Shown: one piece after another, positions 1-64,000 of the stretch
How the letters are laid out: each line of letters begins with the position of its first letter
How positions within the stretch are numbered: position 1 is the first letter of the stretch
Assembly (NCBI GenBank): GCA_026389455.1
Contig: JAPLHV010000020.1
Coordinates: forward strand, 16,447-80,446
DNA length: 64,000 nucleotides
Direction: 5' to 3'
DNA from: Coprothermobacterota bacterium
Lineage (GTDB): Bacteria; Caldisericota; JANLFM01
Position numbers and translations under genes: made by a program
Notes under the pieces: model-generated
Database searches by the model: none
What the model saw: only the letters and a program-made list of their open reading frames with translations
What the model was told of the DNA's origin: nothing

Positions 1-37
1 CCAAGTGAACCTGCTTCTGTCTCCATCATCGATATTA

Positions 38-83
38 GACACCCTGCCGGGGGCTATTTACCCTGCCGGGGGCTATTTAGTGC
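38..83 (+). repeat. Core-family array, 19-bp period, 2 units (CCCTGCCGGGGGCTATTTA)
   Basis: Direct reading: GACA-CCCTGCCGGGGGCTATTTA-CCCTGCCGGGGGCTATTTA-GTG. An imperfect inverted partner, CCTCCGGCAG, lies at about 100-110. Confidence 0.9.
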
Positions 84-3000
84 GAGGAGATTTCCTCCGG
101 CAGTGAGATCTGCGCTCGAAGCGCTGGGTCAGACAGGAGCTTGATCGGCGATTGAGGATTTTGCAGGATGTCCAGCAACTTCTCCACCTGGTAGCCGGAA
201 TCCTCGCCAGCCGATCGTAACCAAGCTGCAATCTCCAGCCACTTCTTGATATCGGCTGGGACAAACGTAATTGCGACCCCCTTTTCCTCATTGTCCGGGT
301 TTGTTTCCAGGGTTTCTACCGTGGCCGAGGCGAGCAACCAGCGCACAGCTTCGATGAAAGCTTCCCGAGAGAACCAGAGGATTCCGTTCCAGCGGTGAAC
401 TCCCAGCCACTTGCGGGCTTCCCCATCGGCAAAGAGGCGATGCACGGCTTCTGTGGCGGCGAGGAGGGCGTCATGCCGGCGAGCGTGAAGTGTGAAGCGC
501 AGGCTGAGCTCCATGCGGACAATGGCCGACCCGAGGGCTGCGCCTTGCATCGAGAAACCAAGGTTTACCAAGGCTTCCTCCAGGCTGCCGGACATCCGCC
601 AAGCTTCCAACCGATCCCGGCCTAGATTTCCTGTTCGCTCGTTGGCAGAGAGGTTTCCCAAAGGGCGCAGCAAGGCGCAAGCCAGGAGGATCGCTCCCCG
701 TCGGGGCCATTCTTCTTGATCCGGCAACAGCTCGGCGCCAGGGATGGCTTGCGCAAGGAGGGCTTGTGTCAGGGATGGCAGGAGACGGATCTGATGGATC
801 TCGTGCAGTACTTGGCCAATCAAGGGCGAGAGGTCTGTTTGGACTTCTGCCGCGGAAGCGATATCCGCGAGGAATCTCGCCATTCTTCTTTCCAGATCAC
901 TGAAGGTCGCTTCCTCTTCCTCAGGCGCCAGCAGACGATGCGCCAGATCGGCCTCAAGGAGGGAGCGCAAAGATCGCTGGAGTGGCTTCCTCAGTAGTTC
1001 AATGATCGCTTCTTCCAGACTGGGGACGCCACGTCCCGCAAGGTTTGCTGCGAGTTCGCGGTAGGGGCGGTTTGGCGCGTCTCGTACCTGGCGGAAGTCC
1101 TGAAAAAGATGTCGTTGGTAGGCTTCCAATTCTAGAGAAAGCCCTTCCTTCCAGAGCAGAGGGCAAGGAAGGATGTACTCGAAGCCTTGAGTGGCGTCAC
1201 GGAAGAGGCAGCAACTGCCAGGATCCTCATCCAAGCCAAGCCACGCGGCCAGCGAAGAGGTGCGCAGACGGCGGTCTCCTTTCGGGTCGCGTTCCAGAAA
1301 GGGCACTGAATCACGGATTACCCCGCGCGTGGCGGCAAAGCGGTTGTGGTAGACGACTAGCGCCCTCTCGTCCTCATCCCCATTGGAGTAAGCGAAGACG
1401 TTCTCATCGGCCTCCCCCCCCGGTGTCCGGAAATCATAGAGAAGGAAGTGTTCCACGCCGGCGAAGAGCGAGCGGCGGCGAAGCAGAGGGAAGATCTCTC
1501 GCTCATGGGCCGCCACAAGCGCAGGGTCTGCCTCCTCCTGTCGCATGGGCCGCTCATACTCCATCCCGTACTTCTCCTCGAAACCCTCCACCTGGCCGTG
1601 GCCGAACATCGGCAGACCGGGAAGGGTAGCCAGCATGGTGCATGCGCCCAGGTACTTGTCGCCCTTGCCGAATTGGTCGACAGCGGTTCGCTCGTCCGGG
1701 TTGCTGAGAAAGTTGACGAAGCGCCTTAGCACTTCGGGGTCAAAGGCAAGGGTCTCCTTCATCACCCGGCGATAGCCGGCATTGTCCTCGTCCCGGAGCA
1801 TGTGCATGAATGCGCTGTTGTACACCCGGTGCATCCCCAGGGTGCGGACGAAGTACCCCTCCATCAACCAGAAAGCCTCGGCCAAGAGCAAGGTGTCGGG
1901 CGCCTCGCGGCTTACCCGGTCGACCACTTCTCTCCAGAATTCGACCGGCATCAACCGGTCGAATTGGGCTTTGGTCAAGCCATGTTCCCAGCGAGAGGGA
2001 ATCCCACCGCCGCTTCCCGGTTCTGGGAACCACAGACGCTGGAAGTGTTTGCGGGCCAACGTCATGGCCGCGTCGAAGCGGATCACAGGGAACCGTTTGG
2101 CTACCTCCAGGATGGCATTGATGACCGCCTCCCTTGTCTCGGGATTGGTGTAATCAAGTTGGGCCGTGTCGTTCCAAGGCATGTTGGTGCCATCGTTGCC
2201 ATGGTAGGTGTAGCGCTGTTCACCGGTTTCCCGGTCCTTGCGGAGGAACGTCACAGCAGCATCCTGGCGGCTGTAGTAGTGGTTTTCCAAGTAGATCGCC
2301 GCACGTGGGTCGCCGGAGAGATCAGGACCATTGAAGGAATAGGCAGGATAGGGGCACTCCGGCAGAGCGAGGAAATAGTCAGGGTGTTCCATTACCCAGC
2401 GGGAATCGATGCCCATGTGGTTCGGCACCATGTCGCTGGCCAAGCGAATCCCATAGGTTGAGGCGCGTTGTCGCAGGCCGGCCAAGGCAGCCTCTCCGCC
2501 AATTCGTTGGGCGATGGTGTAATCATAGATGGAGTAGGCTGAAGCGGCTGCCCCGGGGTTGCCGCAGAGCCGCTTGATCTCCGCCGAGGCAGCGCTTCGT
2601 TCCCAGACGCCGATCAGCCAAAGACCGGTAAAGCCTCGGCGGGCGAGAAGTTCCAGCTCTTCATCCGGGATCTCATCCAAACGATGAATTGACCGTCCGT
2701 ACTGGCGTGAAAGCTGCTCCAACCATACATAGGCGTTCTTGGAGAGCAGAACCAGCCGGGGCATCCATTGCCGGTCCAGGCTGAACGCTTCCGGTTCGCC
2801 TTGCAGAAGCGAGTAGTCGGGTGGGCGGCCCGGTCCGGCGCCACCTCCCACTTCTCCGGCAGGCCCTCCAAAAGAGAGAGCCAAGGCTCGTTCCTCCTCA
2901 GCCAGCAGATCCAGGCCGCTGAGCAAGCGGTAGAGGGATTTCCCCAGCAACAGACCCCAGTGGCGTCGTATGTAGTCCAACTGACCGGCCAGGGAGCGGG

Positions 3001-3634
3001 GAGAGGCGACAGCCGGCGAGCGCAGCATGGTCAGCAAATCCTGCTGGTCCGGGCCGAAAGGGGGAAGGCGCGGGAAGATCGTTTGAAGGGTGGCAATGGC
3101 TTCGTCGTAGGCGGTTCCCTGGAGTTCGTTTTCTGCGAAAAGGTCGTGAAAGGGCGCTAATGCAGGGTTGACGTTATCCAACCAGAGCAGGATCAGCTCT
3201 TCCAGGGGGATCCCCGGATCTCCCTCGTCAGGCAGGTCAGTCAATGTCGGGGGTTGAGGTTGCGGCTGGGTGACAGGAAGGAACTCCTCTTTGCAGCGCT
3301 GAATAAGGAGATCGATGCTCTGTTTCCCGAGGTGATCCTGTAGGCAGTTCAAAGCGGTGAAAAAGGGATCAGGAACCGCCGCTTGGCGATAGAGGCGGAT
3401 AACGGCATGCATTGCTCCTGCCAAGAGGCCGAAGGCGTTGATCTCCCCGGCTCGCACCGAGCGTTCCGGGAATAGCTTGGCGTTGCGGACTTCATCGATG
3501 CGCCGAGCCAGGCTTCGGGCAGCCAAAGGAGTGTCAGCGCGGATTTTTCCAGTCGGGGTGAAGAGACCATTCTCGAAACCGTAGCGTAACCTGGCTCGTC
3601 GGGAGATGCGGAACTCATTTCGATCGTCGCTCAT
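77..3634 (-). CDS. Large multidomain alpha-amylase-family (GH13-like) glycoside hydrolase
   Basis: 1185-aa ORF. The central region carries GH13-type motifs (GIRLASDMVPNHMG, VIRFDAAMTL, LLLAEAFW, FLSNPDE). The stop codon overlaps the last unit of the 19-bp repeat at 38-83. Confidence 0.7.
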   Translation of the reverse strand: MSDDRNEFRISRRARLRYGFENGLFTPTGKIRADTPLAARSLARRIDEVRNAKLFPERSVRAGEINAFGLLAGAMHAVIRLYRQAAVPDPFFTALNCLQDHLGKQSIDLLIQRCKEEFLPVTQPQPQPPTLTDLPDEGDPGIPLEELILLWLDNVNPALAPFHDLFAENELQGTAYDEAIATLQTIFPRLPPFGPDQQDLLTMLRSPAVASPRSLAGQLDYIRRHWGLLLGKSLYRLLSGLDLLAEEERALALSFGGPAGEVGGGAGPGRPPDYSLLQGEPEAFSLDRQWMPRLVLLSKNAYVWLEQLSRQYGRSIHRLDEIPDEELELLARRGFTGLWLIGVWERSAASAEIKRLCGNPGAAASAYSIYDYTIAQRIGGEAALAGLRQRASTYGIRLASDMVPNHMGIDSRWVMEHPDYFLALPECPYPAYSFNGPDLSGDPRAAIYLENHYYSRQDAAVTFLRKDRETGEQRYTYHGNDGTNMPWNDTAQLDYTNPETREAVINAILEVAKRFPVIRFDAAMTLARKHFQRLWFPEPGSGGGIPSRWEHGLTKAQFDRLMPVEFWREVVDRVSREAPDTLLLAEAFWLMEGYFVRTLGMHRVYNSAFMHMLRDEDNAGYRRVMKETLAFDPEVLRRFVNFLSNPDERTAVDQFGKGDKYLGACTMLATLPGLPMFGHGQVEGFEEKYGMEYERPMRQEEADPALVAAHEREIFPLLRRRSLFAGVEHFLLYDFRTPGGEADENVFAYSNGDEDERALVVYHNRFAATRGVIRDSVPFLERDPKGDRRLRTSSLAAWLGLDEDPGSCCLFRDATQGFEYILPCPLLWKEGLSLELEAYQRHLFQDFRQVRDAPNRPYRELAANLAGRGVPSLEEAIIELLRKPLQRSLRSLLEADLAHRLLAPEEEEATFSDLERRMARFLADIASAAEVQTDLSPLIGQVLHEIHQIRLLPSLTQALLAQAIPGAELLPDQEEWPRRGAILLACALLRPLGNLSANERTGNLGRDRLEAWRMSGSLEEALVNLGFSMQGAALGSAIVRMELSLRFTLHARRHDALLAATEAVHRLFADGEARKWLGVHRWNGILWFSREAFIEAVRWLLASATVETLETNPDNEEKGVAITFVPADIKKWLEIAAWLRSAGEDSGYQVEKLLDILQNPQSPIKLLSDPALRAQISLPEEISSH

Positions 3635-3843
3635 CTTGAACCTCGTTTTCAGTTTGTTTGAGTTAGTGATTCGATTGTACCCGCAACAGAGGGACCGTGC
3701 CGTTGACTGTTTCCAATTTCGAGAGGGCCGGTGAAGCTATTTTGGGCGGATTTCTGCAGGATCTCGAAGAGAATGGAAAACCTCCCTCAGGATTCTCCTC
3801 GTTGAGGGGGGTGAAAAGGGGTCTACGATAGGCTAGTATTGGA

Positions 3844-3931
3844 TGGTGCCGAAGGTGGGAGTCGAACCCACATGAGGGGTTGCCTCGCGGGTTTTTGAGA
3901 CCCGTGCGTCTGCCAGTTCCGCCACTTCGGC
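3844..3931 (-). tRNA. tRNA-Leu (anticodon CAA), type II with long variable arm, encoded CCA
   Basis: The reverse complement reads GCCGAAGTGGCGGAACTGGCAGACGCACGGGTCTCAAAACCCGCGAGGCAACCCCTCATGTGGGTTCGACTCCCACCTTCGGCACCA. It has a cloverleaf, the anticodon loop CTCAAAA and a TTCGA T-loop. Confidence 0.9.
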
Positions 3932-3950
3932 AAGAGGCTTCAGTATATCT

Positions 3951-4568
3951 ATGAGCGAGAACATGTCAAGCGAGTTCCAGACTGAGAAAAAAGAGACCGA
4001 AGGGCTCTTGCGGAGGGCTTTGGCAGGAGAGCAGGAAGCCATTGGCCTGCTTATGGAGGGGCAAATGGAATTCCTCTACGGTGTCTGTTATCGCTTGCTG
4101 CTTCACCGAGACGATGCCGAAGAAGCGGTTGCCGAGACACTGTACCGAGCCTACCATCGGTTTGCATCCTTTCGTGGAGATTCCCAGTTCACCACGTGGC
4201 TCTACCGCATCGCCACCAATGTCTGCTTGGACTTGCTGCGGCGCCGGCGCCCCGTCCAGCCCTTGGAGACGGAGGATGGATCGCCGGCGCTGCAGCTTCC
4301 CTCTTCTTTCCCCAGCGCGCTCCAGCAGATCGAAAAGGAAGAGGAGCGGGGGGCTTTGCAGACGCTTCTGGAGCGCCTTACTCCCGTCTCTCGTCTGGTC
4401 CTCACCCTGCGCGAGCTGCAGGAACTTCCTTACGAGCGAATCGCTGAGGTGATGAGATGCAGCGAAGGCACCATTAAATCACGCCTGAACCGGGCCAAAA
4501 AGCAAGCGCAGCAGGTGTTGGCCAAAGACCCGGAACTGCGAGCCTTGTTGTCCCGTCAAAGCAAGTAA
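3951..4568 (+). CDS. ECF-type RNA polymerase sigma-70 family factor
   Basis: 205-aa ORF with sigma-70 region 2 (DAEEAVAETLYRAYHRFASFRGDSQFTTWLYRIATNVCLDLLRRR) and a region 4 HTH (LTLRELQELPYERIAEVMRCSEGTIKSRLNRAKK). Confidence 0.9.
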   Translation: MSENMSSEFQTEKKETEGLLRRALAGEQEAIGLLMEGQMEFLYGVCYRLLLHRDDAEEAVAETLYRAYHRFASFRGDSQFTTWLYRIATNVCLDLLRRRRPVQPLETEDGSPALQLPSSFPSALQQIEKEEERGALQTLLERLTPVSRLVLTLRELQELPYERIAEVMRCSEGTIKSRLNRAKKQAQQVLAKDPELRALLSRQSK

Positions 4569-4569
4569 C

Positions 4570-5913
4570 GTGACGAAGATGCCAGTTGACAAAAGCCCGA
4601 CTCACATTATTGAAGGAGCAGCTCGACCGAAGCAATCCTCTCCTCTTGAGATGGAAGCGCTCTGGAGCAAACTGCGCAGTGTCTACCAGGAGGTTGGCGA
4701 AGGCGCCTGGGAAACGTTCTCCCCCTTGACCGCCGGCCGTATCCACCGGAGGACCATGGTCTTGAACGGTCAGCGCTCGCGAAGAACCCGTCATTCCTGG
4801 AATTTGGCCTTCTCCTTGGCCGCAACTTTCTTCCTTTTGCTTCTGGTCATACCCCTGGTTCCCTCTTACCCTGGAGCCGGAGAGGCTGAACGCGGTGGAA
4901 TGCGAGATTTAGCTGCTCCCTATCTTGCAACCGGAACAGGAACCGAAAATTCACTTCCGCTGGAAGCATCTCTCGCGCCCAAGGTCGCCCCGATCCCCGA
5001 GCCGACTTCCGAAGCGTTCGAAACCTTGACGGGGATGGGTGGCGAGGGAGTTCGATATGATTCGGTGACACTGGCCTTTGCTGCCCCCGAGCAGATCGAA
5101 AGCCTCCTTCCTGTATTCCCCGAAGCCCAACAGTACAGCGACGGAACCCTTCTGCTAGCCCAGGGAGATCAAGAAGCGGGAAGCCCGCAAATGGAAACAG
5201 ATTTGAAATCTGTCCCCATTTGCGTGCTTGTCGTTTTCAGAGAAGCGATCCAAGGGACAGAAGAGATGCCGATCGGCTCGGACTTGCTTCTGCTCGCGCC
5301 TAGTTCATCATCCACTCCTGGGCAGGAAAGTTGGCTGGTCTTGGCTTGGCAGGCGTTCCTGGCGACGGTGTGGCCTTGGGGGCTGATCTTGGCACTGGCT
5401 GCCCTGGTTTCGCTGCCCTTCTACTTCCGCCGGCGTCGCCTCTGGTGGGCAGGTGTTTTTTTCACCCTTCTCCTTCTGTCTTTAGTTTTGCCCCTTCTTT
5501 CTCCCGTCGCCGGCGACGACCGCTTGCTGTTGGAGAGCGCTGATCATCTTTCCTCATCCCTGCTGCCATGGCCTATGCCAACAGCTACGGAAGCGCCATT
5601 AACCATCCTCAGCGCAGTCGAGAACCCTCCCAGCGATTCCCCCTTCACCTTGCCGCTCGGGGCGCCGGACAAAGACCTCTCTCTGTTGTTGGAGGGTTAC
5701 GGTTTGCGCATTGAGGGCAGTGAAGCGCCGGTAAAAACGGTGCAATGGGTCTCCTTGCCGGCCAGCCAACTATTTTCGCTTCAACTCGCCTTTCTCGGAT
5801 TGCGAGCTTTGCTTCTCTTCGTTCCGTTATTTCTCTTTGGCTGGTTGACTTTCTCGCGAGGGTTGCAGACACCGGCGCTGAAAAGCGAGGATCGCCTGCC
5901 AAAGCTCCTGTAA
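4570..5913 (+). CDS. Membrane protein, putative anti-sigma factor (role inferred from position only)
   Basis: 447-aa ORF with a GTG start 2 nt after the sigma gene stop and several hydrophobic TM-like segments. It contains the palindromic element at 5186-5224. Its 3' end overlaps convergent uppS by 87 nt. Confidence 0.5.
   Translation: MTKMPVDKSPTHIIEGAARPKQSSPLEMEALWSKLRSVYQEVGEGAWETFSPLTAGRIHRRTMVLNGQRSRRTRHSWNLAFSLAATFFLLLLVIPLVPSYPGAGEAERGGMRDLAAPYLATGTGTENSLPLEASLAPKVAPIPEPTSEAFETLTGMGGEGVRYDSVTLAFAAPEQIESLLPVFPEAQQYSDGTLLLAQGDQEAGSPQMETDLKSVPICVLVVFREAIQGTEEMPIGSDLLLLAPSSSSTPGQESWLVLAWQAFLATVWPWGLILALAALVSLPFYFRRRRLWWAGVFFTLLLLSLVLPLLSPVAGDDRLLLESADHLSSSLLPWPMPTATEAPLTILSAVENPPSDSPFTLPLGAPDKDLSLLLEGYGLRIEGSEAPVKTVQWVSLPASQLFSLQLAFLGLRALLLFVPLFLFGWLTFSRGLQTPALKSEDRLPKLL
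5186..5224. repeat. Second copy of the ACAGATTT-N-AAATCTGT palindromic element, inside a CDS
   Basis: CGCAAATGGAAACAGATTT-G-AAATCTGTCCCCATTTGCG (19-nt arms, 2 mismatches). 26 of 29 central nt are identical to 11765-11793. Confidence 0.85.
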
Positions 5914-6612
5914 GTCGAAGTCTGGCCAAAGAGTGGAGGTGATGTAGTAGTAAGCCTCTTCGATCTGCCAAAGGAGGAAGTTGCTGACGCGCTGTTCTCC
6001 CGAGGTACGGATCAGCAGGTCAGGGAAGGAGAGGTCGGGGGCATAGAGGAAACGACGAAAGCCCTCCTGGTCGAGATGGAAGAACTCCCTGGCGGGGGCT
6101 GAAGAGTTGATGCTTTTCTCTCGGGCGCCCAAGGCAGCGTTGGCGGCATCCACCATCTCCGGCTTGGCGCCGTAGTTGATGGCCAGGTTGAGGATCATGC
6201 CGGTGCATCCAGCTGTCTTTTGGAGGGCGAAGGCGATGGCCTGGTGGATGCGGGAAGGCATCTGCGCGATGCGGCCGCTCAAACGTAACCGGACGTTGTT
6301 TTCGGCCAATTCCCAGGCAATGTCGTAAAGGTATTCCTCCAACAATACGATCAGTGCCTGCACTTCTTCCATGGGACGATTCCAGTTCTCGGTGGAGAAG
6401 CCGAAGAGGGTGAGCGCTTGAATTCCTAGGGCATGGCAATTTCGGGTACAGCGCTTGGCCGTTTCCCCCCCCGCTCGGTGCCCTTGAGGTCTGGTCAGTC
6501 CACGATTTAGCGCCCAACGTCCATTCCCGTCCAAGAGGATGGCAATGTGGCGGGGGAGGCGCAATCCCCCTTGTTCGATGCTATTTCTTACTTCTCCGAC
6601 TGATAAGGTCAA
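5827..6612 (-). CDS. uppS: Undecaprenyl/isoprenyl diphosphate synthase (cis-prenyltransferase)
   Basis: Motifs PRHIAILLDGNGRWA and FGFSTENWNRP, plus the C-terminal RTSGEQRVSNFLLWQ. Confidence 0.92.
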   Translation of the reverse strand: MTLSVGEVRNSIEQGGLRLPRHIAILLDGNGRWALNRGLTRPQGHRAGGETAKRCTRNCHALGIQALTLFGFSTENWNRPMEEVQALIVLLEEYLYDIAWELAENNVRLRLSGRIAQMPSRIHQAIAFALQKTAGCTGMILNLAINYGAKPEMVDAANAALGAREKSINSSAPAREFFHLDQEGFRRFLYAPDLSFPDLLIRTSGEQRVSNFLLWQIEEAYYYITSTLWPDFDLQELWQAILAFQRRCLQPSRESQPAKEK

Positions 6613-7621
6613 TTTTCCAAGCCCCCCAGAATAGGATCACGATGAGCGCTGCCCAGATCAACAAAGCCACCAAAGCATCCACTTGAACCATGAAGAAAGC
6701 GACGATGCCCAGGGCAATGCTGACCGCGTACAACAGCAAGACGACGGTACGGTGTGAAATGCCGCGATGCAGCAGTTGGTCGTGGATATGTTCTCGATCC
6801 GCTGTGAAGATGTCCTTTCCCCGGATTCGCCGGCGTAGAACAGCGAAGAGGGTATTGATAAGCGGTAGACCGAGCGAGAGGATAGGGATGCTGATCGCTA
6901 CGAGAAAAGAGCGCTTTAACAGCCCTTCGACCGAAATACAGGAGAGAACGAACCCGAGGAACATGATCCCCGCTTCCCCCATGAAGATCTTTGCCGGGTG
7001 AAAGTTGTACGGCAGAAAACCAAGACAGGCGCCGGCCAAAGCCAGCATGGCGAGCACTGAAGTGGGAGATCCGTAGTTCAGCAAGTCGGTCTGCCAAGCC
7101 ACCGCCGCCAGGGTCAGCGCAGAGATGGCGCAGATCCCCGCCGCCAACCCATCCAACCCATCCATTACCTTGATCGAGGAGGTGAGGCCGGCGATCCACA
7201 GGACGGTAACCGGGACCGCTGCTGCGGCTAGGAGGAGCATGTCGCTGCCGAATGGGTTGGAGAAGAACTGGATGCGCACCCCAAATGCCACGGCTACAGA
7301 TGCGGCGACGAGGATGCCCAGAAGTTGAAGGCGAGAAGAGATCTTCCAGCGGTCATCGATCAAACCCAAGATGAGCGCTAGAACAGCGCCGACAAGGATG
7401 CCGATCCCTTCCTTGGAGAGGTTGTCGGTGATCAGGATCGGGAGACTGAAGCCGCCAAAGATGGCGAGCCCACCGAGAAGGGGCACTGGAGCGCGGTTCA
7501 CGGAGAAAGCGGTGGGGTTGTATTGGATATTGAACCGTACCGCGACCCAGCGAAAGACAGGAGTTAAGAAGAGCGTTGCCAGAAACGAAACCGGCAATGC
7601 CCAAAGGAGACCGCTCATCAA
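6581..7621 (-). CDS. Glycosyltransferase family 4 (MraY/WecA-type) polyprenyl-phosphate sugar-1-phosphate transferase
   Basis: 346-aa polytopic membrane ORF with motifs GLIDDR, MDGLDGLAAG and FMGEAG. Confidence 0.85.
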   Translation of the reverse strand: MMSGLLWALPVSFLATLFLTPVFRWVAVRFNIQYNPTAFSVNRAPVPLLGGLAIFGGFSLPILITDNLSKEGIGILVGAVLALILGLIDDRWKISSRLQLLGILVAASVAVAFGVRIQFFSNPFGSDMLLLAAAAVPVTVLWIAGLTSSIKVMDGLDGLAAGICAISALTLAAVAWQTDLLNYGSPTSVLAMLALAGACLGFLPYNFHPAKIFMGEAGIMFLGFVLSCISVEGLLKRSFLVAISIPILSLGLPLINTLFAVLRRRIRGKDIFTADREHIHDQLLHRGISHRTVVLLLYAVSIALGIVAFFMVQVDALVALLIWAALIVILFWGAWKIDLISRRSKK

Positions 7622-9601
7622 CTAGAAGAAGGAAAAGCTCCCGGCGATCTGATCGAAGGCTGGAGTAAGGGCGGGGAAAGCATCCAGGCTGATGTCGAAG
7701 GTGACCAGGTAACCGCGCGTACCCTGTACCAGATAGTACTGGATTTCCTGCAAGGGTTGCCCTTGGAAGGAGATGGTGAAAATACGCTTGAAAGCAGGTT
7801 GCCCACCCAAATTGACGCTCTCCAAAGAAAGACTCTGGTAGTTGTCGTAGAAATTCTTTAAGCGCTCTTTTTCGATCTTCTCGGCAAATTGCTCCGCAGT
7901 CATCGACACTGCCAATTCCTCCACTTTCACCGTTTGATTGGGAAGGTAGTTTTGTGTTACCGGGCCGGTGACGTAAGCCGCCACACCCGGCAAATTACCT
8001 TGCTGCCAGCCCTCAGGAATAGAGAAAGAGAAGCCGAAGTCATCGTTGCGTACGGTGTTGCCGGGGGGAGTAGGGGAGGGAGTTGAAGGAGATGAGGGAG
8101 TGAGAGTAGCTGTGGGGGTTGCACTTTTGGGAATGAACCAATTGTTCACCATTTGCCGGAAGGCGCCCTCCAACTGCGGGTAATTCTGCTCTGGGGAGTA
8201 GGAGAAAAAGTAGTATCCAGTTGTGCCGTTCACTGCACAGCCAAGGATGCCTTTATAGCCGGTGGCCACAAAGGGAATCACTTTTCCGTTGATGTCGCCG
8301 AAAAGGCGGTCTTCCTGGCTGAAAAGGCACCCGGAGAAGCGTCCTTCAGCCCATGCTTCATTCTCTTGGGCATAGCCGGCTAGGTCTTTCCCAGCGGCGA
8401 TTTCCTCGTAACCGAAGATGGCTGAATAGGCGAACTTGGTATCCGTCTGGGTAGGGGCGACCAGCCGCACCAGATTATCCCCTGCCCCTATCTCCCAGTT
8501 GGAGGGGTACTTGAAAGTGAAGGGGAGGGCGGAATCTGTGTACATCTGGAAGGAGATGCCCTCCGTCGAGACGATCACTTCGGCGGTCGCGGAGAGCCCG
8601 TTGGCCAGAGCTTCCACTGTCCCGGCGCCCTCTTTTTCGGCAGTGAAGTTGCCGTTGCCGTCAATCTTGCCTACTTCTCCGACCAATTGCCACTGGGCAG
8701 AGATGGCCACTTCCACGTTGTCTTTGTCGTACCCTTTGACGATGAACTGATAGATCTCTCCCAGCTTCAACTCGATGGAAGGCGGGATCACCTCGATGCG
8801 CCGGACCGGAGTGGCCGGTCCATCTCGAACAATCGCCACGGCTGAACCGGAGACTTCTTTGTTGTTGTAGGCATAGCTGGCGATGATGGTTGCGTTTCCT
8901 GCTTTAGCAGCCTTGAAAGTGCCATTTTGTTCGATACTGCCCTGATTCGGTTCCAAGACTGCCCACTTCGCTTGAATGGTTATCTCGGCGCCGGTGGAAT
9001 CAACTGCCTTGATTTGGAAGATTTGTTCCTCACCGACAGCTAAATTGGCAGTGGCAGGACTGATTGTGATGCGTTCGATGGCTACTCCGGCTTTCACGCT
9101 TACCTTGGCAGTGGCTTTTTTCTCCCCATTCTTGCTTTGATAGGTGGCCACGATTTCCCCATCTCCAACTTGGCTCGGTTTGAAAACTCCCTTTCCATCG
9201 ACCGTGCCAAGATTGGTGGGAACCACCGACCAGACAATTCCTTCAGTAAAAGAGTTTTTTGCGTTGTCTTTGGTGTACCCGATCACTGTGAAGGCTTGCG
9301 TGGCGTCTAAATCCATCTGCTTGCCGACTGGGTCCAGCTCGATGCGCACGATCTCGTTGTTAGCAGGAGGGTTGGATGGACCAACCACGAGGACATAAAT
9401 CACTACCACTACGGCACAGATCAAGACCAACAGCCCAGCGAAAAGAAGTGGCAGGCGTGAAGCGCTAGGCCCTCCCCGCTTGCGAGACGATTGGAGCTTG
9501 TATCGTCTCTCGCCGAGCCCCGGGCTGATCAAGGGCTCACCGCAATAATTACAAAACGTGCTTCCTTCCGGGTTCTGGCGTCCGCACTTGGTACAGAACA
9601 C
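7622..9601 (-). CDS. Membrane-anchored protein with N-terminal zinc ribbon, repeated Ig-like (Big_2-type) modules and a Thr/Pro/Ser linker
   Basis: 659-aa ORF. It has an N-terminal CTKCGRQNPEGSTFCNYCG, one TM segment, about four similar modules of roughly 85 aa, and a TPTATLTPSSPSTPSPTPP linker. Confidence 0.65.
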   Translation of the reverse strand: MFCTKCGRQNPEGSTFCNYCGEPLISPGLGERRYKLQSSRKRGGPSASRLPLLFAGLLVLICAVVVVIYVLVVGPSNPPANNEIVRIELDPVGKQMDLDATQAFTVIGYTKDNAKNSFTEGIVWSVVPTNLGTVDGKGVFKPSQVGDGEIVATYQSKNGEKKATAKVSVKAGVAIERITISPATANLAVGEEQIFQIKAVDSTGAEITIQAKWAVLEPNQGSIEQNGTFKAAKAGNATIIASYAYNNKEVSGSAVAIVRDGPATPVRRIEVIPPSIELKLGEIYQFIVKGYDKDNVEVAISAQWQLVGEVGKIDGNGNFTAEKEGAGTVEALANGLSATAEVIVSTEGISFQMYTDSALPFTFKYPSNWEIGAGDNLVRLVAPTQTDTKFAYSAIFGYEEIAAGKDLAGYAQENEAWAEGRFSGCLFSQEDRLFGDINGKVIPFVATGYKGILGCAVNGTTGYYFFSYSPEQNYPQLEGAFRQMVNNWFIPKSATPTATLTPSSPSTPSPTPPGNTVRNDDFGFSFSIPEGWQQGNLPGVAAYVTGPVTQNYLPNQTVKVEELAVSMTAEQFAEKIEKERLKNFYDNYQSLSLESVNLGGQPAFKRIFTISFQGQPLQEIQYYLVQGTRGYLVTFDISLDAFPALTPAFDQIAGSFSFF

Positions 9602-9852
9602 TGCTCAGGCCCCCTTCTTGGCGTTTTCCCGCAGAGATCTACCCTTGATGCTCAAACCAGGCAAAATGATCCCGGGTCGAGACTGACGGTTGACCCACTG
9701 CGATGCAGAGCTCGCCCCAGGCTTTCGCCATGTCCGATCAAGAAGGCTGACGTTAAGCTTGGAGTTTACCCTATGATCAATTGTAGTATATTCCCCGTTG
9801 TTTCGCTCAGCGGTCATGTCAACGGCCTCTCGTGTTAGAATGATGCGTATCA

Positions 9853-10698
9853 TTGGAAGTGCATTGTCGAAGAAAGCAGTCAAGAAAACCTATGCCTCAC
9901 TGGAGCTTGCCGTCCACACGGAGATACCCCGCTAGCCCCTTCGCTTCCCTCAGCAATGCTCGAGGGCAGGCGCTCGAAGGCAGGCCGCCTCGAGGTCTGC
10001 GAAGGCGTCTATGGCTGACCGCGCTCATCCTCAGCCTGGCCTTGCTCTTTGCCTGTGTTCCGAAGGAGACGCCTAAAGCCGGCATCATCCTAGGGGTCAT
10101 CTACGACAGCCAGAGCAATGAGGTTCTCGGCGATGTCAGGGTCAGCACAGGCACAACCCTTTTCACCACTTCCTCAGAACGGGGGGTGTTTCAGTTGTCC
10201 ATGCTGCCTTACGGGCAGACGACGCTTTCCTTTGCGAAGGCTCTCTACAAGAACACTACGCGCACGATCACTTTGATGGAAGAGAAAATATTCGTTGAGA
10301 TTCTTCTAGAACGAGATCAAATCTTAGCGACGACTGCAGTAGAGGAAATGAAGATGCGCGCTGCTCCGATGCAGGAAGGGGAGATTCTCGAGGTGTTGCC
10401 AAAAGGAGCGCAGGTCATCCTGACCAAAGAGGAGAACAAGGGCTGGTATCGCCTCCAGTTCAACGGAAAGAGTGGGTGGGCTTGGGGCGGTTACCTGCGT
10501 TCCTCCGACCTCTCGATTCCCTCCCTGATCGTGATTGAGGATTGCAAGCTGTTACAGCAGCCAGGCGGTGGAGAGGAAGCAGGAGAAGTTTACGCAGGAC
10601 TGGGCGTGATTCGTCTGGAGAGCAAGGACGAATGGATCCGGGTGATCCTTCCCAGCGGAGTTGAGGGGTGGCTGGAGGCAAAGCGCACCACCAGTTGA
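9853..10698 (+). CDS. Putative lipoprotein with carboxypeptidase-regulatory-like and bacterial SH3-like domains (start uncertain)
   Basis: Signal/lipobox-like LALLFAC, then GIILGVIYDSQSNEVLGDVRVST, and SH3-like GWYRLQFNGKSGWAWGGYL and WIRVILPSGVEGWL. Confidence 0.55.
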   Translation: MEVHCRRKQSRKPMPHWSLPSTRRYPASPFASLSNARGQALEGRPPRGLRRRLWLTALILSLALLFACVPKETPKAGIILGVIYDSQSNEVLGDVRVSTGTTLFTTSSERGVFQLSMLPYGQTTLSFAKALYKNTTRTITLMEEKIFVEILLERDQILATTAVEEMKMRAAPMQEGEILEVLPKGAQVILTKEENKGWYRLQFNGKSGWAWGGYLRSSDLSIPSLIVIEDCKLLQQPGGGEEAGEVYAGLGVIRLESKDEWIRVILPSGVEGWLEAKRTTS

Positions 10699-10699
10699 G

Positions 10700-11611
10700 A
10701 TGAGCCGAGCCAATCGCCAAGCCAACAATCTAGTGAAGCGTTGCGGGGACGAAGACCGGCAACTATTGGCATGCATCGAAAGGTTAATTGGAGACGATCC
10801 GGTAATCTGCTTGGAAGATGTCCAAGTTAAGGTCCGTGAGGGACGAGTGCGTTTGACTGGGCTAGTGGAAACCGTTTCTTGGAAGGACCGGCTGGAAGGG
10901 CTGGTCAGTGGGTTGGAGGGAGTTCGTTCGCTGGAAAACGACGTGCGTGTGGAAAAAAAAGTACGCTTCAGCGATCGTCAATTGCAAGCGCTGATCCAAG
11001 AGAAACTCGCTGACGGGGCACTCACCCACAGCGATATCGGCGTCGATTTCCAAGAGGGCGCCCTGACTCTTTCTGGACGGGTGGACACGCTCCAACAGAA
11101 GATGGAATTGGATAGTATGGCGGGCAGCTTGCCAGGAGTCGAGCGAATAGTGAACCGAGTTCGAATCGGTTACGAATCCCCCCCCGACGATCAAACACTG
11201 AAGAATAAAATTCTGTTGGCGATCTCCGAGTTGGGTCATTCGGAGGTTGAAGACCTTAAGGTGCGGGTGGTTCGCGGTGTAGTTTCTTTGAAAGGGCAGG
11301 TGCAGCGCCAGACGGATAAAAAACCTTTGCTCGAAAAAGTGGCAGGCGTAAAGGGAGTTAAGGAGATCGATGACACGATCACCTTCGATCACCAGGAGAG
11401 TAGCCGGGAGGGCTTGCTGCGACAGATCGAGGTTGCCCTCCATGAGGACCGCCGCTTGGAGGGCAGCAGCATCCGCTTTCAGTTGGCGGGCGGAACCCTT
11501 TTTCTGGAAGGAATGGTTCCTGCGCGAGCTTACTTCTTGGTGATCGAAGAGATTCTGGGTCGCTTTCCGGAAGTGCATCGGGTTGTCAACGAACTCCACA
11601 TCCGCCATTAA
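10700..11611 (+). CDS. BON domain repeat protein
   Basis: Repeated BON-type signature, for example VQVKVREGRVRLTGLVETVSWKDRLEGLVSGLEGVRSLENDVRV. Start set at the internal ATG (MSRANRQ) after the upstream stop. Confidence 0.75.
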   Translation: MSRANRQANNLVKRCGDEDRQLLACIERLIGDDPVICLEDVQVKVREGRVRLTGLVETVSWKDRLEGLVSGLEGVRSLENDVRVEKKVRFSDRQLQALIQEKLADGALTHSDIGVDFQEGALTLSGRVDTLQQKMELDSMAGSLPGVERIVNRVRIGYESPPDDQTLKNKILLAISELGHSEVEDLKVRVVRGVVSLKGQVQRQTDKKPLLEKVAGVKGVKEIDDTITFDHQESSREGLLRQIEVALHEDRRLEGSSIRFQLAGGTLFLEGMVPARAYFLVIEEILGRFPEVHRVVNELHIRH

Positions 11612-11612
11612 A

Positions 11613-11737
11613 GGACTCGCTGCCGCGGGCTGATTACTATGCTGCCGCGGGCTGATTACTATGCTGCCGCGGGCTGATTACTATGCTGCCGCGGGCTGAT
11701 TACTATGCTGCCGCGGGCTGATTACTACGCTGCCGCG
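11613..11737 (+). repeat. Core-family array (CGCGGG variant), 22-bp period, 5 units plus a partial core
   Basis: GGACTC-(GCTGCCGCGGGCTGATTACTAT)x5 (the last unit ends ...TAC), then GCTGCCGCG. It begins 2 nt after the BON gene stop. Confidence 0.92.
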
Positions 11738-11745
11738 CATAGTGA

Positions 11746-11841
11746 GGGGACAGATTGAATCAGTATGGGGACAGATTTCAAATCTGTCCCCATACTGGAA
11801 GAATGTCCCCATACTGAATGAAGAGAGAGCGGAATCTGTCC
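11746..11841. repeat. Composite palindromic module: perfect 33-nt palindrome (11763-11795) nested in further GGACAGATT / AATCTGTCC and CAGTATGGGGA / TCCCCATACTG half-sites
   Basis: GTATGGGGACAGATTT-C-AAATCTGTCCCCATAC. There is an upstream GGGGACAGATTGAATCAGTAT, a downstream direct repeat TGTCCCCATACTG x2 (11786-11798 and 11804-11816), and AATCTGTCC again at 11833-11841. Confidence 0.88.
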
Positions 11842-11889
11842 AAATGCTGCGATTTGGCGAGGGAGAAGGGGGAGTGTTACCATCAATGG

Positions 11890-13194
11890 ATGAACCTACA
11901 GTTCTCCCGCTATCCTTACCCCGCGCTAGAAACGATCTGGGGCGAGGAAAATCAGCTCCAACTGTGGTTGCGCATCGAGCTGGCTGTATGCCAGGCACGA
12001 GTGGAGAATGGAGAGATCCCCGAGGAAGCCTGCCAACGCATCCTCAAGAGGGCTTCTTTTGGATCTGTTGGGGAGGTGCGGGCTATCGAGGAAAAAACTC
12101 AACATGACCTGGTAGCATTCCTTCAGGCGGTGGAAAGCAGGCTAGGTGAGGATTTTCGTTTCTTTCACCTCGGGCTGACCTCGCAAGACATCAAGGATAC
12201 GGGCTTCTCTCTGCAACTGAAAAAGTGTGGGGAAATCCTGCAAGGAGATCTTCTCGGCTTGATCCGCGTCTTCAGGCGACGAGCCCGCCAGCACAAATAC
12301 ACCTGGATGATCGGCCGTACCCACGGTATCCACGCCGAGCCGATTAGCTTTGGACTGGTCTTGCTGCGTTACCAAAAGACTTTCCAGCGGCATCTGCGAC
12401 GCCTGCGTGAAGCCACTTCTGAAGTGAGTGTGGGAAAGTTCTCTGGTCCGGTGGGCACCTACAACCTGGTCAGCCCCCAGATCGCCACCCGTGCCTGCGC
12501 TCTCCTCGGCTTGAAACCCGCTCACCGTTGTTCCCAGATCATCCCGCGCGACCTGTACGCCCGATTCTTTCAGACCCTTGCCCTCATCGCTGCCGGAGTG
12601 GAGGAAGTAGCGCTTGAGGTTCGTCACTTGCAGCGCAGCGAGGTGGGGGAGCTCTTCGAGCCGTTCACAGAGGGACAAGTCGGTTCCTCTGCCATGCCCC
12701 ACAAACGCAATCCGGTAGTAGCCGAGCGTCTTTGCGGCTTGGCCCGCATTGTCCGGGCGGATGCAGGTCCAGCCCTGGAGAACATTCCCAGTTGGCATGA
12801 GCGGGATATCAGTCACTCCTCGACCGAGCGCGTGATCGGTCCCCAAAGCACCGTTTTGCTGGGATACATGCTTCAGGCCCTTGCCTGGGTAATGGATGGG
12901 TTGGAGGTGAATCCCCGACGGATGGCGGAGAATATCGAACTCACCTGCGGTGCGATCTTCTCCCAGCCTCTCCTTTTGGCTTTGGTGGGTCATGGCATGC
13001 CGCGTTCCGAGGCCGGCCGCCTAGTTCAGAGGTTGGCCTTCCAGGCCATTCAACAAAAGATCCCTCTTCGCCAATTGCTGGAGAGAGAACCGCAAACCGC
13101 CGCATTGCCCCCTGTCGAGGTCGAGCGAATCTTCTGTTTCGATAACTTGCGGGAGCGCGTGGATTCCATCTTTGCCTTCACCGGAGAATTGTAA
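11890..13194 (+). CDS. purB: Adenylosuccinate lyase
   Basis: Fumarate-lyase signature GSSAMPHKRNP. The N-terminus MNLQFSRYPYPALETIWGEE is typical of PurB. The ATG at 11890 is preceded by GGGAGAAGGGGGAG. Confidence 0.92.
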   Translation: MNLQFSRYPYPALETIWGEENQLQLWLRIELAVCQARVENGEIPEEACQRILKRASFGSVGEVRAIEEKTQHDLVAFLQAVESRLGEDFRFFHLGLTSQDIKDTGFSLQLKKCGEILQGDLLGLIRVFRRRARQHKYTWMIGRTHGIHAEPISFGLVLLRYQKTFQRHLRRLREATSEVSVGKFSGPVGTYNLVSPQIATRACALLGLKPAHRCSQIIPRDLYARFFQTLALIAAGVEEVALEVRHLQRSEVGELFEPFTEGQVGSSAMPHKRNPVVAERLCGLARIVRADAGPALENIPSWHERDISHSSTERVIGPQSTVLLGYMLQALAWVMDGLEVNPRRMAENIELTCGAIFSQPLLLALVGHGMPRSEAGRLVQRLAFQAIQQKIPLRQLLEREPQTAALPPVEVERIFCFDNLRERVDSIFAFTGEL

Positions 13195-13197
13195 AGT

Positions 13198-13312
13198 GGA
13201 CACCCTGCCGGGGGCTGTCAAGATGCCGGGGGCTGTCAAGATGCCGGGGGCTGTCAAGATGCCGGGGGCTGTCAAGATGCCGGGGGCTGTCAAGATGCCG
13301 GGGGCTGGTTAC
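13198..13312 (+). repeat. Core-family array, 18-bp period, 5 units plus a terminal core (GCCGGGGGCTGTCAAGAT)
   Basis: GGACACCCT-(GCCGGGGGCTGTCAAGAT)x5-GCCGGGGGCT-GGTTAC, between the purB stop and the conserved argS body. Confidence 0.93.
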
Positions 13313-14956
13313 TTGCAAGCGCTGGGGGCTTCCCTGCGGGAGGCGCTTCAACAGCAATTTGGGCAAGATGCCGGGCCGGTTTCGTGGGAGGCGGCTCCCG
13401 CTTCCGTGCGAGAGGCGCGTCATGCCGACTTGACATGCCACTACGCTTTCCATGCGGCCAAGCTTTTTCACACCAACCCACGAGAGCTGGCCTACGCTCT
13501 GCAAGCGGCGATCCCAGATTCGCTGGGAGTGTCAACCGAGGTAGCCGGACCGGGTTTCCTCAATTTTAGCCTTGAAGCTGCAAGCGCCAAGGCAATTCTT
13601 CGCGATGTCTTCCAAAACCCCGCTGGTTACGGTCACTGGCAGCAGAAGCAAGCACGGCAAGTCAATGTGGAGTTTTGCTCAGCCAATCCAACTGGTCCCA
13701 TCCACCTGGGAAACGCACGTGGCGCTTGCTTTGGGTTTGTCGCTGCCAACTTGTTAGAAGCTTGGGGACACAAGGTTTCTCGTGAATACTACTTCGATGA
13801 CTTCGGCACTCAGGTGGACACTTTCGCCTTGTCCCTGCTTGCGCGTTACCGTGAAGCGCTGGGTCAAGAATCGGTCTTCCCAGAGGGTGGCTACCAGGGG
13901 GAGTATGTGCGTGAAATAGGCCAACGGGCTGCCCAGGGACACTTCGAGTGGGCTGGCCTTCCTTTCAAGAACCTGCTGGTCGAGCTACGGCGCTTCGGCC
14001 TACAGGAGATGGCCCGAGCTCACCGTCAAACTATGGATGGGCTGGGCATTCGTTTCGACACCTGGTTCTCTCAGAGCTCCTTGGAGCGAGATGGGTTCCT
14101 GCGACGCGCACAAGTTCAGCTGGAAGATGGAGGTTTTCTCTATCCGAGGGATGGGGCGCTCTGGTTCCGTTCCACAGCCTTTGGAGATGACAAAGATCGA
14201 GTGATGATCCGTTCCAACGGTGAGCCTACCTATTTTGCCTGGGACATCGCCTACAATTTGCACAAACGAGAGCGTGGTTTCGATTGGATTATCGACGTCT
14301 GGGGTCCGGATCACCACGGTTATGTGATGCGCAACAAGGCTGCTTTCCAAGCCCTTGGTTACAACGCCGACGATTTGACCTTGCTGATTTATCAATTGGT
14401 GCGGTGGTTCGAGCAAGGGGAAGAAGTTAAGATGTCCAAGCGCACGGGAGAATTTCTGACCCTCGATGAAGTCACTGAAGCGATCGGACGAGACGCCATA
14501 CTCTTCTTTCTACTTGATCGCAGCCCTGACTCTACCTTGGACTTTAACCTTGATCTAGCCAGACAGCAATCTCTTTCCAACCCGGTTTTCTATGTTCAGT
14601 ATGCTTACACGCGCGCTTTCTCTGTGGAGAGAGAAGCGATCCAAAGAGGTTTGGCGATCGGCGAAATCGATTTAGAGACCTGTCAGGCCTATGGGCCGGC
14701 CGAGCACCGTCTTCTAGCCAAAATTGCTCTTGCCCCAGAGGAGATCGCAACAGCCGCCGCCAGCTTGCTTCCGCATCGCCTAACCGGTTTCTCCAAAGAG
14801 CTGTCTGGGGATTTCCACTCTTTCTATCATGATCACCGCATCCTTGGAGTGGATGCTTCTTTGCAGCAGGCACGACTGAATCTAGTCTCAGCATTTCGCA
14901 TTACACTCGGTAATATATTAACCTTATTAGGGCTGAGCGCCCCGGAGACCATGTAA
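13295..14956 (+). CDS. argS: Arginine--tRNA ligase; start lies inside the repeat array (alternatives ATG 13223/13241/13259/13277 or TTG 13313)
   Basis: Class I motifs PIHLGNARG (HIGH-like) and KMSKRTG. Conserved N-terminal region ...HADLTCHYAFHAAKLF. Confidence 0.88.
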   Translation: MPGAGYLQALGASLREALQQQFGQDAGPVSWEAAPASVREARHADLTCHYAFHAAKLFHTNPRELAYALQAAIPDSLGVSTEVAGPGFLNFSLEAASAKAILRDVFQNPAGYGHWQQKQARQVNVEFCSANPTGPIHLGNARGACFGFVAANLLEAWGHKVSREYYFDDFGTQVDTFALSLLARYREALGQESVFPEGGYQGEYVREIGQRAAQGHFEWAGLPFKNLLVELRRFGLQEMARAHRQTMDGLGIRFDTWFSQSSLERDGFLRRAQVQLEDGGFLYPRDGALWFRSTAFGDDKDRVMIRSNGEPTYFAWDIAYNLHKRERGFDWIIDVWGPDHHGYVMRNKAAFQALGYNADDLTLLIYQLVRWFEQGEEVKMSKRTGEFLTLDEVTEAIGRDAILFFLLDRSPDSTLDFNLDLARQQSLSNPVFYVQYAYTRAFSVEREAIQRGLAIGEIDLETCQAYGPAEHRLLAKIALAPEEIATAAASLLPHRLTGFSKELSGDFHSFYHDHRILGVDASLQQARLNLVSAFRITLGNILTLLGLSAPETM

Positions 14957-14996
14957 ATAGCCCCCGGCGGCTTGATAGCCCCCGGCAGGGTGCTAT
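14957..14996 (-). repeat. Core-family array, reverse orientation, 18-bp period, 2 units
   Basis: ATAGCCCCCGGCGGCTTG-ATAGCCCCCGGCAGGGTG-CTAT, immediately after the argS stop. Confidence 0.9.
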
Positions 14997-15013
14997 GAGG
15001 AAGGAGAAAAACG

Positions 15014-16051
15014 ATGGCTAAGGGAAATCCGTTTGGGATACATCGTGTGGTGGAGCCGCTGGGAGTGATGCCGCAAGCAGCCAAGAGACTGGACAACGAT
15101 ATGGGATCGATCCGCGACAATGAGATTTTGGTGGACGTGGAGCGATTGAACATTGATGCCGCCAGTTTTACCCAATTGGAGGAGGAGGGAGAGCGCGATA
15201 CCACCAAAATCGCCGGTTTGATCAAAAAGATCGTCAAAGAGCGTGGCAAGATGCATAACCCGATCACAGGCTCAGGGGGCATGTTCATCGGCGCCGTGAG
15301 GCAGGTGGGCAAGGATCTGGCCAGTCGAGACCTGAAACCCGGCGACAAAATCGCTTCACTGGTCTCTCTCACCCTGACTCCTCTTGCCTTGAAACGGATC
15401 AAGAAAATCGACCTTGAGAAGGACCAAGTAGAGGTTGAAGGACAGGCCGTGCTCTTCGAATCAGGAGTCTACGCCAAGCTGCCCGCCGACCTTCCGGATC
15501 GCCTCTCCCTTGCCCTCCTCGATGTGGCGGGCGCTCCAGCCCAAACTGCGCGGCTGGTCAAGCCGGGCGACGCAGCGCTGGTGATCGGCGGTGGAGGCAA
15601 GTCGGGGCTTCTCTGTCTTTACGAAGCCAAAAAGCGGGCAGGGGTGACCGGCCGAGTGATCGGGTTGGGGCACAGCGCCTCCTCCACCGAACGCATACGC
15701 GAGAGCGGATTCGCTGACCTGGCTATCCAGGGGGATGCTTCAAAGCCACTGGAAGTGTACGAAAAAATACTCGAGGTAACGGATGGGAAACTGATGGACG
15801 TCACCATTAACTGTGTCAACGTTCCCGGCACTGAAATGGCCTCCATTATGAGCACCCGCGAGGGGGGTATTGTTTACTTTTTCACCATGGCTACCAGCTT
15901 CACTGCGGCTGCCCTGGGAGCTGAAGGCATCGGCAAGGACGTGAACATGATCATCGGCAATGGTTTTGCCAAGGGACATGATCGGATCGCCTTTGAGTTA
16001 ATGCGGGAGAGCCCGAAATTGAGAGCTCTCTTCGAAAGAATGTTCCTCTAA
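15014..16051 (+). CDS. kdd: L-erythro-3,5-diaminohexanoate dehydrogenase
   Basis: 345-aa ORF. The N-terminus GIHRVVEPLGVMPQAAKRLDNDM...NEILVDVERLNIDAASFTQL matches my recollection of Kdd. It sits directly upstream of kamA in the lysine-fermentation cluster. Confidence 0.78.
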   Translation: MAKGNPFGIHRVVEPLGVMPQAAKRLDNDMGSIRDNEILVDVERLNIDAASFTQLEEEGERDTTKIAGLIKKIVKERGKMHNPITGSGGMFIGAVRQVGKDLASRDLKPGDKIASLVSLTLTPLALKRIKKIDLEKDQVEVEGQAVLFESGVYAKLPADLPDRLSLALLDVAGAPAQTARLVKPGDAALVIGGGGKSGLLCLYEAKKRAGVTGRVIGLGHSASSTERIRESGFADLAIQGDASKPLEVYEKILEVTDGKLMDVTINCVNVPGTEMASIMSTREGGIVYFFTMATSFTAAALGAEGIGKDVNMIIGNGFAKGHDRIAFELMRESPKLRALFERMFL

Positions 16052-16066
16052 GGAAGATCGTCACTC

Positions 16067-17281
16067 ATGCGAACCTGGAACGAGATCAATCCTTGGCGTG
16101 ATGTATCTCCGGAAGATTGGGGAGATTGGCGCTGGCAACTGAAACATCGCCTGACCACGGTAGACGAATTGAAGGAAGTGATCCATCTCTCCTTGACTGA
16201 AGAGGAGGGGATACGACTTGCTTTGAAAAGATTCCGCATGGCCATCACCCCTTACTATGTGTCACTGATGGATCCAGACGATCCCAACTGCCCGGTTCGC
16301 TTGCAGGGCGTGCCTCAAGCACAAGAGACGGTTCACGGTCAATTCGACCAGCTCGATCCATTGCACGAGGACGCTGACTCGCCGGTCCCTGGGTTGACCC
16401 ACCGTTACCCCGACCGCGTTCTTTTCTTGGTTACCGACCAGTGCGCCATGTACTGCAGATATTGCACGCGCCGCCGTTTTGCCGGCGCCTACGATCGCTC
16501 GCTTTCCAAGGCGGAGTTAGATCGCTCGTTGGAGTACATCCGCCGGACCCCAGTGGTGCGTGACGTCCTCCTCTCAGGCGGGGACGCCCTCCTACTGGAG
16601 CAGGAGCTTCTGGAATTCGTCTTGGTTGAACTGAGGAAGATCCCACACGTAGAGATCATCCGCATCGGTTCCAGGGTTCCCGTGACTCTCCCTCAACGCA
16701 TCACCGATGATCTGGTGACGATGCTGCGGCGCTACCACCCCCTTTGGTTGAACACGCATTTCAATCACAGTCGAGAGATTACACCGGAATCGACCGAAGC
16801 CTGCGCTAAATTGGCAGATGCCGGCATTCCCCTCGGCAACCAGAGCGTATTGCTGCGCGGGATCAACGATTGCCCGACGGTCATGAAGAAATTGGTCCAT
16901 GATCTGCTGAAGATCCGTGTGCGCCCCTACTATGTATATCAGTGCGACCTCTCGGAAGGGATCAGCCACTTCCGCACCTCAGCGCTGCGGGGAATCGAGA
17001 TGGTGGAAGCCCTGCGGGGTCATACCACCGGCTTGGCTGTTCCGACTTTCGTGGTGGACGCTCCGGGCGGTGGAGGGAAAATCCCAGTCGCACCGAACTA
17101 CGTGCTCTCGATCTCTCCAGAGAACGTCGTCTTGAGGAACTACCAGGGCTTGGTATATTCCTATCCGGAACCCGAAGCGATGTCCCGTCATGATCCGGCC
17201 CATTGCCCCACCTGTAGCCGCGATGGATCCCCGCAGAACAGTGTGCTCGACGGCAAGATCGGGCGGAGAGGCAATCATTGA
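16067..17281 (+). CDS. kamA: L-lysine 2,3-aminomutase (radical SAM)
   Basis: CxxxCxxC cluster motif CAMYCRYCTRR and the KamA-family N-terminus WRWQLKHRLTTVDEL. Confidence 0.92.
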   Translation: MRTWNEINPWRDVSPEDWGDWRWQLKHRLTTVDELKEVIHLSLTEEEGIRLALKRFRMAITPYYVSLMDPDDPNCPVRLQGVPQAQETVHGQFDQLDPLHEDADSPVPGLTHRYPDRVLFLVTDQCAMYCRYCTRRRFAGAYDRSLSKAELDRSLEYIRRTPVVRDVLLSGGDALLLEQELLEFVLVELRKIPHVEIIRIGSRVPVTLPQRITDDLVTMLRRYHPLWLNTHFNHSREITPESTEACAKLADAGIPLGNQSVLLRGINDCPTVMKKLVHDLLKIRVRPYYVYQCDLSEGISHFRTSALRGIEMVEALRGHTTGLAVPTFVVDAPGGGGKIPVAPNYVLSISPENVVLRNYQGLVYSYPEPEAMSRHDPAHCPTCSRDGSPQNSVLDGKIGRRGNH

Positions 17282-18426
17282 AGCGTGGCAGTCAGCCCGC
17301 GGCAGCGTGGTATTTAATGGCGGAGCGCCTTTCCTGGCCGGCCGTGGTGAGCGTGGTGGGGACCGGACGAGGTTCCGGGAAGACGACTGTGGCCAACGTC
17401 TTGCTGGAGGCGGGGCTACAGAACAAGAAGAGACTCGGCGTGATCCCGGCAGGAAAAGGGGGGCATGCTACCCCACTGCGTCTGCCCAAGGATACCTTGG
17501 TGGCGCTGGCTAAGAACTGTGAGCTGACACACCACCTGGAGTTGCGCGAGGAGTTGGAGGCCAACACTCCCTGGGGCGAAGTGTTGATCGGGAGGGTTCG
17601 GCAAGCGAGCGAGGCTGTCATCGCCGGCCCGGTTACATTGAACGATACGATTGTCGCTGCGCAGCGCTTGATTGCCGAAGGGGCCGAACTGGTGGTGGTA
17701 GATGGCTCCTTGGGTCGCTTATCGGCGAGCGATTCACACCTTGCCCAGCGCTACATTCTGGCGATGGGCGCCGACCCTGTCGACCGCTGGGCTCGAAAGG
17801 AGCAGTTGGAGCGTTTTCACACCATCACTCTAATGCCCAAGGGCCATTGGGAAATTCCCTCTCCGTCAGACCCTCGAAAACGAGGGCAGCCTGCCTTTTG
17901 GAATAAAGACCGCTGGATTCCGATCCCTGAACTTAACCCGGGACTCCCTGCCGGGGGCTACCAAGCTGCCGCGTCCTATCAAGCTGGACAAGCCCCCGGC
18001 AGGGAGTCCTATCTAGCTGGACAAGCCCCCGGCAGGGAGTCCTATCAAGCTGGACAAGCCCCCGGCAGGGAGTCCTATCAAGCTGGACAAGCCCCCGGCA
18101 GGGAGTCCTATCAAGCTGCCGATCTTGCAACTGCGGAGGCGCTCTACTGGCCCGGCGCTTTCACCGATCGAGCGACTCGTCTGTTAGACCGCTTTCCGTC
18201 TCCCCTGGCTCTGTTGCTGGATCAACCTTGGCATCTTCTCGCCAGCCAGGAGCGCTGGCAAGCGCTCTGGCGGGGAGGATGGTCATTCTTCGCACGGGAG
18301 AAAGCAACCTTAGCCTGGGTAGCTGTTAACCCACGTGCGTTGGATGGGCATTTAGAGAGCCCTGAGAGGTTGCTGGAGGAAGCGCGGATCGCTTTCCAGA
18401 CAGTGGAGTGCCGGCAACTGCAGTGA
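17278..18426 (+). CDS. P-loop NTPase-like protein, possible aminomutase accessory factor; carries an in-frame 33-bp x4 repeat insertion
   Basis: Walker-A-like VGTGRGSGKTT. It lies between kamA and the MutS-like gene. Repeat-encoded (YQAGQAPGRES)x4 at aa 234-277. Confidence 0.45.
   Translation: MKRGSQPAAAWYLMAERLSWPAVVSVVGTGRGSGKTTVANVLLEAGLQNKKRLGVIPAGKGGHATPLRLPKDTLVALAKNCELTHHLELREELEANTPWGEVLIGRVRQASEAVIAGPVTLNDTIVAAQRLIAEGAELVVVDGSLGRLSASDSHLAQRYILAMGADPVDRWARKEQLERFHTITLMPKGHWEIPSPSDPRKRGQPAFWNKDRWIPIPELNPGLPAGGYQAAASYQAGQAPGRESYLAGQAPGRESYQAGQAPGRESYQAGQAPGRESYQAADLATAEALYWPGAFTDRATRLLDRFPSPLALLLDQPWHLLASQERWQALWRGGWSFFAREKATLAWVAVNPRALDGHLESPERLLEEARIAFQTVECRQLQ
17941..18121. repeat. 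Composite: one forward element (17941-17959) facing four reverse 33-bp units (17977-18108) plus a partial
   Basis: GGACTCCCTGCCGGGGGCT ... (TATCAAGCTGGACAAGCCCCCGGCAGGGAGTCC)x4 (unit 2 has TATCTAG) ... TATCAAGCTGCCG. The forward copy is the exact reverse complement of the last 19 nt of each unit. Confidence 0.92.
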
Positions 18427-20093
18427 GCCAGAAGAACACCCTGCCGGGGGCTAGTTACTTTCTTGACCTGGAGACACGAGCTGGCCTGGAATGGGATGAG
18501 TTCCTCGGGTTGGTAGAGACCTATTCCCCCCTCGGCAGGGAGGTCAAAGGGCGGATTCAGCCATACCGGATGGGGCAGGAAAGAGAACTAAGGGCCGAGC
18601 TCCGGCGAACCAAGGCCATGGCTTCCTTTTTACTGAATCACCCCTCCTGGGGGGCTGAACAAGCTGTCTTGCTGCACGGTATTAAAGATATCCGCCGATC
18701 ATTGCGCCAAGCCCGTGAGGGATTTGTACTGACAACAGTGGAGCTGTTCGAATGCAAACGACTGCTCCTGCTCTTTAAAAGATTGCGAAAAGGAATGGAA
18801 CAACCTGGACTTGCATTCCTGGCCTCTCTTCGGCCAAAGGGCTGTCCGGCTCTTCTCCGCCTTCTTTCTTGCGGGGGCCAAAGCCAAGAGACCTTTTCAT
18901 TGGTGGAGGCTTATTCCCCCAACCTTGGACAGATCCGCCATCGCAAGGAGGTGCTGGAGAAGTTGTTGTTGGCAGAACGGGCAGGGGTCAATGAACTGCT
19001 TCGCCAGGACGGACTTCGCCTCGGGCGGGATGAAGAGATCACCGTCCAGCGTGGGAGCCCAGGCGCTGACCGTTGTCAAGAGGTTGACCGTCTCGTTCTC
19101 TATAGCGAGAGTTCGCAAACGATAGTATTTCGCCTTCGGCCCTCCCCCAAGTCGCTAAAATGGAGGGAAGAGTTGGAAACCCTCGCAATCGCCGCAGAGA
19201 GGGAGGAAAAGACGATCCGGGCTAGGCTGGGAAAGGCTATCGGTGAACAGTCTGAGGGCTTGATCGAGGATTTGGAGCGAGTCGGCCGCTTCGACCTGTT
19301 ATTGGCCAAGAGTCAACTTGCCAACAGCTACGGTGGCGCGTTACCCCACCTTCTCAGCGCCTCCTCACCGGTCGTCTTTCGACTGGAAGAAGGACGCCAC
19401 TGGCCGATGAGCATGCGCATGTTGGAGCGGGGCATTCTCTTCCAACCCCTCAGCATCGAGCTTTTAAAAGGAGCTGCTTTGGTCAGTGGATCCAATATGA
19501 GCGGGAAAACAGTCCTTCTTAAGACCATTGGGTTGTCCTGTGCCATGGTCCAGCACGGTTTCCTGGCGCCGGCCCAGGCAATGGAATGGGCGCTGCGTGA
19601 TTTCCTCTTTTTTTCCACTCGGCGGCGCGAGCAGGACGGGCTCTCCGCCTTCGGAGCGGAGGTGACCGGGATCAAGCGGGTGTTGGACCACCACCGAAGG
19701 GCTGGCTTGCTCCTGATCGATGAGCTGGCTCGAGGAACCAATCCCACCGAGGGTTTTGCTATCAATGCCGCTCTCCTTCTGTATATCAATCAGATGCCGG
19801 GAAGTGCACTTTTTACTTCTCACTTCGAGGGCTTGGCTCAAGCGACCGGTGTGATGCACTGGCAGATGGCAGGACTTGGCGAGATTAGCCTTGAGCAGGT
19901 GCAAGCGCTCATGCGAGAGGGCGGGGAGGCTATCCTTTCCAGCCTGATGCAGTATCGCCTGGAGAGAGTCGAGCCCGAACGCCGGGTGCCCCATGATGCC
20001 CTCAAGATCGCCCTCCTATTGGGGCTGGAAGAAGAGGTGATAGAGTTGGCTAGAGGATTCACGGAAAATCTCCAACGCGGAGTTTCCCCTTGA
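18408..20093 (+). CDS. MutS-related ATPase (MutS domain V only), lysine-cluster associated
   Basis: Motifs GSNMSGKTVLLKTIG (Walker A), LLLIDELARGTNPTEG (Walker B) and TSHF. No obvious mismatch-binding N-terminal domain. Confidence 0.78.
   Translation: MPATAVSQKNTLPGASYFLDLETRAGLEWDEFLGLVETYSPLGREVKGRIQPYRMGQERELRAELRRTKAMASFLLNHPSWGAEQAVLLHGIKDIRRSLRQAREGFVLTTVELFECKRLLLLFKRLRKGMEQPGLAFLASLRPKGCPALLRLLSCGGQSQETFSLVEAYSPNLGQIRHRKEVLEKLLLAERAGVNELLRQDGLRLGRDEEITVQRGSPGADRCQEVDRLVLYSESSQTIVFRLRPSPKSLKWREELETLAIAAEREEKTIRARLGKAIGEQSEGLIEDLERVGRFDLLLAKSQLANSYGGALPHLLSASSPVVFRLEEGRHWPMSMRMLERGILFQPLSIELLKGAALVSGSNMSGKTVLLKTIGLSCAMVQHGFLAPAQAMEWALRDFLFFSTRRREQDGLSAFGAEVTGIKRVLDHHRRAGLLLIDELARGTNPTEGFAINAALLLYINQMPGSALFTSHFEGLAQATGVMHWQMAGLGEISLEQVQALMREGGEAILSSLMQYRLERVEPERRVPHDALKIALLLGLEEEVIELARGFTENLQRGVSP
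18433..18458 (+). repeat. Single core-family element
   Basis: AGAACACCCTGCCGGGGGCTAGTTAC, 7 nt after the upstream stop. A degenerate reverse copy, CCCCCCTCGGCAGGGAGGTC, lies at 18526-18545. Confidence 0.85.
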
Positions 20094-20166
20094 GCGAAGT
20101 GAAGGGTTCCTGAGGTGGAACATTGGGGAAAGACCGCGATCTCGCGACTGTGAGGGAAAAACAAGA

Positions 20167-21801
20167 TTGCCAATGAGACTGCCGATTCCCACTGAACAAG
20201 TACGCCATTGCCGGCAACTGGCCGCCTCCATCGCGGGGGGAGTGCAAGATGAGATCAGCCCACTCTCCACCGTCTCGGTTGAGCGTTCTCTCCTGCGTTT
20301 GGTCGGCATCGAGGGCAGCAATCAAGAGAGTGTGCCGTTGGTGAATTGTTTCATCGATCAGCTCACCGGGCAGCGAGTCTTGGAGGACGGTGCGCTCTAT
20401 TGGTTAAGCAACGCCATCTTGGCCACGGGGGAAACGCCCCAAGGCATCGCCGAACGCGTGGGCGCAAGGTCGCTTGACCTTGTGCGGCTGCCTCGCCAAC
20501 CTCGGCGAGCGATTGAAAACCACTGCCGAGGGATCGTTCAGGATGCCTTGGTCACTCTCTTAGGCAAACGGCGCCGGCGGCGCGAGATGGAGGAAAGCTT
20601 AGCCCGAACCACGTCCCCATGGCTGTATGTGATCGTCGCCACCGGAAACATTTACGACGACATCGAACAGGCCAAGGCAGCCGCAGAACAGGGCGCCGAT
20701 GCTGTGGCGGTAATCCGCTCTACAGCTCAGAGCTTGCTGGACTATGTCCCCGAAGGGATTACCACCGAGGGGTTCGGCGGCACTTACGCCACTGGAGCAA
20801 ACTTCCGCTTGATGCGAGGCGCCTTGGACGAGGCTTCCCGTCAATCCAATCGCTATGTCCGCCAGGTCAACTATTGCTCTGGCCTTTGCATGGCCGAAAT
20901 CGCCGCTTTGGGAGTTCTGGAAGGTTTAGACATCCTCGTCAATGACGCTCTCTACGGGATTCTCTTTCGTGACTTGAACATGATTCGCACCATGGTTGAT
21001 CAGCATTTTTCGCGCTACTTGTTGGGCCTTTTCGATACAACCATCGTCACTGGCGAGGACAACCTGATCAAGACCATCGATGCGTTCGAGGAATATCCAA
21101 TCGTGCTTGTCTCCCAGTTTATCAACGAGCAATTGGCCAAGAATGCCGGGATGCGTGAGGAACGGATCGGCCTGGGTCATGCTGCCGAGTTGGACCCTGC
21201 GCTAGAGGACAGTTTTCTCAAGGAGCTGGTTCAAGCGCAATTGGTGCGACAGCTTTTTCCCCGCTCACCGGTCAAATTCATGCCTCCTACCCGTTACAAG
21301 AGCGGGAACATTTTCTTCGCTCACGTCTTGGATACACTTTTCAACTTGGTAGCTGTTTGGACCGATCAGGCGATCGTCCTTTTAGGGATGCCGACCGAAG
21401 CGATTCATACTCCCTATGTGCAAGACCGCTACCTGAGCTTGGAGTCTGCCTTGCACGTTCGTCGCGCGGCCGGCTCGTTGGGGCAGGAAGTGCGACTTAA
21501 ACCAAATGGCCAAGGCGCCGCCCGCGCCTGCTGGCTTCTGGCTAGAACCGAGGAATCTCTTACCCGAATTGCCGAGGAGGGGTTGTGGAACTCCCTGGCC
21601 AGCGGCGCCTTCTCTGCCATCAAACGCGCCAGGAGGGGCGGGAGAGGCTATGATGGCGTCTTCCGCAAAGGGCACTTCTATTTGAACCCCTTCCTCGACC
21701 GCGAGGTGGTGCGGAGAGCCAGAAGAAAGGTGGCGCAGAACACCCTGCCGGGGGCTATCGAGCTGCCGGGGGCTATCGAGCTGCCGGGGGCTGTAGTGTG
21801 A
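20167..21801 (+). CDS. kamD: D-lysine (beta-lysine) 5,6-aminomutase alpha subunit
   Basis: 544-aa ORF immediately upstream of and overlapping the B12-binding beta subunit, of KamD-family size, in the kam cluster. The C-terminal tail NTLPGAIELPGAIELPGAVV is repeat-encoded. Confidence 0.82.
   Translation: MPMRLPIPTEQVRHCRQLAASIAGGVQDEISPLSTVSVERSLLRLVGIEGSNQESVPLVNCFIDQLTGQRVLEDGALYWLSNAILATGETPQGIAERVGARSLDLVRLPRQPRRAIENHCRGIVQDALVTLLGKRRRRREMEESLARTTSPWLYVIVATGNIYDDIEQAKAAAEQGADAVAVIRSTAQSLLDYVPEGITTEGFGGTYATGANFRLMRGALDEASRQSNRYVRQVNYCSGLCMAEIAALGVLEGLDILVNDALYGILFRDLNMIRTMVDQHFSRYLLGLFDTTIVTGEDNLIKTIDAFEEYPIVLVSQFINEQLAKNAGMREERIGLGHAAELDPALEDSFLKELVQAQLVRQLFPRSPVKFMPPTRYKSGNIFFAHVLDTLFNLVAVWTDQAIVLLGMPTEAIHTPYVQDRYLSLESALHVRRAAGSLGQEVRLKPNGQGAARACWLLARTEESLTRIAEEGLWNSLASGAFSAIKRARRGGRGYDGVFRKGHFYLNPFLDREVVRRARRKVAQNTLPGAIELPGAIELPGAVV
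21737..21797 (+). repeat. Core-family array, 18-bp period, 3 cores (CTGCCGGGGGCTATCGAG)
   Basis: AGAACACC-CTGCCGGGGGCTATCGAG-CTGCCGGGGGCTATCGAG-CTGCCGGGGGCT-GTAGTG; it ends at the kamD stop/kamE start. Confidence 0.92.
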
Positions 21802-22541
21802 GCGAAGAGCGGCCATTCATCCGTCCCTACGGTGACCGCCTCAATGATGGCGCCGTGCAATTGTCCTTTAGTCTTCCCATCTCTCTCTCCGCCAGGAGCC
21901 GGGAAGCTGCCAAGTCCATCGCTGGTCGCCTGGGGTTGGAACAGATCCGCTTGGTCTCTGCTCTCGACCTGGGGAACGGCTTCTCTTTTTACATCCTTTA
22001 CGGCGCGACCACGGTGGAAATCGATGACCAGGCTATCCATCTCACCGAGGTGGAACGGCCTTTATTGGATTTCTGGCGTATCAACCAGTTGTTGGAGTTT
22101 GAGTTGAAGAAACGGGTGACGGTGGTTGGCGCCACCATTGGAACTGATGCCCACACCGTTGGCCTGGACGCTATCCTCAACGCCAAAGGCTTCGGCGGGG
22201 AATCCGGTCTGGAGAGGTATCCTCAGTTCCGGGTGGTGAACCTAGGAGCTCAGGCGCCTCCGGATGAGGTTCTGGAAGCGGCTCGGGAACAGCGTGCCGA
22301 TGTTGTCCTCGTTTCGCAAGTGGTTACCCAAAGAAATGCCCATCTGGAGAATCTCTCTCTTCTCGCCGAGATGCTCGAGGCGGAGGGACTACGGCAGGAT
22401 CTTCTCTTGATCTGCGGAGGACCCTACATCGATAGCCAGGTCGCACTGGAGGTCGGCTTTGACGCCGCCTTCGGGCCAGGCACGACGCCGCTGGCGGTGG
22501 CCAGTCTAATCGTCGAAGAGCTCCTGCGGAAAGCCCAATGA
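21798..22541 (+). CDS. kamE: D-lysine (beta-lysine) 5,6-aminomutase beta subunit (B12-binding)
   Basis: Cobalamin-binding DxHxxG motif (GTDAHTVGLD). The GTG start overlaps the kamD stop (GTGTGA). Confidence 0.85.
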   Translation: MSEERPFIRPYGDRLNDGAVQLSFSLPISLSARSREAAKSIAGRLGLEQIRLVSALDLGNGFSFYILYGATTVEIDDQAIHLTEVERPLLDFWRINQLLEFELKKRVTVVGATIGTDAHTVGLDAILNAKGFGGESGLERYPQFRVVNLGAQAPPDEVLEAAREQRADVVLVSQVVTQRNAHLENLSLLAEMLEAEGLRQDLLLICGGPYIDSQVALEVGFDAAFGPGTTPLAVASLIVEELLRKAQ

Positions 22542-24301
22542 GCAAACTGATCTTTATCACCGGGGGGGTTGTCTCTGGGATCGGCAAGGGGATCCTGGCC
22601 GCTTCCATCGGCGCCCTGATTAAGGGGCGAGGGTATCGGGCGAGCATGATCAAGTGCGACCCGTACCTGAACGTGGACACAGAACACGCTGCCGCGGGCT
22701 TTCTAGCTGCCGCGGGCTTTCTAGCTGCCGCGGGCTTTCTAGCTGCCGCGGGCTTTCTAGCTGCCGCGGGCTTTCTAGCTGCCGCGGGCTTTCTAGCTAG
22801 CTGCCGCGGGCTTTCTAGCTGCCGCCCCTACCAGCATGGAGAAGTTTTCGTGTTGAAAGATGGCGCCGAAACAGACCTCGACTTGAGCCACGATGAGCGT
22901 TTCATCGATGAGGATCTGGACCAGTTGGCCAATGTCGCCTCAGGCCGGATCTACTCGGCTGTGATCGCCAAAGAACGGCGAGGCGAGTATTTGGGAGCCA
23001 CGGTGCAGTTGATTCCGCACGTGACCAACGAGATCATGGATGCCATCAAGGGCGCCCTCGAACATTCCAAAGCGGAAATATTGGTGGTGGAGATCGGCGG
23101 CACGGTGGGCGACATCGAAGGGCTCCCCTTCCTGGAGGCCATCCGCCAACTGCGTCGCAGCTTTCCGCCGGAAGATCTTCTCTACGTCCACACCACCCTC
23201 GTGCCATTCCTGGAAACCACACAAGAGGCAAAGACGAAACCGACCCGGCGCTCTGTCGCCGAGTTGCGCAGTATCGGCATCCAACCGAATGTTGTCGTTT
23301 GTCGATCGCGACGAGCGATTTCCCGTAAGCTGTGGGAGAAAGTGGCTCTCTTCTGCGACGTCGATCAAGAGCAGGTGATCTCTCTACCCGACTTGAACTC
23401 TATTTACCGGGTTCCTCTTTTTTTGCAGCGGGAGGGTTTCTCCGCCATCTTGGACCGTTTCCTCGGCGAAAGGCGTACTGCAGATCTGGCAATGTGGGAA
23501 CGGCTGGAACGTATCCTAGAGAGCCCGCATCCGCAGCTCCGCGTCGGCGTGGTGGGCAATTGCGTAGGGATGCGCGACACTTACATCTCGGTCAACGAAG
23601 CCCTGAAGCATGCTTCAATGGAAGAAAAGTTGGATCTCCAGTTGGTATGGGCGCCCTCAGAGAAGTTGACCTCCGGTCGGGTACGGGAGGGGAAGGACCT
23701 CTCTGGAATACTCGGCGAGCTGGATGGGATTGTAGTGCCGGGCGGTTTCGACCCCAGGGGGGTGGAAGGGAAAATCGCAGCAGTAGAATACGCTCGTTGC
23801 CAAGGTGTCCCGTATTTTGGCCTTTGCCTGGGATTACAGTGCGCGGTTATCGAATTCGCTCGCCACGTCTGCGGCTTAGAGGCGGCTAACAGCACGGAAT
23901 TCGATCCTCTCACCCCCTACCCAGTCATCGACCTTATGGCAAATCAACGCGGCTTGGAGGCCAAGGGCGGCGCCATGCGTCTAGGAGCATACCCGTGCGC
24001 TGTGCAAGAGGGTAGCGAGGCGTGGCGAGCCTTTGGCCAAGATATCGTCTGGGAGCGTCATCGCCACCGTTACGAATTGAACAATGAGTATCTTCACCTC
24101 TTGGAACAAGGAGGGTTGGTTGTCTCCGGACGATACGAAGAACTGGGCTTGGCCGAAATCATTGAACTTCCTGGACATCCATGGTTTCTTGGCACACAGT
24201 TTCACCCAGAGTTGACTTCACGACCAGGAAAACCGAATCCACTGTTTCACCAATTTATCAGAGCTTGCGCGAGGAGAGCTAGTTTTCGATGGAAAAACTG
24301 A
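22538..24301 (+). CDS. pyrG: CTP synthase, divergent, with a 147-nt repeat-derived in-frame insertion
   Basis: N-terminal FITGGVVSGIGKG, VEIGGTVGDIE, GATase GLCLGLQ and HRHRYE. The insertion at 22679-22825 replaces the expected GTMS segment. Confidence 0.85.
   Translation: MSKLIFITGGVVSGIGKGILAASIGALIKGRGYRASMIKCDPYLNVDTEHAAAGFLAAAGFLAAAGFLAAAGFLAAAGFLAAAGFLASCRGLSSCRPYQHGEVFVLKDGAETDLDLSHDERFIDEDLDQLANVASGRIYSAVIAKERRGEYLGATVQLIPHVTNEIMDAIKGALEHSKAEILVVEIGGTVGDIEGLPFLEAIRQLRRSFPPEDLLYVHTTLVPFLETTQEAKTKPTRRSVAELRSIGIQPNVVVCRSRRAISRKLWEKVALFCDVDQEQVISLPDLNSIYRVPLFLQREGFSAILDRFLGERRTADLAMWERLERILESPHPQLRVGVVGNCVGMRDTYISVNEALKHASMEEKLDLQLVWAPSEKLTSGRVREGKDLSGILGELDGIVVPGGFDPRGVEGKIAAVEYARCQGVPYFGLCLGLQCAVIEFARHVCGLEAANSTEFDPLTPYPVIDLMANQRGLEAKGGAMRLGAYPCAVQEGSEAWRAFGQDIVWERHRHRYELNNEYLHLLEQGGLVVSGRYEELGLAEIIELPGHPWFLGTQFHPELTSRPGKPNPLFHQFIRACARRASFRWKN
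22681..22825 (+). repeat. Core-family array (CGCGGG variant), 18-bp period, 7 units plus a 4-nt slip plus a partial core, inside pyrG
   Basis: AGAACAC-(GCTGCCGCGGGCTTTCTA)x6-GCTA-GCTGCCGCGGGCTTTCTA-GCTGCCGC. Confidence 0.93.
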
Positions 24302-25107
24302 TCATCACCGTCGCCATCTGTGGCGCGGAAGTAAGAAAAACGGATCACCCGGCACTGCCGGTGTCGGCGCAGGAATTGGGCGATGAGAGCTTTCGGGCTT
24401 ACCAGGCCGGCGCTTCAGTAGTCCACTTGCATGTGCGCAAGGATGACGGCTCGCCCACCCAGGACGCCATTGTATTCGCGCGGGCGATGGAAGCCATCCG
24501 CAGCCGTTGCGACATCATTATCCAGACTTCCACCGGAGGAGCGGTGGGGATGAGCGCGGAAGAACGATCGTCTCCCCTCACCCTCAACCCGGAGATGGCT
24601 ACTTTGACCTGCGGCACCGTCAATTTTGGGGAGGGCGTCTTCTGGAACCCGCCCGAATTAATTGAGAGATTCGCCCGCATGATGATGGAGCGAGGCATCA
24701 AGCCGGAGATTGAGGTTTTCGAGGCGGGAATGATTGCCAATGCCTTGCGGCTGGTAAAGAAGGGGATTCTCCACCTGCCCCTGCACTTCGATTTCGTCAT
24801 GGGGGTTCCGGGTGGGATCACGGCCTCAGCCCGCGATCTGGTCTATCTGGTGGAAAGCCTTCCCGATGGCTGCACCTGGACGGTAGCTGGGATAGGCCGG
24901 GCAGAACTGCAACTGGCTGCCGTGGCCATCGTGATGGGCGGAAATGTTCGCTGCGGTTTCGAGGACAACCTCTTCTACCGCAAAGGCGAGCCTGCCACCC
25001 ACAACAGCCAACTCGTAGATCGGATTGCCAGGCTATCGAAGGAGCTAGGGCGCGAGGTGGCTGAACCGGACGAAGCTCGGCTCATCCTGGGGATCTCGAA
25101 AAAGTAG
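24289..25107 (+). CDS. kce: 3-keto-5-aminohexanoate cleavage enzyme (BKACE family)
   Basis: 272-aa ORF with the BKACE/DUF849-type N-terminus LIITVAICGAEVRKTDHPALPVS...VVHLHVR, in the lysine-cluster context. Confidence 0.82.
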   Translation: MEKLIITVAICGAEVRKTDHPALPVSAQELGDESFRAYQAGASVVHLHVRKDDGSPTQDAIVFARAMEAIRSRCDIIIQTSTGGAVGMSAEERSSPLTLNPEMATLTCGTVNFGEGVFWNPPELIERFARMMMERGIKPEIEVFEAGMIANALRLVKKGILHLPLHFDFVMGVPGGITASARDLVYLVESLPDGCTWTVAGIGRAELQLAAVAIVMGGNVRCGFEDNLFYRKGEPATHNSQLVDRIARLSKELGREVAEPDEARLILGISKK

Positions 25108-25137
25108 CCAGGGCCTCGGCGGGATCCGATCGATCAG

Positions 25138-25821
25138 ATGACTTTCAGCAACTATCAAGAAATGGTTTTGGGTACATTTTTAAACGAGCTCTCCTCCCGT
25201 GCGGCGACACCCGGCGGAGGAGCGGCTGCCGGCTTGGTTGCTGCCATGGGCGCCAGCCTTGGGGCGATGGCGGCGGCGCTCAGTCAGGGAATCCGTCATT
25301 CAAGACGCGCTGTCGCAGGCTGTTCTGTGGCAGGTAAGAACACGCTGCCGCGGGCTATAATGAAGGAATTGGAGGAACGTTTTTTAGAGAGCCGCGACCG
25401 TTGTTTGTTCTTTGCCGACCAGGATTCAGCCGCCTTCCAGCATTGGATGGCAGCCACTCGGATGTCTTATGAAGATCCGGCTGCTCGGGAGGAAGCCCTC
25501 CGAGCGGCGATGGAGGGGGCTTGCCGCCCGCCGATGGCTTTGGGAGAGGAGGTTTCCGGCCTGCAAGACGCGCTGGCGACCCTGCAAGAACACGGCAACG
25601 TTCGCGTCCTCAGCGATGTCGGAGCCGCCCTTGCCCTCTTGACTGCCGCCTTAGAGATTTCAATTCTCAACCTCCGAATCAATCAACAAGGGATTACTGA
25701 TCCTTATTTTCTAGGACGACTTATTCAATCAGTCGCATCGTTCGATCGTGCCTGTGCGGTGATGCGAGAATGGGAATCACAAATAAGGGCACGATTAGAA
25801 GGAGAAGCGTGGAATGAATGA
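25138..25821 (+). CDS. Cyclodeaminase/cyclohydrolase family protein (FTCD C-terminal-like)
   Basis: N-terminal FLNELSSRAATPGGGAAAGLVAAMGASLGAMAA. It contains a single repeat element (encoding ...GKNTLPRAIM...). Confidence 0.75.
   Translation: MTFSNYQEMVLGTFLNELSSRAATPGGGAAAGLVAAMGASLGAMAAALSQGIRHSRRAVAGCSVAGKNTLPRAIMKELEERFLESRDRCLFFADQDSAAFQHWMAATRMSYEDPAAREEALRAAMEGACRPPMALGEEVSGLQDALATLQEHGNVRVLSDVGAALALLTAALEISILNLRINQQGITDPYFLGRLIQSVASFDRACAVMREWESQIRARLEGEAWNE
25309..25362. repeat. Single element (25337-25362, forward) with an imperfect inverted partner (25309-25327)
   Basis: GCTGTCGCAGGCTGTTCTG ... AGAACACGCTGCCGCGGGCTATAATG. Confidence 0.8.
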
Positions 25822-27013
25822 AGTCTGGATTTGTTCTGCCAAGCGGACTGCGATTGGCGCCTTCATGGGGAGTTTGAAAGATATTCCCGCGGTTGACCTC
25901 GGCGCCATCGTCGTCAAGGCCATCCTGGCGGAGACCGGAGTTCCGCCCGCCCAGATCAGCGAGCTGATCGCCGGCTGTGCGCTGCCTGCTGGACAGGGTA
26001 TGAACCCAGCTCGGCAAATTGCCCTGAAGGCAGGTCTGCCTGTAGAATCAACCGCCTTCACGGTCAATCGCGTCTGCGGCTCGGGTTTGCAAGCAGTTGT
26101 CAGCGGCGCCCAGGAGATTCTTCTCGGGGAGGCTGACCTGATCCTTGCAGGGGGCATCGAGAATATGAGCCGAGCTCCCTATCTCCTCCCCAAGGCCCGA
26201 GCCGGTTTCCGCCTGGGCAATGAGACAATTGTCGACGGGATGATTGGAGATGGCCTATGGGATGTTTTTACCGATGAGCACATGGGCTCGACTGCAGAGA
26301 ATTTGGCTGCCAAATACGGGATCAGTCGTCAGGAGCAGGACGAGTTTGCTCTAGCCAGTCAGCGGAAAGCAGGCCAAGCCATCCGGGAGGGACGATTCAA
26401 AGACGAGATTGTGCCTGTCTTGGCGCCCCAAGGGAAAGGTGAATCACTTTCGTTTCAAATGGACGAGTGCGTGCGTCTGGACGCGAGCCCGGAAAAGCTA
26501 GTCCGGCTGCGCCCCGCTTTTAAGAAAGATGGCACAGTGACGGCTGGGAACTCCTCTGGGATTAACGATGGCGCCGCGTTCGTCTTGTTGGTTTCTGGAA
26601 ACCGCGTAAAAGAGCTGGGGCTAAAGCCCCTGGCGATCATCCGCAGTTGGGCAGTCGCCGGCGTGGAACCTGGAGAGATGGGATTGGGACCCGTGCCGGC
26701 AACACGGAAAGCATTGACCAAAGCCAGCGTGTTGCTGGATCAGGTCGAGTTCCTGGAATTGAACGAAGCCTTTGCCGCCCAGTCTCTGGCAGTCTTGCGA
26801 GAGCTCCAAATTTCTCCCGAGCGCGTCAACCTAAACGGAGGAGCGATCGCCCTCGGCCATCCGATTGGCGCTTCAGGCGCGCGTATTCTAGTCACCCTTT
26901 TGCATGAGATGGCGCATCGCCCGTACCCGACCGGAGCTCAAGTCTGTACTGGTTTGGCCGCTCTTTGCATCGGCGGTGGCCAGGGGATTGCCCTCCTAGC
27001 GGAACGGGTGTAG
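25814..27013 (+). CDS. Acetyl-CoA C-acetyltransferase (thiolase II)
   Basis: Active-site region [11 protein letters not shown] and C-terminal motifs [19 protein letters not shown] and [11 protein letters not shown]. Confidence 0.92.
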
Positions 27014-27101
27014 GATTAAGCCAAATGAGATAGGGGATAAACCGATCCCCTTGAGAAGTGATTCTTATCCGATACAAGCCCGCAACCTTTGGAGGTTCAT
27101 A

Positions 27102-27761
27102 ATGCAACTATTTCTAGACACCGCCAACCTCGATGAGATCCGTGAAGCCGTCAACTGGGGTGTCATCTCTGGAGTTACGACCAACCCAACCCTGATGGCA
27201 AAAGAGCAAATCTCCTATCAGGAAAGGGTGAGCGAGATTTGCCAGATTGTGCCGGGGCCCGTCTCGGTGGAGGTCTTGGCGCAAGATGCCGCCTCAATGG
27301 TTCGAGAAGCCCGCGAATTCTCCACTTGGGCGCCGAACGTGGTCGTTAAGATCCCGATGACCAAGGAGGGTTTGAAAGCCGTCAAGGACTTGACTGCCGC
27401 CGGAATTCAAACCAATGTGACCTTGGTCTTTGCTCTCAATCAAGCCTTGCTTGCCGCCCTGGCCGGGGCTTCCTACGTGAGCCCCTTCGTCGGTCGTCTC
27501 GATGATATTGGGCATGACGGAATGGCTTTGGTAGGACAGATCTCCGCTCTCTTCCAGGGTTGCAATTTCCCCACCCGGGTGATTGCTGCCTCCATTCGAC
27601 ACCCGCTCCATGTGACGCAAGCAGCCCAAGCCGGCGCCCACATCGCCACCATCCCCTTCAGCGTCTTGGAAGGAATGCTGCAGCACCCTCTAACCGATGC
27701 TGGGGTGAAGCGATTCCTGGAGGATTGGCAGAAGGTTGCACCTAGTTTGGAGAAGAAGTGA
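27102..27761 (+). CDS. Transaldolase-family enzyme / fructose-6-phosphate aldolase type
   Basis: [15 protein letters not shown]...GVTTNPTL and Schiff-base Lys region VVKIPMT. About 220 aa, typical of the short TalC/Fsa subfamily. Confidence 0.88.
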
Positions 27762-29270
27762 ATGCCTAAGTACACACTGGAAGAACTGAACGAAAAGAAA
27801 GCGATCGAGCTGCAACGAATGGCGAGCGAGAAGGGCATCCCGTACTACAATCGATACAAGAAAGTTGAGTTGGCTCAACTCCTTTTCGAGCGGATGGTCC
27901 AAGAGGAACCCCCACCGCCGGCGCCCCCCCCGGTGGCGCCGAAACCAATCGCCAAGCCTGTCGACAATCGAGAACCTCGTGACCGCTCGGAGTCTCGTGA
28001 AAACACAAACCGGGGAGAGACTAGAGACTATCGGGATCGCCCCGAGACTCATGAATACCGGGAAAGATCGGAACAGCGAGAGGGGCGGGACCGGCAAGAG
28101 CCGCGGGAGACGAGGGAAGCGCCGCGAGAGGAAAAGACCACTGTAAAGGAGGAGCCTGTTCGTGGCGACCTGGTGGCAGGAGTCCTCGAGATCCACGAGG
28201 AAGGTTATGGTTTCCTGCGCTCTCACTATGTCCCTTCTCCCACCGATATCTACGTCTCTCCCTCGCAGATCAAACGGTTCGGCCTGCGCGATGGCGACAT
28301 GATCGCCGGATGGGTGCGCCAGCCGATGGAAAAGGAGAAATACCTGGCCTTACTGCGCGTGAAGGAGGTCAATGGGTTGGATCCAGAGGTGTCCCGCAAC
28401 CGCCCACTCTTTGAAAGCTTGACCCCAATCTTCCCGAACAAGCGGCTTCGTCTGGAGACCACCCCTTTCGAATACTCCACGCGTCTCATTGATCTTATCT
28501 CACCATTAGGGCGCGGCCAGCGAGGGATGATCGTTTCCCCGCCGAAGGCCGGCAAGACCACCATCCTAAAGAAGACAGCCCAGGCTATCACCCGTAATTA
28601 CCCCGATATGGCAGTGATGGTCCTGCTTGTCGACGAGCGGCCCGAGGAGGTGACTGACTTCAAACGCTCCACCAGCGCAGAAGTAGTCGCCTCGACCTTC
28701 GATATGTTGCCGGAGAATCACATTCGCGTGGCTCGCTTGGTGTTGGAGAAAGCCAAGCGTTCTGTGGAGCAAGGCAAAGACGTAGTCATTCTGCTGGACG
28801 GAATCACTCGACTGACGCGAGCTTATAACGCTGTGATGCCTTCATCCGGGCGTACCCTCTCCGGGGGTTTGGATCCAGTGGCTATCCACGGCCCGAAGAG
28901 TTTCTTCGGCGCAGCCCGCAACATCGAAGAAGGGGGCAGCCTGACCATCCTTGCCACCGCCCTGGTGGAGACCGGATCCAAGATGGACGAGGTGATCTTC
29001 GAGGAGTTCAAGGGAACGGGCAATTTCGAGTTGGTCTTGGACCGCAAGATCTTTGAGCGTCGCGTCTTCCCCGCCTTGGACATCAAGCGTTCCGGCACGC
29101 GCCGCGAAGAACTTCTTTACAACGAGGACGAATTGCGCAAGATCTGGAACATCCGCAGGGCTTTATCTGCATTGGAGTCAGGGGAAGCGCTCGAAAAGTT
29201 GCTTGATCTGTTGACCAAGACCAAGTCAAACACCGAATTCCTACGTTATATCGGGAGCGACGAGATATAG
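27762..29270 (+). CDS. rho: Transcription termination factor Rho with an Arg/Glu/Pro-rich N-terminal insertion
   Basis: N-terminal [19 protein letters not shown]-binding GYGFLR, Walker A PPKAGKTT and C-terminal [25 protein letters not shown]. Confidence 0.93.
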
Positions 29271-30464
29271 ATGGAGGTGGAATTGCTTGCCTGGACACCG
29301 CAGCCGGAGAGAACATGCGCTGCCGCGGCCAGGCTCTGCACAAGTGATAGCTCCCCCCTCCAAGCGATTTGGCAGGGATTGAGCGATGAGCGGGTAAAGA
29401 GCGCCATTGCACAGGTGTTAAAAAACGGCCACCTTTCCATCTTAGAACATGCTAGTTTTACTTTTGCGGCCGTCGGTCTTTCACGAGCATGCACTCATCA
29501 ACTGGTACGGCATCGCGTCGCTTCTTTCGCCCAGCAGAGTCAACGCCATCTCCCAGTGCGTGACAGAACAGCCTGCGGCAGCATGTCTACTTGCGGCAGC
29601 ATGTCTACTTGCGGCAGCATGTCTCGTTTCGTGACTCCACCAAGCTTGCGTGGTCACGATCAAGCCCAACGGTTGTTTCGGGAAACCTACTCTCGATCTC
29701 AAGACGTCTATCAGCAGTTACTCATTCTTGGCATTCCGTCGGAGGATGCACGTTACATACTGCCGCAAGCTTGCTCCACCCGAATTCTTTTCACCATGAA
29801 TGCCCGCGAATTGCGCCATTTCCTCCGGATGCGTTGCTGCGAGAAAGCTCAATGGGAAATCCGCGGCCTGGCCTGGCTGGTTCGTCAGCGCCTACTGCGG
29901 GTCGCCCCTGGTTTATTCGGCGATTCCGGCCCAACCTGCTTCGAGACAGATTGTCCCGAGCAGGATTACGTTTGCCGGCGCGAGAAGTCAGCTTTCTTCC
30001 AAAGTTCTTATCACTTGTTTCGTGAACGCTTGCAGAGGCTCGGCTTGATTCTAGCGGAACGTCGCTTGCCTGCAGCCGGTTTGCACCCCTTAGCGACTTC
30101 CAAGATGCTTGGATGCCGGCAGGAGGAGCTGCTTCGCCCAATCTTGATCGAGTGCGGAGAGCGATTCGCTCTGTTGCTCTCTGCGAAGCCCGAGACCGCC
30201 TTGGCGAAAGTTAACGTGCGAACAAACGAAGAGTGGCGTCTCGCCGCTGCGGCTCGATACCGCAAGCTTGGCATCTCTCCTCTAGCCTGCCCCTGGCTCT
30301 TTACAAACGGTGAGGAACAGGTTACTGCTTTCTGGGATAGCAGCTTGGACTGCCAAGGCACACTTGTTTTTAACTTGGCTTCGGCTTGGCGTTTCGCCAC
30401 CCTGCCACCTCGATGCATCGAAGAAATAGCGTCTTGCAGTGGATACACAATCGAGAAGGTGTAA
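29271..30464 (+). CDS. thyX: Flavin-dependent thymidylate synthase ThyX with an in-frame repeat insertion and a ~170-aa C-terminal extension of unknown function
   Basis: ThyX motif [13 protein letters not shown]. (CGSMST)x3 is encoded by the array at 29564-29624. 397 aa against roughly 220-250 typical. Confidence 0.8.
29564..29624 (-). repeat. Core-family array (GCAAG/GCAGG variant), 18-bp period, 3 units, inside thyX
   Basis: The plus strand reads CAGAACA-GCCTGCGGCAGCATGTCT-ACTTGCGGCAGCATGTCT-ACTTGCGGCAGCATGTCT. The reverse complement has the unit AGACATGCTGCCGCAAGT. Confidence 0.9.
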
Positions 30465-30469
30465 CTAAG

Positions 30470-31090
30470 ATGGAACGAAGGAATCAGGGTTCTTTGGAAG
30501 TGATCTGTGGCAGCATGTTCTCCGGCAAGAGCGAGGAGTTGATCCGACGTGTCAAGCGGGCTCACATCGCACGGCAAAATGTGATCGTCTTCAAGCCGGC
30601 CATGGACAGTCGTTACAGCCAGGGCAAAGTCGTCTCTCACGACGGTGAAACGACCCAAGCTCTCAACCTGCAACACCCCGAGGAGATCTACGCCCATCTC
30701 CACGGCGATACACAAGTGTTGGCCATCGACGAGGCGCAATTCTTTCCCGACTCGTTGGTTAAGGTTTGCCAGTCACTGGCCGACCGCGGCTTTCGGGTAA
30801 TCGTAGCCGGCCTGGATACGGATTTCCGCGGCTTGCCTTTCGGACCGATCCCTTCTTTGTTGGCCGTTGCCGAGAAAATAGATAAGCTTCAGGCCATCTG
30901 TGTGGTCTGCGGGGAAGTGGCCTCGCGCACCCAACGAGTGATCGACGGCCACCCAGCGTTTTTCGAGGATCCCGTGATTATGATCGGCGCAGCGGAGAAA
31001 TACGAAGCGCGTTGCCGGCATTGCCACCAGGTTCCTCGACGAGACGAAGCGAAGGGCCTGCACGCAGCCAAACTCGGGAAGGAGGACTGA
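30470..31090 (+). CDS. tdk: Thymidine kinase
   Basis: P-loop [11 protein letters not shown] and zinc-binding cysteines CVVCG...CRHCH. Confidence 0.9.
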
Positions 31091-32104
31091 TTGAGCCTGT
31101 CCTCGAGTAAAGAGAATAGCCCGCGGCAGCATGATAGCCCCCGGCAAGCAGGCAGCCCCCGGCAAGTAGACAGCCCCCGGCAGGGAGTTCTGGGGAAAGC
31201 GCCGCAGATCCTGGTGGGTGGGCAAGCCGTGTGGGAAGGGGTAATGATGCGCAGCCCTCAAGGAACAGCCATGGCTGTACGGCAACCAAGCGGAGCGATC
31301 ATTGTACAGAGCTTCTCTTTCCCGTCCTTGGCCGATGCTGCGCCGCTTTTTCGCTGGCCGATTTTGCGCGGTATCGCAGCCCTTTGGGATTCCCTCATTC
31401 TCGGCATCAAAGCGCTTAACCTCTCCCTTGCACTTGGCTCAAAGCCGGAGGAAAAATTGAGCAAAGGACAAGCCGCTTTCTCCTTGGCTTTGGCCTTGGG
31501 GTTGGTTATACTGCTCTTCTTCGTTGCTCCTTTCTTTCTTTCTCGCCTGCTATCTTTCTGGCTTCCCCCCCGCTTGTTAGCCGTAGTGGAAGGATTCCTA
31601 CGGTTAGGCATCTTCTTTGCCTACCTGTGGCTCATCTCTTTAATTCCCGAAGTGAAGCGAGTCCTTTACCAATATCACGGCGCTGAACATAAGGTTGTTC
31701 ACACTTATGAGCATGGAGAGCTTTTGACTGTGGAAAATGCTCGCAAGTTCTCACCTTTGCACCCCCGCTGCAGCACGAGTTTTCTGATGGTGGTGCTGAT
31801 CGTCAGTTTTGTCCTTTTCGTTTTTCTTGATTTCCCCAGCACCTGGTGGCGGTTTGCTTCCCGAATTCTCTTTCTCCCCTTGATCGCTGGTTTTTCTTAC
31901 GAGTTGATCCGCCTCTTCACACTTTACCCACGTTCTTTTTTCACGCGGGTCGTCGTCTATCCGGGCTTAGCCACTCAAAAGTTGACAACGGCGGAGCCTT
32001 CTTCCGCCCAACTGGAAGTGGCCATCGCTGCCCTTCAGGCATCCCTGGGCCTGACCTCGATCGAAACGAAGAGCATGACCTCGAGCGAAACGAAGGAAAA
32101 ATGA
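31091..32104 (+). CDS. DUF1385-family membrane protein (start uncertain; the annotated N-terminus is repeat-encoded)
   Basis: Conserved [14 protein letters not shown] and YHGAEHKV motifs. SPRQ-repeat N-terminus from the array at 31116-31193. Confidence 0.72.
31116..31193 (-). repeat. Core-family array, reverse orientation, 18-bp period, 4 diverged units
   Basis: ATAGCCCGCGGCAGCATG-ATAGCCCCCGGCAAGCAG-GCAGCCCCCGGCAAGTAG-ACAGCCCCCGGCAGGGAGTTCTGG. Confidence 0.9.
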
Positions 32105-33180
32105 ATCTACTAGAGAAAAGAGTCTTCTATCAAGGGCGCAAGGAAGAATTAGAGAGACAGCTTCTCGAGCCATCCGTTCAGATTGACCAAGCTCTGTTGC
32201 AGAGTGTCTCCATTGCCTACCACGAAGTGTCTCGTCTGTTGCGAATCTTCCGAGAACTCGAAGAAAACACATCACAGCTCAAACAGGTCGAACAATTGCA
32301 CAACGAGTCGGAGGAGATCGAGCTGCGCGAGCTAGCGGAACAGGAGCTGACACAACTCCAGGCCAAGGAAGTCCAATTGCAGAAGGATCTGCGGGCTCTC
32401 CTCCTGCCCAGCGACCCTGACGATTCGCGCAATGTCATCATGGAGATCCGGGGAGCGGCAGGGGGCGAAGAAGCAGCCCTCTTTGCCGCTCAGCTCTTTC
32501 GAATGTACGCCAACTATGCAGAGAAGCGGAAGTGGAAAATCGAAGTACTCTCCTCCAATCCGACGGATCTAGGTGGTTTCAAAGAGATCATTTTGGAGAT
32601 CAAAGGGAAGGACGCTTTCTCCCGTTTGAAGTTCGAGGGCGGAGCCCACCGGGTTCAACGTGTTCCGGCTACTGAGTCATCAGGCCGGCTGCACACTTCA
32701 ACGGCCACTGTGGCGGTGCTGCCGGAAGCGGAAGAAGTGGATGTGAAAATCAACCTGGACGATCTGCGCATCGACGTCTATCGCTCCTCCGGACACGGCG
32801 GTCAATGCGTCCAGAAGACCGATTCGGCGGTACGCATCACCCATTTTCCCTCCGGCTTGGTGGTCACCTGCCAAGATGAGCGCTCTCAGTTGCAAAATAA
32901 GGAGAGGGCTATGACGATCCTCCGCTCTCGTCTCCTGGAGATCGCGCAACGAGAACAATCCAACCAGATCACTTCCTCTCGCCGTCTCCAAGTGAAGTCC
33001 GGTGATCGCTCGGAAAAAATACGCACCTACAATTTTCCCCAGAATCGGCTCACAGACCACCGAATCGGCTTGGATTTCTATAATCTGCCGGTGATCATGG
33101 AGGGAAACCTCGATGAATTACTGAACGCGTTAGAGTCTAAGTATATAGAACAGAGAATGGAGGAAGAGACATCGGCCTGA
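32101..33180 (+). CDS. prfA: Peptide chain release factor 1
   Basis: GGQ motif ([19 protein letters not shown]) and RF1-type PAT tripeptide (RVPATES). The ATG overlaps the upstream stop (ATGA). Confidence 0.92.
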
Positions 33181-33188
33181 CGGAAATC

Positions 33189-33782
33189 TTGCTCGCCTAC
33201 CTGGTAGGCTCGATCCCTTTTGGCTTGATCGTCGGCTGGTTGCGGAACATCGATCTGCGCCACCGGGGCAGCGGAAATATCGGCGCCGTCAACGCCTACC
33301 GGGTTCTGGGCATCTTGCCGGCAATCGGCATTTTTCTCCTCGATTTCGGAAAAGGCTTCCTGCCTACTTTCCTGGCGGCGCCCCTGGTGACGCCTGAGAT
33401 CCTCGCCCTGGTCGGATTGAGCACAGTGGTCGGGCACGACTATTCGATCTTCCTCGGCTTCCGCGGTGGAAAAGGCATCGCCACGACTGCCGGGGTGGTA
33501 GCCGCGCTGGACTGGCGCATTATTGCCGCGGCCCTTGTGATCTGGCTGGTTTGCATCCTCCTCTCGCGCATCCCCTCAATCTCCTCCTTGGCCGCCTCTT
33601 TTTCCCTGATCCCCTTTTTCTTGCTCTGGCAACCAAGCAATACCATGTTGGCCATTATTCTCTTCGGTTTGGCTCTGATCGCCCACCAGTCCAATCTAGA
33701 ACGTCTTGCGCGTGGAGAGGAACGGGGGTTCAATACCGAACTGCCTGCCCCTCGAAGAAAGCTGCATGAACCGCCTCGTTGA
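33189..33782 (+). CDS. plsY: Glycerol-3-phosphate acyltransferase PlsY
   Basis: YLVGSIPFGLIVG and HRGSGNIGAVNAYR motifs in a membrane protein. The TTG start is uncertain. Confidence 0.85.
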   Translation: MLAYLVGSIPFGLIVGWLRNIDLRHRGSGNIGAVNAYRVLGILPAIGIFLLDFGKGFLPTFLAAPLVTPEILALVGLSTVVGHDYSIFLGFRGGKGIATTAGVVAALDWRIIAAALVIWLVCILLSRIPSISSLAASFSLIPFFLLWQPSNTMLAIILFGLALIAHQSNLERLARGEERGFNTELPAPRRKLHEPPR

Positions 33783-34719
33783 TCCGGAAGAGGCCGCCCG
33801 TTTGGTCAAATGCGGCCGTCTTGGCGCTTTTCCCACTGAGACCGTCTTCGGCCTTGGCGCTCATCCCTTTCACCCGGATGCCTTGCAGCGCATCTATGCG
33901 GTGAAAGGTCGCGAGATTCAGCAACCGTTGAGCCTTCACATCGGACAGTTGCCGGACCTGTTTAAATTCTCACAAGATTTGCCAGGCGCGGTCGGCTGCT
34001 TGGTGGATCGCTTTTGGCCAGGTCCTCTGGCCTTGATCGTTCCGGCTTCTCCCCTGGTTCCGGCAGAGGCTCGCTCTACTAGCGGGACAGTCTCGTTCCG
34101 TTATCCCTCTTCCCAGACTTGCCGGCTCTTCCTCCGCTATGTGGGCGCCCCGCTAGCGGCCTCCTCGGCCAACCGAAGCGGCAGTCTGAGCCCCCTGGAT
34201 GCACTAGATGTGGAGGAAGAGATCGGTGATGAGATCGATTTCCTGCTGGAGGAGGAACCGAGCATCGGTGAGCCAAGGGTTCGATTGGAGTCAACTATTG
34301 TGGACCTGACTGAGATTCCCTACCGGATCCTTCGAATCGGTGCGATAAGCCTGGAGAGACTGACCGTAGAGACCCGCCTCTCTTTCCAAGAAGCCGGTCC
34401 CACTCTCTCCCCGTTGCACTTGGTGCTGTGGAAGGGGAGCCCGCTGTCCATTGCGAAATATCTAAGGGAAAGCAGTATCGGGGAGGGTAGTGCAGTCTTA
34501 ACGAGCACGACGCTCTCCTTGCAAGAAGGGGTTATTCAGGTGAGGCTTCCGGAGGTGGGGATCGATCTTTTCCGCCTGCTTGCCTGCTTGCAGCGGGAAC
34601 AGACCCCTCGTATTTATTGTCAAGACATCTGGCCACCCACAGCGGCCATTCATAGGCGGTTGGCAATAAGAGCTGAGCAGTTCGTCGATTTGGAGAAAGG
34701 AGAGAAGACATGCATTTAG
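33766..34719 (+). CDS. L-threonylcarbamoyladenylate synthase (Sua5/YwlC/TsaC family, with Sua5 C-terminal domain)
   Basis: YrdC-domain motifs FPTETVFGLGA, KGREIQQPLSLH and SSANRSG. Confidence 0.85.
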   Translation: MNRLVDPEEAARLVKCGRLGAFPTETVFGLGAHPFHPDALQRIYAVKGREIQQPLSLHIGQLPDLFKFSQDLPGAVGCLVDRFWPGPLALIVPASPLVPAEARSTSGTVSFRYPSSQTCRLFLRYVGAPLAASSANRSGSLSPLDALDVEEEIGDEIDFLLEEEPSIGEPRVRLESTIVDLTEIPYRILRIGAISLERLTVETRLSFQEAGPTLSPLHLVLWKGSPLSIAKYLRESSIGEGSAVLTSTTLSLQEGVIQVRLPEVGIDLFRLLACLQREQTPRIYCQDIWPPTAAIHRRLAIRAEQFVDLEKGEKTCI

Positions 34720-35045
34720 TTCCTGAGAAGGAAAGCGTATTGAAAGGTTTAGATTCTTTCAAGGCGATCGCCAAACAAGATCTCCTCGTTGCCGGAACGC
34801 TCAACAATCCAGAGTTCTGGCAGCAGCATGCGGAGTCTCGGCGACTGGTCTACAAAGACCTCATCGCCCAAGTCGAACAGGAAGGCGTAGACAGCGCTTG
34901 CGCTCACGCCTTGAACGAGTACCGGAGGGCCATTCAACAGCGTGAGGAGACAGCGGAGTCCAAAGGTAAGCAAGAAGCTCTAGAGAACTTTCTCGCCCTC
35001 TGCGGGTTTGACGAACGGACCATAAAGGCCAGTCAAAGCGAATAG
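34710..35045 (+). CDS. Hypothetical protein
   Basis: 111-aa ORF in a co-directional gene string; no motif recognised. Confidence 0.4.
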   Translation: MHLVPEKESVLKGLDSFKAIAKQDLLVAGTLNNPEFWQQHAESRRLVYKDLIAQVEQEGVDSACAHALNEYRRAIQQREETAESKGKQEALENFLALCGFDERTIKASQSE

Positions 35046-35046
35046 C

Positions 35047-36123
35047 GTGTCGACTGGTTGGGATCGAATCGATTCCCTCCGGGAACTGGAAGGCTCCTGG
35101 AACTCTTTCTTGTTGGCTTCTTCCACCCCGGATTTCTTCCGTAGTTGGGAATGGCTTGATGCCTGGCTTGCAGTCTTCGGAGCCGGCAAACGGCCTTGCA
35201 TCCTGGCCTATTATGATCGGGACGGTTTAGCTGGACTGGCGCCCCTCTGCGGAACTTCATTTCTTGGCCTTAAGCGGATCACTTTTCTCGGCGCCGGCGT
35301 ATCGGATCGTCATGGTTTCATCGTTCGTCCTGGGAAGGAGGATGCTTTTGCTCGAGGATTGCCTCAAGCTCTCGACGAACATACGGGCTGGCAACTCTGC
35401 GATTTTCAGGAATTGCCGGTGGACGATCCCATCTCTCAACGCTTACACGCCCATCTTCCCCCAGGCATGACGCAAGTTTCTTTGCAGAGTAAGCTGCCCT
35501 ACCTGACCTTGCCCGCCACTTGGGAGGAGTTCTTGGGCGGTTATGGAAAGAAGCGTCGTGACAAGATCAAGTATTACCCCCGGATGCTCAGCCGCGACCA
35601 TCAATGGTCGATCGAGGAAGCTGACCGGGAGAACTTGCAGGATCGTTTGGATACGTTGGCTTCTCTCAATGTACACCGCTGGCTGCGCAAAGGGATCCCC
35701 TCTTCGTTCCTCCAGCCGGGTTTTCGCCTTTTCCACGCACGAGTGGCGAAGTCCTTGTTGGGTCGAGCTTTGCGTCTCTACACCCTCATCGTCGACGGGC
35801 GACCGGCGGCATTTCTTTACGGTTATTCTTTTGGTGGACGCTTTTCATTCTACCTCTGTGCGCAAGATGACCATTTTTCCCGCTATGGCCCTGGATTCAT
35901 CCTCCAGGTTGAGGCCATCCGTCGGGCCATTGAGGAAGGTTGTCTGACTTTTGATTTCCTGAAGGGCTTGGAGGATTACAAGATGCACTGGAAACCTCAG
36001 GTCGCCGTTAACCAGCGACTATTGGTTCGATGTGGGGGATGGGGGAGTCGAATAGGAGCCAGTTTGATCTGGGCTGAACATGGTCTTATACAAGGGATCA
36101 AACGAAAGGCAAAGCGCATTTAA
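35047..36123 (+). CDS. GNAT-type acetyltransferase of the CelD/BcsL-like (Acetyltransf_6-like) group
   Basis: 358-aa ORF. The N-terminal W..l....p...FFRSWEWLDAWLAVFG pattern is typical of this group, from memory. Confidence 0.6.
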   Translation: MSTGWDRIDSLRELEGSWNSFLLASSTPDFFRSWEWLDAWLAVFGAGKRPCILAYYDRDGLAGLAPLCGTSFLGLKRITFLGAGVSDRHGFIVRPGKEDAFARGLPQALDEHTGWQLCDFQELPVDDPISQRLHAHLPPGMTQVSLQSKLPYLTLPATWEEFLGGYGKKRRDKIKYYPRMLSRDHQWSIEEADRENLQDRLDTLASLNVHRWLRKGIPSSFLQPGFRLFHARVAKSLLGRALRLYTLIVDGRPAAFLYGYSFGGRFSFYLCAQDDHFSRYGPGFILQVEAIRRAIEEGCLTFDFLKGLEDYKMHWKPQVAVNQRLLVRCGGWGSRIGASLIWAEHGLIQGIKRKAKRI

Positions 36124-36124
36124 G

Positions 36125-37414
36125 GTGCTGACGATCCCCAATTTGCTCACTATCTTCCGTCTGGCAGCGGTGGCGCCGTTAGTGATCTTCATCCTTGCGC
36201 GAAATTCGCCGGCGGCTTTCCTGGTCATCCTCTTGGCCACCTTTTCCGATTATTTGGACGGTTATCTAGCTCGCCGGTTCAACCAAGAGAGCAGGCTTGG
36301 AAAGATCCTTGACCCCACTGCCGACAAGCTCTTGGGCGCCGCCGCTTTCATTTCCTTATGCATTGCCCAGTATCTGCCTTGGAGTATCTTCGCCCTTTTC
36401 GCTGCGCGAGACTTGATCCTCCTCATCACCATGTTCATCCTCACCGCCCAACGCAAGCGGATCCTCACAGAAACCAAAGTCGGCAAGTTCTCCACCGGTC
36501 TTTTTATGTTGAGCCTTGCATTGGTGGTCATTGAAATCCCTTATGCCGTTCTCCTCTTTTATATCTGTTTTGTTATCTACCTTTACACTGGTGTGATCTA
36601 CGTGATCCGCATTTTCCAGACTCCGGAAGGCAAGGAGTTGAAAGAGGAAGCCAAGCGTCGCTTCCGCAAGCGCCCAGAAGGAGAGGAATTGTTTCCTGTC
36701 GAAGACGATCAGACCTGCCTGCGTGCCATCCTTGCCGTCGGCAATCATGCGTACTTGAGGATCCCTGTCCGCACCCACGAGATCAGACCTCCTGATCGCT
36801 TACAGGAACAAGTAGCGAGGTATGCCGGGAGTTTCCTCCAATCGAGCGACACATTGGTCCTCTCTGAAAAGATGGTTGCCGCTACCCAGAACCGCTTGAT
36901 CCCCTCCGAGTCAATCCAGCCCACTCACTTGGCTGTTTGGCTAGCCGGGAAGGTGACCAAGACTCCTCATGGGATCGGCCTGGGCAGCCCGCTGACCATG
37001 CAATTGGCCTTACGCGAGTGCGGGACTTGGCGCATTCTCCTGGCTGCAGCCTTCGGAGCAGTGGGAAAATTGCTGGGGATCAAGGGTCTTTTCTACCGGG
37101 TAGCCGGGCGGCAAGCAGCCTGGATCGACGGGGACGCTCCTTATGGAATGTTGCGCGGTCACGCGGTGTTGGGGCCAAAAGAACCCGCTCGAGTCTGTCA
37201 AGAGATGGACCAACTCTTCGGATGCCGGGTAGCCATATTGGACGTAAATGACATCGGTGGTTGCGAAATATGCGGCGCTTCACACGGAGTGGACAAGCGG
37301 ATCGTATTGGCTTTGATGAAAGACAACCCTCTCGGTCAGGATGTCGAGCAAACCCCAATGGGGATTCTCCGCCCACTCGATAGGGGTTCTGAGACTCTCT
37401 TTCATTCTCGTTGA
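36125..37414 (+). CDS. Fusion protein: CDP-alcohol phosphatidyltransferase N-terminal half plus a soluble C-terminal domain resembling CofE/F420-ligase-like proteins
   Basis: Motif DYLDGYLARRFNQESRLGKILDPTADKL within the TM-rich N-terminal half. The C-terminal ~240 aa (…VAATQNRLIP…ILDVNDIGGCEICGAS…) has only a weak recalled resemblance. GTG start chosen just after the upstream stop. Confidence 0.6.
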   Translation: MLTIPNLLTIFRLAAVAPLVIFILARNSPAAFLVILLATFSDYLDGYLARRFNQESRLGKILDPTADKLLGAAAFISLCIAQYLPWSIFALFAARDLILLITMFILTAQRKRILTETKVGKFSTGLFMLSLALVVIEIPYAVLLFYICFVIYLYTGVIYVIRIFQTPEGKELKEEAKRRFRKRPEGEELFPVEDDQTCLRAILAVGNHAYLRIPVRTHEIRPPDRLQEQVARYAGSFLQSSDTLVLSEKMVAATQNRLIPSESIQPTHLAVWLAGKVTKTPHGIGLGSPLTMQLALRECGTWRILLAAAFGAVGKLLGIKGLFYRVAGRQAAWIDGDAPYGMLRGHAVLGPKEPARVCQEMDQLFGCRVAILDVNDIGGCEICGASHGVDKRIVLALMKDNPLGQDVEQTPMGILRPLDRGSETLFHSR

Positions 37415-37439
37415 CGGTCCCTTCAAATCTCCCTATACT
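37411..37439 (+). promoter_or_regulatory. Sigma-70-type promoter for the rimP-nusA-infB operon
   Basis: TTGACG (37411-37416), a 17-nt spacer, then TATACT (37434-37439). Confidence 0.6.
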
Positions 37440-37449
37440 TGATTTGGAT

Positions 37450-37478
37450 AAGAGTGGGGTTGGCCCACTCTTTTCGTT
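37450..37478 (+). terminator. Intrinsic-terminator-like hairpin in the rimP leader (candidate attenuator)
   Basis: Perfect 9-bp stem AAGAGTGGG / CCCACTCTT with loop GTTGG, followed by TTCGTT (with the stem's TT this reads TTTTCGTT). It lies between the promoter and the rimP ATG at 37485. Confidence 0.5.
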
Positions 37479-37484
37479 CCCAGG

Positions 37485-37931
37485 ATGGAGAAAAAGACCC
37501 TGAATTCGATAGAGATCCGCGCCCAGCCTATGCTTTTGAAGGCAGGTTATAGGCTGTTGGAGGCGATCATCGTGGGCAAGCGAGAGCCGGTCGTACATTT
37601 GGTCATCTTTTCCCCGGAAGGGATCTCTCTGGATGACTGTAAACGGGTCTCGCGTCTGCTCGGCAATGAGCTAGACGATCTATTTCCCGCCCGCTATCGT
37701 TTGGAGGTCTCCTCTCCAGGGCTTGAGCGGGAGATCAAAGACCCGGAGGAGTTGACCCTTTTTCGCGGGCGCGAGGCTCAGATCCGTCTTAACCAGAAGA
37801 TCGAGGGAGAAGATCTTTACACTGGAATCCTGGAGGGCGTAGAAGGCGAATCGCTGCTCCTGGAGGTCGATGGACGGCAACGGGCTTTGCCCATCCCTCT
37901 GATCGTGAAAGCTCGATTGGTCTACCGTTGA
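37485..37931 (+). CDS. rimP: Ribosome maturation factor RimP
   Basis: RimP signature LEVSSPGLEREIK; located upstream of nusA. Confidence 0.88.
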   Translation: MEKKTLNSIEIRAQPMLLKAGYRLLEAIIVGKREPVVHLVIFSPEGISLDDCKRVSRLLGNELDDLFPARYRLEVSSPGLEREIKDPEELTLFRGREAQIRLNQKIEGEDLYTGILEGVEGESLLLEVDGRQRALPIPLIVKARLVYR

Positions 37932-37945
37932 GGGGGGAGGCTATT

Positions 37946-38977
37946 GTGTCAAAAGAGTTGATCATCGCCCTCGAACAGATCGAGAGAGAGAAGGGGATCA
38001 GCAAGGAGTCCTTGGTTGAGGCTATCGAAGTAGCGCTCACCACTGCCTATAGAAAAGATTACGGAGCTAGTCAGAACGTCCTCGTTGATCTCAATGTGAA
38101 GACTGGTGAGATTCACGTCTTCGCTCAAAAAGATGTCGTTGAACTGGTAGAGAACAAGTTCGCCTCTATTTCTTTGGAGGAAGCCCATCAAATCGTGCCG
38201 GAAGCTCAATTGGGCGATATCATCAAGCAAGAGATTACACCCAAGGACTTTGGCCGATTGGCCGCGCAGACAGCAAAACAGGTCGTATTTCAGAAGATCA
38301 AAGAAGCCGAGCGGGAAGCGGCTTTCCAAGAATTCCTAGATAAAGAGGGAGAGATGCTGATGGGAGTGATCCGGCGTCGCGAGGGAACTACCATATTCAT
38401 TGACTTGGGGAGAGCTGAGGCAGTCCTCATGCAAAAGGAACAGGTTCCAGGCGAGCGCTACGAGATCAATGGACATTACCGCATCTATCTCTCCTCCGTG
38501 CAGCAATCCAAGCGGGGACCGGAATTATTCGTCTCGCGGGCTCACCCTAACCTGGTACTCCGGCTCTTTGAGTTGGAAGTCCCGGAAATCTATGAGGGAC
38601 GCGTTGAGATCAAGAGTATCGCCCGCGAACCAGGGATGCGTTCAAAGGTAGCTGTCAGCTCTCGAGAGGAGAAGATCGACCCGGTTGGCGCCTGCGTCGG
38701 CCCGAAAGGGGTGCGTATTCAAGCAATCGTCCGAGAGCTGCGAGGGGAACGTATCGACATCATCCGCTATTCCAAGGATTCCCAGGAGTTTATCGCCAAT
38801 GCTCTCAGCCCGGCCAAGATTACCCGCGTTCAATTGGATGAGAAGGCCAGGACGGCGAAAGTCTGGGTCGCGCCTGACCAGCTTTCCCTGGCCATCGGTA
38901 AAGAAGGGCAGAACGCCCGCTTGGCCGCCAAGCTAACCAACTGGAAGATCGACATCCAATCCGAGGGGGTTAAATGA
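37946..38977 (+). CDS. nusA: Transcription termination/antitermination factor NusA
   Basis: N-terminus [20 protein letters not shown], an S1 domain, and KH domains with [12 protein letters not shown] and [15 protein letters not shown] start after the GGGGGAGG RBS. Confidence 0.93.
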
Positions 38978-39276
38978 GTACGCATCTACCTCTGCGAACA
39001 TGTTCGGGTTGTGGCGGGGTTTTCGTCAAAAGAGATCTCCTGCGCATCGCTCGTTCCCCGCAAGGCGACCTATCTCTCGACTTGGCAGGAAAGAAGCCCG
39101 GCCGTGGTTTTTATCTCTGCCGCCGGCAACTATGCTTGGAGCGTGCGCTGAAGAACAGGAACTTTGAAAAGAAGATCGGAACTCGTCTCCCTGAAGAGCT
39201 CCTGATGCAGTTGCGAGAGTCCATTAAGAACGGACAGGAGGTTGAACCGTGCCGAAGAAACGAATCTATGAATTAG
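38974..39276 (+). CDS. ylxR: YlxR/DUF448 family RNA-binding protein
   Basis: [18 protein letters not shown] and GRGFYLC motifs; located between nusA and infB. Confidence 0.85.
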
Positions 39277-41201
39277 CCAAGGAGTTGAACATCTCCAGCA
39301 CTCAGTTGCTGTCCATTCTTAAGGAGCTTGGGGTGGAGGTGAAGACCCACGCCTCGACGATTGAAGATGAGATGGCCAAGTTGGTGCAGGATATCTTGGC
39401 CGAACGCCCCGTACAGCTTGAATCGCAGCCGATCAGCGAGGTGAACGCAACCCAGGTGATGGCTGCCCCGATCATCCCTGCCTCTGTAGGGGATTTCGCC
39501 AAGCTCTACCACCTCGAACCAGCCCAGGTAGCCGAATACCTCCGGAAGAAGGGCGAGATGGTGACCGTCACGCAGCCACTCAGCCAAAAGGGCAAAGAGC
39601 TGTTAAAAGCATTGGTTCCCAGCGCTGGGCCGCTGCCGGCCACAGCAAGCTCCGGCATGGAATCCAGTGGCCCGGGGTTGCCGGAGTCGCGCAGCAAGCT
39701 TTCGCCTCTGCCCTCGAGCGAAACGAAGGATTGGGTCGGCAGAGCGCCCGTCGTCACTGTATTGGGTCATGTAGACCATGGAAAGACCACCCTTCTGGAC
39801 GCGATCCGTCATTCCTCGGTGGCGGAGAAGGAAAAAGGCGGGATCACCCAAAAGATCGGCGCTTCGGAAGTCCTGTTCAAAGGTCAGCGCATCGTTTTTA
39901 TCGATACTCCCGGGCACGAAGCCTTCACCGCCATGCGCGCCCAGGGTGCCAAGGTGACTGATATCGCCGTTCTGGTCGTAGCGGCCGACGAAGGGGTCAT
40001 GCCCCAGACGGTGGAAGCTCTCAATCACGCCAAGGCCGCCAAGGTTTCCATCATCGTTGCTTTGAACAAGATGGACAAGGAAGGGGCGAATCCCGACCGG
40101 GTCAAACAACAGCTCTCGGACCTTGGCCTGGCGCCTGAAGAATGGGGAGGTGAAACGATATTCGTACAGCTCTCAGCCAAGAAAGGAGAGGGAGTCGAGA
40201 AGCTCCTGGAGATGATCTCGCTTTTGGCCGAGGTGCAAGAATTGAAGACTTTCCCCAATGTCGCTGCTTTTGGAACAGTGATCGAAGCCAGGTTGGACAG
40301 AGGTCTGGGGCCGGTAGCGGCTGTCATCGTACAAGGAGGCTTTCTTCGTGTCGGGGATATCCTGCAAGTAGGGGAGACCGGTGGAAAAGTACGTTCCATC
40401 ATCAACGCCATGGGAGAGCGTCTCAAGGAGGCCGGCCCCTCCACAGCGGTGGAAATCGTCGGCCTGGAAGCGGTTCCCCATCCTGGAGTGCGTTTCCAGA
40501 CGACCAAGGATCTGAAGTTGCAGCGCAATTTTGAGAGCATGCCGCAAGGAAAGGATTTCCGCTCCACTGATAGGCTTTTCAAGGCTTTTCAGAAGGAGAG
40601 CAATAAGTTTCCACTGGTCCTTAAAGCTGATTCCCAAGGCACGCTGGATGCCCTGCTGGTAGCCATCAGCAAGGTAAAATCGACCGAGATGGTAATCGAG
40701 ACAATGCATTCCGGCGTGGGGGCGATTACGGAATCGGATATCGATCTAGCCTCGGTCACGGCTTCGATGGTGCTTGGCTTCAACGTACGGCCAGATCCCA
40801 TGGCAAAAAAGGCCAGTGAGCGCGAGGGCATCGAAATCCGCACCTATGATCTCATCTACGAGTTGGTAACTGACTTGGAGGGATGCATTCGCGGCCGTTG
40901 CGAGCCCCGCATCGAGGAGAAACCGATGGGGCGAGCGGTGATCCGTAAGCTCTTCAAGGTTCCCAAGCTGGGTTTCATTGCCGGCTCCTACATTCAGGAC
41001 GGCAAGGTGGAACGCAACTCCAAGGCTCGCATCGTGCGAGACAACATCGTAGTCGGTGAAACCAAGGTTACTTCCCTGCGACGCTTCAAAGAAGATGTCC
41101 GCGACGTGGCCGGCGGGTACGAATGCGGAATCGGTTTGGACAAAGCGACCGATCTCCGCGAAGGCGATCTGTTGGAATTCTACACCTTGCAGCAGGTATG
41201 A
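39249..41201 (+). CDS. infB: Translation initiation factor IF-2
   Basis: N-terminal [14 protein letters not shown] and G-domain motifs [20 protein letters not shown] and NKMD. Confidence 0.95.
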
Positions 41202-41273
41202 AGTGGTCGCTTGGGGCAGAGTCGAGCTGCTCATTCCCGGCAGCCGTTCCCCTAAAGACAAAGGACAGGTTCT

Positions 41274-41387
41274 TAGCCCCCGGCAGCTTGATAGCCCCCG
41301 GCAGCTTGATAGCCCCCGGCAGCTTGATAGCCCCCGGCAGCTTGATAGCCCCCGGCAGCTTGATAGCCCCCGGCAGGGTGTTACTGG
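41274..41387 (-). repeat. Core-family array, reverse orientation, 18-bp period, 5 units plus a terminal element
   Basis: (TAGCCCCCGGCAGCTTGA)x5-TAGCCCCCGGCAGGGTGTTACTGG. Confidence 0.93.
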
Positions 41388-41392
41388 CATGA

Positions 41393-41443
41393 TGGCGGAA
41401 AGAAGACATGCCGCCGCAGGCTGTTTAGATATGCTGCCGCAGG
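41393..41443. repeat. Two degenerate core-family copies (GCAGG variant)
   Basis: AGACATGCCGCCGCAGGCTGTTTAGAT and ATGCTGCCGCAGGGTGTTCTGTC. Confidence 0.75.
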
Positions 41444-41596
41444 GTGTTCTGTCAGCGCTTCAACGTTTCCCTCCACAAGGTTGGGGGGCAAGACAGCAGA
41501 CCTCCGGTCAGTTCGGGCAGCATTCCCGCATGGAAGCGGCCTGGGTGGGGACCAGCCAGACTGCGGTGGAGGAGACCTGCGCCGCATTGCTGTTAC

Positions 41597-41624
41597 TGAC
41601 CATGCTGCCGCAGGCTGGTAGTTG
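41597..41624 (+). repeat. Single core-family element (GCAGG variant)
   Basis: TGACCATGCTGCCGCAGGCTGGTAGTTG. Confidence 0.75.
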
Positions 41625-41675
41625 AAGGAAACCCCTTGATTCAGGTTCTATCTTCTACCTGCGAGGTTCTCTGAA

Positions 41676-42059
41676 ATGCGCCCCCTCCGCCGTCAGAAGA
41701 TGCAAGAGGCGATCCGCGAGTTGGTCTCCACAGTGATCCACCGAGAGTTGAAAGACCCGCGCGTGGGATTTACCACGATTACAAAAGTTGAGATGACTCC
41801 GGACGGACGGTCGGTGAAGGTCTTCTTCTCGGTGATGGGCGCCGCGGAGCAGGTACAGCAAACTATTGAAGGCCTGACAAAGGCGCAGGGCTTTCTCCAG
41901 AAGCGCGTTGCGGAGTACTTGCAGATGCGCTTCGCCCCTCGTTTGCAGATCGTATATGATGATTCCCTGGAAAAGGCGATGCAGGTTCAACAGCTCCTAA
42001 GACGATTAGAAGAGGAGAATGAGAGCCATCCTCCCGACCCCGCTAGCCCAGATCATTGA
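41676..42059 (+). CDS. rbfA: Ribosome-binding factor A
   Basis: RQKMQEAIRELVSTVIHRELKDPRVGFTTITKVEMTPDGRSVKVFFSV. Confidence 0.9.
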   Translation: MRPLRRQKMQEAIRELVSTVIHRELKDPRVGFTTITKVEMTPDGRSVKVFFSVMGAAEQVQQTIEGLTKAQGFLQKRVAEYLQMRFAPRLQIVYDDSLEKAMQVQQLLRRLEEENESHPPDPASPDH

Positions 42060-42966
42060 CCAATCTTCTTCTTTCCTCCTCGCCACTCATGAAGGGCCGG
42101 ACGGGGATGCCATCGGGAGCATGCTTGGCCTAGGCCACATTTTTCGCTCATGGGGCAAGGAAGTTTTCATTTACTCCCCCCACCCCCTCGAAGCAAAGTA
42201 TGACGCACTGGCAGCCGGCCTTCCCTCTCTCCACGCGCCGCCGGCCAACCCTGCTTCCTTCACTTTAGTCATTTTAGACGCCGGAGGCAGGGAGCGCGTC
42301 CCGCTTTCCCTGGAAGGATACAACAGGATGATATCGATTGATCATCATCCCTCGAACGATCTCCCTGGCGATTTCTCTTGGTGCGAGCCGAAAGCCTCCT
42401 CCACTGGGGAGATCCTGGCTTCTCTTTTCCTTGACGAACCGATCATTCCGCAACAAGCCTGCGCCTGTTTGTACTACGCCATCCTGGCTGACACCAATGG
42501 CTTCCAATTCCCCAATACCGGAGCTCGCACTCTGGAGCTGGCTGCCCGCCTGGTGAGCGAAGGCGCGCATCCCGACCAATTGGCCAACCTCTTCTTCAAT
42601 CGCTGGAGCGAACGCGACATTCATTATTTCGCTCTGGCCATGTCCTCTTTGGAGTTTCTGGAGGGAGTGGCTTGCGCTCGTTTGCCGGTCGAGAGCGGGG
42701 TAGGGGATGAGTACGACTCGGACATCCTGATGAACGAGTGGCGACGATGGCCCGATCCCATCGTCTATGCCCTTTTCAAGGAAACTGAACCGGAGCATTT
42801 CAAAGTTAGCTTGAGATCCCATGGGACGGTCGACGTCAGCCAGGTGGCGCGGCTTTTTCAAGGGGGAGGGCACGCCGCCGCCAGTGGCTGCCGACTGGAA
42901 GGCGACTACCGCCAGGTGCAGCAGCGTCTGTTGGAGGCGTTTCGGGAGTTGCTGAAAGATGCCTAG
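42019..42966 (+). CDS. nrnA: DHH-family phosphoesterase (NrnA-like oligoribonuclease/pAp phosphatase)
   Basis: DHH motifs HEGPDGDAIGS and SIDHHPSN, and the DHHA1 motif GGGHAAASG. Confidence 0.82.
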   Translation: MRAILPTPLAQIIDQSSSFLLATHEGPDGDAIGSMLGLGHIFRSWGKEVFIYSPHPLEAKYDALAAGLPSLHAPPANPASFTLVILDAGGRERVPLSLEGYNRMISIDHHPSNDLPGDFSWCEPKASSTGEILASLFLDEPIIPQQACACLYYAILADTNGFQFPNTGARTLELAARLVSEGAHPDQLANLFFNRWSERDIHYFALAMSSLEFLEGVACARLPVESGVGDEYDSDILMNEWRRWPDPIVYALFKETEPEHFKVSLRSHGTVDVSQVARLFQGGGHAAASGCRLEGDYRQVQQRLLEAFRELLKDA

Positions 42967-43822
42967 CGGATTTCTGAACCTCCTCAAGCCTCCCGGAATG
43001 ACTTCATTTGACATGATTCGCGCCTTGCGCGGAGGACAGCCCAAGCTCAAACTGGGGCACAGCGGAACGCTCGACCTGCCCGCCTGTGGGGTTCTTGTTG
43101 TAGCGGTGGAAAGAGCGACCAAATTTCTTCCGTACCTGCTCGCCGAGAAAGAGTATCTCTTCGAGGTGATCTTTGGTTTACAGACGGACACCGGCGACTT
43201 GTGGGGGGAAATCGTCAAGGATACAGGAGCAATAGTGGAACGAACCGTCGTGGAGGAAGCGCTGATTCGCTTCATCGGTGATCTGACGCAGGAGGTGCCG
43301 ATCTTCTCGGCCAAGCACCAAGATGGCAAGCGGCTGTACCAATTGGCCATGGCGGGACGGGGACCATCAGCGCAGAAGACGACCAAGATCCATGTCTACT
43401 CGCTGCGCTTCTTAGATTTATTACCAGGCGTCTATCCCCGGGTGCGCTTATTGCTGCGGTGCTCAGGCGGCACTTACGTACGAACTCTGGCCAAAGACAT
43501 CGGCGCAGCGCTCGGCTTGCCGGCCTGCGCCCGTTTCATTATCCGTTTACGATCCTCATGTTATCGCCTTGAAGAGAGCAGTACCCTTCGCGATCTGGAG
43601 AGTAGTCCATGGCCGCTTCTTCCGATCGAGTCGGCTCTCCAGCACTTGCCGTTGGAAGTGATTCCCGAGCGGGATCTGTCCTCCTTCATGAACGGAAGGG
43701 CCGTTTCCGCCTTGCTCCCCGGCACGGGCCAATTCTTCCGCGTCCAAGACCGCCGCGGGCACTTTATCGGATTGGGCAAGAGACAGGAGGAACGCTTCTT
43801 GACAGTGGAGTGCCTACCCTGA
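42959..43822 (+). CDS. truB: tRNA pseudouridine-55 synthase
   Basis: GFLNLLKPPGMTSFD and the catalytic GHSGTLDLPACGVL. Confidence 0.9.
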   Translation: MPSGFLNLLKPPGMTSFDMIRALRGGQPKLKLGHSGTLDLPACGVLVVAVERATKFLPYLLAEKEYLFEVIFGLQTDTGDLWGEIVKDTGAIVERTVVEEALIRFIGDLTQEVPIFSAKHQDGKRLYQLAMAGRGPSAQKTTKIHVYSLRFLDLLPGVYPRVRLLLRCSGGTYVRTLAKDIGAALGLPACARFIIRLRSSCYRLEESSTLRDLESSPWPLLPIESALQHLPLEVIPERDLSSFMNGRAVSALLPGTGQFFRVQDRRGHFIGLGKRQEERFLTVECLP

Positions 43823-44574
43823 TGGAAGTGCGGCGGTTGCCCGGTCCACCTTGGAGGACGGATTCAGCGCTGGGGATCGGGGTCTTTGACGGCTTGCACC
43901 GCGGCCACTTGGCCTTGATTGAAGAAGTCCATCGAGTTGCCTTGACTCGGAGACTGGCGCCTGCAGCCCTGACCTTTGACCCGCCTCCTCCCGAGTTATG
44001 GCGGGAAGATCAGTTCCGTCCGCTGCTCTCCTTGGAAGAGAAAGTGGAGCGCTTCCTGGAATTGGGAATTGAAGTTCTTTTCCTGCTTTCATTCACCCAG
44101 GAGGTCGCTGCCTACCCAGCCGCCTATTTCGCCGAAAGATTGGTGGACTGGTCTCGACCAGCAACCATCGTCGTGGGAGAAAATTTTACTTATGGTCGGA
44201 GACGAGAAGGAAACCCAATTTACCTCCAAGCCATTGGTCAAAGGCTCGGGTTCACCGTGACGGTTCTGCCGTTGCTGAAAGATGAGGCCGGCGCCACCAT
44301 CTCCGCCTCCCGGATTCGTCAATTGCTTCTCGATGGTGCGGTGGAACAGGCCAACGCACTCCTTGGCAGCCCATACCAGGCCATATTTCGTAGAGTAGGG
44401 GATGATCACCGGTACGAGCCGGCAGACCGCAGGAAGATCCTTCCTCCCAATGGTCGTTACACCCTTCGCCTGCGCGATGGGGAGGAGACCGAAGGCAGTT
44501 TGCATGAGGGGAATCTAACCCTCCCGGAAGTCGTCTGCGAGCGCATTGGCATTTCATTTCTCTCTCGCCTGTAG
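43822..44574 (+). CDS. ribF: FAD synthetase (RibF-like) with a short, atypical C-terminal riboflavin-kinase region
   Basis: N-terminal GIGVFDGLHRGHLALIEE and ISASRIRQLL. Only ~65 aa follow where a ~125-aa kinase domain is expected, and no PTAN-type motif is seen. Confidence 0.75.
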   Translation: MEVRRLPGPPWRTDSALGIGVFDGLHRGHLALIEEVHRVALTRRLAPAALTFDPPPPELWREDQFRPLLSLEEKVERFLELGIEVLFLLSFTQEVAAYPAAYFAERLVDWSRPATIVVGENFTYGRRREGNPIYLQAIGQRLGFTVTVLPLLKDEAGATISASRIRQLLLDGAVEQANALLGSPYQAIFRRVGDDHRYEPADRRKILPPNGRYTLRLRDGEETEGSLHEGNLTLPEVVCERIGISFLSRL

Positions 44575-44701
44575 GTGGGATCGGTTGCTTGTTCAAACTC
44601 ACCAAAACGTGGTAAGATAAAATTGTCATGGTCTGGGCAATTGCCTCCTCCAGGGATTGCCCGGTAAGACGAAATTCCACAAGCGACAAGGAGGACGAGT
44701 A

Positions 44702-44971
44702 GTGACTCTAGCCAAAGAAGAGAAGCAGAGCATCATTCAAAAGTATCAAATCCATGAGATGGACACTGGCTCCCCTGAAGTGCAGGTTGCGATTTTGACG
44801 GAGCGCATTAGCTACCTAACGGAACACCTGAAAGTACACTCGAAAGACCACCATTCACGTCGGGGGCTCTTGAAGATGGTTGGGGAGCGACGTAGGTTGC
44901 TCAACTATCTGAAGAAGGAATCGAGCGACCGTTACAACTTCCTGATCAAGTCCCTAGGCTTGAGAAAGTAG
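44702..44971 (+). CDS. rpsO: 30S ribosomal protein S15
   Basis: [51 protein letters not shown] start after the AAGGAGGA RBS. Confidence 0.93.
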
Positions 44972-44978
44972 ACAAGCA

Positions 44979-47144
44979 TTGAGCGATATTACACGCATTG
45001 AATCCAGCCTGGCTGGACAGAAACTTATTTTAGAGACGGGGAAATTAGCTAAACAAGCTGGGGGAGCTGTTCTCGTCACACATGGGGAGACTGTCGTTCT
45101 GGCAACAGCCACGCTGGCTGGACAAGCCAGGGAGGGGATCGACTACCTGCCTTTAATGGTGGATTACGAGGAGAGGATGTACTCCATCGGCAAGATCCCG
45201 GGCGGTTTCTTTAAGAGAGAAGGTCGCCCCAGCGAGAAGGAGATTTTGCGATCTCGCTTGATCGACCGCTCTATCCGACCGCTCTTTGCCGGCCACTTGC
45301 GAAGAGACATACAAGTAGTCGCGAAGGTTCTCTCCGCTGACCCCGCCTATCCTCCGGATATCGCTGCCATGATCGCCGCAGGAACCGCACTTTCCATCAG
45401 CGAGATACCCTTCGAAGGGCCGGTTGCCGCGATCCGGTTGGGAGCCCTGGATGGGAAGCTTATCTTGAACCCCACTTATCAGCAAATCGAGGAAGGCCAG
45501 CTCGATCTGGTAGTGGCTGCCACCGAAGATGCCATCCTCATGGTTGAAGCTGGAGCGAAACAGGTCAGTGAGGAATTATTGCTGGAAGGCTTAGCCATGG
45601 CGCAACAGGAAATCCGGCGGATCATCGCCCTAGAACGGGAGATGATGTCTAAAGCCGGAAAGGAGAAAACTGTCATTGCACCATCGGAATATGCACCCGA
45701 GATGGTGGATGCGGTCAAACGAGAAGTCCGGCAGCGCCTGTGCGAGGCAATACGCATTGCTGAGAAACATTCCCGCGAGGAGGCCTTGGCTGCAATCGAC
45801 AGCCAAATGCGAGCAACCCTAGCGGATCAGTTTCCCAATATGGAAGTCGCACTCCAGGAGATCGAACGAAAGATTCTCAAAGAAGAGACGCGCGCCATGA
45901 TTCTGCGGGAGGGCATCCGCCCGGATGGGAGGACTACCTCCGAAATTCGTCCGATCACATGCGAAGTTGGAGTCTTGCCCAGGGTTCATGGTTCCGGCCT
46001 CTTCACCCGTGGACAAACACAAGTTCTGACGATACTTACCCTTGGCGCCATCGGTGAGGTGCAGATCATTGAAGGACTCGGCATCGAAGAGTTCAAGCGT
46101 TACATGCACCATTATAACTTCCCTCCTTTCTCGGTTGGGGAGGTGCGCCCAATGCGCGGGCCAGGCCGCCGGGAGATAGGCCATGGTTCTCTTGCCGAAC
46201 GAGCGCTTCTTTCGGTGATCCCGCGCCAAGAGGACTTCCCCTACACGATCCGGCTGGTCTCTGAGGTGTTGGAGTCCAACGGTTCTACCTCGATGGCCTC
46301 GGTCTGCGGCAGCACCCTTGCACTCCTTGACGCAGGTGTTCCCATAACCACCCCGATCGCAGGGATTGCCATGGGTTTGATCAAAGAGAAAGACCAGGTC
46401 GCAGTTTTAACCGATATTCAGGGGATGGAAGATGCTTTGGGGGACATGGATTTCAAGGTGGCTGGATCCGCTTCCGGAGTAACCGCCTTGCAGATGGACA
46501 TGAAGATCAAAGGGATCGAACTGGAGATCCTGCGTACAGCTTTAGCTCAGGCTAAGGAGGCGCGTCTTGTCATTCTCGAAAAGATCCGGATCGCCTTGCC
46601 CCAACCGCGAGCCGAGCTTTCCCGCTATGCCCCTCGCGTTTTTGTCTTGCAGATCAACCCAGACAAGATCCGCGATGTGATTGGACCAGGCGGCAAGATG
46701 ATCAAGAAGATCACCGAAGAAACCGGCGCTATGATCGACATCGAACAGAGTGGCCGAGTCTTCATCACTGCGCCCTCAGTCGAGGCCGGCGAGCTGGCCA
46801 AGCAGCAGATCGAAGCGCTGACCGGAGAGGTGGAGATCGGCGTCACTTTCACCGGAAAGGTCTCGCGCGTAGAGACATACGGCGTCTTCATGGAGATCAG
46901 TCCCGGCAAGGAAGGGTTGTTGCACAAGTCACGCATGTACGACCGTGCTGTCAAGCGTGTCGAGGAGAGTTTCAAGATGGGCGATGAGCTCCCTGTCATC
47001 GTGGACGGGGTTGATGATCGAGGCCGCATCAGCCTGACCCGGAAAGGATTGACCGGCCAAGATTTCAATGAAGATGAGGAAAAACACGAGCATCGAGACC
47101 GTCCGGATCGATCGGATCGACCGTGGAAGTCGAGATCCCGATAA
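44979..47144 (+). CDS. pnp: Polyribonucleotide nucleotidyltransferase (PNPase)
   Basis: Two RNase PH-like domains, KH (GPGGKMIKKITEETG) and S1 (GKVSRVETYGVFMEI). Confidence 0.95.
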   Translation: MSDITRIESSLAGQKLILETGKLAKQAGGAVLVTHGETVVLATATLAGQAREGIDYLPLMVDYEERMYSIGKIPGGFFKREGRPSEKEILRSRLIDRSIRPLFAGHLRRDIQVVAKVLSADPAYPPDIAAMIAAGTALSISEIPFEGPVAAIRLGALDGKLILNPTYQQIEEGQLDLVVAATEDAILMVEAGAKQVSEELLLEGLAMAQQEIRRIIALEREMMSKAGKEKTVIAPSEYAPEMVDAVKREVRQRLCEAIRIAEKHSREEALAAIDSQMRATLADQFPNMEVALQEIERKILKEETRAMILREGIRPDGRTTSEIRPITCEVGVLPRVHGSGLFTRGQTQVLTILTLGAIGEVQIIEGLGIEEFKRYMHHYNFPPFSVGEVRPMRGPGRREIGHGSLAERALLSVIPRQEDFPYTIRLVSEVLESNGSTSMASVCGSTLALLDAGVPITTPIAGIAMGLIKEKDQVAVLTDIQGMEDALGDMDFKVAGSASGVTALQMDMKIKGIELEILRTALAQAKEARLVILEKIRIALPQPRAELSRYAPRVFVLQINPDKIRDVIGPGGKMIKKITEETGAMIDIEQSGRVFITAPSVEAGELAKQQIEALTGEVEIGVTFTGKVSRVETYGVFMEISPGKEGLLHKSRMYDRAVKRVEESFKMGDELPVIVDGVDDRGRISLTRKGLTGQDFNEDEEKHEHRDRPDRSDRPWKSRSR

Positions 47145-47563
47145 GGATCGAGGCGAGCGCCCGCGATCTGCCGATCCCGCATTACATGACACCCGGTTCT
47201 GCCGGCCTGGATCTCCTGGCCGGCGAATCGGCGATGGTCGGCGCAGGAGACTGGGCGAAAGTGAGTTGTGGTTTTTCCATCGCCATTCCGATCGGCTTTG
47301 AGGGTCAAGTGCGCCCCCGCAGCGGGTTAGCCTTGGAATACGGTGTGACTGTCCTGAATGCTCCGGGAACCATCGATGCGGATTATCGTGGGTTGGTTCA
47401 GGTGATCCTGATTAACCATGGAACCCGGAATTACCAAGTGGAGCGTGGGGCACGGATCGCCCAATTGGTAATCAGCCCTGTGCTCCATGTTCAACTGAAA
47501 ACGGCGGAGAGTCTGGAGGAAACGGAACGGGCCCAGGGAGGCTTTGGTCATACGGGACGGTAG
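47123..47563 (+). CDS. dut: dUTP diphosphatase
   Basis: Motifs GSAGLDL, RSGLA, GTIDADYRG and GGFGHTG. Confidence 0.9.
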   Translation: MEVEIPIRIEASARDLPIPHYMTPGSAGLDLLAGESAMVGAGDWAKVSCGFSIAIPIGFEGQVRPRSGLALEYGVTVLNAPGTIDADYRGLVQVILINHGTRNYQVERGARIAQLVISPVLHVQLKTAESLEETERAQGGFGHTGR

Positions 47564-48134
47564 GGAAGAGCTATACCCAAGTTTGAGGAAGGAGATCCAA
47601 GCCTGCCGAAAGTGCCGCCTTTGCGAGAGGCGCTTGCAGGCTGTCCCAGGTGAAGGCGATCTGTATTCCCCCCTTCTGTTTGTAGGGGAAGGCCCCGGAC
47701 AACGGGAAGACCAGCAGGGACGTCCTTTTGTCGGCCCAGCAGGAGTTCTTCTGGAGAGCCTCATCCAGAGCGCCTTGGGCTTGAAACGGGAACTAGTCTA
47801 CATAACTAATATCGTCAAGTGCCGCCCTCCCGAGAACCGCGACCCTCTGCCGGATGAGGTTGAGGCCTGCCGCCCATATTTGATTGCCCAGATCAGCCTG
47901 ATCGCCCCTGCCTTGGTTTGCATCTTGGGGCGACACTCTCTGCATACATTGCTTGACCCGGATTGGAGCATTTCTGCTGTCCACGGGAAGCTCTTCCGCA
48001 AGGACGGAATTCTCTTCTTCCCCACTTTTCACCCCGCTGCTGCCCTGCGCAGCCCGCAAGTGAAAGGCGAGTTGTCGCTTGACTTTCATACCTTGCGCCT
48101 GCTAGTAGAAAAGGAGGCGCGTCTTGGAGCTTAA
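47544..48134 (+). CDS. Uracil-DNA glycosylase, family 4
   Basis: CRKCRLCERR Fe-S cysteines, GEGPGQREDQQGRPFVGPAG and HPAAALR. Confidence 0.9.
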   Translation: MVIRDGREELYPSLRKEIQACRKCRLCERRLQAVPGEGDLYSPLLFVGEGPGQREDQQGRPFVGPAGVLLESLIQSALGLKRELVYITNIVKCRPPENRDPLPDEVEACRPYLIAQISLIAPALVCILGRHSLHTLLDPDWSISAVHGKLFRKDGILFFPTFHPAAALRSPQVKGELSLDFHTLRLLVEKEARLGA

Positions 48135-50073
48135 GTTCGTTGCGCTTGGTGGGCTAGGGGAGATCGGGAAAAATATGATGGCCTTGGAGATGGGCGGAAC
48201 GATGCTCGTGATCGATGCCGGGGTGAAGTTTCCTGACGAAAAAACACCCGGCGTGGATCTGATCCTCCCGGACTTTTCCTATTTGTTGGCTAACCAGAAG
48301 CGAATTGTCGGGATCATCCTGACCCATGGTCACGAGGACCATGTCGGTTCAGTGCCCTACCTCCTGCAACAACTCTCCGTTCCCGTTTATGGCACCGACA
48401 TCACGCTTGGGTTAGCCGCCGGACGGGCCAAGGAGCTGGGGGTGAAAATAGATCCTCATATCGTCAAGCCTGGCGACCGGCTTCCCTTCGGGCCTTTTCA
48501 GGTGGAATTGCTGCCGGTAACCCACAGTGTACCCGGCGGGCTGGGCTTGGCGATTCGTACCCCGCTGGGGATGATTGTCCATTCCGGCGATTTCAAGTTT
48601 GATAAAACACCAGTAGGGGGAAAGCCTTTCGACTTCGAGCGATTTGCCAAGATTACGGCTGATGGAGTCCTTTGCCTACTTTGTGACTCCACCAACGCTG
48701 AGAAGCCCGGTTTCGCGTCCTCGGAGCGGACAGTCAAGCCAGGTCTTGAACGGATTTTCGAGAAAGCTCGCAATCGCATCATCGTCACTACCTTCGCTTC
48801 CAACGTGCATAGAATTCAGCAGATCATTGAAACCGCAGCGCTGTTCAAACGGAAAGTGGCCATCGACGGGATGTCTATGACGCGTGTGGTCAATACGGCT
48901 CAGGAGCTGGGGTATCTGAATGTGCCGGAGGGGCAACTGATCAAAGTGGAGGACCTCTCTCTCTTCCCTCGAGATCAGTTGGTGATCATCACCACCGGCA
49001 GCCAAGGGGAGCCGCTTTCCGCCCTCTCTCGCATTGCAACTGGGGAGCACCGCAAGATCAAGATCGAGGCAGGCGACACAGTGATCTTCTCGGCTGACCC
49101 CATTCCGGGAAACGAACGGTTGGTGTCAGAGACGATCAACAATCTCTTTCGCCTCAAAGCTGAGGTCATCTATGGCACTCAGGCCGGTGTCCATGTTTCC
49201 GGCCACGCCTTCCGCGAGGATATCAAGACAATGCTGCAGATCAGCCGTCCACGCTACTTCATCCCAATCCACGGAGAGTATCGACACCTTGTCTGGAGCA
49301 GCCGTCTCGCCCAAGAGATGGGCATCCGCCAAGAGAATGTTCTCTTGCTGGAGAACGGAGATATGGTCAGTTTTACCCCAGGGCGAGCTTATGTGCAGGG
49401 AAAAGTGGCCAGCGCTCCCAATTTCGTCGACGGTATTTGTATTGACGAGGTGAAAAGTGAAGTGATCGGGGACCGTCGGGCTCTCGCTCAAGAAGGAGTG
49501 CTGGTAGTAACTGCGGTGGTCTCCCTCGATGCGAGGAAGATCTTCAGCGGCCCCCTTTTTACCACCCGCGGTCTTCTCCAGGAGAAGGACTGGGTTGTCT
49601 GGGAGATCCTCCTGAACAATCAGATCACTGCCCTTCTACGGAAGATGATCGAGGAAGAGGGTGGGGCGACGCATGCGTCGTCCCTATTGCGAATTGAGGA
49701 GAAGATTCAGGAACAAACCGAACGCTTCCTAGCCAAGAGACTGAGGCGACGCCCCCTGGTTCTGGTCAGTGTACTGGAGGGCGGCGGTCCGATCCTTCTA
49801 TCGCCACAGCGGAACCATGCGCAAAAGTTGGAGGAGGAGCTAGCAGTCGCACCGAAAGCTGACTCCCCTCCCCTCCTTCTCAGGAAAGCAGCGCCCGGAA
49901 CTCCAACGACCGGAAAGGGAAAGATGGGGGCGGGAAGGACTTTGACGAAGGCAGTCAAGGGGAAGGGTGAGAAGCGCCAGATGCAGAAGCGAGTCTCCCA
50001 AAGAAAAGCCGGTGGGAAGGCGGAAGAGAGGCTGCATGGCCACACCGTCGCCAGCGAGAAGAAAAGTAAATAA
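48124..50073 (+). CDS. rnj: Ribonuclease J with a Lys-rich C-terminal tail
   Basis: Metallo-beta-lactamase HGHEDHVG, a beta-CASP region and the RNase J-type N-terminus FVALGGLGEIGKNM. Confidence 0.9.
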   Translation: MELKFVALGGLGEIGKNMMALEMGGTMLVIDAGVKFPDEKTPGVDLILPDFSYLLANQKRIVGIILTHGHEDHVGSVPYLLQQLSVPVYGTDITLGLAAGRAKELGVKIDPHIVKPGDRLPFGPFQVELLPVTHSVPGGLGLAIRTPLGMIVHSGDFKFDKTPVGGKPFDFERFAKITADGVLCLLCDSTNAEKPGFASSERTVKPGLERIFEKARNRIIVTTFASNVHRIQQIIETAALFKRKVAIDGMSMTRVVNTAQELGYLNVPEGQLIKVEDLSLFPRDQLVIITTGSQGEPLSALSRIATGEHRKIKIEAGDTVIFSADPIPGNERLVSETINNLFRLKAEVIYGTQAGVHVSGHAFREDIKTMLQISRPRYFIPIHGEYRHLVWSSRLAQEMGIRQENVLLLENGDMVSFTPGRAYVQGKVASAPNFVDGICIDEVKSEVIGDRRALAQEGVLVVTAVVSLDARKIFSGPLFTTRGLLQEKDWVVWEILLNNQITALLRKMIEEEGGATHASSLLRIEEKIQEQTERFLAKRLRRRPLVLVSVLEGGGPILLSPQRNHAQKLEEELAVAPKADSPPLLLRKAAPGTPTTGKGKMGAGRTLTKAVKGKGEKRQMQKRVSQRKAGGKAEERLHGHTVASEKKSK

Positions 50074-52084
50074 AAGCGGGGGAAGCAAACGGCGCGACCC
50101 CCACCAGCAGGAACGAGCCCTGGTATGGGTGATGCTGGCCATCCTTGGCATTGTTGCCATCGCAGTCTTGGCTTACTATCTCCCTCGCGTTACCGCCTTC
50201 TTCTGGGGCGCCTTGGCTTGGGATCTACCGCTCTTTTTTTTCTTTCTATTGGCTGGTTTTCTCCTTTGGAGAAACCTGCAAAAAGGTCGCTTGCGCTTCC
50301 TGTTCGCCTTTGGTTTGGGTTCTCTGCTTGTCCTGATGATCGTCGGTATTATCAGCCGGGGTTGGTGGGTGGTGGGGATTTTCAATACCCTTGGGTGGAT
50401 TGCCTACCTCCTGATGTGTTTCCTTTTATTGGCCTGTTTCTCCACACTCTTCTGGCCGGGCCTTTTGGGTTGGTGGAAGACGCGACAGAAACGGGTTAAA
50501 GCCTGTAAAGAGGGGGAGATCGTCGTCTCCTCGATAGAGGCGCCTTCCCTGAAAGACACCCCAGAAGTGAAGGCCAAACCGCATCGTCCAAAGATCTCTT
50601 CCACTCTGGAGCGGAAAGCACCCCTTGAAAGGGCATCAAAGACGTCGTCAACTTCTCTCGTTCCCCCTACCTACCGCTTGCCTCCTTTCGAATTGTTGCG
50701 AAAGCCGGTTCAAGAGAATCCCAAGATCTCCCGGCGGGAGACACGCAATGTGGCGCAGATCCTGGAGGATAAGTTAAATAGTTTTGGCATCGGCACACAC
50801 GTGGTGAATATCGAAGTGGGGCCGGCTATCACACGTTACGAGCTGCAACTGGACCCCGGGGTGAAGGTCTCTAGAATCCTAAGCCTTTCCGACGACATCG
50901 CCTTGACTCTCGCTGCGACGGGTGTCCGAATTGAGGCGCCCGTCCCAGGAAAATCGGTGCTAGGGATCGAAGTGCCTTCAGAGAAGATCTCCACTGTTTA
51001 TTTGCGTGAGATCGTGGAGAGCGAGGTGTTTCAAAAGCGGACATTCCGCATTCCCCTGACCCTGGGAAAGGACATCAGCGGTCACCCAATAGTCGGAGAG
51101 CTGCGAGAGATGCCTCACCTCCTCGTAGCGGGAGCAACCGGCAGCGGGAAGAGCGTCTGCATCAACTCTATCCTCTCCGGCATTCTCTATCACTCCACTC
51201 CGGATGAAGTTCGCTTAGTCCTCATTGATCCAAAACGAGTGGAATTGTACAACTATCGTGAGTTGCCGCACCTTCTTTACCCGGTGGTTATGGACGTCAA
51301 GCAAGCAGGAGCCGTCTTGAAAGAGATCGTCAGCGACATGGAGAGCCGCTTGGTGAAGTTCTCCGAAATAGGGGCGCGAGACATTGAAGCATATAATCTG
51401 AAGTTGAAAGAGCAGGATTTGGGAGAATCCTTGCCGTACTATGTTGTTGTGATCGACGAATTGAATGACCTCATGATGATCGCCCCCGCCGACGTGGAGA
51501 AATACATCATCCGCTTGGCCCAATTAGCCCGCGCCACCGGCATCCACCTAATCGTGGCCACCCAGCGCCCGTCTACGGACGTCATCACCGGCATCATCAA
51601 GGCGAACATCCCCTCTCGCATCGCTTTTGCCGTAGCTTCTCAGATGGACTCGCGTGTGATCTTGGACATGAATGGCGCAGAAAAGTTGTTGGGGCGTGGA
51701 GATATGCTATTCTACCCGGTCAACTACCCAAAGCCGGTCCGACTTCAAGGCGCTTTCATCTGTGAGGAAGAGATCGACCAGGTTGTTGCCTTCTGGAAAG
51801 AACAGAACCAGGACAATCCGCTTCGCCCTCTGCCCATTCTTCAAGCTGAGGGTAAGGATTGGGAGGAAGAAGAGGACGATCCTCTCTTCGAGGAGGCGGT
51901 GCAGTGGGTGATGCAAGCCGGGGAAGGTTCGGCCTCGATGTTGCAGCGCAAGATGAAGGTCGGCTATGCACGGGCTGGACGACTGATTGATCTCATGGAA
52001 CGGCGCGGTATCGTGGGGCCGGCGAACGGTTCTAAACCACGTCAGATCTTACGCCACACCGATCAGTCTTCCCTGAAATTCTAA
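50036..52084 (+). CDS. ftsK: DNA translocase FtsK/SpoIIIE (start uncertain)
   Basis: N-terminal TM segments, Walker A AGATGSGKS, VVVIDELNDLMM and a C-terminal gamma-domain-like SASMLQRKMKVGYARAGRLIDLME. Confidence 0.9.
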   Translation: MATPSPARRKVNKSGGSKRRDPHQQERALVWVMLAILGIVAIAVLAYYLPRVTAFFWGALAWDLPLFFFFLLAGFLLWRNLQKGRLRFLFAFGLGSLLVLMIVGIISRGWWVVGIFNTLGWIAYLLMCFLLLACFSTLFWPGLLGWWKTRQKRVKACKEGEIVVSSIEAPSLKDTPEVKAKPHRPKISSTLERKAPLERASKTSSTSLVPPTYRLPPFELLRKPVQENPKISRRETRNVAQILEDKLNSFGIGTHVVNIEVGPAITRYELQLDPGVKVSRILSLSDDIALTLAATGVRIEAPVPGKSVLGIEVPSEKISTVYLREIVESEVFQKRTFRIPLTLGKDISGHPIVGELREMPHLLVAGATGSGKSVCINSILSGILYHSTPDEVRLVLIDPKRVELYNYRELPHLLYPVVMDVKQAGAVLKEIVSDMESRLVKFSEIGARDIEAYNLKLKEQDLGESLPYYVVVIDELNDLMMIAPADVEKYIIRLAQLARATGIHLIVATQRPSTDVITGIIKANIPSRIAFAVASQMDSRVILDMNGAEKLLGRGDMLFYPVNYPKPVRLQGAFICEEEIDQVVAFWKEQNQDNPLRPLPILQAEGKDWEEEEDDPLFEEAVQWVMQAGEGSASMLQRKMKVGYARAGRLIDLMERRGIVGPANGSKPRQILRHTDQSSLKF

Positions 52085-52362
52085 TGCGCCCAGTATTGCT
52101 TTTGACCATGGGTGATCTGCTGCTCCTGCGAAAGAAGCACCCCTGCGGCTCAGATCGCTGGGAAGTGGTTCGGCTGGGGGCAGATATTCGCATCCGCTGT
52201 TTGGGCTGCGGACATCTTGTTTTACTGCCCCGTTCCCAGTTGGAGAAGCGAGTTCGTAAAAAGCTGAGTTCTTGTCCCTCGGAAGAGAGCAAGAATGGTG
52301 GCGCTGGGAAGCCAGGGTGCTATGATGTAGAAAAATCCACGCATGAAGGTGAGAAGCAATGA
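52084..52362 (+). CDS. DUF951 family protein
   Basis: MGDLLLLRKKHPCGSDRWEVVRLGADIRIRCLGCGHLV matches the recalled DUF951 pattern. Confidence 0.75.
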   Translation: MRPVLLLTMGDLLLLRKKHPCGSDRWEVVRLGADIRIRCLGCGHLVLLPRSQLEKRVRKKLSSCPSEESKNGGAGKPGCYDVEKSTHEGEKQ

Positions 52363-53288
52363 TTATTCGAAATCTCATCATTTTACTGATCGATCTTGGA
52401 TTGGGCGTCTTTTGGGCTCTTGAAAGCAAGTATGCTTACTTTGGCAATCTCTTCATCGAACCATACCGCAGTTGGATGCCGGTTTTCTGCTTTGTCCTGA
52501 TCCTGCTCTGGACGCTTCTTTCGATTCTGATCCTGCGTCGTTGGGGTTGGGCTTCGCTTGGGCTGCTGATAACCTTTCTAGCCTATGGAGCAGTTGTCTT
52601 TCTCTTCCCGCCCGCGCTAGAACTCCTCAACCTGGTGAATTACTCAACAGTCCTCGCCGCCGTCTTATTAAGCGTCTTCCTTGTCTCGTTTTACGCTGAG
52701 CATGCTGCCGGACTGTTGGGCTATATGGTTCAAGCCCGGAAGCACCAAGTGACAGTACAAACAGCCGCAGGCCCTTTTTGGTTCCTCTTTGCCTTGATCC
52801 TCGGTTTCCTCAATGCCTTGGCCCTCTACTACAATTGGCTCCCCACTGCTTCGATCACTTTTCTTGGCTCCCCGCAGATCTTCCGCCTCTCCCTCTATCT
52901 CTTATTCGCCACCCTCGGCGGTCTACTCACCCTCTCCACGGGTTGGAGCGCCTTGGCCTCTTTCTCCTTTGTCTTCCTCAGTGAGTTTCTCACACTGTTT
53001 CTTTACACGACCTATGCTTCCTTCAGTCAGTTGGGGGCAGAACTAGCAGGGGTCTTCGTGGACCCGGCACGGGTCACACTGCCCGCCTTGATGGTTTTCA
53101 TCAGCACATTATGGGGGTTGGCCGCCGGCTACTACGCACAGCGCTACTTCTTTCTGAAGGAGGGAAAGCGGGCAGGTGAATTGGAGAAATTGGAACTGAC
53201 GGCAAAAGATGGGGAATTGCTTGCCGTCTCGACTACAGAGAGAATACCTGCCCTTGCTGTTCTGCCGGAGACACCTCCAACTTCTTAA
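52359..53288 (+). CDS. Polytopic membrane protein, function unknown
   Basis: 309-aa ORF with about 8 hydrophobic segments; its start overlaps the upstream stop. Confidence 0.5.
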   Translation: MIIRNLIILLIDLGLGVFWALESKYAYFGNLFIEPYRSWMPVFCFVLILLWTLLSILILRRWGWASLGLLITFLAYGAVVFLFPPALELLNLVNYSTVLAAVLLSVFLVSFYAEHAAGLLGYMVQARKHQVTVQTAAGPFWFLFALILGFLNALALYYNWLPTASITFLGSPQIFRLSLYLLFATLGGLLTLSTGWSALASFSFVFLSEFLTLFLYTTYASFSQLGAELAGVFVDPARVTLPALMVFISTLWGLAAGYYAQRYFFLKEGKRAGELEKLELTAKDGELLAVSTTERIPALAVLPETPPTS

Positions 53289-53291
53289 CTT

Positions 53292-53320
53292 TTGGCACGA
53301 AGAGCCATTCATGATAGTAT
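53292..53320 (+). promoter_or_regulatory. Sigma-70-type promoter for rpsF-ssb-rpsR
   Basis: TTGGCA (53292-53297), a 17-nt spacer, then TAGTAT (53315-53320). Confidence 0.5.
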
Positions 53321-53380
53321 ACAAGGCTGTCACCAACCCTGCTCCGAACAACGGAGCAAATCCCGAAGGGAGTGAACAGA

Positions 53381-53662
53381 GTGCGTCCATACGAAGTATG
53401 TCTGATCGCCTCCCCCGCCCTGGCCCCGGAAGAGGCTGACAAGCTGGCAGAGAAGGTGCAAGAGATCATCACCAGCACAGGTGGCGAGGTAAGCAAAGTG
53501 GACCGCTGGGGGAAGCGTAGATTGGCTTTTCCCATCCAGCGGCAGAACGAGGGGTATTATTTCATCTTTACCCTCCTAGGCACCCCGTCCAGTATCGTTG
53601 AGGCCAAACGCCAAATGACGCTGGCGCCGGAAGTCATTCGATTCATGTTCGTGCGACAGTGA
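53381..53662 (+). CDS. rpsF: 30S ribosomal protein S6
   Basis: [12 protein letters not shown]...[24 protein letters not shown] start chosen; the ATG at 53372 is an alternative. Confidence 0.9.
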
Positions 53663-53675
53663 TGGGTCGGACCTC

Positions 53676-54110
53676 ATGATCAACCATGTCATTTTGATGG
53701 GAAACTTGGTCGCTGACCCCGAGTTGCGGTATACCGCGGCCGGCGTCTCGGTGGCGACCTTTCGCTTGGCAGTGAACGACAACTACACCACGCAGAGTGG
53801 AGAGCGTCGGGAGAATGCCTATTTTTTCAATGTGGTGGTGTGGAAGAAACAAGCAGTGAACGTGGCCAACTTCCTGAAGAAAGGGAGAAGAGCCTTGGTG
53901 GAGGGACGCTTGACCAGCCGCACCTACGAGAAAGATGGCCAGAAAGTCTATCGGGTGGAGATCACTGCCACCTCAGTGACTTTCCTTGACCGACCGGCCA
54001 CCACCTCTGACAGCGGTTCCGAGCCATTTTCTCCCTCAATCGAGGAGAGCGAGACCTTTCCACCCGACGATTTTTCGACCGATCGTTCTAACGACGAGTT
54101 TGTAGGCTAG
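53676..54110 (+). CDS. ssb: Single-stranded DNA-binding protein
   Basis: [34 protein letters not shown] and an acidic C-terminal tail. Confidence 0.92.
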
Positions 54111-54125
54111 GAAGAGAGAAAAACG

Positions 54126-54395
54126 ATGGATTCTAGAAAGCCCATGGACCCGCGGCGACGCCGTGCCCGCGGCGCCAAAGATAGAAGGCCCCGCAAGAAA
54201 TTCTGCGCATTCTGCGCTGAAAAGAACCTTTTCATCGATTACAAAGATGCCAACCGTTTGCGCAAGTTCCTTAGCGAAAAAGGCAAAATTATCCCTCGCC
54301 GCGTCACCGGGAATTGCGCCAAACACCAGCGGACCTTAACCCGCGCCATCAAGAGGGCTCGCGTGATGGCTCTCTTGCCGTACGTGGTCAACTAG
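54126..54395 (+). CDS. rpsR: 30S ribosomal protein S18
   Basis: [44 protein letters not shown]. Confidence 0.92.
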
Positions 54396-54396
54396 A

Positions 54397-54846
54397 ATGA
54401 AGGTTATTCTTTTAAAAGACCACCCAGAACTGGGGAAACAAGGCGCCCTGATAGATACGAAAGATGGGTATGCCCGCAACTACCTCATCCCCCGTCAGTT
54501 GGCCGAGGAGGCTACTGATGGCGCCTTGCGCACCCTTGAGCAACGCAAGTCCGGCTGGAAGAAGCGCGAAGACCGAGAGCTGGCGGAAGCAAAAAAGATT
54601 GCCGCTGTGATAGAAGGGAAACCATTGGTGTTTCTCACCGAGGCAGGGGAGAGCGGTAAGCTATTCGGGTCTGTGACTGCACAAGATATCGTCGAGGCGA
54701 TTCTCTCCACTTGTCAGATTTCCGTCGAACGAAAGCGGGTGCTGCTAGAGGATTCGATTCGCACTCTTGGTAAGCACAGAATCCCCATCAAACTGCACCG
54801 AGAGCTGACCATCGAGGTCGAGCTGGAAGTAAAAGCGAAGGAATAG
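54397..54846 (+). CDS. rplI: 50S ribosomal protein L9
   Basis: MKVILLKDHPELGKQGALIDTKDGYARNYLIPRQLA. Confidence 0.93.
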   Translation: MKVILLKDHPELGKQGALIDTKDGYARNYLIPRQLAEEATDGALRTLEQRKSGWKKREDRELAEAKKIAAVIEGKPLVFLTEAGESGKLFGSVTAQDIVEAILSTCQISVERKRVLLEDSIRTLGKHRIPIKLHRELTIEVELEVKAKE

Positions 54847-54850
54847 AGCC

Positions 54851-56197
54851 TTGTCTACTGAGCTCTCCCGTTTACCTCCCCACAATCTAGACGCGGAGCA
54901 GGCGGTCTTAGGTTCCTTGCTGTTGGATCGGGATGTGATCGCCCAGGTTCTGGAGATACTTAGCCCAATCGATTTTTATCGTGAACCGCATGCCATCATC
55001 TTCTCGGCTATCGCCGACCTATTGGAACGTGGGGAGCCGGTCGATATCGTGACGGTAGTGGATAGCCTGCGCAATCAAGGAAAGCTGGAGACGGTGGGGG
55101 GGAGTTCCTACATTGCCTCCCTTGCCTCGGTGGTTCCAACTGCCTCAAATGCACTCTACTATTCGCGCATTGTCGAACAAAAATCCGTTCTGCGTCGCCT
55201 CATTGAGGCTGGAACGAGAATCGCTGCCCTTGGTTACGACACGGACACCCCCCTTGAGGAATTGATCGACCAATCCGAAAAACTGGTTTTCGCCATTGCC
55301 CAACGGCGCCTTTCCACGGATTTCGTGGAGATCAAGGGATTGGTTACCGAGGTATATGCGCGGATCGATAATCTATTCCACAATAAGCGCTTGACCACCG
55401 GCGTACGGACCGGGTTCGACGCCCTGGATCGCATGACCGCCGGCTTCCAGTCTTCCGACATGGTCATCGTGGCCGCTCGACCCTCGGTGGGCAAGACATC
55501 CTTCTGCCTCAATGTGGCCGAACATGTCGCATTGAGGGAGAAGCTTCCTGTCGCCATATTTTCACTGGAGATGAGCAAAGAACAGTTGGTCCAGCGGATG
55601 ATCTGTTCCCAGGCGCGCGTCGATGCCCAAAAGGTGCGCACGGGCTTCCTCAGCAACGAAGACATGGAGCGCCTCAGCAACTCGGTGCCAGAGCTTTACC
55701 AAGCCCCCATCTACATCGACGATACACCCGGAATCACCCTCATGGAGATTCGTGTCAAGACGAGGCGCTTGAAGATGGAACGAGGTTTGGGAATCGTCGT
55801 GGTTGATTACCTGCAGTTGATGTCCAACCGGACCCGGGCCGAGAATCGCGTGCAAGAGATCTCTGAGATGACGCGTGGTCTGAAAAACCTCGCCCGAGAA
55901 CTGCAAGTCCCTATCATCGTCGTCTCACAGCTCTCCCGTGAGGTGGAGAAACGCGAGGGGAAGAAGCCTCAACTATCAGATTTGAGAGAGTCCGGTTCCA
56001 TTGAACAAGATGCAGACACGGTCTTAATGCTCTTCCGAGAGGATCTCTACAAAACACGTGAGAGCGGCGATCAAACCGGCGCCACGGACATCATCATCGC
56101 CAAGCAGCGCAATGGGCCAATCGGAACCATCAAGTTGAAGTTCATCAAAGAATACACCCGCTTCGAGAACTTGGGCGCCCACGGTGAGTCCTTCTAA
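54851..56197 (+). CDS. dnaB: Replicative DNA helicase DnaB
   Basis: PPHNLDAEQAVLGSLL, Walker A ARPSVGKTSF and IVVVDYLQLM. Confidence 0.95.
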   Translation: MSTELSRLPPHNLDAEQAVLGSLLLDRDVIAQVLEILSPIDFYREPHAIIFSAIADLLERGEPVDIVTVVDSLRNQGKLETVGGSSYIASLASVVPTASNALYYSRIVEQKSVLRRLIEAGTRIAALGYDTDTPLEELIDQSEKLVFAIAQRRLSTDFVEIKGLVTEVYARIDNLFHNKRLTTGVRTGFDALDRMTAGFQSSDMVIVAARPSVGKTSFCLNVAEHVALREKLPVAIFSLEMSKEQLVQRMICSQARVDAQKVRTGFLSNEDMERLSNSVPELYQAPIYIDDTPGITLMEIRVKTRRLKMERGLGIVVVDYLQLMSNRTRAENRVQEISEMTRGLKNLARELQVPIIVVSQLSREVEKREGKKPQLSDLRESGSIEQDADTVLMLFREDLYKTRESGDQTGATDIIIAKQRNGPIGTIKLKFIKEYTRFENLGAHGESF

Positions 56198-56269
56198 GCA
56201 GGGTTTGAGAGCTAGAGTGTGAAGCCTGAAAACGACCCTGCTGCACCGTGTAGGTAAAAAGTGGCTGGT

Positions 56270-56298
56270 TTGCCGGTTCGCCCCTTTTTTCCTATAAT
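56270..56298 (+). promoter_or_regulatory. Sigma-70-type promoter for tRNA-Lys
   Basis: TTGCCG (56270-56275), a 17-nt spacer, then TATAAT (56293-56298), about 30 nt upstream of the tRNA. Confidence 0.55.
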
Positions 56299-56329
56299 TA
56301 GGGCTTGTTCCAGCGCTGGCAGTACGCGT

Positions 56330-56405
56330 GGGCCGTTAGCTCAGTTGGTAGAGCATCTGCCTTTTAAGCAGGGGGTCGCAGGTTCGAGTCCTGCACGGCT
56401 CACCA
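56330..56405 (+). tRNA. tRNA-Lys (anticodon UUU), encoded CCA
   Basis: GGGCCGTTAGCTCAGTTGGTAGAGCATCTGCCTTTTAAGCAGGGGGTCGCAGGTTCGAGTCCTGCACGGCTCACCA, with anticodon loop CTTTTAA. Confidence 0.93.
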
Positions 56406-56480
56406 AAACCTTCACGCATCTCAGGCGACCCAAGGAAGGAAGATCGATCAAGTCATCGTGCTGAGGCCGGAGAAGGAATC

Positions 56481-57353
56481 GTGTGCCAACTGATTGTCCA
56501 CGGAGGAGCCGGGAAAGTCCGTAATTCCCGGTCATACCGAGAGGGAGTGGAAGAAGCCCTTCGCCGTGGTTTCGCTGTACTGGAGAAGGAAGGCGCTTTG
56601 GAAGCCGTCATGGCAGCCGTCCTCTCTCTTGAGGAAAACCCGTTGTTCAACTGCGGGACCGGGTCTGCTTTGAATTTGGACGGAGAGGCGGAGATGGATG
56701 CCTCCGTCATGACCAGCGAGGATCGTTTTGGAGCAGTGGGCTCTGTAAAACGGGTCGAGCACCCCATCTTGCTTGCCAAGCGTGTGATGGAGGAGACGGA
56801 CCACCTCTTGATCGTCGGAGATGGAGCAGAACGCCTGGCTCGTTTCTGGGGATACCCACTTTACGATCCTGTTATTGAGAGCCGTAGGGATGAGCTGGAG
56901 GATGTCAAACGCAAGGGCAGCGCTTTCCTTCCCAAACTGCACAGCTTTCTAGGGGAAGAGGCGAAGGGAACCGTCGGTGCAGTGGCTCGCGATCGGATGG
57001 GTCGCATCGCTGTCGCCACTTCCACAGGAGGGTACGCCGCCAAGGCTCCCGGACGCATCGGAGATTCGGCTATCTTGGGCGCCGGAACCTATGCCTCGCG
57101 CTGGGGAGGCGCGTCAGCCACAGGGCATGGCGAGCAAATCTGGCGGCAACTTCTCTGCTTCGAAGCAGTAGAGGAGATGCGGCTTCACCCTGCCGGGGAA
57201 GTGATCTCGCGTCTGGTGAGAGAAGCCAAGGAGCAGGGTTGTAGCTGCGGTTTAATCGGAATCGATTGGCGAGGGCGCATGGCTCAGGCCTTCAACGCGG
57301 AAGCGATGCTCTGGGGAACTATAGAAAATGGGCAGTTGACGCTCGATGCGTAG
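56481..57353 (+). CDS. Isoaspartyl peptidase / L-asparaginase (Ntn-hydrolase, plant-type) paralog 1
   Basis: LIVHGGAG, NCGTGSALNLDGEAEMDASVM and the autoprocessing site GTVGAVARD. Confidence 0.85.
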   Translation: MCQLIVHGGAGKVRNSRSYREGVEEALRRGFAVLEKEGALEAVMAAVLSLEENPLFNCGTGSALNLDGEAEMDASVMTSEDRFGAVGSVKRVEHPILLAKRVMEETDHLLIVGDGAERLARFWGYPLYDPVIESRRDELEDVKRKGSAFLPKLHSFLGEEAKGTVGAVARDRMGRIAVATSTGGYAAKAPGRIGDSAILGAGTYASRWGGASATGHGEQIWRQLLCFEAVEEMRLHPAGEVISRLVREAKEQGCSCGLIGIDWRGRMAQAFNAEAMLWGTIENGQLTLDA

Positions 57354-57403
57354 AAGAATCAGACCACCTTGTTTGCTATAAAGGCAATGGGGTAAGCGGC
57401 ATC

Positions 57404-58303
57404 ATGCAACTTATCGTCCACGGTGGGGCTTGGAACGATCATGGGGGATCTTGGCGCGAGGTCTCCGGTGAAAGTTATCAAGAGGGTATGCGACGGGCGC
57501 TTGACCGCGGGATTGCCGCACTAGAGAGGGAAAACGCGCTGGAAGCAGTCATTGCCTCCATTGAGGTTCTTGAGGATGACCCTCTTTTCAATTGTGGGTC
57601 CGGTTCTTCCTTGAATCTTGACGGGAAAGCCCAGATGGACGCCGCCGTGATGACCAGCGAAGGGATGTTCGGGGCGGTGGCGGCTCTAGAGAATGTGCAG
57701 CACCCGATCGATGTGGCGCGTGAAGTGATGACGCGCACCGATCATCTCCTCCTGGTGGGGGAAGCCGCTACGAGGTTTGCTCGCTCCTGCGGTTTTCCTC
57801 CCTACGATCCGACCACAGACTCGCAACGGTCTCTATGGCGTGAGATCGTTGGCCAGGGGCAGGCCAATCTTCTTCCCCACCTGGAGAATTTCCGAGGGTT
57901 GCAGCGTTGCAGTGATACGGTTGGAGCAGTAGCCAGAGACCGAAGTGGGCGGTTGGCAGTGGCTTGCTCCACCGGAGGTTTGGCTGGGAAGCTCCCGGGC
58001 CGGGTTGGCGACACGCCGATCTTAGGAGCTGGGCTTTTTGCCTCTCGTTGGGGAGGCGCCGCCGCTACCGGCCACGGGGAACAGATCATGCGCCGTTTAC
58101 TGGCTTTCCGCGCAGTTCAGATGATGCGCCGGGAGCCTGTCTTGAAAGCTGTCGCCACTCTTCTGCCTGAGGATCCGCGGACCTTCGCAGGAGGCCTTAT
58201 CGGGATCGACTGGCGCGGTCAGATCGGTTATTACGCCAATACCGAAAGGATGCCTCTGGGCATCTATGATAGAGGAAAGATTCTGATTCGTTCCTTGGAC
58301 TAA
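57404..58303 (+). CDS. Isoaspartyl peptidase / L-asparaginase paralog 2
   Basis: MQLIVHGGAW, NCGSGSSLNLDGKAQMDAAVM and DTVGAVARD; tandem to paralog 1. Confidence 0.85.
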   Translation: MQLIVHGGAWNDHGGSWREVSGESYQEGMRRALDRGIAALERENALEAVIASIEVLEDDPLFNCGSGSSLNLDGKAQMDAAVMTSEGMFGAVAALENVQHPIDVAREVMTRTDHLLLVGEAATRFARSCGFPPYDPTTDSQRSLWREIVGQGQANLLPHLENFRGLQRCSDTVGAVARDRSGRLAVACSTGGLAGKLPGRVGDTPILGAGLFASRWGGAAATGHGEQIMRRLLAFRAVQMMRREPVLKAVATLLPEDPRTFAGGLIGIDWRGQIGYYANTERMPLGIYDRGKILIRSLD

Positions 58304-58304
58304 T

Positions 58305-58346
58305 CAGCCTTCGGCAGAAGAAGACATGCTGCCGCAGGCTGGCTGC
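58305..58346. repeat. Single element (GCAGG variant) forming a hairpin with an adjacent inverted partial copy
   Basis: CAGCCTTCGGCAG - 11-nt loop - CTGCCGCAGGCTG (13-bp stem, 1 mismatch), starting 2 nt after the asparaginase paralog 2 stop. The flank AGACATG is as in the other GCAGG copies. Confidence 0.8.
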
Positions 58347-58393
58347 TAATGCACCGCAAGGAGCGACTCCACACAGCCCCTGGGATCGCGACC

Positions 58394-58422
58394 TTGCGAG
58401 GGAGGATGCGATCGGGTAGACT
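58394..58422 (+). promoter_or_regulatory. Candidate promoter for the tRNA-Glu/tRNA-Gln pair
   Basis: TTGCGA (58394-58399), a 17-nt spacer, then TAGACT (58417-58422). Confidence 0.45.
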
Positions 58423-58438
58423 ATCTCCGGCTTTTTGC

Positions 58439-58514
58439 GCCCCCATAGTCTAGTGGCCGAGGACATCGCCCTTTCAAGGCGAAGACGGCGGTTCAATTCC
58501 GCCTGGGGGTACCA
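58439..58514 (+). tRNA. tRNA-Glu (anticodon UUC), encoded CCA
   Basis: GCCCCCATAGTCTAGTGGCCGAGGACATCGCCCTTTCAAGGCGAAGACGGCGGTTCAATTCCGCCTGGGGGTACCA, with anticodon loop CTTTCAA. Confidence 0.9.
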
Positions 58515-58580
58515 TAGTTTTCGAAAAGAACGTCTGAACCGAGTCGAAGCGGATGCTGGAACTCGTCAGGTATTTTTCGC

Positions 58581-58654
58581 TGGGGAGTCGTCCAGTGGTA
58601 GGACAGCGGACTTTGGATCCGCCGACGGTGGTTCGAGCCCATCCTCCCCAGCCA
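58581..58654 (+). tRNA. tRNA-Gln (anticodon UUG), encoded CCA
   Basis: TGGGGAGTCGTCCAGTGGTAGGACAGCGGACTTTGGATCCGCCGACGGTGGTTCGAGCCCATCCTCCCCAGCCA, with anticodon loop CTTTGGA. Confidence 0.9.
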
Positions 58655-58664
58655 AAACGAACAA

Positions 58665-59669
58665 GTGAGGATCATGCAAGAGCGCTTGTACGCAGTCGTG
58701 TTGGCAGCTGGCATGGGTAAGCGAATGAAATCCGCACTCCCCAAGGTCTTGCACTCCTTACTGGGGCGGCCGATGATTTCCTACGCCTTGGATTCCTTAA
58801 GACCGCTGAACTTGGCGCAGACAGTGATCGTCGTCGGCTATGGTGGGGAACAGGTGCAAGAGCAAATCGGGTCCGGCTACCGTTATGTGTGGCAGGATCA
58901 CCAGCTTGGGACTGGACACGCCTTGCAGCAAGCCAGGGAAGTCTTGAGTGAGGAGACCGGGACATTGCTGGTCTTGCCGGGAGACATCCCTTTATTGCGA
59001 GCCGATCATCTCTCTCGTTTGTTGGAAGTTCACCAGGAATCGAAGTGTTTGGGTTCAGTTCTGACTGCTGATGTGGAGGATCCTTCTCTCCTGGGGCGTG
59101 TTCGTCGCAATGCCGATGGCGCCTTCGACTCGATCATTGAGGAAGCGGATGCCGGCCCCGCCGAGAAGACTATCCATGAGGCGTCCACTTCAGTCTACGC
59201 ATTTTCTCTACCGGCGGTCTTCGACTACCTGGAGCGTCTCTGCCCCGAAAACGCCCAAGGCGAGTATTACCTGAACGATGTGCTGCCGATGATGCGGCAA
59301 GCGGGAAATGTGCAAGTTGTCAGAGTAGATGATATTCCCATCATCGGAGTCAATGATCGAGTGCAGTTAAGTCAATGCCGGCGTATCTTGCATGACCGCA
59401 TATTGCGCCAGTGGATGAGAGCAGGAGTCACCATGGAAGACCCGAGCAGCGTCTCTTTGGACTGGGAAGTGCGCTTGAAGCCGGATACCGTGATCAAGCC
59501 TTTTACTGTTCTGGAAGGCGCCTGCCGTATCGGTCAAGGTTGTGTGCTGGGACCCTTCCTGCATTTAGTTGACGCCGTCATCCCGGACGGGACACGCTGC
59601 CGCGGGCTGTCGTGCTGCCGGGGGCTGTCATCCATGCAAGGCCTGTCCAATCGAGGAGAGGAACGATGA
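58665..59669 (+). CDS. GlmU-like sugar-1-phosphate nucleotidyltransferase with a truncated left-handed beta-helix (acetyltransferase) domain
   Basis: N-terminal VVLAAGMGKRMKSALPKVLH and GTGHAL. Only about 334 aa against roughly 450 for GlmU. The C-terminus (…[14 protein letters not shown]…) is encoded by the repeat at 59590-59633. The position upstream of prs matches glmU synteny. Confidence 0.72.
   Translation: MRIMQERLYAVVLAAGMGKRMKSALPKVLHSLLGRPMISYALDSLRPLNLAQTVIVVGYGGEQVQEQIGSGYRYVWQDHQLGTGHALQQAREVLSEETGTLLVLPGDIPLLRADHLSRLLEVHQESKCLGSVLTADVEDPSLLGRVRRNADGAFDSIIEEADAGPAEKTIHEASTSVYAFSLPAVFDYLERLCPENAQGEYYLNDVLPMMRQAGNVQVVRVDDIPIIGVNDRVQLSQCRRILHDRILRQWMRAGVTMEDPSSVSLDWEVRLKPDTVIKPFTVLEGACRIGQGCVLGPFLHLVDAVIPDGTRCRGLSCCRGLSSMQGLSNRGEER
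59590..59633 (+). repeat. Core-family array, 18-bp period, 2 cores (one CGCGGG, one GGGGG)
   Basis: GGACACG-CTGCCGCGGGCTGTCGTG-CTGCCGGGGGCTGTCATCC. Confidence 0.88.
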
Positions 59670-60661
59670 GCTTGGAAGAGCAGACAGCCCCCGGCAGGGA
59701 GTTTCATCTATTCAGCGGGAATGCCAATCTAGCCCTGGCCCAAGAGGTCGCCGATTTTCTCCATATTCCTCTCGGCGCCATGGAAGCATCGCGCTTCCCG
59801 GACGGCGAGATCCATGTCCGTTGCCAAGAGAGCGTGCGCGGACAGGATGTCTTCCTCCTCCAGCCGACTTGCCCACCCGTCAACGAGAACTTGGTGGAAT
59901 TGCTGGTCATGATCGACTCGCTGAAACGAGCGTCGGCCAGGAGCATCACCGCCATCGTGCCATACTACGGCTACGGTCGCCAGGATCGCAAGACCAAGCC
60001 GCGAGAGCCGATCACTGCTAAATTGGTGGCCGACTTGTTGACGGTGGCCGGAGCCAATCGAGTGGTGGCTGTTGACCTTCATGCCGGCCAGATCCAGGGC
60101 TTCTTCAACATCCCCTTCGACAATCTGACAGCCAGCCTGCTCTTTCAAGACTACTTCCTTAAGAAAAAAGGTCTGCAAGAGGCAGTAGTGGTCTCACCCG
60201 ACATCGGCCGGGTTCCCCGAACCCGCATTCTCTCGGATAAACTGAACTACTCCCTGGCCATCGTTGAGAAGCGTCGCATGGGCCCTGACCGAGTGGAAAC
60301 GATGGGAGTGATCGGGGACGTCAGCGGGAAGGTGGCAGTCCTGGTGGACGACATGATTACCACCGGGAAGACGCTGCTCTCTGCTGCCGACACGATCTAT
60401 AAGGCCGGAGCGCGGCAGATCATCGCTGCTTGCACCCACGCGGTCCTTTGTGGCGACTCGGTGAAAATGCTTGCCGATTCTCCAATTGCCGAATTAGTGG
60501 TGACCAATACTGTTCCCATCCCCCCTGAAAAGATGATCGACAAGATTAAGGTCCTCTCCGTGGCGCCGCTCTTGGGGGAAGGGATCACCCGCATCCGCGA
60601 GAACCGTTCCATCTCAGACCTCTTCAGCTACGGTTCATCCGAACAAATCGCCCTGTATTAG
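59666..60661 (+). CDS. prs: Ribose-phosphate pyrophosphokinase
   Basis: HLFSGNANLALAQEVA, the PRPP-binding VLVDDMITTGKTL, and the RBS GAGGAGAGG. N-terminal codons 8-12 (APGRE) are encoded by a reverse-oriented repeat element. Confidence 0.93.
   Translation: MSLEEQTAPGREFHLFSGNANLALAQEVADFLHIPLGAMEASRFPDGEIHVRCQESVRGQDVFLLQPTCPPVNENLVELLVMIDSLKRASARSITAIVPYYGYGRQDRKTKPREPITAKLVADLLTVAGANRVVAVDLHAGQIQGFFNIPFDNLTASLLFQDYFLKKKGLQEAVVVSPDIGRVPRTRILSDKLNYSLAIVEKRRMGPDRVETMGVIGDVSGKVAVLVDDMITTGKTLLSAADTIYKAGARQIIAACTHAVLCGDSVKMLADSPIAELVVTNTVPIPPEKMIDKIKVLSVAPLLGEGITRIRENRSISDLFSYGSSEQIALY
59684..59705 (-). repeat. Single reverse-oriented element inside the prs 5' end
   Basis: ACAGCCCCCGGCAGGGAGTTTC, inverted relative to 59590-59633. 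Confidence 0.85.
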
Positions 60662-60676
60662 GAAAGGAGAATATTC

Positions 60677-61312
60677 ATGGCAGAAGTCCGATTAGAGGCA
60701 TCCCGAAGGGCTGCCACAACCAAGGGGGAAACACACGGCTTACGGCGGCAGGGATGGATTCCCGCTGTCGTGTATGGCAAAAACATTGAGCCGATAGCCA
60801 TCGCCGTTGATCACAAAGGCTTCGTCAAGGCACTGGAGCGGAGTGGCTCCAACGCCATCTTCAGCTTACTGGTAGAGGGTGAAACCAAACCAGTCGTGAC
60901 GATTGTGAAGGAACTGCAGCGCGAGCCCGTCTACCGAACCATCCAGCACATTGATTTTCATGCCATCTCCCTGGAATTAGTGATCAGCGCCCATGTACCG
61001 CTCCATTTGCGCGGAACTCCTATCGGCGTCAAGGAGGGCGGCATTATGCAAGAGAATCTTCACCAAGTTGAAGTAGAGTGCCTGCCGATGGACATCCCTA
61101 GTTACCTGGCAGTAGATGTCAGCGGGTTGGGCATCGGTGATAGCCTATTCGCCGCAGACTTGGTTCTTCCAGAGAAAGTAAGACTCGTCACCGATGCCGG
61201 CACGGCTGTAGTTACTTTGATTCCACCCGAGAAGGAAGAGGTTGTTGAGACACCCGCTGTCGTGGCGGAAGCTCCTAGCAAATCTGCCGAGAGGACTGCC
61301 AAAGAAGCGTAA
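60677..61312 (+). CDS. rplY: 50S ribosomal protein L25 / general stress protein Ctc
   Basis: GETHGLRRQGWIPAVVYGK...HIDFH, with a C-terminal extension typical of the Ctc form. Confidence 0.9.
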   Translation: MAEVRLEASRRAATTKGETHGLRRQGWIPAVVYGKNIEPIAIAVDHKGFVKALERSGSNAIFSLLVEGETKPVVTIVKELQREPVYRTIQHIDFHAISLELVISAHVPLHLRGTPIGVKEGGIMQENLHQVEVECLPMDIPSYLAVDVSGLGIGDSLFAADLVLPEKVRLVTDAGTAVVTLIPPEKEEVVETPAVVAEAPSKSAERTAKEA

Positions 61313-61319
61313 TCTTGAA

Positions 61320-61437
61320 GGACTCCCTGCCGGGGGCTGTAGTCTCCCTGCCGGGGGCTGTCAAGATGCCGGGGGCTGTCAAGATGCCGGGGGCTGTCAA
61401 GATGCCGGGGGCTGTCAAGATGCCGGGGGCTAGACTG
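61320..61437 (+). repeat. Core-family array: 2 cores 21 bp apart, then 18-bp units (GCCGGGGGCTGTCAAGAT) x3 plus a terminal core
   Basis: GGACTCC-CTGCCGGGGGCTGTAGTCTCC-CTGCCGGGGGCTGTCAAGAT-(GCCGGGGGCTGTCAAGAT)x3-GCCGGGGGCT-AGACTG. The unit is identical to the argS array. Confidence 0.93.
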
Positions 61438-61992
61438 ATCGTCGGTCTGGGCAATCCGGGGACGGAATACCGGTGCAGCCGGCACAACATCGGTTTCCGC
61501 ATCGCCCAAGCCTTTGCTGAGGAACGACGGGTTCTTCCTTGGAGGAAGCGTTTTCATGGAAAGATCGCGGTAGGAGAAGGGTGGTTGCTTCTCCTACCGC
61601 AGACTTTTATGAACCTGTCCGGACTAGCTGTTGCCGGGGCCAGTAGTTTCTATCACATCCAGGCGGAGGAGATCCTGGTGATCCACGATGATGCAGACCT
61701 GCCGCTGGGCGAGATCCGCTTCAAGCATGGAGGCTCCTCCGGAGGTCACCAAGGGGTGGCGTCGATCCTGCAATACGTACGAAAAGCTGAATTTGATCGG
61801 CTTCGCTTCGGCGTAGGTCGAGAAGCTGGGAAAAAAGCTCTAGATTTTATCCTCGAACCTTTCTTGCCGGAGGATGAAGGTTGTCTTCCGGCGCTAATCG
61901 AGCAAGCTCAACGCGGTATCGACTGCTGGCTAGAGGAGGGTATCGCGATGTGCATGAACCGCTTCAACAAGAAGAACCTCCTCGCCCCATGA
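61420..61992 (+). CDS. pth: Peptidyl-tRNA hydrolase; the start codon is supplied by the last repeat unit (alternatives ATG 61366/61384/61402)
   Basis: MPGARLIVGLGNPGTEYRCSRHNIGF matches the canonical Pth N-terminus M-x-LIVGLGNPG..Y..TRHN.GF. Confidence 0.9.
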   Translation: MPGARLIVGLGNPGTEYRCSRHNIGFRIAQAFAEERRVLPWRKRFHGKIAVGEGWLLLLPQTFMNLSGLAVAGASSFYHIQAEEILVIHDDADLPLGEIRFKHGGSSGGHQGVASILQYVRKAEFDRLRFGVGREAGKKALDFILEPFLPEDEGCLPALIEQAQRGIDCWLEEGIAMCMNRFNKKNLLAP

Positions 61993-64000
61993 ATCTCGCC
62001 TCGTTGCTTCTCTCTGAACAAGGTATGCGGAAGCTGATCAGCAGCTTGGAAGCAGGTCATCCTCAGCGTCTAGGTCAGGTGGGGGAAGGTCTTCGGCCAC
62101 TTCTCATTTACGCTATTTATCAGTCGTTGCAGCGCCCTCTGCTGTTGCTCTTTGCAGAAGGAGAACCGATGGAGAGGACAGCATCCTTGCTGGCCGAGTG
62201 GGGCCTTCCAGTGTACCCTTTTCCAGCGCTGAAACCGCACTTTGGCGAGAAAGCTCCTGCTGATTCGACTACTCTTGCAACTCGCCTGAGCACGCTGTGG
62301 GAGCTCCGGGGAGATCGTCTGCCGGTAGTCTGCGCAACCTTGAGATCCTTGCTTCAGCCTTGCCCTTCACCCAGCTATTTCAACCAACAGCGCATGGCAT
62401 TTCGTCTCGGCCAAGAGGTGTGGCGTGAGGACTTCCTGAGTTTCCTCAACGGGGCGGGCTATAGCCGAAGCGCCCGAGTGGAAGCGCTCGGTGAATACAG
62501 CCAGCGAGGCGCCATCGTTGATGTGTTCACGCCAAGCTCACCCCTTCCATTGCGCTTCGAATTCGAAGGAGACGTCTTGGCTTCGATACGACTCTTTGAT
62601 CCCAGTGCGCAAGTTTCCGAAGGGCAGGTTGAGGAAGCGCTGCTGCTCCCCTGGCGGGCTTTCTCGATTCATGAGGAAGGGTTGGCGGCAATCCAAGCCG
62701 GCTTGTCTCGCCAGCGCAAGAGGCTGCGCGAGCGCCTTCGGACCAGCGAGGCTCGGTTTCTAGAGGAGACGGTCGGGTCTGACTTGAGATTGTTGGAAAA
62801 GGGAATGCACTTTCTTGGGGAAGAATATTATCACCCTTTCTTCTCTCCCGTAGCTAGTCTTTTATCTCATTTGCTCCCTTCTACCTTGATTCTATCGGAA
62901 GAGGAAGGGAAACTGCAGCAAGCCTTCGAGGAGACGCGGCGCGCCAGTGAAATGTCCTACCGCAGCGCTCTTGATCAAGGCGAGGCAGTCCCGTATGGCA
63001 CGACAGCCCCCGGCAGCGCGACAGCCCGCGGCAGCACGACAGCCCCCGGCAGCACGACAGCCCCCGGCAGCACGACAGCCCCCGGCAGGGTGTCCTGGGA
63101 GATTGGCGCCGGCCAGACCGCTGAGTTTCCCTTGCTTCCCGATTGGTGGTCGCTTCAGGCTGTTTTTCACTCTTTCCCGTCCCTCTCCTTTTCTTCCTTC
63201 GGGGGAGATGTCGATTTCCCTTACCAAGCCTTGCCCTCATACCAGGGGCAACTCTCCGATTTTCTTCCAGTGATGAAGGGATGGTTAAAGGAAGGGCGGC
63301 GGGTGATCCTTGCCGGCAGAGGGATAGCCCGCTACCAGGATCTCTTTCGCAGCCAGGATCTTCCGCTTGAAGAGATGGATTGGGCTCAAGATCTGCAACC
63401 AGGAGCGGCTTATCTGTGGAAAACGGCGCCTGCGCCTGGTTTCACACTTCCCTCCTTGGAATTAACCCTCGTCTCCGAGATGGAGTTGTTCGGTTGGCGG
63501 CGAAAACCAAAAAGCGAGCGCCGTTACCGCGAAGCGAAGATTCTTAGCTCTTGGGAAGAGCTGAAACCAGGGGATCTGGTCGTTCATGAGACATACGGGA
63601 TCGGGCGTTACCAGGGACTGGCCACTCTGGAGATCGATGGTCTTTCTCGAGACTACATCCAGATCTCCTACGCTGACCAGGACAAACTTTATGTTCCCAG
63701 TGAACAGATTTATCTGGTGGCCAAGTACCTAGGAGACAACGTCAAGCTGCCTTCTTTGTCCCGCCTGCATTCCACCGATTGGGCGCGCACCAAACGCAAA
63801 GCACGACGGGCAGTGGCTGAAATTGCACATCAACTGCTGGAGCTATATGCCGCCCGAGAGGTCGCCGCTCCCGAGCCCTATCCCGAGGTTCAGCCTTGGG
63901 AAGAAGATCTCTCCATGACTTTCGCCTTTCCCGAGACAGCAGACCAAGAGAGAGCCATTCAGGATGTCATGAGGGATCTGCAACGGCAAAAACCGATGGA
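61989..64000 (+). CDS. mfd: Transcription-repair coupling factor Mfd (3'-partial, runs off the window) with an in-frame repeat insertion
   Basis: Open frame from the ATG at 61989, which overlaps the pth stop. Hand translation gives GEYSQRGAIVDVFTP, RFEFEGDVLASIRLFD, and later GDLVVHETYGIGRYQGL and YADQDKLYVPSEQ. (TTAPGS)x5 is encoded at 63000-63098. Confidence 0.9.
   Translation, partial: MNLASLLLSEQGMRKLISSLEAGHPQRLGQVGEGLRPLLIYAIYQSLQRPLLLLFAEGEPMERTASLLAEWGLPVYPFPALKPHFGEKAPADSTTLATRLSTLWELRGDRLPVVCATLRSLLQPCPSPSYFNQQRMAFRLGQEVWREDFLSFLNGAGYSRSARVEALGEYSQRGAIVDVFTPSSPLPLRFEFEGDVLASIRLFDPSAQVSEGQVEEALLLPWRAFSIHEEGLAAIQAGLSRQRKRLRERLRTSEARFLEETVGSDLRLLEKGMHFLGEEYYHPFFSPVASLLSHLLPSTLILSEEEGKLQQAFEETRRASEMSYRSALDQGEAVPYGTTAPGSATARGSTTAPGSTTAPGSTTAPGRVSWEIGAGQTAEFPLLPDWWSLQAVFHSFPSLSFSSFGGDVDFPYQALPSYQGQLSDFLPVMKGWLKEGRRVILAGRGIARYQDLFRSQDLPLEEMDWAQDLQPGAAYLWKTAPAPGFTLPSLELTLVSEMELFGWRRKPKSERRYREAKILSSWEELKPGDLVVHETYGIGRYQGLATLEIDGLSRDYIQISYADQDKLYVPSEQIYLVAKYLGDNVKLPSLSRLHSTDWARTKRKARRAVAEIAHQLLELYAAREVAAPEPYPEVQPWEEDLSMTFAFPETADQERAIQDVMRDLQRQKPM
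63000..63098 (-). repeat. Core-family array, reverse orientation, 18-bp period, 5 cores, inside mfd
   Basis: ACGACAGCCCCCGGCAGC-GCGACAGCCCGCGGCAGC-(ACGACAGCCCCCGGCAGC)x2-ACGACAGCCCCCGGCAGGGTGTCCTGG. Confidence 0.92.

Follow-up and report, generated by a model that had tools for sequence, protein, structure and literature searches.

The 64 kb stretch of DNA analysed here (the window), which comes from an uncultured bacterium similar to Coprothermobacterota, contains housekeeping genes only, and it raises the question of what the repeats of 18-21 bases found at about 21 places in it are, and how they came to lie there, many of them amplified into short tandem arrays. The original prediction of a dispersed family built on a CTGCCG core was borne out. 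On the two strands together there are 48 exact copies of the core CTGCCGSRGGCT, where shuffles predict 0.13, and 59 copies of the slightly looser core [CAT]TGCCGSRGGCT. When up to 3 mismatches were allowed, the combination of head and core (AGRACWCSCTGCCGSRGGCT) gave 28 hits, where 0.15 would be expected, confirming that the family is genuine and far in excess of chance. Twenty-one loci were counted in place of the 16 first listed, the additions being the copies at 6081-6100, 41403-41450, 41597-41616 and 59686-59705 and the second FTCD_C copy (Table 1). TRF returned the predicted periods: ten loci have a period of 18 and one of 33, the array at 41-79 repeats every 19 bp and that at 11619-11737 every 22. 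The last two arrays do lie outside coding sequence, but they are not, as had been claimed, the only departures from multiples of three: an additional period of 23 bp was found at 41404-41448, and one 22-nt unit lies within the PyrG array. The spacers, described earlier as locus specific, proved to be variants of RTCNWG, with identical 18-mers at distant loci. The right flank proposed earlier, CTRGTTAC, showed no conservation; conservation is found instead on the left, in the 'head' cAGRACWCS.

Table 1. Repeat loci in the window, with their gene context and the state of the site in related sequences
Position	Strand	Structure	Context	Further observations
36..80	+	Head + 2 units, period 19	Directly 3′ of alpha-amylase-like gene stop	Gene on minus strand; stop codon at 77-79
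6081..6100	+	Single, slightly degenerate head+core AGAACTCCCTGGCGGGGGCT	Within UppS coding sequence	Gene on minus strand; peptide SAPAREF
11612..11737	+	Head + 5.4 units, period 22	Intergenic, right after BON-domain gene stop	Occupied by 18-nt G-type units in MAG ELA551 (locus L014)
13197..13310	+	Head + 6 cores, period 18	In frame, ArgS N-terminus	Encodes V-DTL-(PGAVKM)5-PGAGY...; net +108 nt vs empty L007, L010 sites
14960..14996	-	Two units	Intergenic, ArgS stop to next gene's ribosome-binding site	Net +36 nt vs L007, L010
17290..17322	-	Single copy	In frame, first codons of 382-aa hypothetical gene	Net +33 nt
17940..18118	.	Plus-strand head+core (17940-17959), then four minus-strand 33-nt head-containing units	In frame, inside 382-aa hypothetical gene	Copies jointly form 19-bp perfect inverted repeat; occupied in L007, L010 with different structure; 33-mer array also in metagenome contig L124 at another locus
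18433..18458	+	Single 21-nt insertion AAGAACACC+CTGCCGGGGGCT	In frame, MutS-domain-V protein N-terminus	Encodes KNTLPGA; empty in L007, L010
21737..21795	+	Head + 3 cores, period 18	In frame, D-lysine 5,6-aminomutase alpha subunit C-terminus	C-terminal peptide NTLPGAIELPGAIELPGAVV*; missing from L007, L008, L010
22681..22823	+	Head + 7 cores + partial unit; period 18 with one 22-nt unit	In frame, inside CTP synthase (PyrG)	Replaces conserved AGTMS loop, net +132 nt; missing from 8/8 aligned homologues and syntenic L007, L008, L010, L135
25302..25357	+	Two separate 21-nt single insertions: 25302-25322 degenerate, 25337-25357 perfect	In frame, FTCD_C-domain gene	Neither present in L007, L008
29568..29626	-	Three CAGG-subfamily units, period 18	In frame, ThyX	Net +57 nt vs L007, L008
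31118..31191	-	Four units	DUF1385 N-terminus	L007 has one C-type unit; window has 3 more G-type units between head and old core (+54 nt)
41274..41384	-	Head + 6 cores, period 18	Interrupts small DUF503 (ylxP-like) gene, between infB and rbfA	
41403..41450	.	Inverted pair, degenerate CAGG-subfamily: plus 41403-41422, minus 41431-41450	Within DUF503 remnant	
41597..41616	+	Single CAGG-subfamily copy	3′ end of DUF503-frame ORF	
58304..58340	.	Inverted pair: 21-nt plus-strand copy GAAGACATG+CTGCCGCAGGCT inserted in head of resident degenerate minus-strand copy 58304-58315	After asparaginase gene stop	Insertion missing from 97%-identical L076
59589..59632	+	Head + 2 units (one C-type, one G-type)	In frame, GlmU-like gene C-terminus	One degenerate unit in L076 (18-nt indel)
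59686..59705	-	Single copy	In frame, Prs N-terminus (QTAPGREF)	Common to window and L076
61319..61431	+	Head + 6 cores; first spacing 21 nt, rest 18	In frame, Pth N-terminus	2 cores in L076 (75-nt indel)
62998..63096	-	Head + 5 units, period 18	In frame, inside Mfd, (TTAPGS)n	2 units of other types in L076, L117

The elements consist of a 9-nt head (mAGRACWCS), a 12-nt core, and 18-nt body units made up of the core plus RTCNWG. The head of an array is constant and present at one end only, and the right end stops at variable points within a unit. As single-stranded nucleic acid, head and core form a mini-hairpin with the stem C.YSC/GSR.G and the loop TGCC, a feature overlooked in the earlier picture of an inserted element, which was to that extent incomplete. 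Across 97 distinct copies 97.7% of the cells were paired, and slid controls reached only 50-60%. Changes on both sides of the stem (C:G to G:C, C:G to U:A) were found in 56 cells, compared with 20.6 ± 2.7 in shuffles, none of 500 of which reached the observed value. These compensatory changes support the hairpin, although the covariation could stem in part from shared descent, reflecting three subfamilies and not many independent events. The hairpin is very small and weak; as DNA it has a stability of -2 to -3 kcal/mol, no better than shuffles. It is restricted to heads; internal array units do not have it. G5 tracts lie 13 nt apart in the arrays, some of which carry at least four, and C-type cores carry G3 only. 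The unit size of 18 and 21 nt is intrinsic to the family, and not solely a product of selection at each locus. The same unit may occur far apart: the ArgS unit is that of Pth, unusual identical variants lie 48 kb apart, and the 41274 unit recurs at a different locus of the ELA551 MAG (L010).

Syntenic relatives of 97%, 91% and about 84% identity were compared with the window. They have empty sites at most window loci (in ArgS, the ArgS-kdd spacer, hyp382, the MutS-like gene, KamD, PyrG, FTCD_C at two sites, and ThyX) and copies of their own elsewhere; conversely, an 18-nt insert in the thiolase gene of L007 is missing from the window. Sites in Mfd, hyp382, MutS-KamD and BON-purB are occupied also in the relatives of about 84% identity, and related MAGs and metagenomes carry the same family at other loci. 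Net insert sizes were 18, 21, 33, 36, 54, 57, 75, 108 and 132 nt, all multiples of 3, and relative to the 97%-identical L076 every indel of at least 18 nt falls at an element (21, 18, 75 and 36 nt). The inserted blocks are well defined: three naive sites received AAGAACACC/G+core, and a fourth received GAAGACATG+core. Since orthologous loci in relatives do not have the inserts, the view that the copies are inserted elements is favoured. Neither target-site duplications nor terminal inverted repeats were seen. A few target bases flanking the junctions were often replaced, an ambiguous sign that fits recombination as well as transposition. The partial similarity of some targets to the head (in PyrG, CAGGCACGATG against CAGAACACGCTG) is ambiguous in the same way.

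Array copy number, as assembled in the window and the short-read relatives, also differs between the 97%-identical strains. Three arrays, those in DUF1385, Mfd and BON-purB, acquired units whose core type differs from that of the resident unit. The gain of foreign units, together with the identical variants at distant loci, points to exchange or conversion between copies. Empty sites and copy-number change thus bear out the earlier hypothesis of a small non-autonomous insert that later expands, but slippage of a re-copied part next to the core is insufficient as its mode of expansion. Mismatch was 7.0% inside the elements and 2.9% outside (p = 0.002). Copies are written to new sites as 18- or 21-nt blocks, or as a head with n × 18-nt arrays; the arrays of 18-nt body units vary in number and type between close strains, and the elements themselves change in sequence more rapidly than the genome around them.

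The repeats are probably best read as selfish hairpin elements of extremely small size, which would spread through copy-paste or conversion and grow by slippage, with selection acting as a filter. The family would then be lineage-specific, non-coding and non-autonomous, with a founder that was probably about 21 nt long (9-nt head mAGRACWCS plus 12-nt core). Spread may require an activity that acts in trans, is encoded elsewhere and recognises the hairpin; alternatively, existing copies may be the source for homeologous patch or template-switch copying. Arrays would expand and contract by slipped-strand mispairing or unequal exchange, and conversion between loci may homogenise them.

It is possible, but on balance unlikely, that a dedicated enzyme or template system writes the elements. 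Candidates would be a single-copy HUH/RAYT-like single-strand DNA transposase recognising the head hairpin, or a reverse transcriptase for which a short RNA serves as template and is copied in a rolling or telomerase-like manner; the latter would yield an invariant head followed by 18-nt units in tandem, with a right end that varies. The one-ended constant head with its variable right end agrees with such a system, as do the covariation, which implies that a single-stranded form is recognised, the defined 21-nt blocks without target-site duplication, and the acquisition of locus-foreign units; REP/RAYT systems likewise form tandem clusters (PMC3116915). The window repeats are similar to REP/BIME, and also to cyanobacterial SDRs, MIRU and RPE, yet they are not members of any of these. 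Pfam scans of essentially all window ORFs upheld the earlier statement that no transposase, integrase, reverse transcriptase or cas gene is present. A weak tblastn search of 270 kb of clade DNA with IS200 and RAYT query sequences gave no match, and neither the window nor about 364 kb of clade DNA showed a mobilising enzyme, itself a weak test; this counts against a dedicated system and also tells against the reading favoured above. Within one replichore, plus and minus orientations number about 15 and 9, and this lack of strand bias makes a mechanism like that of IS200/IS605, with its tie to the lagging-strand template, less likely. New units also appear on either side of resident ones, and junction bases are altered, whereas precise cut-and-paste enzymes leave them unaltered.

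Of the 21 loci, thirteen are no more than 45 nt away from a gene boundary, where chance would give 3.7 ± 1.7, and none of 5000 random placements reached this number; the remaining loci are in frame inside PyrG, ThyX, Mfd and other genes. Such enrichment could reflect a function for the host, in which junction arrays would be binding sites for one protein, or G5/C5 tracts would form RNA or DNA structures (G-quadruplex, i-motif), or the copies would act as mRNA-processing or translational-coupling signals within operons. We regard this as improbable, even though hairpin conservation suggests recognition, arrays with four or more G5 tracts exist, and four sites are occupied also in the relatives of about 84% identity. 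Random insertions sifted by purifying selection would show the same enrichment. Presence varies among close relatives at most loci, the copies occur in both orientations and several reading frames, copy number and unit type are unstable, and a regulatory role is implausible for copies within the conserved enzyme cores of PyrG, ThyX and thiolase. The tract spacing and the G3 of C-type cores also count against a function for the host. Neither these structures nor protein-binding arrays are needed to account for the data.

It is very unlikely that the arrays are ordinary minisatellites, arising by independent local duplication and slippage without movement, or an uptake-signal-like motif built by substitution. 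Near-identity within arrays and copy-number variation among strains would suit minisatellites, and some target sites show prior similarity to a portion of the element, as in PyrG and, with CTGCCGGAG, at the N-terminus of hyp382 in L007. However, clean 21-nt indels of 9-nt head and 12-nt core occur at sites whose empty alleles scarcely resemble the element, identical unusual unit variants are separated by 48 kb, and the same 33-mer and 18-mer arrays lie at non-orthologous loci of other genomes. To judge from these alignments, the empty-site comparisons largely refute the minisatellite reading; the uptake-signal hypothesis raised earlier is likewise unsupported, as orthologues differ by indels and not by substitutions. 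Artefacts of assembly or sequencing almost certainly do not explain the arrays: tandem arrays are error-prone in assemblies, and the copy numbers are as assembled, but short-read assemblies of at least 12 independent public runs match at 99.98-100% identity over 57677-61352 and 22797-28107, including single copies and array edges, their contigs end within the Pth and PyrG arrays (six at 61352, inside Pth) as expected for real repeats, and the family recurs in several independent MAGs and metagenomes.

For the selfish hairpin repeat that we favour, purifying selection in a genome that is about 95% coding would let only harmless insertions survive. Survivors would be those at gene starts, stops and junctions, or in in-frame, stop-free loops rich in Gly, Ala, Pro and Ser, and the unit length of 3n would ease survival in frame. 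The host genes remain under constraint, with dN/dS values of 0.08-0.26, like their neighbours. Some insertions do not look harmless: PyrG has lost a conserved loop and shows accelerated change, and the DUF503 reading frame is disrupted. Most simply, the family is selfish or neutral DNA and not a device of the host. Its repeats have been copied recently, and many occupy in-frame positions within essential genes or at their ends. They are among the smallest apparently mobile DNA elements seen, and are unusual in residing within coding sequence.

The 12-nt core of the element (CTGCCGSRGGCT) occurred 48 times on the two strands of the window, against 0.13 expected from dinucleotide shuffles, and a slightly relaxed core gave 59 copies. 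Head and core together (AGRACWCSCTGCCGSRGGCT) yielded 28 matches at up to 3 mismatches, where 0.15 were expected. These counts far exceed chance and bear out the dispersed repeat family of the original prediction; its 16 loci became 21 on recounting. Tandem Repeats Finder gave array periods of 18 nt at ten loci, 33 nt at one, and 19 and 22 nt at one locus each (Table), and units of 19, 21, 22 and 33 nt were found besides the 18-nt unit. The chromosomal distribution is patchy: between 11.6 and 31.2 kb there is about 1 locus per 1.5 kb, and two long stretches are free of elements.

Independent sequencing runs in public archives, at least 12 of them, gave contigs that match two segments of the window at 99.98–100%. 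These contigs span single copies and array edges, and stop inside the Pth and PyrG arrays. As single copies and array edges are reproduced by at least 12 runs, an assembly artefact was rejected. The Logan short-read contigs of the window strain all end inside arrays (L001–L006 and L146–L151), so metagenome-assembled genomes (MAGs) of the clade will be fragmented at array loci, and array-bearing genes such as window PyrG are missing from protein databases.

Positions of repeat loci and other features in the window
Position (nt)	Feature	Details
41–79	Array	19-nt period
11619–11737	Array	22-nt period
11741–11822	Perfect palindrome	18-bp arms (CAGTATGGGGACAGATTT/AAATCTGTCCCCATACTG) and part of a third copy (GGGGACAGAT); the 22-nt array lies just upstream; kept in MAG ELA551 (L014)
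12209–34388	18 genes compared for lineage-specific amino-acid changes	
14957	TTAC abutting right end of element	
17940–18009	Inverted pair	
18441	TTAC abutting right end of element	
22538–24301	PyrG gene	Array-bearing
22797–28107	Match to independent contigs	
22797/22814	Ends of Logan contigs	Inside array
31200–41200	Element-free stretch	Even at 3 mismatches
41100–41625	DUF503 (ylxP-like) gene	Between infB and rbfA
41274	ATCAAG unit	
41403–41450	Inverted pair	
41700–58300	Element-free stretch	Even at 3 mismatches
56481–58303	Neighbouring pair of ORFs of the Asparaginase_2 family	290 and 345 aa, each spanning the full Pfam profile; tandem paralogue pair
57677–61352	Match to independent contigs	
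58304–58340	Inverted pair	
58317	Nested 21-mer	
59615/59686	Inverted pair	
61352	End of Logan contigs	Inside array

The element was defined from an alignment of over 100 copies, taken from the window and from related genomes. The left head is conserved (consensus c-A-G-R-A-C-W-C-S) and is followed by the core, CTGCCG-S-R-GGCT; core plus a 6-nt spacer (consensus RTCNWG) forms the body unit. An array is laid out as a head then (core+spacer)n, with a period that is overwhelmingly 18 nt and sometimes 21. The head is found at one end of the array only, and the opposite end is cut at variable points within the unit. The right flank, first described as loosely conserved, is not conserved in this alignment. 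Nor are the spacers locus-specific, as had been claimed: the ArgS and Pth arrays, though separated by 48 kb, share the unusual unit TGCCGGGGGCTGTCAAGA letter for letter. One ATCAAG unit likewise recurs unchanged in arrays of other genomes, at different loci.

Copies fall into three subfamilies (CC preceding CTGCCGGG, CG preceding CTGCCGCG and TG preceding CTGCCGCA) whose differences are complementary. At stem positions −1:+7 the pair is C:G in 55 copies and G:C in 38, and at −2:+8 it is C:G in 75 and U:A in 18. With the stem C.YSC/GSR.G and the loop TGCC, 97.7% of cells are paired, against only 50–60% in control pairings with the partner slid by 1–3 columns. Changes on both sides of the stem were found in 56 cells, against 20.6 ± 2.7 after shuffling (none of 500 shuffles reached 56). 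The resulting mini-hairpin has 4 pairs and one mismatch, with covariation at two pairs; it is thermodynamically weak, and its energy is not above that of shuffles. Internal array units do not have the hairpin, so that, judged from this pattern in the sequence, the head unit looks like the recognised part of the element. Inverted pairs occur at only about four loci. Some 15 copies are in plus and 9 in minus orientation on the one replichore represented, which amounts to no strand bias.

The window was compared with syntenic relatives at about 97% identity (L076), about 91% (L007) and about 77–86% (L008, L009, L010, L014, L117 and L135). The orthologous sites in relatives were empty at ArgS, in the ArgS-kdd spacer, at the N-termini of hyp382 (a 382-aa hypothetical gene) and of the MutS-like gene (encoding a MutS-domain-V protein), and at the C-terminus of KamD (D-lysine 5,6-aminomutase alpha subunit). 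They were also empty at the PyrG, FTCD_C (two copies) and ThyX sites. The reverse case was an 18-nt copy in the L007 thiolase gene, absent from the window and L008, and the MutS-KamD junction carries 1–4 units in four relatives and none in the window. Between the window and L076, all indels of at least 18 nt fall at elements (21, 18, 75 and 36 nt). Every net insert size was a multiple of 3: 18, 21, 21, 21, 21, 33, 36, 36, 54, 57, 75, 108 and 132 nt. De novo inserts were single 18/21-mers or direct arrays, and the single ones were defined blocks, AAGAACACC/G plus core at three sites and GAAGACATG plus core at one. These comparisons demonstrate the arrival at new sites of defined 18/21-nt blocks and of segments made up of head plus array. 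The filled/empty alignments contained neither target-site duplications nor terminal inverted repeats, and the element ends are asymmetric. A few bases flanking either side of the junctions are often altered, and certain targets bear a partial likeness to the head, for example CAGGCACGATG against CAGAACACGCTG in PyrG.

Arrays also change after they are established. The Pth array has 6 cores in the window and 2 in L076, and the Mfd array 5 and 2, differences to be read with the collapse of arrays in short-read assemblies in mind. At DUF1385, where L007 has one C-type unit, the window has three further G-type units that separate the head from the old core, and a switch in the head base preserves pairing. 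The Mfd unit series differ between the window, L076 and L117. At the site after the BON gene, 22-nt C-type units in the window correspond to 18-nt G-type units in ELA551, with the rightmost remnant in common. Divergence within elements was 7.0%, against 2.9% in the surrounding DNA (2.5-fold faster, p = 0.002). Nesting was seen directly, in a 21-mer inserted inversely into the head of a resident copy. The arrival of foreign unit types and the presence of identical variants at distant loci show that slippage alone is insufficient: copies must also exchange sequence with, or convert, one another, or else insert repeatedly into resident ones. Thus, of the original proposal of an inserted element that then expands by slippage, insertion and expansion are upheld by the empty orthologous sites and the changes in copy number, and slippage as the sole means of expansion is not. 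Beside the 22-nt array, the perfect palindrome is terminator-like or regulatory and lies outside the repeat family.

Of the 21 loci, 13 are no more than 45 nt away from the start or stop of a gene. Random placement gave 3.7 ± 1.7, and none of 5000 such placements reached 13. The remaining loci are internal to PyrG, ThyX, Mfd, FTCD_C, UppS and a hypothetical protein, in frame in each case. At least 14 of the 21 are coding and in frame (for example in the five named genes and in ArgS, Pth, Prs and KamD), and in-frame N- and C-terminal extensions were seen. The encoded peptides are stop-free and rich in Gly, Ala, Pro and Ser. Copies in plus orientation encode an LPGA-type peptide in 5 of 8 cases, and those in minus orientation an APG(R/S)-type peptide in 4 of 7, with one further ACGS copy (ThyX) in the same frame. 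Both arrays whose periods are not multiples of 3 (19 and 22 nt) lie outside coding sequence. Surviving copies are codon-compatible and enriched at gene boundaries.

The array-bearing host genes have dN/dS values of 0.08–0.26 against L007, similar to those of neighbouring genes. They are therefore still under constraint, and blanket pseudogenisation was rejected. PyrG alone among them showed lineage-specific acceleration, with 23 amino-acid changes specific to the window, as opposed to 7 for the L007 lineage. Several are at residues invariant in eight other aligned homologues (DLDLGHYERF to DLDLSHDERF, KPTQHSV to KPTRRSV, VGKYVGM to VGNCVGM and GGTMRLG to GGAMRLG), and the sequence from 22797 onward is confirmed by independent contigs. 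The PyrG array replaces the universally conserved AGTMS segment, which we take, from the E. coli CTP synthase structure, to adjoin the ammonia-tunnel residues Pro54, His57 and Val60. An AlphaFold2 model of the array-bearing protein (9-sequence alignment) had pLDDT below 50 over residues 43–142. PyrG may function poorly, or a second copy located elsewhere may compensate for it. The DUF503 gene is interrupted by three element copies, and its homologous segments run in frame b, then c, then b (two frame switches). A spliced reconstruction meets the Pfam DUF503 threshold (25.8 bits) and a 189-aa ORF is still open; the gene is either a compensated frameshift or decaying.

With L008, L010 and L135 as outgroup, 18 genes contained 258 lineage-specific amino-acid changes in the window against 173 in L007 (about 1.5 times), and element density in the window lineage is 4–5-fold above that in L007. 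Repeat expansion may be coupled to faster protein evolution, for instance through a smaller effective population size.

The window has a GC content of 57% with monotonic GC skew, and about 95% of it is coding. Its genes are housekeeping only: ArgS, lysine-fermentation genes, PyrG, Rho, ThyX, RF1, RNase J, FtsK, SSB, DnaB, Prs, L25, Pth, Mfd and the NusA-IF2-RbfA-TruB-PNPase operon. As originally stated, no transposase, integrase, reverse transcriptase or cas gene is among them, and no RAYT gene was found within the 64 kb. Rfam at the gathering threshold returned four tRNAs in the window and no match at elements. The best homologues of PyrG are in uncultured Coprothermobacterota-like MAGs.

A genome-collection scan for the tandem pattern, with one genome per species, matched many contigs of three related MAGs (LacPavin Coprothermobacterota MAG_58_15, ELA551 and binchicken_co18_491). 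Scattered single matches in high-GC genomes are expected from the search pattern itself, and the actinomycete and myxobacterial ones were rejected as family members, being single-locus tandem repeats selected by the pattern. Viral contigs were rejected as carriers on five isolated single matches, consistent with chance. Metagenome contigs of a small number of sample sets (Ga0194044, Ga0247841/2) carry head and core, and some are syntenic with the window. Core density is about 0.9 per kb in the window lineage against about 0.2 in L007, which implies recent expansion in the window lineage. An unrelated Armatimonadia MAG, CAZSOQ01, has a 21-nt tandem unit (CCCCTGCCGCGGGCTGGGCAG) on three contigs (L034, L062 and L089) that differs from the window family yet contains the CTGCCGCGGGCT core; this may be a chance product of the search pattern or a parallel family of dispersed arrays.

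We infer that the family is selfish DNA and that its copying relies either on an activity that recognises the hairpin or on a homeologous patch or template-switch process. Arrays would expand through slippage and unequal exchange, conversion would homogenise the copies, and purifying selection would filter insertions in so densely coding a genome (about 95%). The elements may be written by a dedicated single-strand transposase (HUH/RAYT-like) or an RNA-templated polymerase, a reading favoured by the one-ended head architecture and the hairpin covariation; against it stand the lack of strand bias, the altered bases at junctions and, as a weak test, the absence of a candidate gene from the DNA examined. 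A tblastn search with IS200 TnpA and E. coli RAYT found no match in 270 kb of clade DNA, a weak result because this covers just part of each genome. IS608-like targeting was considered because TTAC abuts the right end at ArgS and at two further loci; it was dropped since TTAC is on the wrong side and strand for IS608 and was not pre-existing at all empty sites (18441), and since there is no strand bias. We think it rather improbable that these repeats form a new class of 'codon-phased' micro-mobile elements, in which an 18/21-nt unit with a 5-bp hairpin would be written by a putative hairpin-recognising enzyme or RNA-templated polymerase and its length in multiples of 3 would let it colonise coding sequence, essential enzymes included. 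Functional readings (binding arrays, G4 structures, mRNA signals) are disfavoured by presence/absence differences between close relatives, by mixed orientations and frames, and by copies inside enzyme cores. Uptake sequences (USS/DUS) accumulate in place by substitution and are not tandemly arrayed, whereas the window copies are 18–132-nt indels relative to orthologues and mostly arrayed, so the uptake signal that had been suggested is not supported.

The family has conceptually close analogues. The closest known system in behaviour is the small dispersed repeats (SDR1–8) of Nostocaceae cyanobacteria, a likeness in how the repeats work and not in membership. SDRs are reportedly dispersed elements of 21–27 nt, said to form a hairpin with compensatory changes, to show insertion polymorphism against orthologous regions, and often to be embedded in or nested with short tandem repeats (a heptamer) and other repeats; they reportedly have no coding capacity and no established mobilising mechanism. 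To our knowledge, the copying mechanism is settled neither for SDRs nor for REPs. The window family resembles SDRs in its 21-nt founder, compensatory-change hairpin, empty sites in relatives, insertion into resident copies, 18-nt tandem units and absence of coding capacity. It differs in phylum and probably in sequence, in its shorter hairpin, in a tandem unit of 18 nt, a multiple of 3, instead of a heptamer, and in the many copies that housekeeping genes carry in frame, whether internally or at their ends. Homology to SDR1–8 is unlikely because the host is Coprothermobacterota-like. CRISPR arrays combine 23–50-nt repeats, unique spacers of similar length and cas genes; here the spacers are 6–10 nt and identical within an array, and cas genes are absent from the window. 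Unlike MITEs, the family has neither terminal inverted repeats nor target-site duplications, and its head is at one end only.

REP/BIME/REPIN sequences with RAYT are short GC-rich hairpin repeats of high copy number, inherited vertically within a lineage, which form inverted doublets and ordered tandem clusters, insert into or beside existing copies without target-site duplication, and are extragenic by definition (PMC3116915, PMC3337134). The window family likewise consists of hairpin repeats in tandem clusters that insert beside one another. Its loci, in contrast, are largely intragenic or at junctions, the stem of only 4–5 bp is much shorter than in a typical REP, the conserved GTAG is absent, most copies are not inverted doublets, and an incomplete search found no RAYT.

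Mycobacterial interspersed repetitive units (MIRUs; Supply et al. 1997, reviewed in PMC3184786) are dispersed intergenic minisatellite arrays of 40–100-bp units with variable copy number, situated at operon gene junctions. Their ORFs overlap neighbouring genes, empty and filled sites occur between species, and filled sites have short direct repeats; a head-plus-body architecture is not known for them. Window arrays at gene junctions similarly have frames continuous with their neighbours and vary in copy number against L076, whereas their 18-nt units are far below 40–100 bp, copies are also internal to conserved enzymes, and the layout is head plus body. The palindromic element (RPE) of the intracellular alphaproteobacterium Rickettsia (Ogata et al. 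2000, reviewed in PMC3184786 and PMC10969869) is a selfish palindrome of about 105–146 bp, inserted singly without arrays, in frame in housekeeping genes too and tolerated as an extra peptide segment. In-frame insertion into housekeeping genes is thus a common behaviour of two distinct families, as the window element is 18–21 nt and forms arrays.

Literature searches returned only irrelevant human and aptamer matches for the exact core, and nothing relevant for Coprothermobacterota with 'repeat'. The family belongs with the ultra-small non-autonomous repeats, none of which is known to have been described in the host phylum. What is distinctive of the family is the unit length in multiples of 3, the head-plus-body architecture and the heavy colonisation of coding sequence.

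If confirmed genome-wide, the family would be a second, phylogenetically independent case of DNA that is mobile at close to the minimum size (about 20 nt); its main habitat, within closely packed genes and in the gaps between them, sets it apart from REPs and most MITEs. It is tractable, having a defined head hairpin, recent insertions between 97%-identical strains and recurring environmental populations, and offers a route to how tiny elements get copied. Short-read assemblies break at the arrays, and gene calls in clade MAGs come out inflated or truncated because of them; the arrays could also serve as VNTR markers for strain typing. For protein evolution, repeat-driven in-frame insertions create and remodel peptide loops and termini of essential proteins; were the codon-phased class to prove true, it would rank with the smallest known mobile elements and be a natural source of peptides inserted in frame.

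Follow-up and report, generated by a model that had tools for sequence, protein, structure and literature searches.

The purB-argS junction in the window (the whole stretch of DNA analysed, 64,000 nt) contains a tandem array in which every unit carries a G5 run and an in-frame ATG, and it raises the question of whether argS takes its translation start from this array. An earlier note on this DNA had proposed that it does.

An in-frame insertion behind the ancestral argS start

TRF reported a period of 18, 5.7 copies and 100% matches for positions 13206-13307 (score 204), and direct reading of the sequence confirmed that an 18-bp unit array is present upstream of the ArgRS body as the earlier note had described. 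The five ATGs share the argS frame, a GGGGG run ends 8 nt before each of them, and translation of the ORF identified the array as the sole source of in-frame ATGs ahead of the ArgRS body (Table 1). The array had been placed between the purB stop codon and the ArgRS N-terminus. It does lie downstream of the stop, but just inside the ancestral argS ORF rather than outside it.

Short-read contigs break at arrays of this kind, which would be in keeping with an assembly or sequencing artefact. However, the 3′ junction of the array (...gtcaagatgccgggggctggttacttgc) was identical in seven of the eight Logan contigs displayed, each from a separate sequencing run, and because this junction recurs across independent runs we conclude that the argS array is not an assembly artefact. 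Members of the same repeat family are also found in independent MAGs from different studies, at shared as well as differing sites, and we give the artefact practically no credence. Contigs from at least eight runs encode an identical neighbouring KDD protein and begin within the argS array; the runs in which this population occurs include SRR20698650/51, ERR11260138/42 and ERR153022xx.

The eight Logan contigs that represent the window's own population (L036-L043) are about 4-4.7 kb long; most begin in or near the argS array, and six of the eight terminate in the array at 17948-18118. Arrays of the family fragment short-read assemblies. One of these contigs, L041, fuses the array to the argS site at 13364..13375, representing either a 74-nt deletion variant or an artefact. 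At 13361-13375 the relatives read ggtGGAGATGCtGGa and the window reads gggCAAGATGCCGGG, giving a 12-nt identity to the unit junction in another reading frame; judged from the sequence, these substitutions look like a short-patch templated mutation beside the array.

Ten related purB/argS loci (L001, L002, L003, L020, L030, L031, L032 and L033-35) were compared with the window. ArgRS identity to the window was 94% for L001, 92% for L002, 87% for L003, 88% for L020 and 69% for the L033-35 clade; L020 was the single close locus added by a metagenome scan for ArgRS relatives. The array was absent in all ten loci, in which the empty site has the consensus ...GGAGAAxTxTAA(A) GTG/ATG TAY TAY YTN SAA.... 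Alignment with these empty sites showed that the argS element consists of 110 nt replacing an ancestral 'TA', so that the ORF has become 108 nt (36 codons) longer and the array separates codon 1 from codons 3-4 of the ancestral gene. The codon homologous to position 13196 is GTG in L001, L002, L003, L030, L031 and L032 and ATG in L020 and L033-35. Because the start codon switches between GTG and ATG at this position while the codon corresponding to TTG 13313 is CTT in three loci, we assign the ancestral start to 13196. The annotated ArgRS N-termini in the clade are MYYLQALG, MHYLQALG and MYYLESLG, and homologues at 51-55% identity start with MYFLE.. or MYVLEQ.., such that the pattern M-[YH]-[YFV]-L holds down to 51%. 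Thus the comparison with array-free relatives that had been suggested for this locus placed the start at the 13196 position and made the TTG an internal Leu codon.

The sequence just upstream of this start is also retained. A GGAG motif (13183-13186) lies 8-9 nt before GTG 13196, and its predicted duplex with a generic anti-SD, assumed for this organism, has an energy of -6.6 kcal/mol at a spacing of 8. In L033-35, purB is gone from the locus, but its last ten codons survive in a 46-codon ORF in the 140 nt ahead of argS; this ORF ends in DSVFTFSGEV* (purB: DSIFAFTGEL*), keeps the GGAGAA, and has a TAA that abuts the argS ATG. This retention suggests that the end of the upstream ORF, with its GGAG, may belong to the argS initiation region.

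In the earlier note, TTG 13313 was the only alternative to the array ATGs; this overlooked the in-frame GTG at 13196-13198 and the GGAG ahead of it. The claim that argS needs the array ATGs does not hold, since relatives start at a GTG or ATG homologous to 13196 without any array. We also considered the possibility that argS starts at TTG 13313, with the terminal G5 as its SD sequence and the array as an untranslated purB-argS spacer. This G5 ends 8 nt before the TTG, with a predicted energy of -8.6 kcal/mol for the assumed anti-SD, and the match to Pfam Arg_tRNA_synt_N opens five codons past the TTG, at profile position 5, so that the domain model begins just beyond it. However, the homologous codon is CTT in L033-35 and therefore is not their start, the annotated relatives all start three codons upstream at GTG or ATG, and TTG is a weak start codon preceded in the same frame by five better ATG sites and the GTG. 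Initiation at the TTG is very unlikely. From these comparisons we conclude that the argS array is an insertion behind the ancestral start, in frame, and that it belongs to a large repeat family.

Table 1. Features of the purB-argS junction and sites of the repeat family in the window.
Feature	Position	Strand	Remarks
Intergenic array, 22-nt period	11619..11737	+	Starts right after the stop of a BON-domain gene
GGAGAA, SD-like, in the last purB codons (G-E)	13183..13188	+	Kept in all relatives
purB stop codon, TAA	13192..13194	+	purB ORF matches Lyase_1 and ADSL_C
GTG, ancestral argS start	13196..13198	+	In frame, 1 nt past the purB stop
Inserted element	13199..13308	+	Head GACACC, then core and spacer units, then terminal core
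Head hairpin GACACCC-UGCC-GGGG(C)UGUC	13199..13219	+	Begins 1 nt past the GTG
Five identical units GCCGGGGGCTGTCAAGAT	13207..13296	+	argS frame reads (P G A V K M)x5
Five in-frame ATGs	13223, 13241, 13259, 13277, 13295 (span 13223..13297)	+	G5 run 8 nt before each
Terminal core of the argS array	13297-13306		
TTG, codon 4 (Leu) of ancestral ArgRS	13313..13315	+	CTT in L033-35
Conserved ArgRS body	13313..14956	+	dN/dS 0.12-0.14 versus relatives (normal)
CAAGATGCCGGG, native argS codons	13364..13375	+	Window-specific substitutions; 12-nt match to the array unit junction
Intergenic two-copy array	14959..14988	-	Directly after the argS stop; net +36 nt; common to L002
orf17278, solo element	17283..17317	-	Net +33 nt; two codons past a TTG start that overlaps the kamA stop
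mutS2-like gene, solo element	18431..18460	+	Net +21 nt; two codons past GTG
kamD C-terminal tail array	21745..21792	+	Net +57; replaces AAGGAGG of kamE
pyrG array, 7-8 units	22677..22826	+	Net +132 nt, in frame; replaces AGTMS of conserved DAGTMSP
prs, solo element	59678..59697	-	Net +18 nt; six codons past ATG
pth array	61320..61433	+	Clean +114 nt in frame after TTG-AAx; ATG unit and MPGAVK frame as in argS

A dispersed family with a 12-nt core

The core CTGCCGSGGGCT, with one mismatch allowed, occurs 61 times in the window versus 1.59 expected, at about 18 loci and on both strands. Each array consists of the 12-nt core and a spacer of about 6 nt, with a purine-rich head (..RGRAC(A/T)C(C/G)) before the first copy. 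Units within one array are near-identical and each array has its own spacer; the spacers are mutually related (RTCAAG, ATCGAG, TTCTAG, GTCGTG, RTTTAC). In addition to 18 nt, TRF detected periods of 19, 22, 23 and 33 nt, and the periods that are not multiples of 3 (19, 22 and 23) are confined to intergenic arrays. The last two bases of the head covary with core positions 7-8 (CC..GG, CG..CG and TG..CA), providing modest evidence that a 3-bp stem around a UGCC loop is maintained, with folds that were not significant.

Thirteen of the 18 loci are in coding sequence, and six of the 18 are found among the ~10 opening codons of a gene, an approximately ten-fold enrichment for the first ten codons (P about 6e-6 to 2e-5). 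In the eight cases within or next to coding DNA for which the inserted length was determined, it was always a multiple of 3. The encoded peptide varies with frame and strand (LPGA, AAAG, CRGL, APGR and SPRQ); five of the eight sense coding copies read LPGA, which was not a significant reading-frame preference. The host genes argS, pth, prs, pyrG, thyX, mfd, FTCD_C and kamD remain open across the element. At each insertion site that was compared, 2-22 nt of native sequence was replaced, and no target-site duplication was seen at any pair of filled and empty sites.

The insertions occupy both ends of genes as well as their interiors. Besides the N-terminal sites in Table 1, an array occupies codons 9-32 of a DUF1385 gene, a glmU-like gene carries one in its C-terminal tail, and further arrays or solo copies are within the FTCD_C protein, orf17278 and mfd. 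The kamD array is shared with L002 (18231-18296) and absent in L001, L003, L020, L030 and L033. The GTG of kamE overlaps the TGA of kamD and has the last G5 of the array 7 nt upstream; kamE is still under purifying selection (dN/dS 0.05-0.07). In pth, the relatives start with TTG AAA CTG ATC (LKLIVGLGNPG), and the last ATG of the pth array would give MPGARLIVGLGNPG, a near-native Pth N-terminus.

The pyrG array interrupts a CTP synthase motif, DAGTM(S/R)P, that reads NVDAGTMRPYEHGEVF in the Thermus thermophilus structure 1vcm. About 60 nt past the array (about 22880-22895), GHYERF has become SHDERF by three clustered substitutions, which recreate the 10-mer CACGATGAGC lost at the insertion site. 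We considered pyrG as a decaying pseudogene and rejected this, as its dN/dS of 0.09 equals that between relatives and the gene is otherwise intact. In thyX, a three-unit antisense array at 29570-29624 (18 residues) is in the loop after the RHR..S..SQR(Y/H) motif. The ThyX ORF (29271-30464) extends to 397 aa and overlaps the thymidine kinase gene.

Intergenic copies were found directly after a stop codon (site 41) and in the infB-rbfA spacer, in addition to those in Table 1. At 11619..11737 the unit type and copy number vary among relatives (5.4, 2, 1 and 0 copies). Adjacent to this site, upstream of purB, is a further insertion of about 110 nt (11738-11850) relative to L030, L001 and L002 that is present in L031 and L032. 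It contains repeated GGGGACAGAT and GTCCCCATACTG motifs and the hairpin ggggacagatttcaaatctgtcccc with no Rfam match, and is possibly a leader structure or a further small mobile element. The gene content around these sites is ordinary and gives a metabolic hint: positions 15014-25107 contain a lysine-fermentation set (kdd-like, kamA, the kamD/kamE aminomutase and BKACE/kce, with a thiolase further on) interleaved with argS, pyrG and the mutS2-like gene. The closest MAG carries a Coprothermobacterota label and comes from Lac Pavin sediment.

Across the syntenic region of about 22 kb, 24 cores were counted in the window, 7 in L002, 2 each in L001 and L020, 1 in L033-35 and 0 in L030; distant relatives had none. 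Because core load, unit type and copy number differ among relatives, we conclude that the family is dynamic and that its expansion in the lineage of the window is recent. Searches for a relationship to described sequences gave no match. Neither transposase nor reverse transcriptase domains were found among the window ORFs scanned against Pfam, and Rfam at gathering thresholds identified only four tRNAs in the window. A literature search for the core 12-mers on either strand returned only unrelated matches, and a scan of viral contigs with a two-copy array returned none. A protein search with a concatemer of the array-encoded peptide had no match at E <= 0.01, probably as a result of low complexity. 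IS200/IS605-like TTAC/TCAA cleavage is no more than a lead; TTAC is present at the end of some units and TCAA within some, but the flanks are inconsistent and no transposase was found among the scanned ORFs.

Probable initiation of argS at the GTG and possible use of the array ATGs

We consider it probable on balance that the array reflects a recent, lineage-specific insertion and local expansion behind GTG 13196, and that argS is still mainly GTG-initiated. The 18-nt family element inserted directly 3′ of the GTG with the frame kept. Ribosomes would reach the GTG by way of the GGAG in the 3′ end of purB, and also by terminating at the TAA one base ahead of it and reinitiating. Read-through of the array would add a Pro/Gly-rich extension of 36 residues, DTLPGAVKM(PGAVKM)4PGAG, ahead of YLQALG. 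The G5/ATG modules probably arose by a single C-to-A change in the consensus CTG (Leu to Met) that was subsequently amplified, and the array ATGs may act as extra internal starts, making some N-terminal heterogeneity likely.

In the window, the ancestral GTG, its SD-like GGAG and the single nucleotide between the purB stop and the GTG have all been kept. According to a review of translational coupling (PMC12548453), efficiency is highest when stop and start are close together, and in one phage gene pair the ribosome scanning from the upstream stop took the nearest start codon. We favour GTG initiation with read-through because the GTG, GGAG and 1-nt gap are unchanged and because of these findings on coupling. 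The array ATGs are probably by-products and not necessary argS starts. Internal initiation from them is physically plausible, and mixed N-termini are likely in view of the results below.

Alternatively, the array ATGs, with their G5 runs as SD-like sequences, could be the main argS starts, producing ArgRS with 0-4 extra PGAVKM repeats and the N-termini MPGAVK or MPGAGYLQALGASLR. In a compensatory version, the insertion would have harmed the old GTG and the ATG variant would have been selected for restoring initiation near the mature N-terminus. We regard this pair of readings, taken jointly, as possible but rather unlikely. For all five ATGs, the predicted duplex of the G5 with the generic anti-SD is -8.6 kcal/mol at a spacing of 7-8 nt, compared with -6.6 kcal/mol for the GGAG and -9.4 kcal/mol for the canonical SD of the next gene, and ATG is the better start codon. 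The anti-SD used in these calculations was assumed, and the assumption is supported by canonical AGGAGG-type SD sequences upstream of kdd and prs, as well as upstream of kamE in relatives. The insertion also raises the predicted cost of unfolding the old starts, which is 12.9 kcal/mol at the argS GTG versus 5.8-11.0 in relatives, as the head hairpin adds to it, and 10.5 versus 3.6 kcal/mol at the old pth start. However, unfolding is predicted to cost 13.5-18.5 kcal/mol at the array ATGs, which gives them no advantage over the GTG in this respect.

The distribution of the ATG unit bears on the same question. This variant is restricted to the argS and pth arrays, both of which are sense, N-terminal and in frame, and the chance of both ATG arrays occupying such positions is P = 0.02 if the two arrays are independent. 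Confinement to N-terminal arrays would fit selection for new starts. The near-native Pth N-terminus available from the last pth ATG and the situation at kamE, where a G5 core occupies the former AAGGAGG and the gene stays constrained, also speak for the array ATGs as main starts. On the other hand, the two ATG arrays may be copies of each other, in which case the P value is inapplicable. The units are 100% identical, implying recent expansion and little time for selection, the ancestral GTG, SD and 1-nt stop-start spacing are untouched, and relatives function without any array ATG. Of the proposal that the array donates initiation signals, the modules themselves stand, with an SD-like run and an ATG in each. 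The idea of a dedicated device that the gene needs does not, as the array is the insertion of a dispersed repeat and the relatives do without it; most probably argS does not depend on the modules either.

RNA structure was a further candidate for a function of the array. The argS head hairpin has a predicted energy of -10.7 kcal/mol with z = -1.0, which is not significant, and the z-scores for unit and head hairpins ranged from -1.0 to +0.7. The array as a structured RNA was rejected; the 176-nt array region folds worse than shuffled sequences (z = +2.15) and the unit hairpins are not significant. It had also been suggested that an RNA G-quadruplex (G4) is conceivable, in which case the six sense-strand G5 tracts would throttle argS initiation or elongation and the array would be a regulatory structure. 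The quadruplex model of ViennaRNA does allow it, giving a minimum-energy structure with a five-layer G4 at -73.3 kcal/mol, versus -66.3 kcal/mol when the quadruplex term is left out, with parameters that are extrapolated at such loop size. Canonical RNA G4s have at least four G-tracts joined by short loops of about 1-7 nt. The six tracts of the argS array are separated by 13-nt loops, far beyond this range, and the pairing-only fold is weaker than that of shuffled sequence. Arrays of the family occur on either strand and in any context, so the G-tracts come with a repeat whose spread does not depend on function. Because the loops are non-canonical and the tracts are a family property on either strand, a regulatory G4 is highly improbable, although the folding model permits one.

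Significance and comparison with known repeats

For argS itself the insertion has limited consequences: this essential synthetase probably bears a disordered N-terminal tag of 36 residues or occurs with mixed N-termini. The notable finding is the repeat family rather than the argS ladder. Within an uncultured lineage, a repeat with a core of 12 nt and a period of 18 nt has become widespread, and close relatives differ in load from 0 to 24 cores per 22 kb. Its insertions nearly always keep the frame, and some even interrupt motifs that are conserved in pyrG and thyX. Should the positional preference stem from how the element inserts, and not from selection alone, no smaller element targeting gene starts would be known, and the family would also offer a natural experiment on initiation regions that tolerate or recruit foreign SD/ATG modules. 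In practice, the arrays break short-read assemblies and mislead start-codon calling.

We also entertained a more speculative and improbable reading that joins these aspects. The CTGCCGSGGGCT family would be an undescribed ultra-small mobile or templated-insertion element, with a minimal unit of 18-20 nt, that prefers the first codons and stop-codon flanks of operon genes, perhaps through microhomology of its purine-rich head to SD-like DNA. It would bring along its own ribosome-binding G5 and, in one subfamily, an ATG as well, so that insertions would rescue themselves, and the ladders at argS and pth would be replacement starts favoured by selection, not accidents.

Several known classes of repeat share features with the family. 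CRISPR arrays combine repeats of 23-55 nt with unique spacers that are similar in length to the repeats, whereas here a 12-nt core alternates with identical 6-nt spacers. REPs are extragenic imperfect palindromes of 20-40 nt that form a stable hairpin. The likeness to REP/BIME/REPIN sequences, which are mobilised by RAYT, lies in very short, GC-rich and abundant units with a 5′ head and a small stem-loop, and in a load that varies between strains. However, the family has a stem of only 3-4 bp (head stem CSC-UGCC-GSG plus a short outer stem), 13 of its 18 loci are coding rather than extragenic, its units are arranged head-to-tail with an 18-nt period, and no Y1 transposase was found among the Pfam-scanned ORFs of the 64 kb. 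Like coding minisatellites or VNTRs, the arrays have a unit that is a multiple of 3, change copy number without frameshift and are homogenised internally. VNTRs stay within a single gene, whereas the 64 kb contain about 18 loci of the family, and solo copies have newly entered sites that are empty in relatives.

The closer resemblances are to MIRU and to the Rickettsia palindromic elements (RPEs). MIRUs are described as short tandem repeats that enter operons at start codons and leave expression almost unaffected (Supply et al. 1997, summarised in PMC12548453). The family shares with them short, dispersed and often tandem repeats of variable copy number at operon gene junctions or start codons (six of 18 loci; 5.4, 2, 1 or 0 copies), with a downstream gene that stays translated. 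The MIRU unit is 40-100 bp compared with 18 nt here, and it contains a small ORF that ends in a stop overlapping the start of the next gene (-4 spacing), whereas the argS array is stop-free and fused in frame. The family is also found inside genes and after stop codons, and in an unrelated lineage. RPEs are in-frame insertions in housekeeping genes (PMC10969869), and the family likewise behaves as selfish repeats placed in frame in unrelated housekeeping genes and translated with the protein. RPEs are palindromic single insertions of about 100-150 bp with a conserved peptide, in contrast to a core of 12 nt, solo insertions of 18-33 nt net, tandem amplification and no long palindrome. Thus the family resembles MIRU and RPE but, according to the literature search with the core and Rfam, fits no described family, and we regard it as a variant of the known dispersed short repeats that are tolerated in frame.

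Follow-up and report, generated by a model that had tools for sequence, protein, structure and literature searches.

An in-frame 33-bp array in kamB and its probable origin from a dispersed family of tiny hairpin repeats

Introduction

Short, high-copy hairpin repeats of the REP/BIME/REPIN type form inverted dimers and occasionally occur in genic copies (Bertels & Rainey 2011, PMC3116915; Di Nocera et al. 2013, PMC3733652). In their clusters, singletons or dimers are repeated in tandem along with pieces of flanking DNA (PMC3116915, PMC3733652), and a REP is recognized by its end tag, the tetranucleotide GTAG or CGTC (PMC3733652). The Rickettsia palindromic elements (RPEs) are selfish palindromic repeats that lie in frame in the genes of conserved proteins (as summarised in PMC3733652). 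Furthermore, imperfect inverted repeats can be made perfect in a single event through quasi-palindrome template-switch mutagenesis (PMC7202029).

Here, we analyse a 33-bp tandem array that faces an inverted copy of itself in kamB. The gene lies in a window of 64,000 nucleotides, by which we mean the whole stretch of DNA that was studied, and the source assembly is a 263-contig MAG of 2.63 Mb. We place the locus within the known repeat landscape rather than among systems of a new kind. Indeed, the family to which its elements belong resembles the REP/BIME/REPIN repeats in having hairpins, inverted dimers, dimer-plus-flank clusters and genic copies, in a genome that carries Y1 transposase genes, and its element is likewise an imperfect palindrome, with a C(C/G)C-TGCC-G(G/C)G stem and compensatory covariation. 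However, the family consensus has neither the GTAG nor the CGTC tag, the inserted unit is just 18-21 nt long, and the family occurs mainly as singlets and direct 18-bp arrays, not as doublets, with about 40% of its loci in open frames. Ten Y1_Tnp matches were found in the genome, four of them full-length, and no family core lies within 2.5 kb of these four genes. Because the Y1 genes lie away from family motifs, family repeats flank no RAYT gene, the tag is missing and many copies are intragenic, membership in the RAYT-mobilised REP/REPIN class was rejected. A MITE was discarded as well, since the insert found in the neighbouring kamC gene has no target duplication and single elements have no TIRs, and so was a CRISPR array, since no unique spacers separate the identical units, which directly adjoin one another.

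The kamB insert is like an RPE in being tolerated in frame in a conserved protein, to which it adds a surface peptide. RPEs are single copies of about 100-150 bp, whereas the kamB unit of 18-33 bp is amplified in tandem, with two opposed copies at a single site. The small dispersed repeats (SDRs) of the Nostocaceae are reportedly of very small size, apparently mobile and in many cases nested within other repeats; the present family resembles them in these respects, but it belongs to another phylum and has another sequence. With in-frame VNTRs and minisatellites (MIRU), the locus shares a unit that is a multiple of 3, a copy number that varies in close relatives (L005 vs L012) and a probable slippage-type growth between direct repeats. 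It differs from them in that its unit comes from a dispersed family whose elements have a head and a hairpin core and insert preferentially next to CAG, and in that the array faces an inverted copy of itself. Finally, template switching, here a proposed step, would explain why the two arms match at 19 of 19 positions in the window and at 17 of 20 in relatives.

Results

The ORF that carries the array is, on homology and gene order, probably KamB, the small subunit of the lysine 5,6-aminomutase reactivase (Table 1). Its match to the NCBIfam model reactivase_KamB (E = 6e-30) reaches 104 bits against a cut-off of 210, because the insert splits the match, whereas the other members of the cluster score well above their own cut-offs (kamC, 423 bits; kamD, 686 bits). 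The gene order is kdd-kamA-kamB-kamC-kamD and the P-loop is present, as expected from the description of the gene as a lysine-cluster P-loop ORF in the initial annotation. A search of solved structures for KamB returned just a weak P-loop similarity to MobB (E ~1e-3).

Insert-free KamB orthologs are 315 aa long, and the distance from KRGQPA to YWPGAF is 95 aa in the window KamB vs 39 aa in the empty-site orthologs L008, L009 and L010. An AlphaFold2 model built with 68 homologs (mean pLDDT 81.8, pTM 0.81) has no regular structure at residues 234-271, where pLDDT falls below 50, and the 10-residue blocks before position 190 and after position 280 are mostly at pLDDT 90 or above. In this model, the 56 added residues (222-277) occupy a permissive, predicted disordered loop between two confidently folded KamB domains. 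To judge by dN/dS relative to L010 (0.13 upstream of the insert, 0.24 downstream), the kamB flanks on both sides of the insert are under purifying selection.

Table 1. Features of the kamB-kamC region, in window coordinates
Feature	Position	Strand	Basis or remark
kamB ORF, 382 aa from a TTG start, P-loop GTGRGSGKTT	17278..18426	+	probable lysine 5,6-aminomutase reactivase subunit, NCBIfam NF052386
Further family insert at codons 3-13 of kamB (net +33 nt), with its reverse CGC-type core at 17294-17305	17284..17320	-	absent from seven of seven relatives compared
Whole inserted block, 168 nt = 56 codons vs empty-site orthologs	17941..18108	+	DNA and protein alignments with L008, L009, L010
Forward element, head GGACTCC and core CTGCCGGGGGCT, GGG type; head unit of the forward array	17941..17959	+	
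Spacer ACCAAG and truncated second forward unit, CGC type (CTGCCGCG joined to TCC)	17960..17976	+	
Left copy of the 14-nt direct repeat GTCCTATCAAGCTG bounding the array	17973..17986	+	
Four 33-bp composites	17977..18108	-	minus-strand reading: head GGACTCC, core CTGCCGGGGGCT, tail TGTCCAGCTTGATA
Sole inter-unit difference, A to T (CAA to CTA, Q to L)	18014	+	
Right copy of the 14-nt direct repeat GTCCTATCAAGCTG	18105..18118	+	followed by kamB's own ...CCGATCTTGCA
21-nt family insert in kamC (AAGAACACC and core), codons 9-15, exactly between CAG and AGTT	18432..18452	+	ortholog alignment

The block opens with the forward 19-mer GGACTCCCTGCCGGGGGCT, which is separated by 17 nt from four contiguous 33-bp units (17977-18009, 18010-18042, 18043-18075 and 18076-18108), followed by a partial unit, TATCAAGCTGCC, at 18109-18120. 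Coordinates and sequences are thus those reported initially, and the last 19 nt of every unit, beginning at 17991, 18024, 18057 and 18090, are indeed the exact reverse complement of the forward copy. The initial annotation had further proposed that each unit is a fusion of a forward-array piece, TATCAAGCTG, with a full reverse element, core plus head, and this composition holds. It had also read the array as (YQAGQAPGRES)x4. The block is in frame, but the four peptides are not identical: units 1, 3 and 4 encode YQAGQAPGRES and unit 2, which reads TATCTAG with its T at 18014, encodes YLAGQAPGRES. Over 17973-18118, TRF describes the array with a period of 33, 4.4 copies and 98% matches; because of the variant in unit 2, perfect periodicity extends over about 104 nt at most. 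TRF also detects an 18-bp period over 17948-17986, to be compared with the CGC-type forward arrays of 2-3 units in L005, L012 and L013. A forward array (17941-17976), which is the older one and has the forward 19-mer as its head unit, and a reverse element are joined tail to tail, with their heads outward. The repeat structure at kamB is far beyond chance, the 12-nt core alone occurring 28 times in the 64-kb window vs 0.01 expected; the forward 19-mer recurs at 61320.

The genome contains 980 strict cores (CTGCCG[GC]GGGCT) at 469 loci. Neighbouring cores are spaced by 18 bp in 414 pairs and by 33 bp in 5 pairs; 274 of the 469 loci hold a single core, and orientation is mixed at only 8 of the 469. 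The family element is polar, with a sharp 5' boundary, a 6-nt head (RACNCS; AACACC, GACACC, AACTCC, GACTCC and other variants) and the 12-nt core, followed by a 6-nt spacer NTCNAG and more core-spacer units, so that the family consensus reads CAG-RACACC-CTGCCGGGGGCT-NTCNAG. Since the forward arm and the four reverse units all carry the required head and core, the kamB locus is a member of this genome-wide repeat family. Head and core covary: ..CC heads go with GGG cores in 417 cases and ..CG heads with CGC cores in 69, and only 8 combinations are discordant. This covariation may keep the C(C/G)C-TGCC-G(G/C)G mini-hairpin intact, a pattern that two clonal subfamilies would yield as well. The head GGACTCC with a GGG core is found in 20 copies genome-wide, 5 at the kamB locus and 15 elsewhere, i.e. 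in about 3-4% of the headed cores, and a GGG-type head unit is followed by a CGC-type unit in 23 of 627 neighbour pairs.

When doublets were counted with a relaxed core, a BIME-like picture emerged, with 72 convergent and 69 divergent inverted doublets at fixed spacings, among them doublets with a second arm type, GACATG-CTGCCGCAGGCT; tail-to-tail doublets with a core spacing of 24-25 nt number about 13. The frame is open across ±150 nt at 178 of the 446 testable loci (~40%), vs 70% of random positions. Repeat periods at the open-frame loci are almost all multiples of 3, and periods of 19, 25, 29 and 50 occur only outside open frames, a pattern which argues that selection filters for frame. 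The 17-mer ACACCCTGCCGGGGGCT was found in the four genomes of the genus; one other genus of the family has five copies of it, and 22 further genomes of the phylum have none.

The 33-mer itself is a recurring composite of head, core and 15-nt tail, present in 1, 2 or, at kamB, 4.4 copies at non-orthologous loci. At C65:10200 of the same genome it occurs twice, 32/33 identical to the kamB unit. The surrounding 55-nt block matches the kamB block at 51 of 55 positions and, like it, is adjoined by CGC-type 18-mers in the opposite orientation. A congener carries it once, at the non-orthologous G001:C148, as 33 nt between ...GGTAG and CCCGTGGCAG of an opposite-strand array. Moreover, head-containing amplified units are found at C126, C149 (30 bp), C162 (29 bp), C21 and C134, the one at C126 being 51 bp long, containing an inverted pair and keeping the reading frame of a 720-aa ORF. 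The initial annotation had considered kamB the only locus where flank and core are amplified together. This is true within the window and fails genome-wide, given the 33-mer at C65 and in the congener and the other five loci. What is amplified or copied can thus be a composite unit that includes head and flank.

The comparison covered ten orthologous kamB loci, some of the relatives coming from ENA, JGI and two GTDB genomes. At one and the same codon position they display seven states, which include empty sites (three), forward elements only, and forward plus reverse elements; the +168-nt allele of the window is one of them, and the six others are all found in related species. L008, L009 and L010, as well as the distant homologs P0009 and P0010, are empty between ...IPELD and ADLA..E..YWPGAF. 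L006 and L014 have one forward CGC-type unit (+18 nt), L013 has two decayed forward units, L005 has two forward units and one reverse element, L012 has three forward and one reverse, and L007 retains a decayed forward-plus-reverse pair. Such a diversity suggests that insertion was recurrent or directed to a hotspot. The flanks of L005 and L012 are practically identical, yet the two alleles differ by one 18-mer; copy-number change at this site would seem to outpace point substitution. In JGI metagenome contigs, patterns of the right junction and of the left flank retrieved no further kamB alleles. The initial annotation had made its reading depend, in the first place, on the peptide being confined to orthologs with the core motif, and in the alignment a YQAGQAPGRES-like peptide is missing from the orthologs that lack this motif.

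The region is mosaic: kamA of the window is closest to L013 (92-98%), and its kamB and kamC are closest to L010 (90-94%). In local ML trees of 450-500 nt on each side of the insert, the window groups with the empty L010 and L009, with supports of 100/99 and 95/94. The empty sites of L008, L009 and L010 have differing, non-element sequences of ancestral length, which argues that they are not excisions and that the site was either filled at least twice or received the insert with a recombination patch of very short length. For the same reason, and because the three empty sites include the two closest relatives of the window, one ancestral insertion with later losses was rejected. On the other hand, the right junction (reverse element and TATCAAGCTGCC, followed by GATCTT) is 39/40 identical between the window and L005/L012, against about 76-82% in the flanks. 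This identity speaks against independent gain and could reflect shared descent or transfer.

Two further family inserts lie close by (Table 1). At the kamC site, seven relatives have no insert; the one that L009 carries at this point is 18 nt long, of the CGC type and distinct from that of the window. The ortholog alignment, in which L007 is represented by its clearly aligned parts, reveals no target-site duplication there, in two lineages and for two subtypes, so that this filled/empty pair defines an insert of 18-21 nt placed after CAG. CAG is already present in the empty alleles at both the kamB and kamC sites, and it precedes 45% of the headed cores genome-wide. Together, these observations suggest, and do not prove, a targeted insertion without duplication.

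Folded as RNA, the 211-nt region reaches -98.6 kcal/mol (z = -3.9 vs shuffles), and the bare 19-bp stem ranges from -43.8 to -42.2 kcal/mol across its four registers. Folded as DNA, the region adopts a different register within a diffuse ensemble, which fits alternative registers, and the forward copy can pair with any of its four identical partners, as was originally suggested. In L005 and L012 the forward arm, AGAACACG-CTGCCGCGGGCT, matches the reverse arm, read as AGAACTCC-CTGCCGGGGGCT, at 17 of 20 positions; the match is about 11/19 in L007 and 19/19 in the window. A search of the region against Rfam gave nothing at the gathering threshold, the best score being 26 bits vs 98 for a generic miRNA-hairpin model, and terminator and promoter scans returned nothing relevant and no terminator. 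The 19-bp hairpin with its four registers thus appears to be a property of the sequence that bears no sign of selection.

Discussion

We consider it probable that the kamB feature is a compound, frame-preserving minisatellite drawn from the genome's own tiny hairpin-repeat family, and not a purpose-built structure. From the pattern of the sequence, its four units would be products of slipped-strand mispairing or of unequal exchange, either one acting on the 14-nt direct repeats that bound the array, whose X-Y-X layout is the substrate that such processes expand; alternatively, they could result from re-insertion beside the unit's own ...GATAG end. The amplification is likely recent, because the units show one difference in 132 nt. 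The lineage of the window may have gained the insert separately from the other filled clade, or via a recombination patch of very short length. Both the potential to form a hairpin and the YQAGQAPGRES peptide would be tolerated by-products, selection filtering just for frame and for a permissive loop.

How the two arms came to be identical over 19 nt is less clear-cut, and we lean only slightly towards local copying, by quasi-palindrome template switching or gene conversion. This is favoured by the rarity of the GGACTCC/GGG variant among the headed cores, together with the retention, in the window, of a CGC-type second unit behind the GGG-type first one. This arrangement had looked like proof of conversion, but its value is weakened by the 23 other arrays with the same order, which make it common enough that the forward arm need not have been converted. 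Alternatively, each arm could stem from its own insertion of one and the same active GGACTCC/GGG subfamily at a hotspot, without any local copying from a template, an origin that we regard as possible while giving it less than an even chance. Indeed, the forward 19-mer exists at 15 other places, 61320 among them, arrays with a GGG unit first and a CGC unit next are common, and recurrent insertion at one site is documented at kamC. However, the variant is of low frequency, the host arrays of the relatives, here and at the other 33-mer loci, are of the CGC type with ..CG heads, and the second unit kept in the window is of the CGC type.

Explanations that do without a tolerated minisatellite fare worse. 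That the assembly over-expanded or mis-joined a repeat, the true locus having fewer units or no inverted arm, is hardly credible: the source is a 263-contig MAG and the 146-nt array is about as long as a short read, but independent assemblies of relatives (ENA, JGI and two GTDB genomes) share the forward-plus-reverse layout at the same codon, the frame is intact and the flanks are conserved. Besides, the variant at 18014 leaves a perfect run of about 104 nt, which reads or k-mers of 125-150 nt should be able to anchor on both sides. The perfect complementarity of the arms in the window, the stem of -42 to -44 kcal/mol and the z of -3.9 would suit a selected nucleic-acid device, in which the four-register stem acts within the operon mRNA, as a structure for processing, pausing or stability, or within the DNA, as a cruciform or as an inversion switch re-coding the linker. 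Translated by hand, the frame would even stay open after inversion of the 31-nt spacer. We nevertheless find this very unlikely, as the pairing is imperfect in L005/L012 (17/20) and in L007 (about 11/19), L006 and L013 have no reverse arm, and the closest relatives have no block at all. Furthermore, the structure is part of a translated region, no Rfam family and no terminator was recognized in it, and mixed orientation is rare among the strict loci (8/469).

The same comparison of alleles bears on the peptide. An adaptive flexible linker or KamB interaction motif made of (YQAGQAPGRES)x4 would account for the preserved frame, for the inter-domain position and for the fact that several species have some insert here. 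Yet the peptides of the different lineages are wholly different (AAAGYQ, APGREF, QTKQAIGGVS, YQAGQAPGRES) and it is the DNA motif that is the common element; three orthologs and all distant homologs do without any insert, the same DNA is read in all six phases across the genome, and the modelled segment is disordered. Selection for the protein feature is, in our opinion, scarcely to be entertained.

As to how the family spreads, a tentative proposal, which we think unlikely in its entirety, is that it represents a minimal (18-21 nt) single-strand, hairpin-guided mobile element that uses Y1/HUH chemistry of the IS200/IS605 or RAYT type in trans. Insertion would take place without duplication, directly 3' of a CAG/TAG-like target, and the candidate junction would be that between CAG and AACACCCTGCCGGGGGCT. 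As each unit ends in an ...AG target, it could re-insert next to itself and into copies on the opposite strand. At kamB, a forward array would have been followed by a reverse composite landing at the array's ...GATAG, then by four rounds of re-insertion in place of slippage, and the arms would have been homogenised afterwards by hairpin-templated copying.

Taken alone, the kamB locus, as the minisatellite that we believe it to be, is one more harmless selfish repeat in a protein loop, and its value lies in being a well-resolved case for the family. The kamB alleles, the filled/empty pair at kamC and the 33-mer composite make the movement of this family testable. For annotators, low-complexity segments in conserved enzymes of this lineage should be read as repeat insertions and not as lineage-specific domains. 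Among species-representative genomes, at least 39 array-bearing stretches were found, and those among the matches listed all come from three MAGs.

Insertions and mosaicism in the kam operon

The coding sequence of kamB (the reactivase subunit of lysine 5,6-aminomutase) carries a second insertion of the family, which none of the seven compared relatives has. It follows codon 2, keeps the reading frame and lengthens the gene by a net 33 nt, adding RGSQPAAAWYLMA and supplying an in-frame ATG at 17317. The insert in kamC has exact junctions, with CAG on one side and AGTT on the other, and no duplication of the target. The same kamC point is occupied in the orthologous locus L009 by an 18-nt CGC-type insert, unlike that of the window, and is empty in the other relatives. 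Between argS and kdd, the window shares its two 18-mers with L006, whereas L007, L008 and L009 are without them; the pair lies directly past the stop codon of argS, upstream of the ribosome-binding site of kdd.

Family features of the kam region and a composite unit elsewhere in the genome
Feature	Location	Orientation	Context
Second family insertion in kamB	window 17284-17320	reverse CGC-type core at 17294-17305	kamB codons 3-13
Family insert, 21 nt	window 18432-18452		kamC codons 9-15
Two reverse 18-mers (36 nt)	window 14950-14990	reverse	between argS and kdd
Duplicated 51-bp composite unit	G000 C126:24640-24790		within 720-aa ORF, in frame

At the codon position of the window's 168-nt kamB insert, assemblies L005 and L012 have two versus three forward 18-mers, a difference of exactly one unit between practically identical flanks, which suggests that copy number outpaces point substitution. 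The operon itself (window 16067-19700) is a mosaic by identity to different relatives: kamA is 92-98% identical to one congener (L013/G001), while the nearest relative of kamB and kamC is L010, from another lineage (90-94%). Because these genes resemble different lineages, the comparison indicates that species of the genus have recombined with each other in this region.

Composite and doublet forms elsewhere in the genome

The C126 unit joins a forward GGG element to a reverse CGC core, and its two copies encode a peptide containing TARGNLTGLPAGGLSSV twice. It makes C126 a second coding locus whose amplified unit contains an inverted pair.

Genome-wide, a second arm type, CTGTGACATG-CTGCCGCAGGCT, to which the window array at 29574 belongs, partners the GGG-type element (for example at G000 C123:1255, C149:7108 and C33:1943). 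The spacing between the cores takes fixed values: 26 or 36 nt when the two are convergent and 28 or 23 nt when they are divergent. Together they make doublets of about 58 nt, similar to REPIN/BIME.
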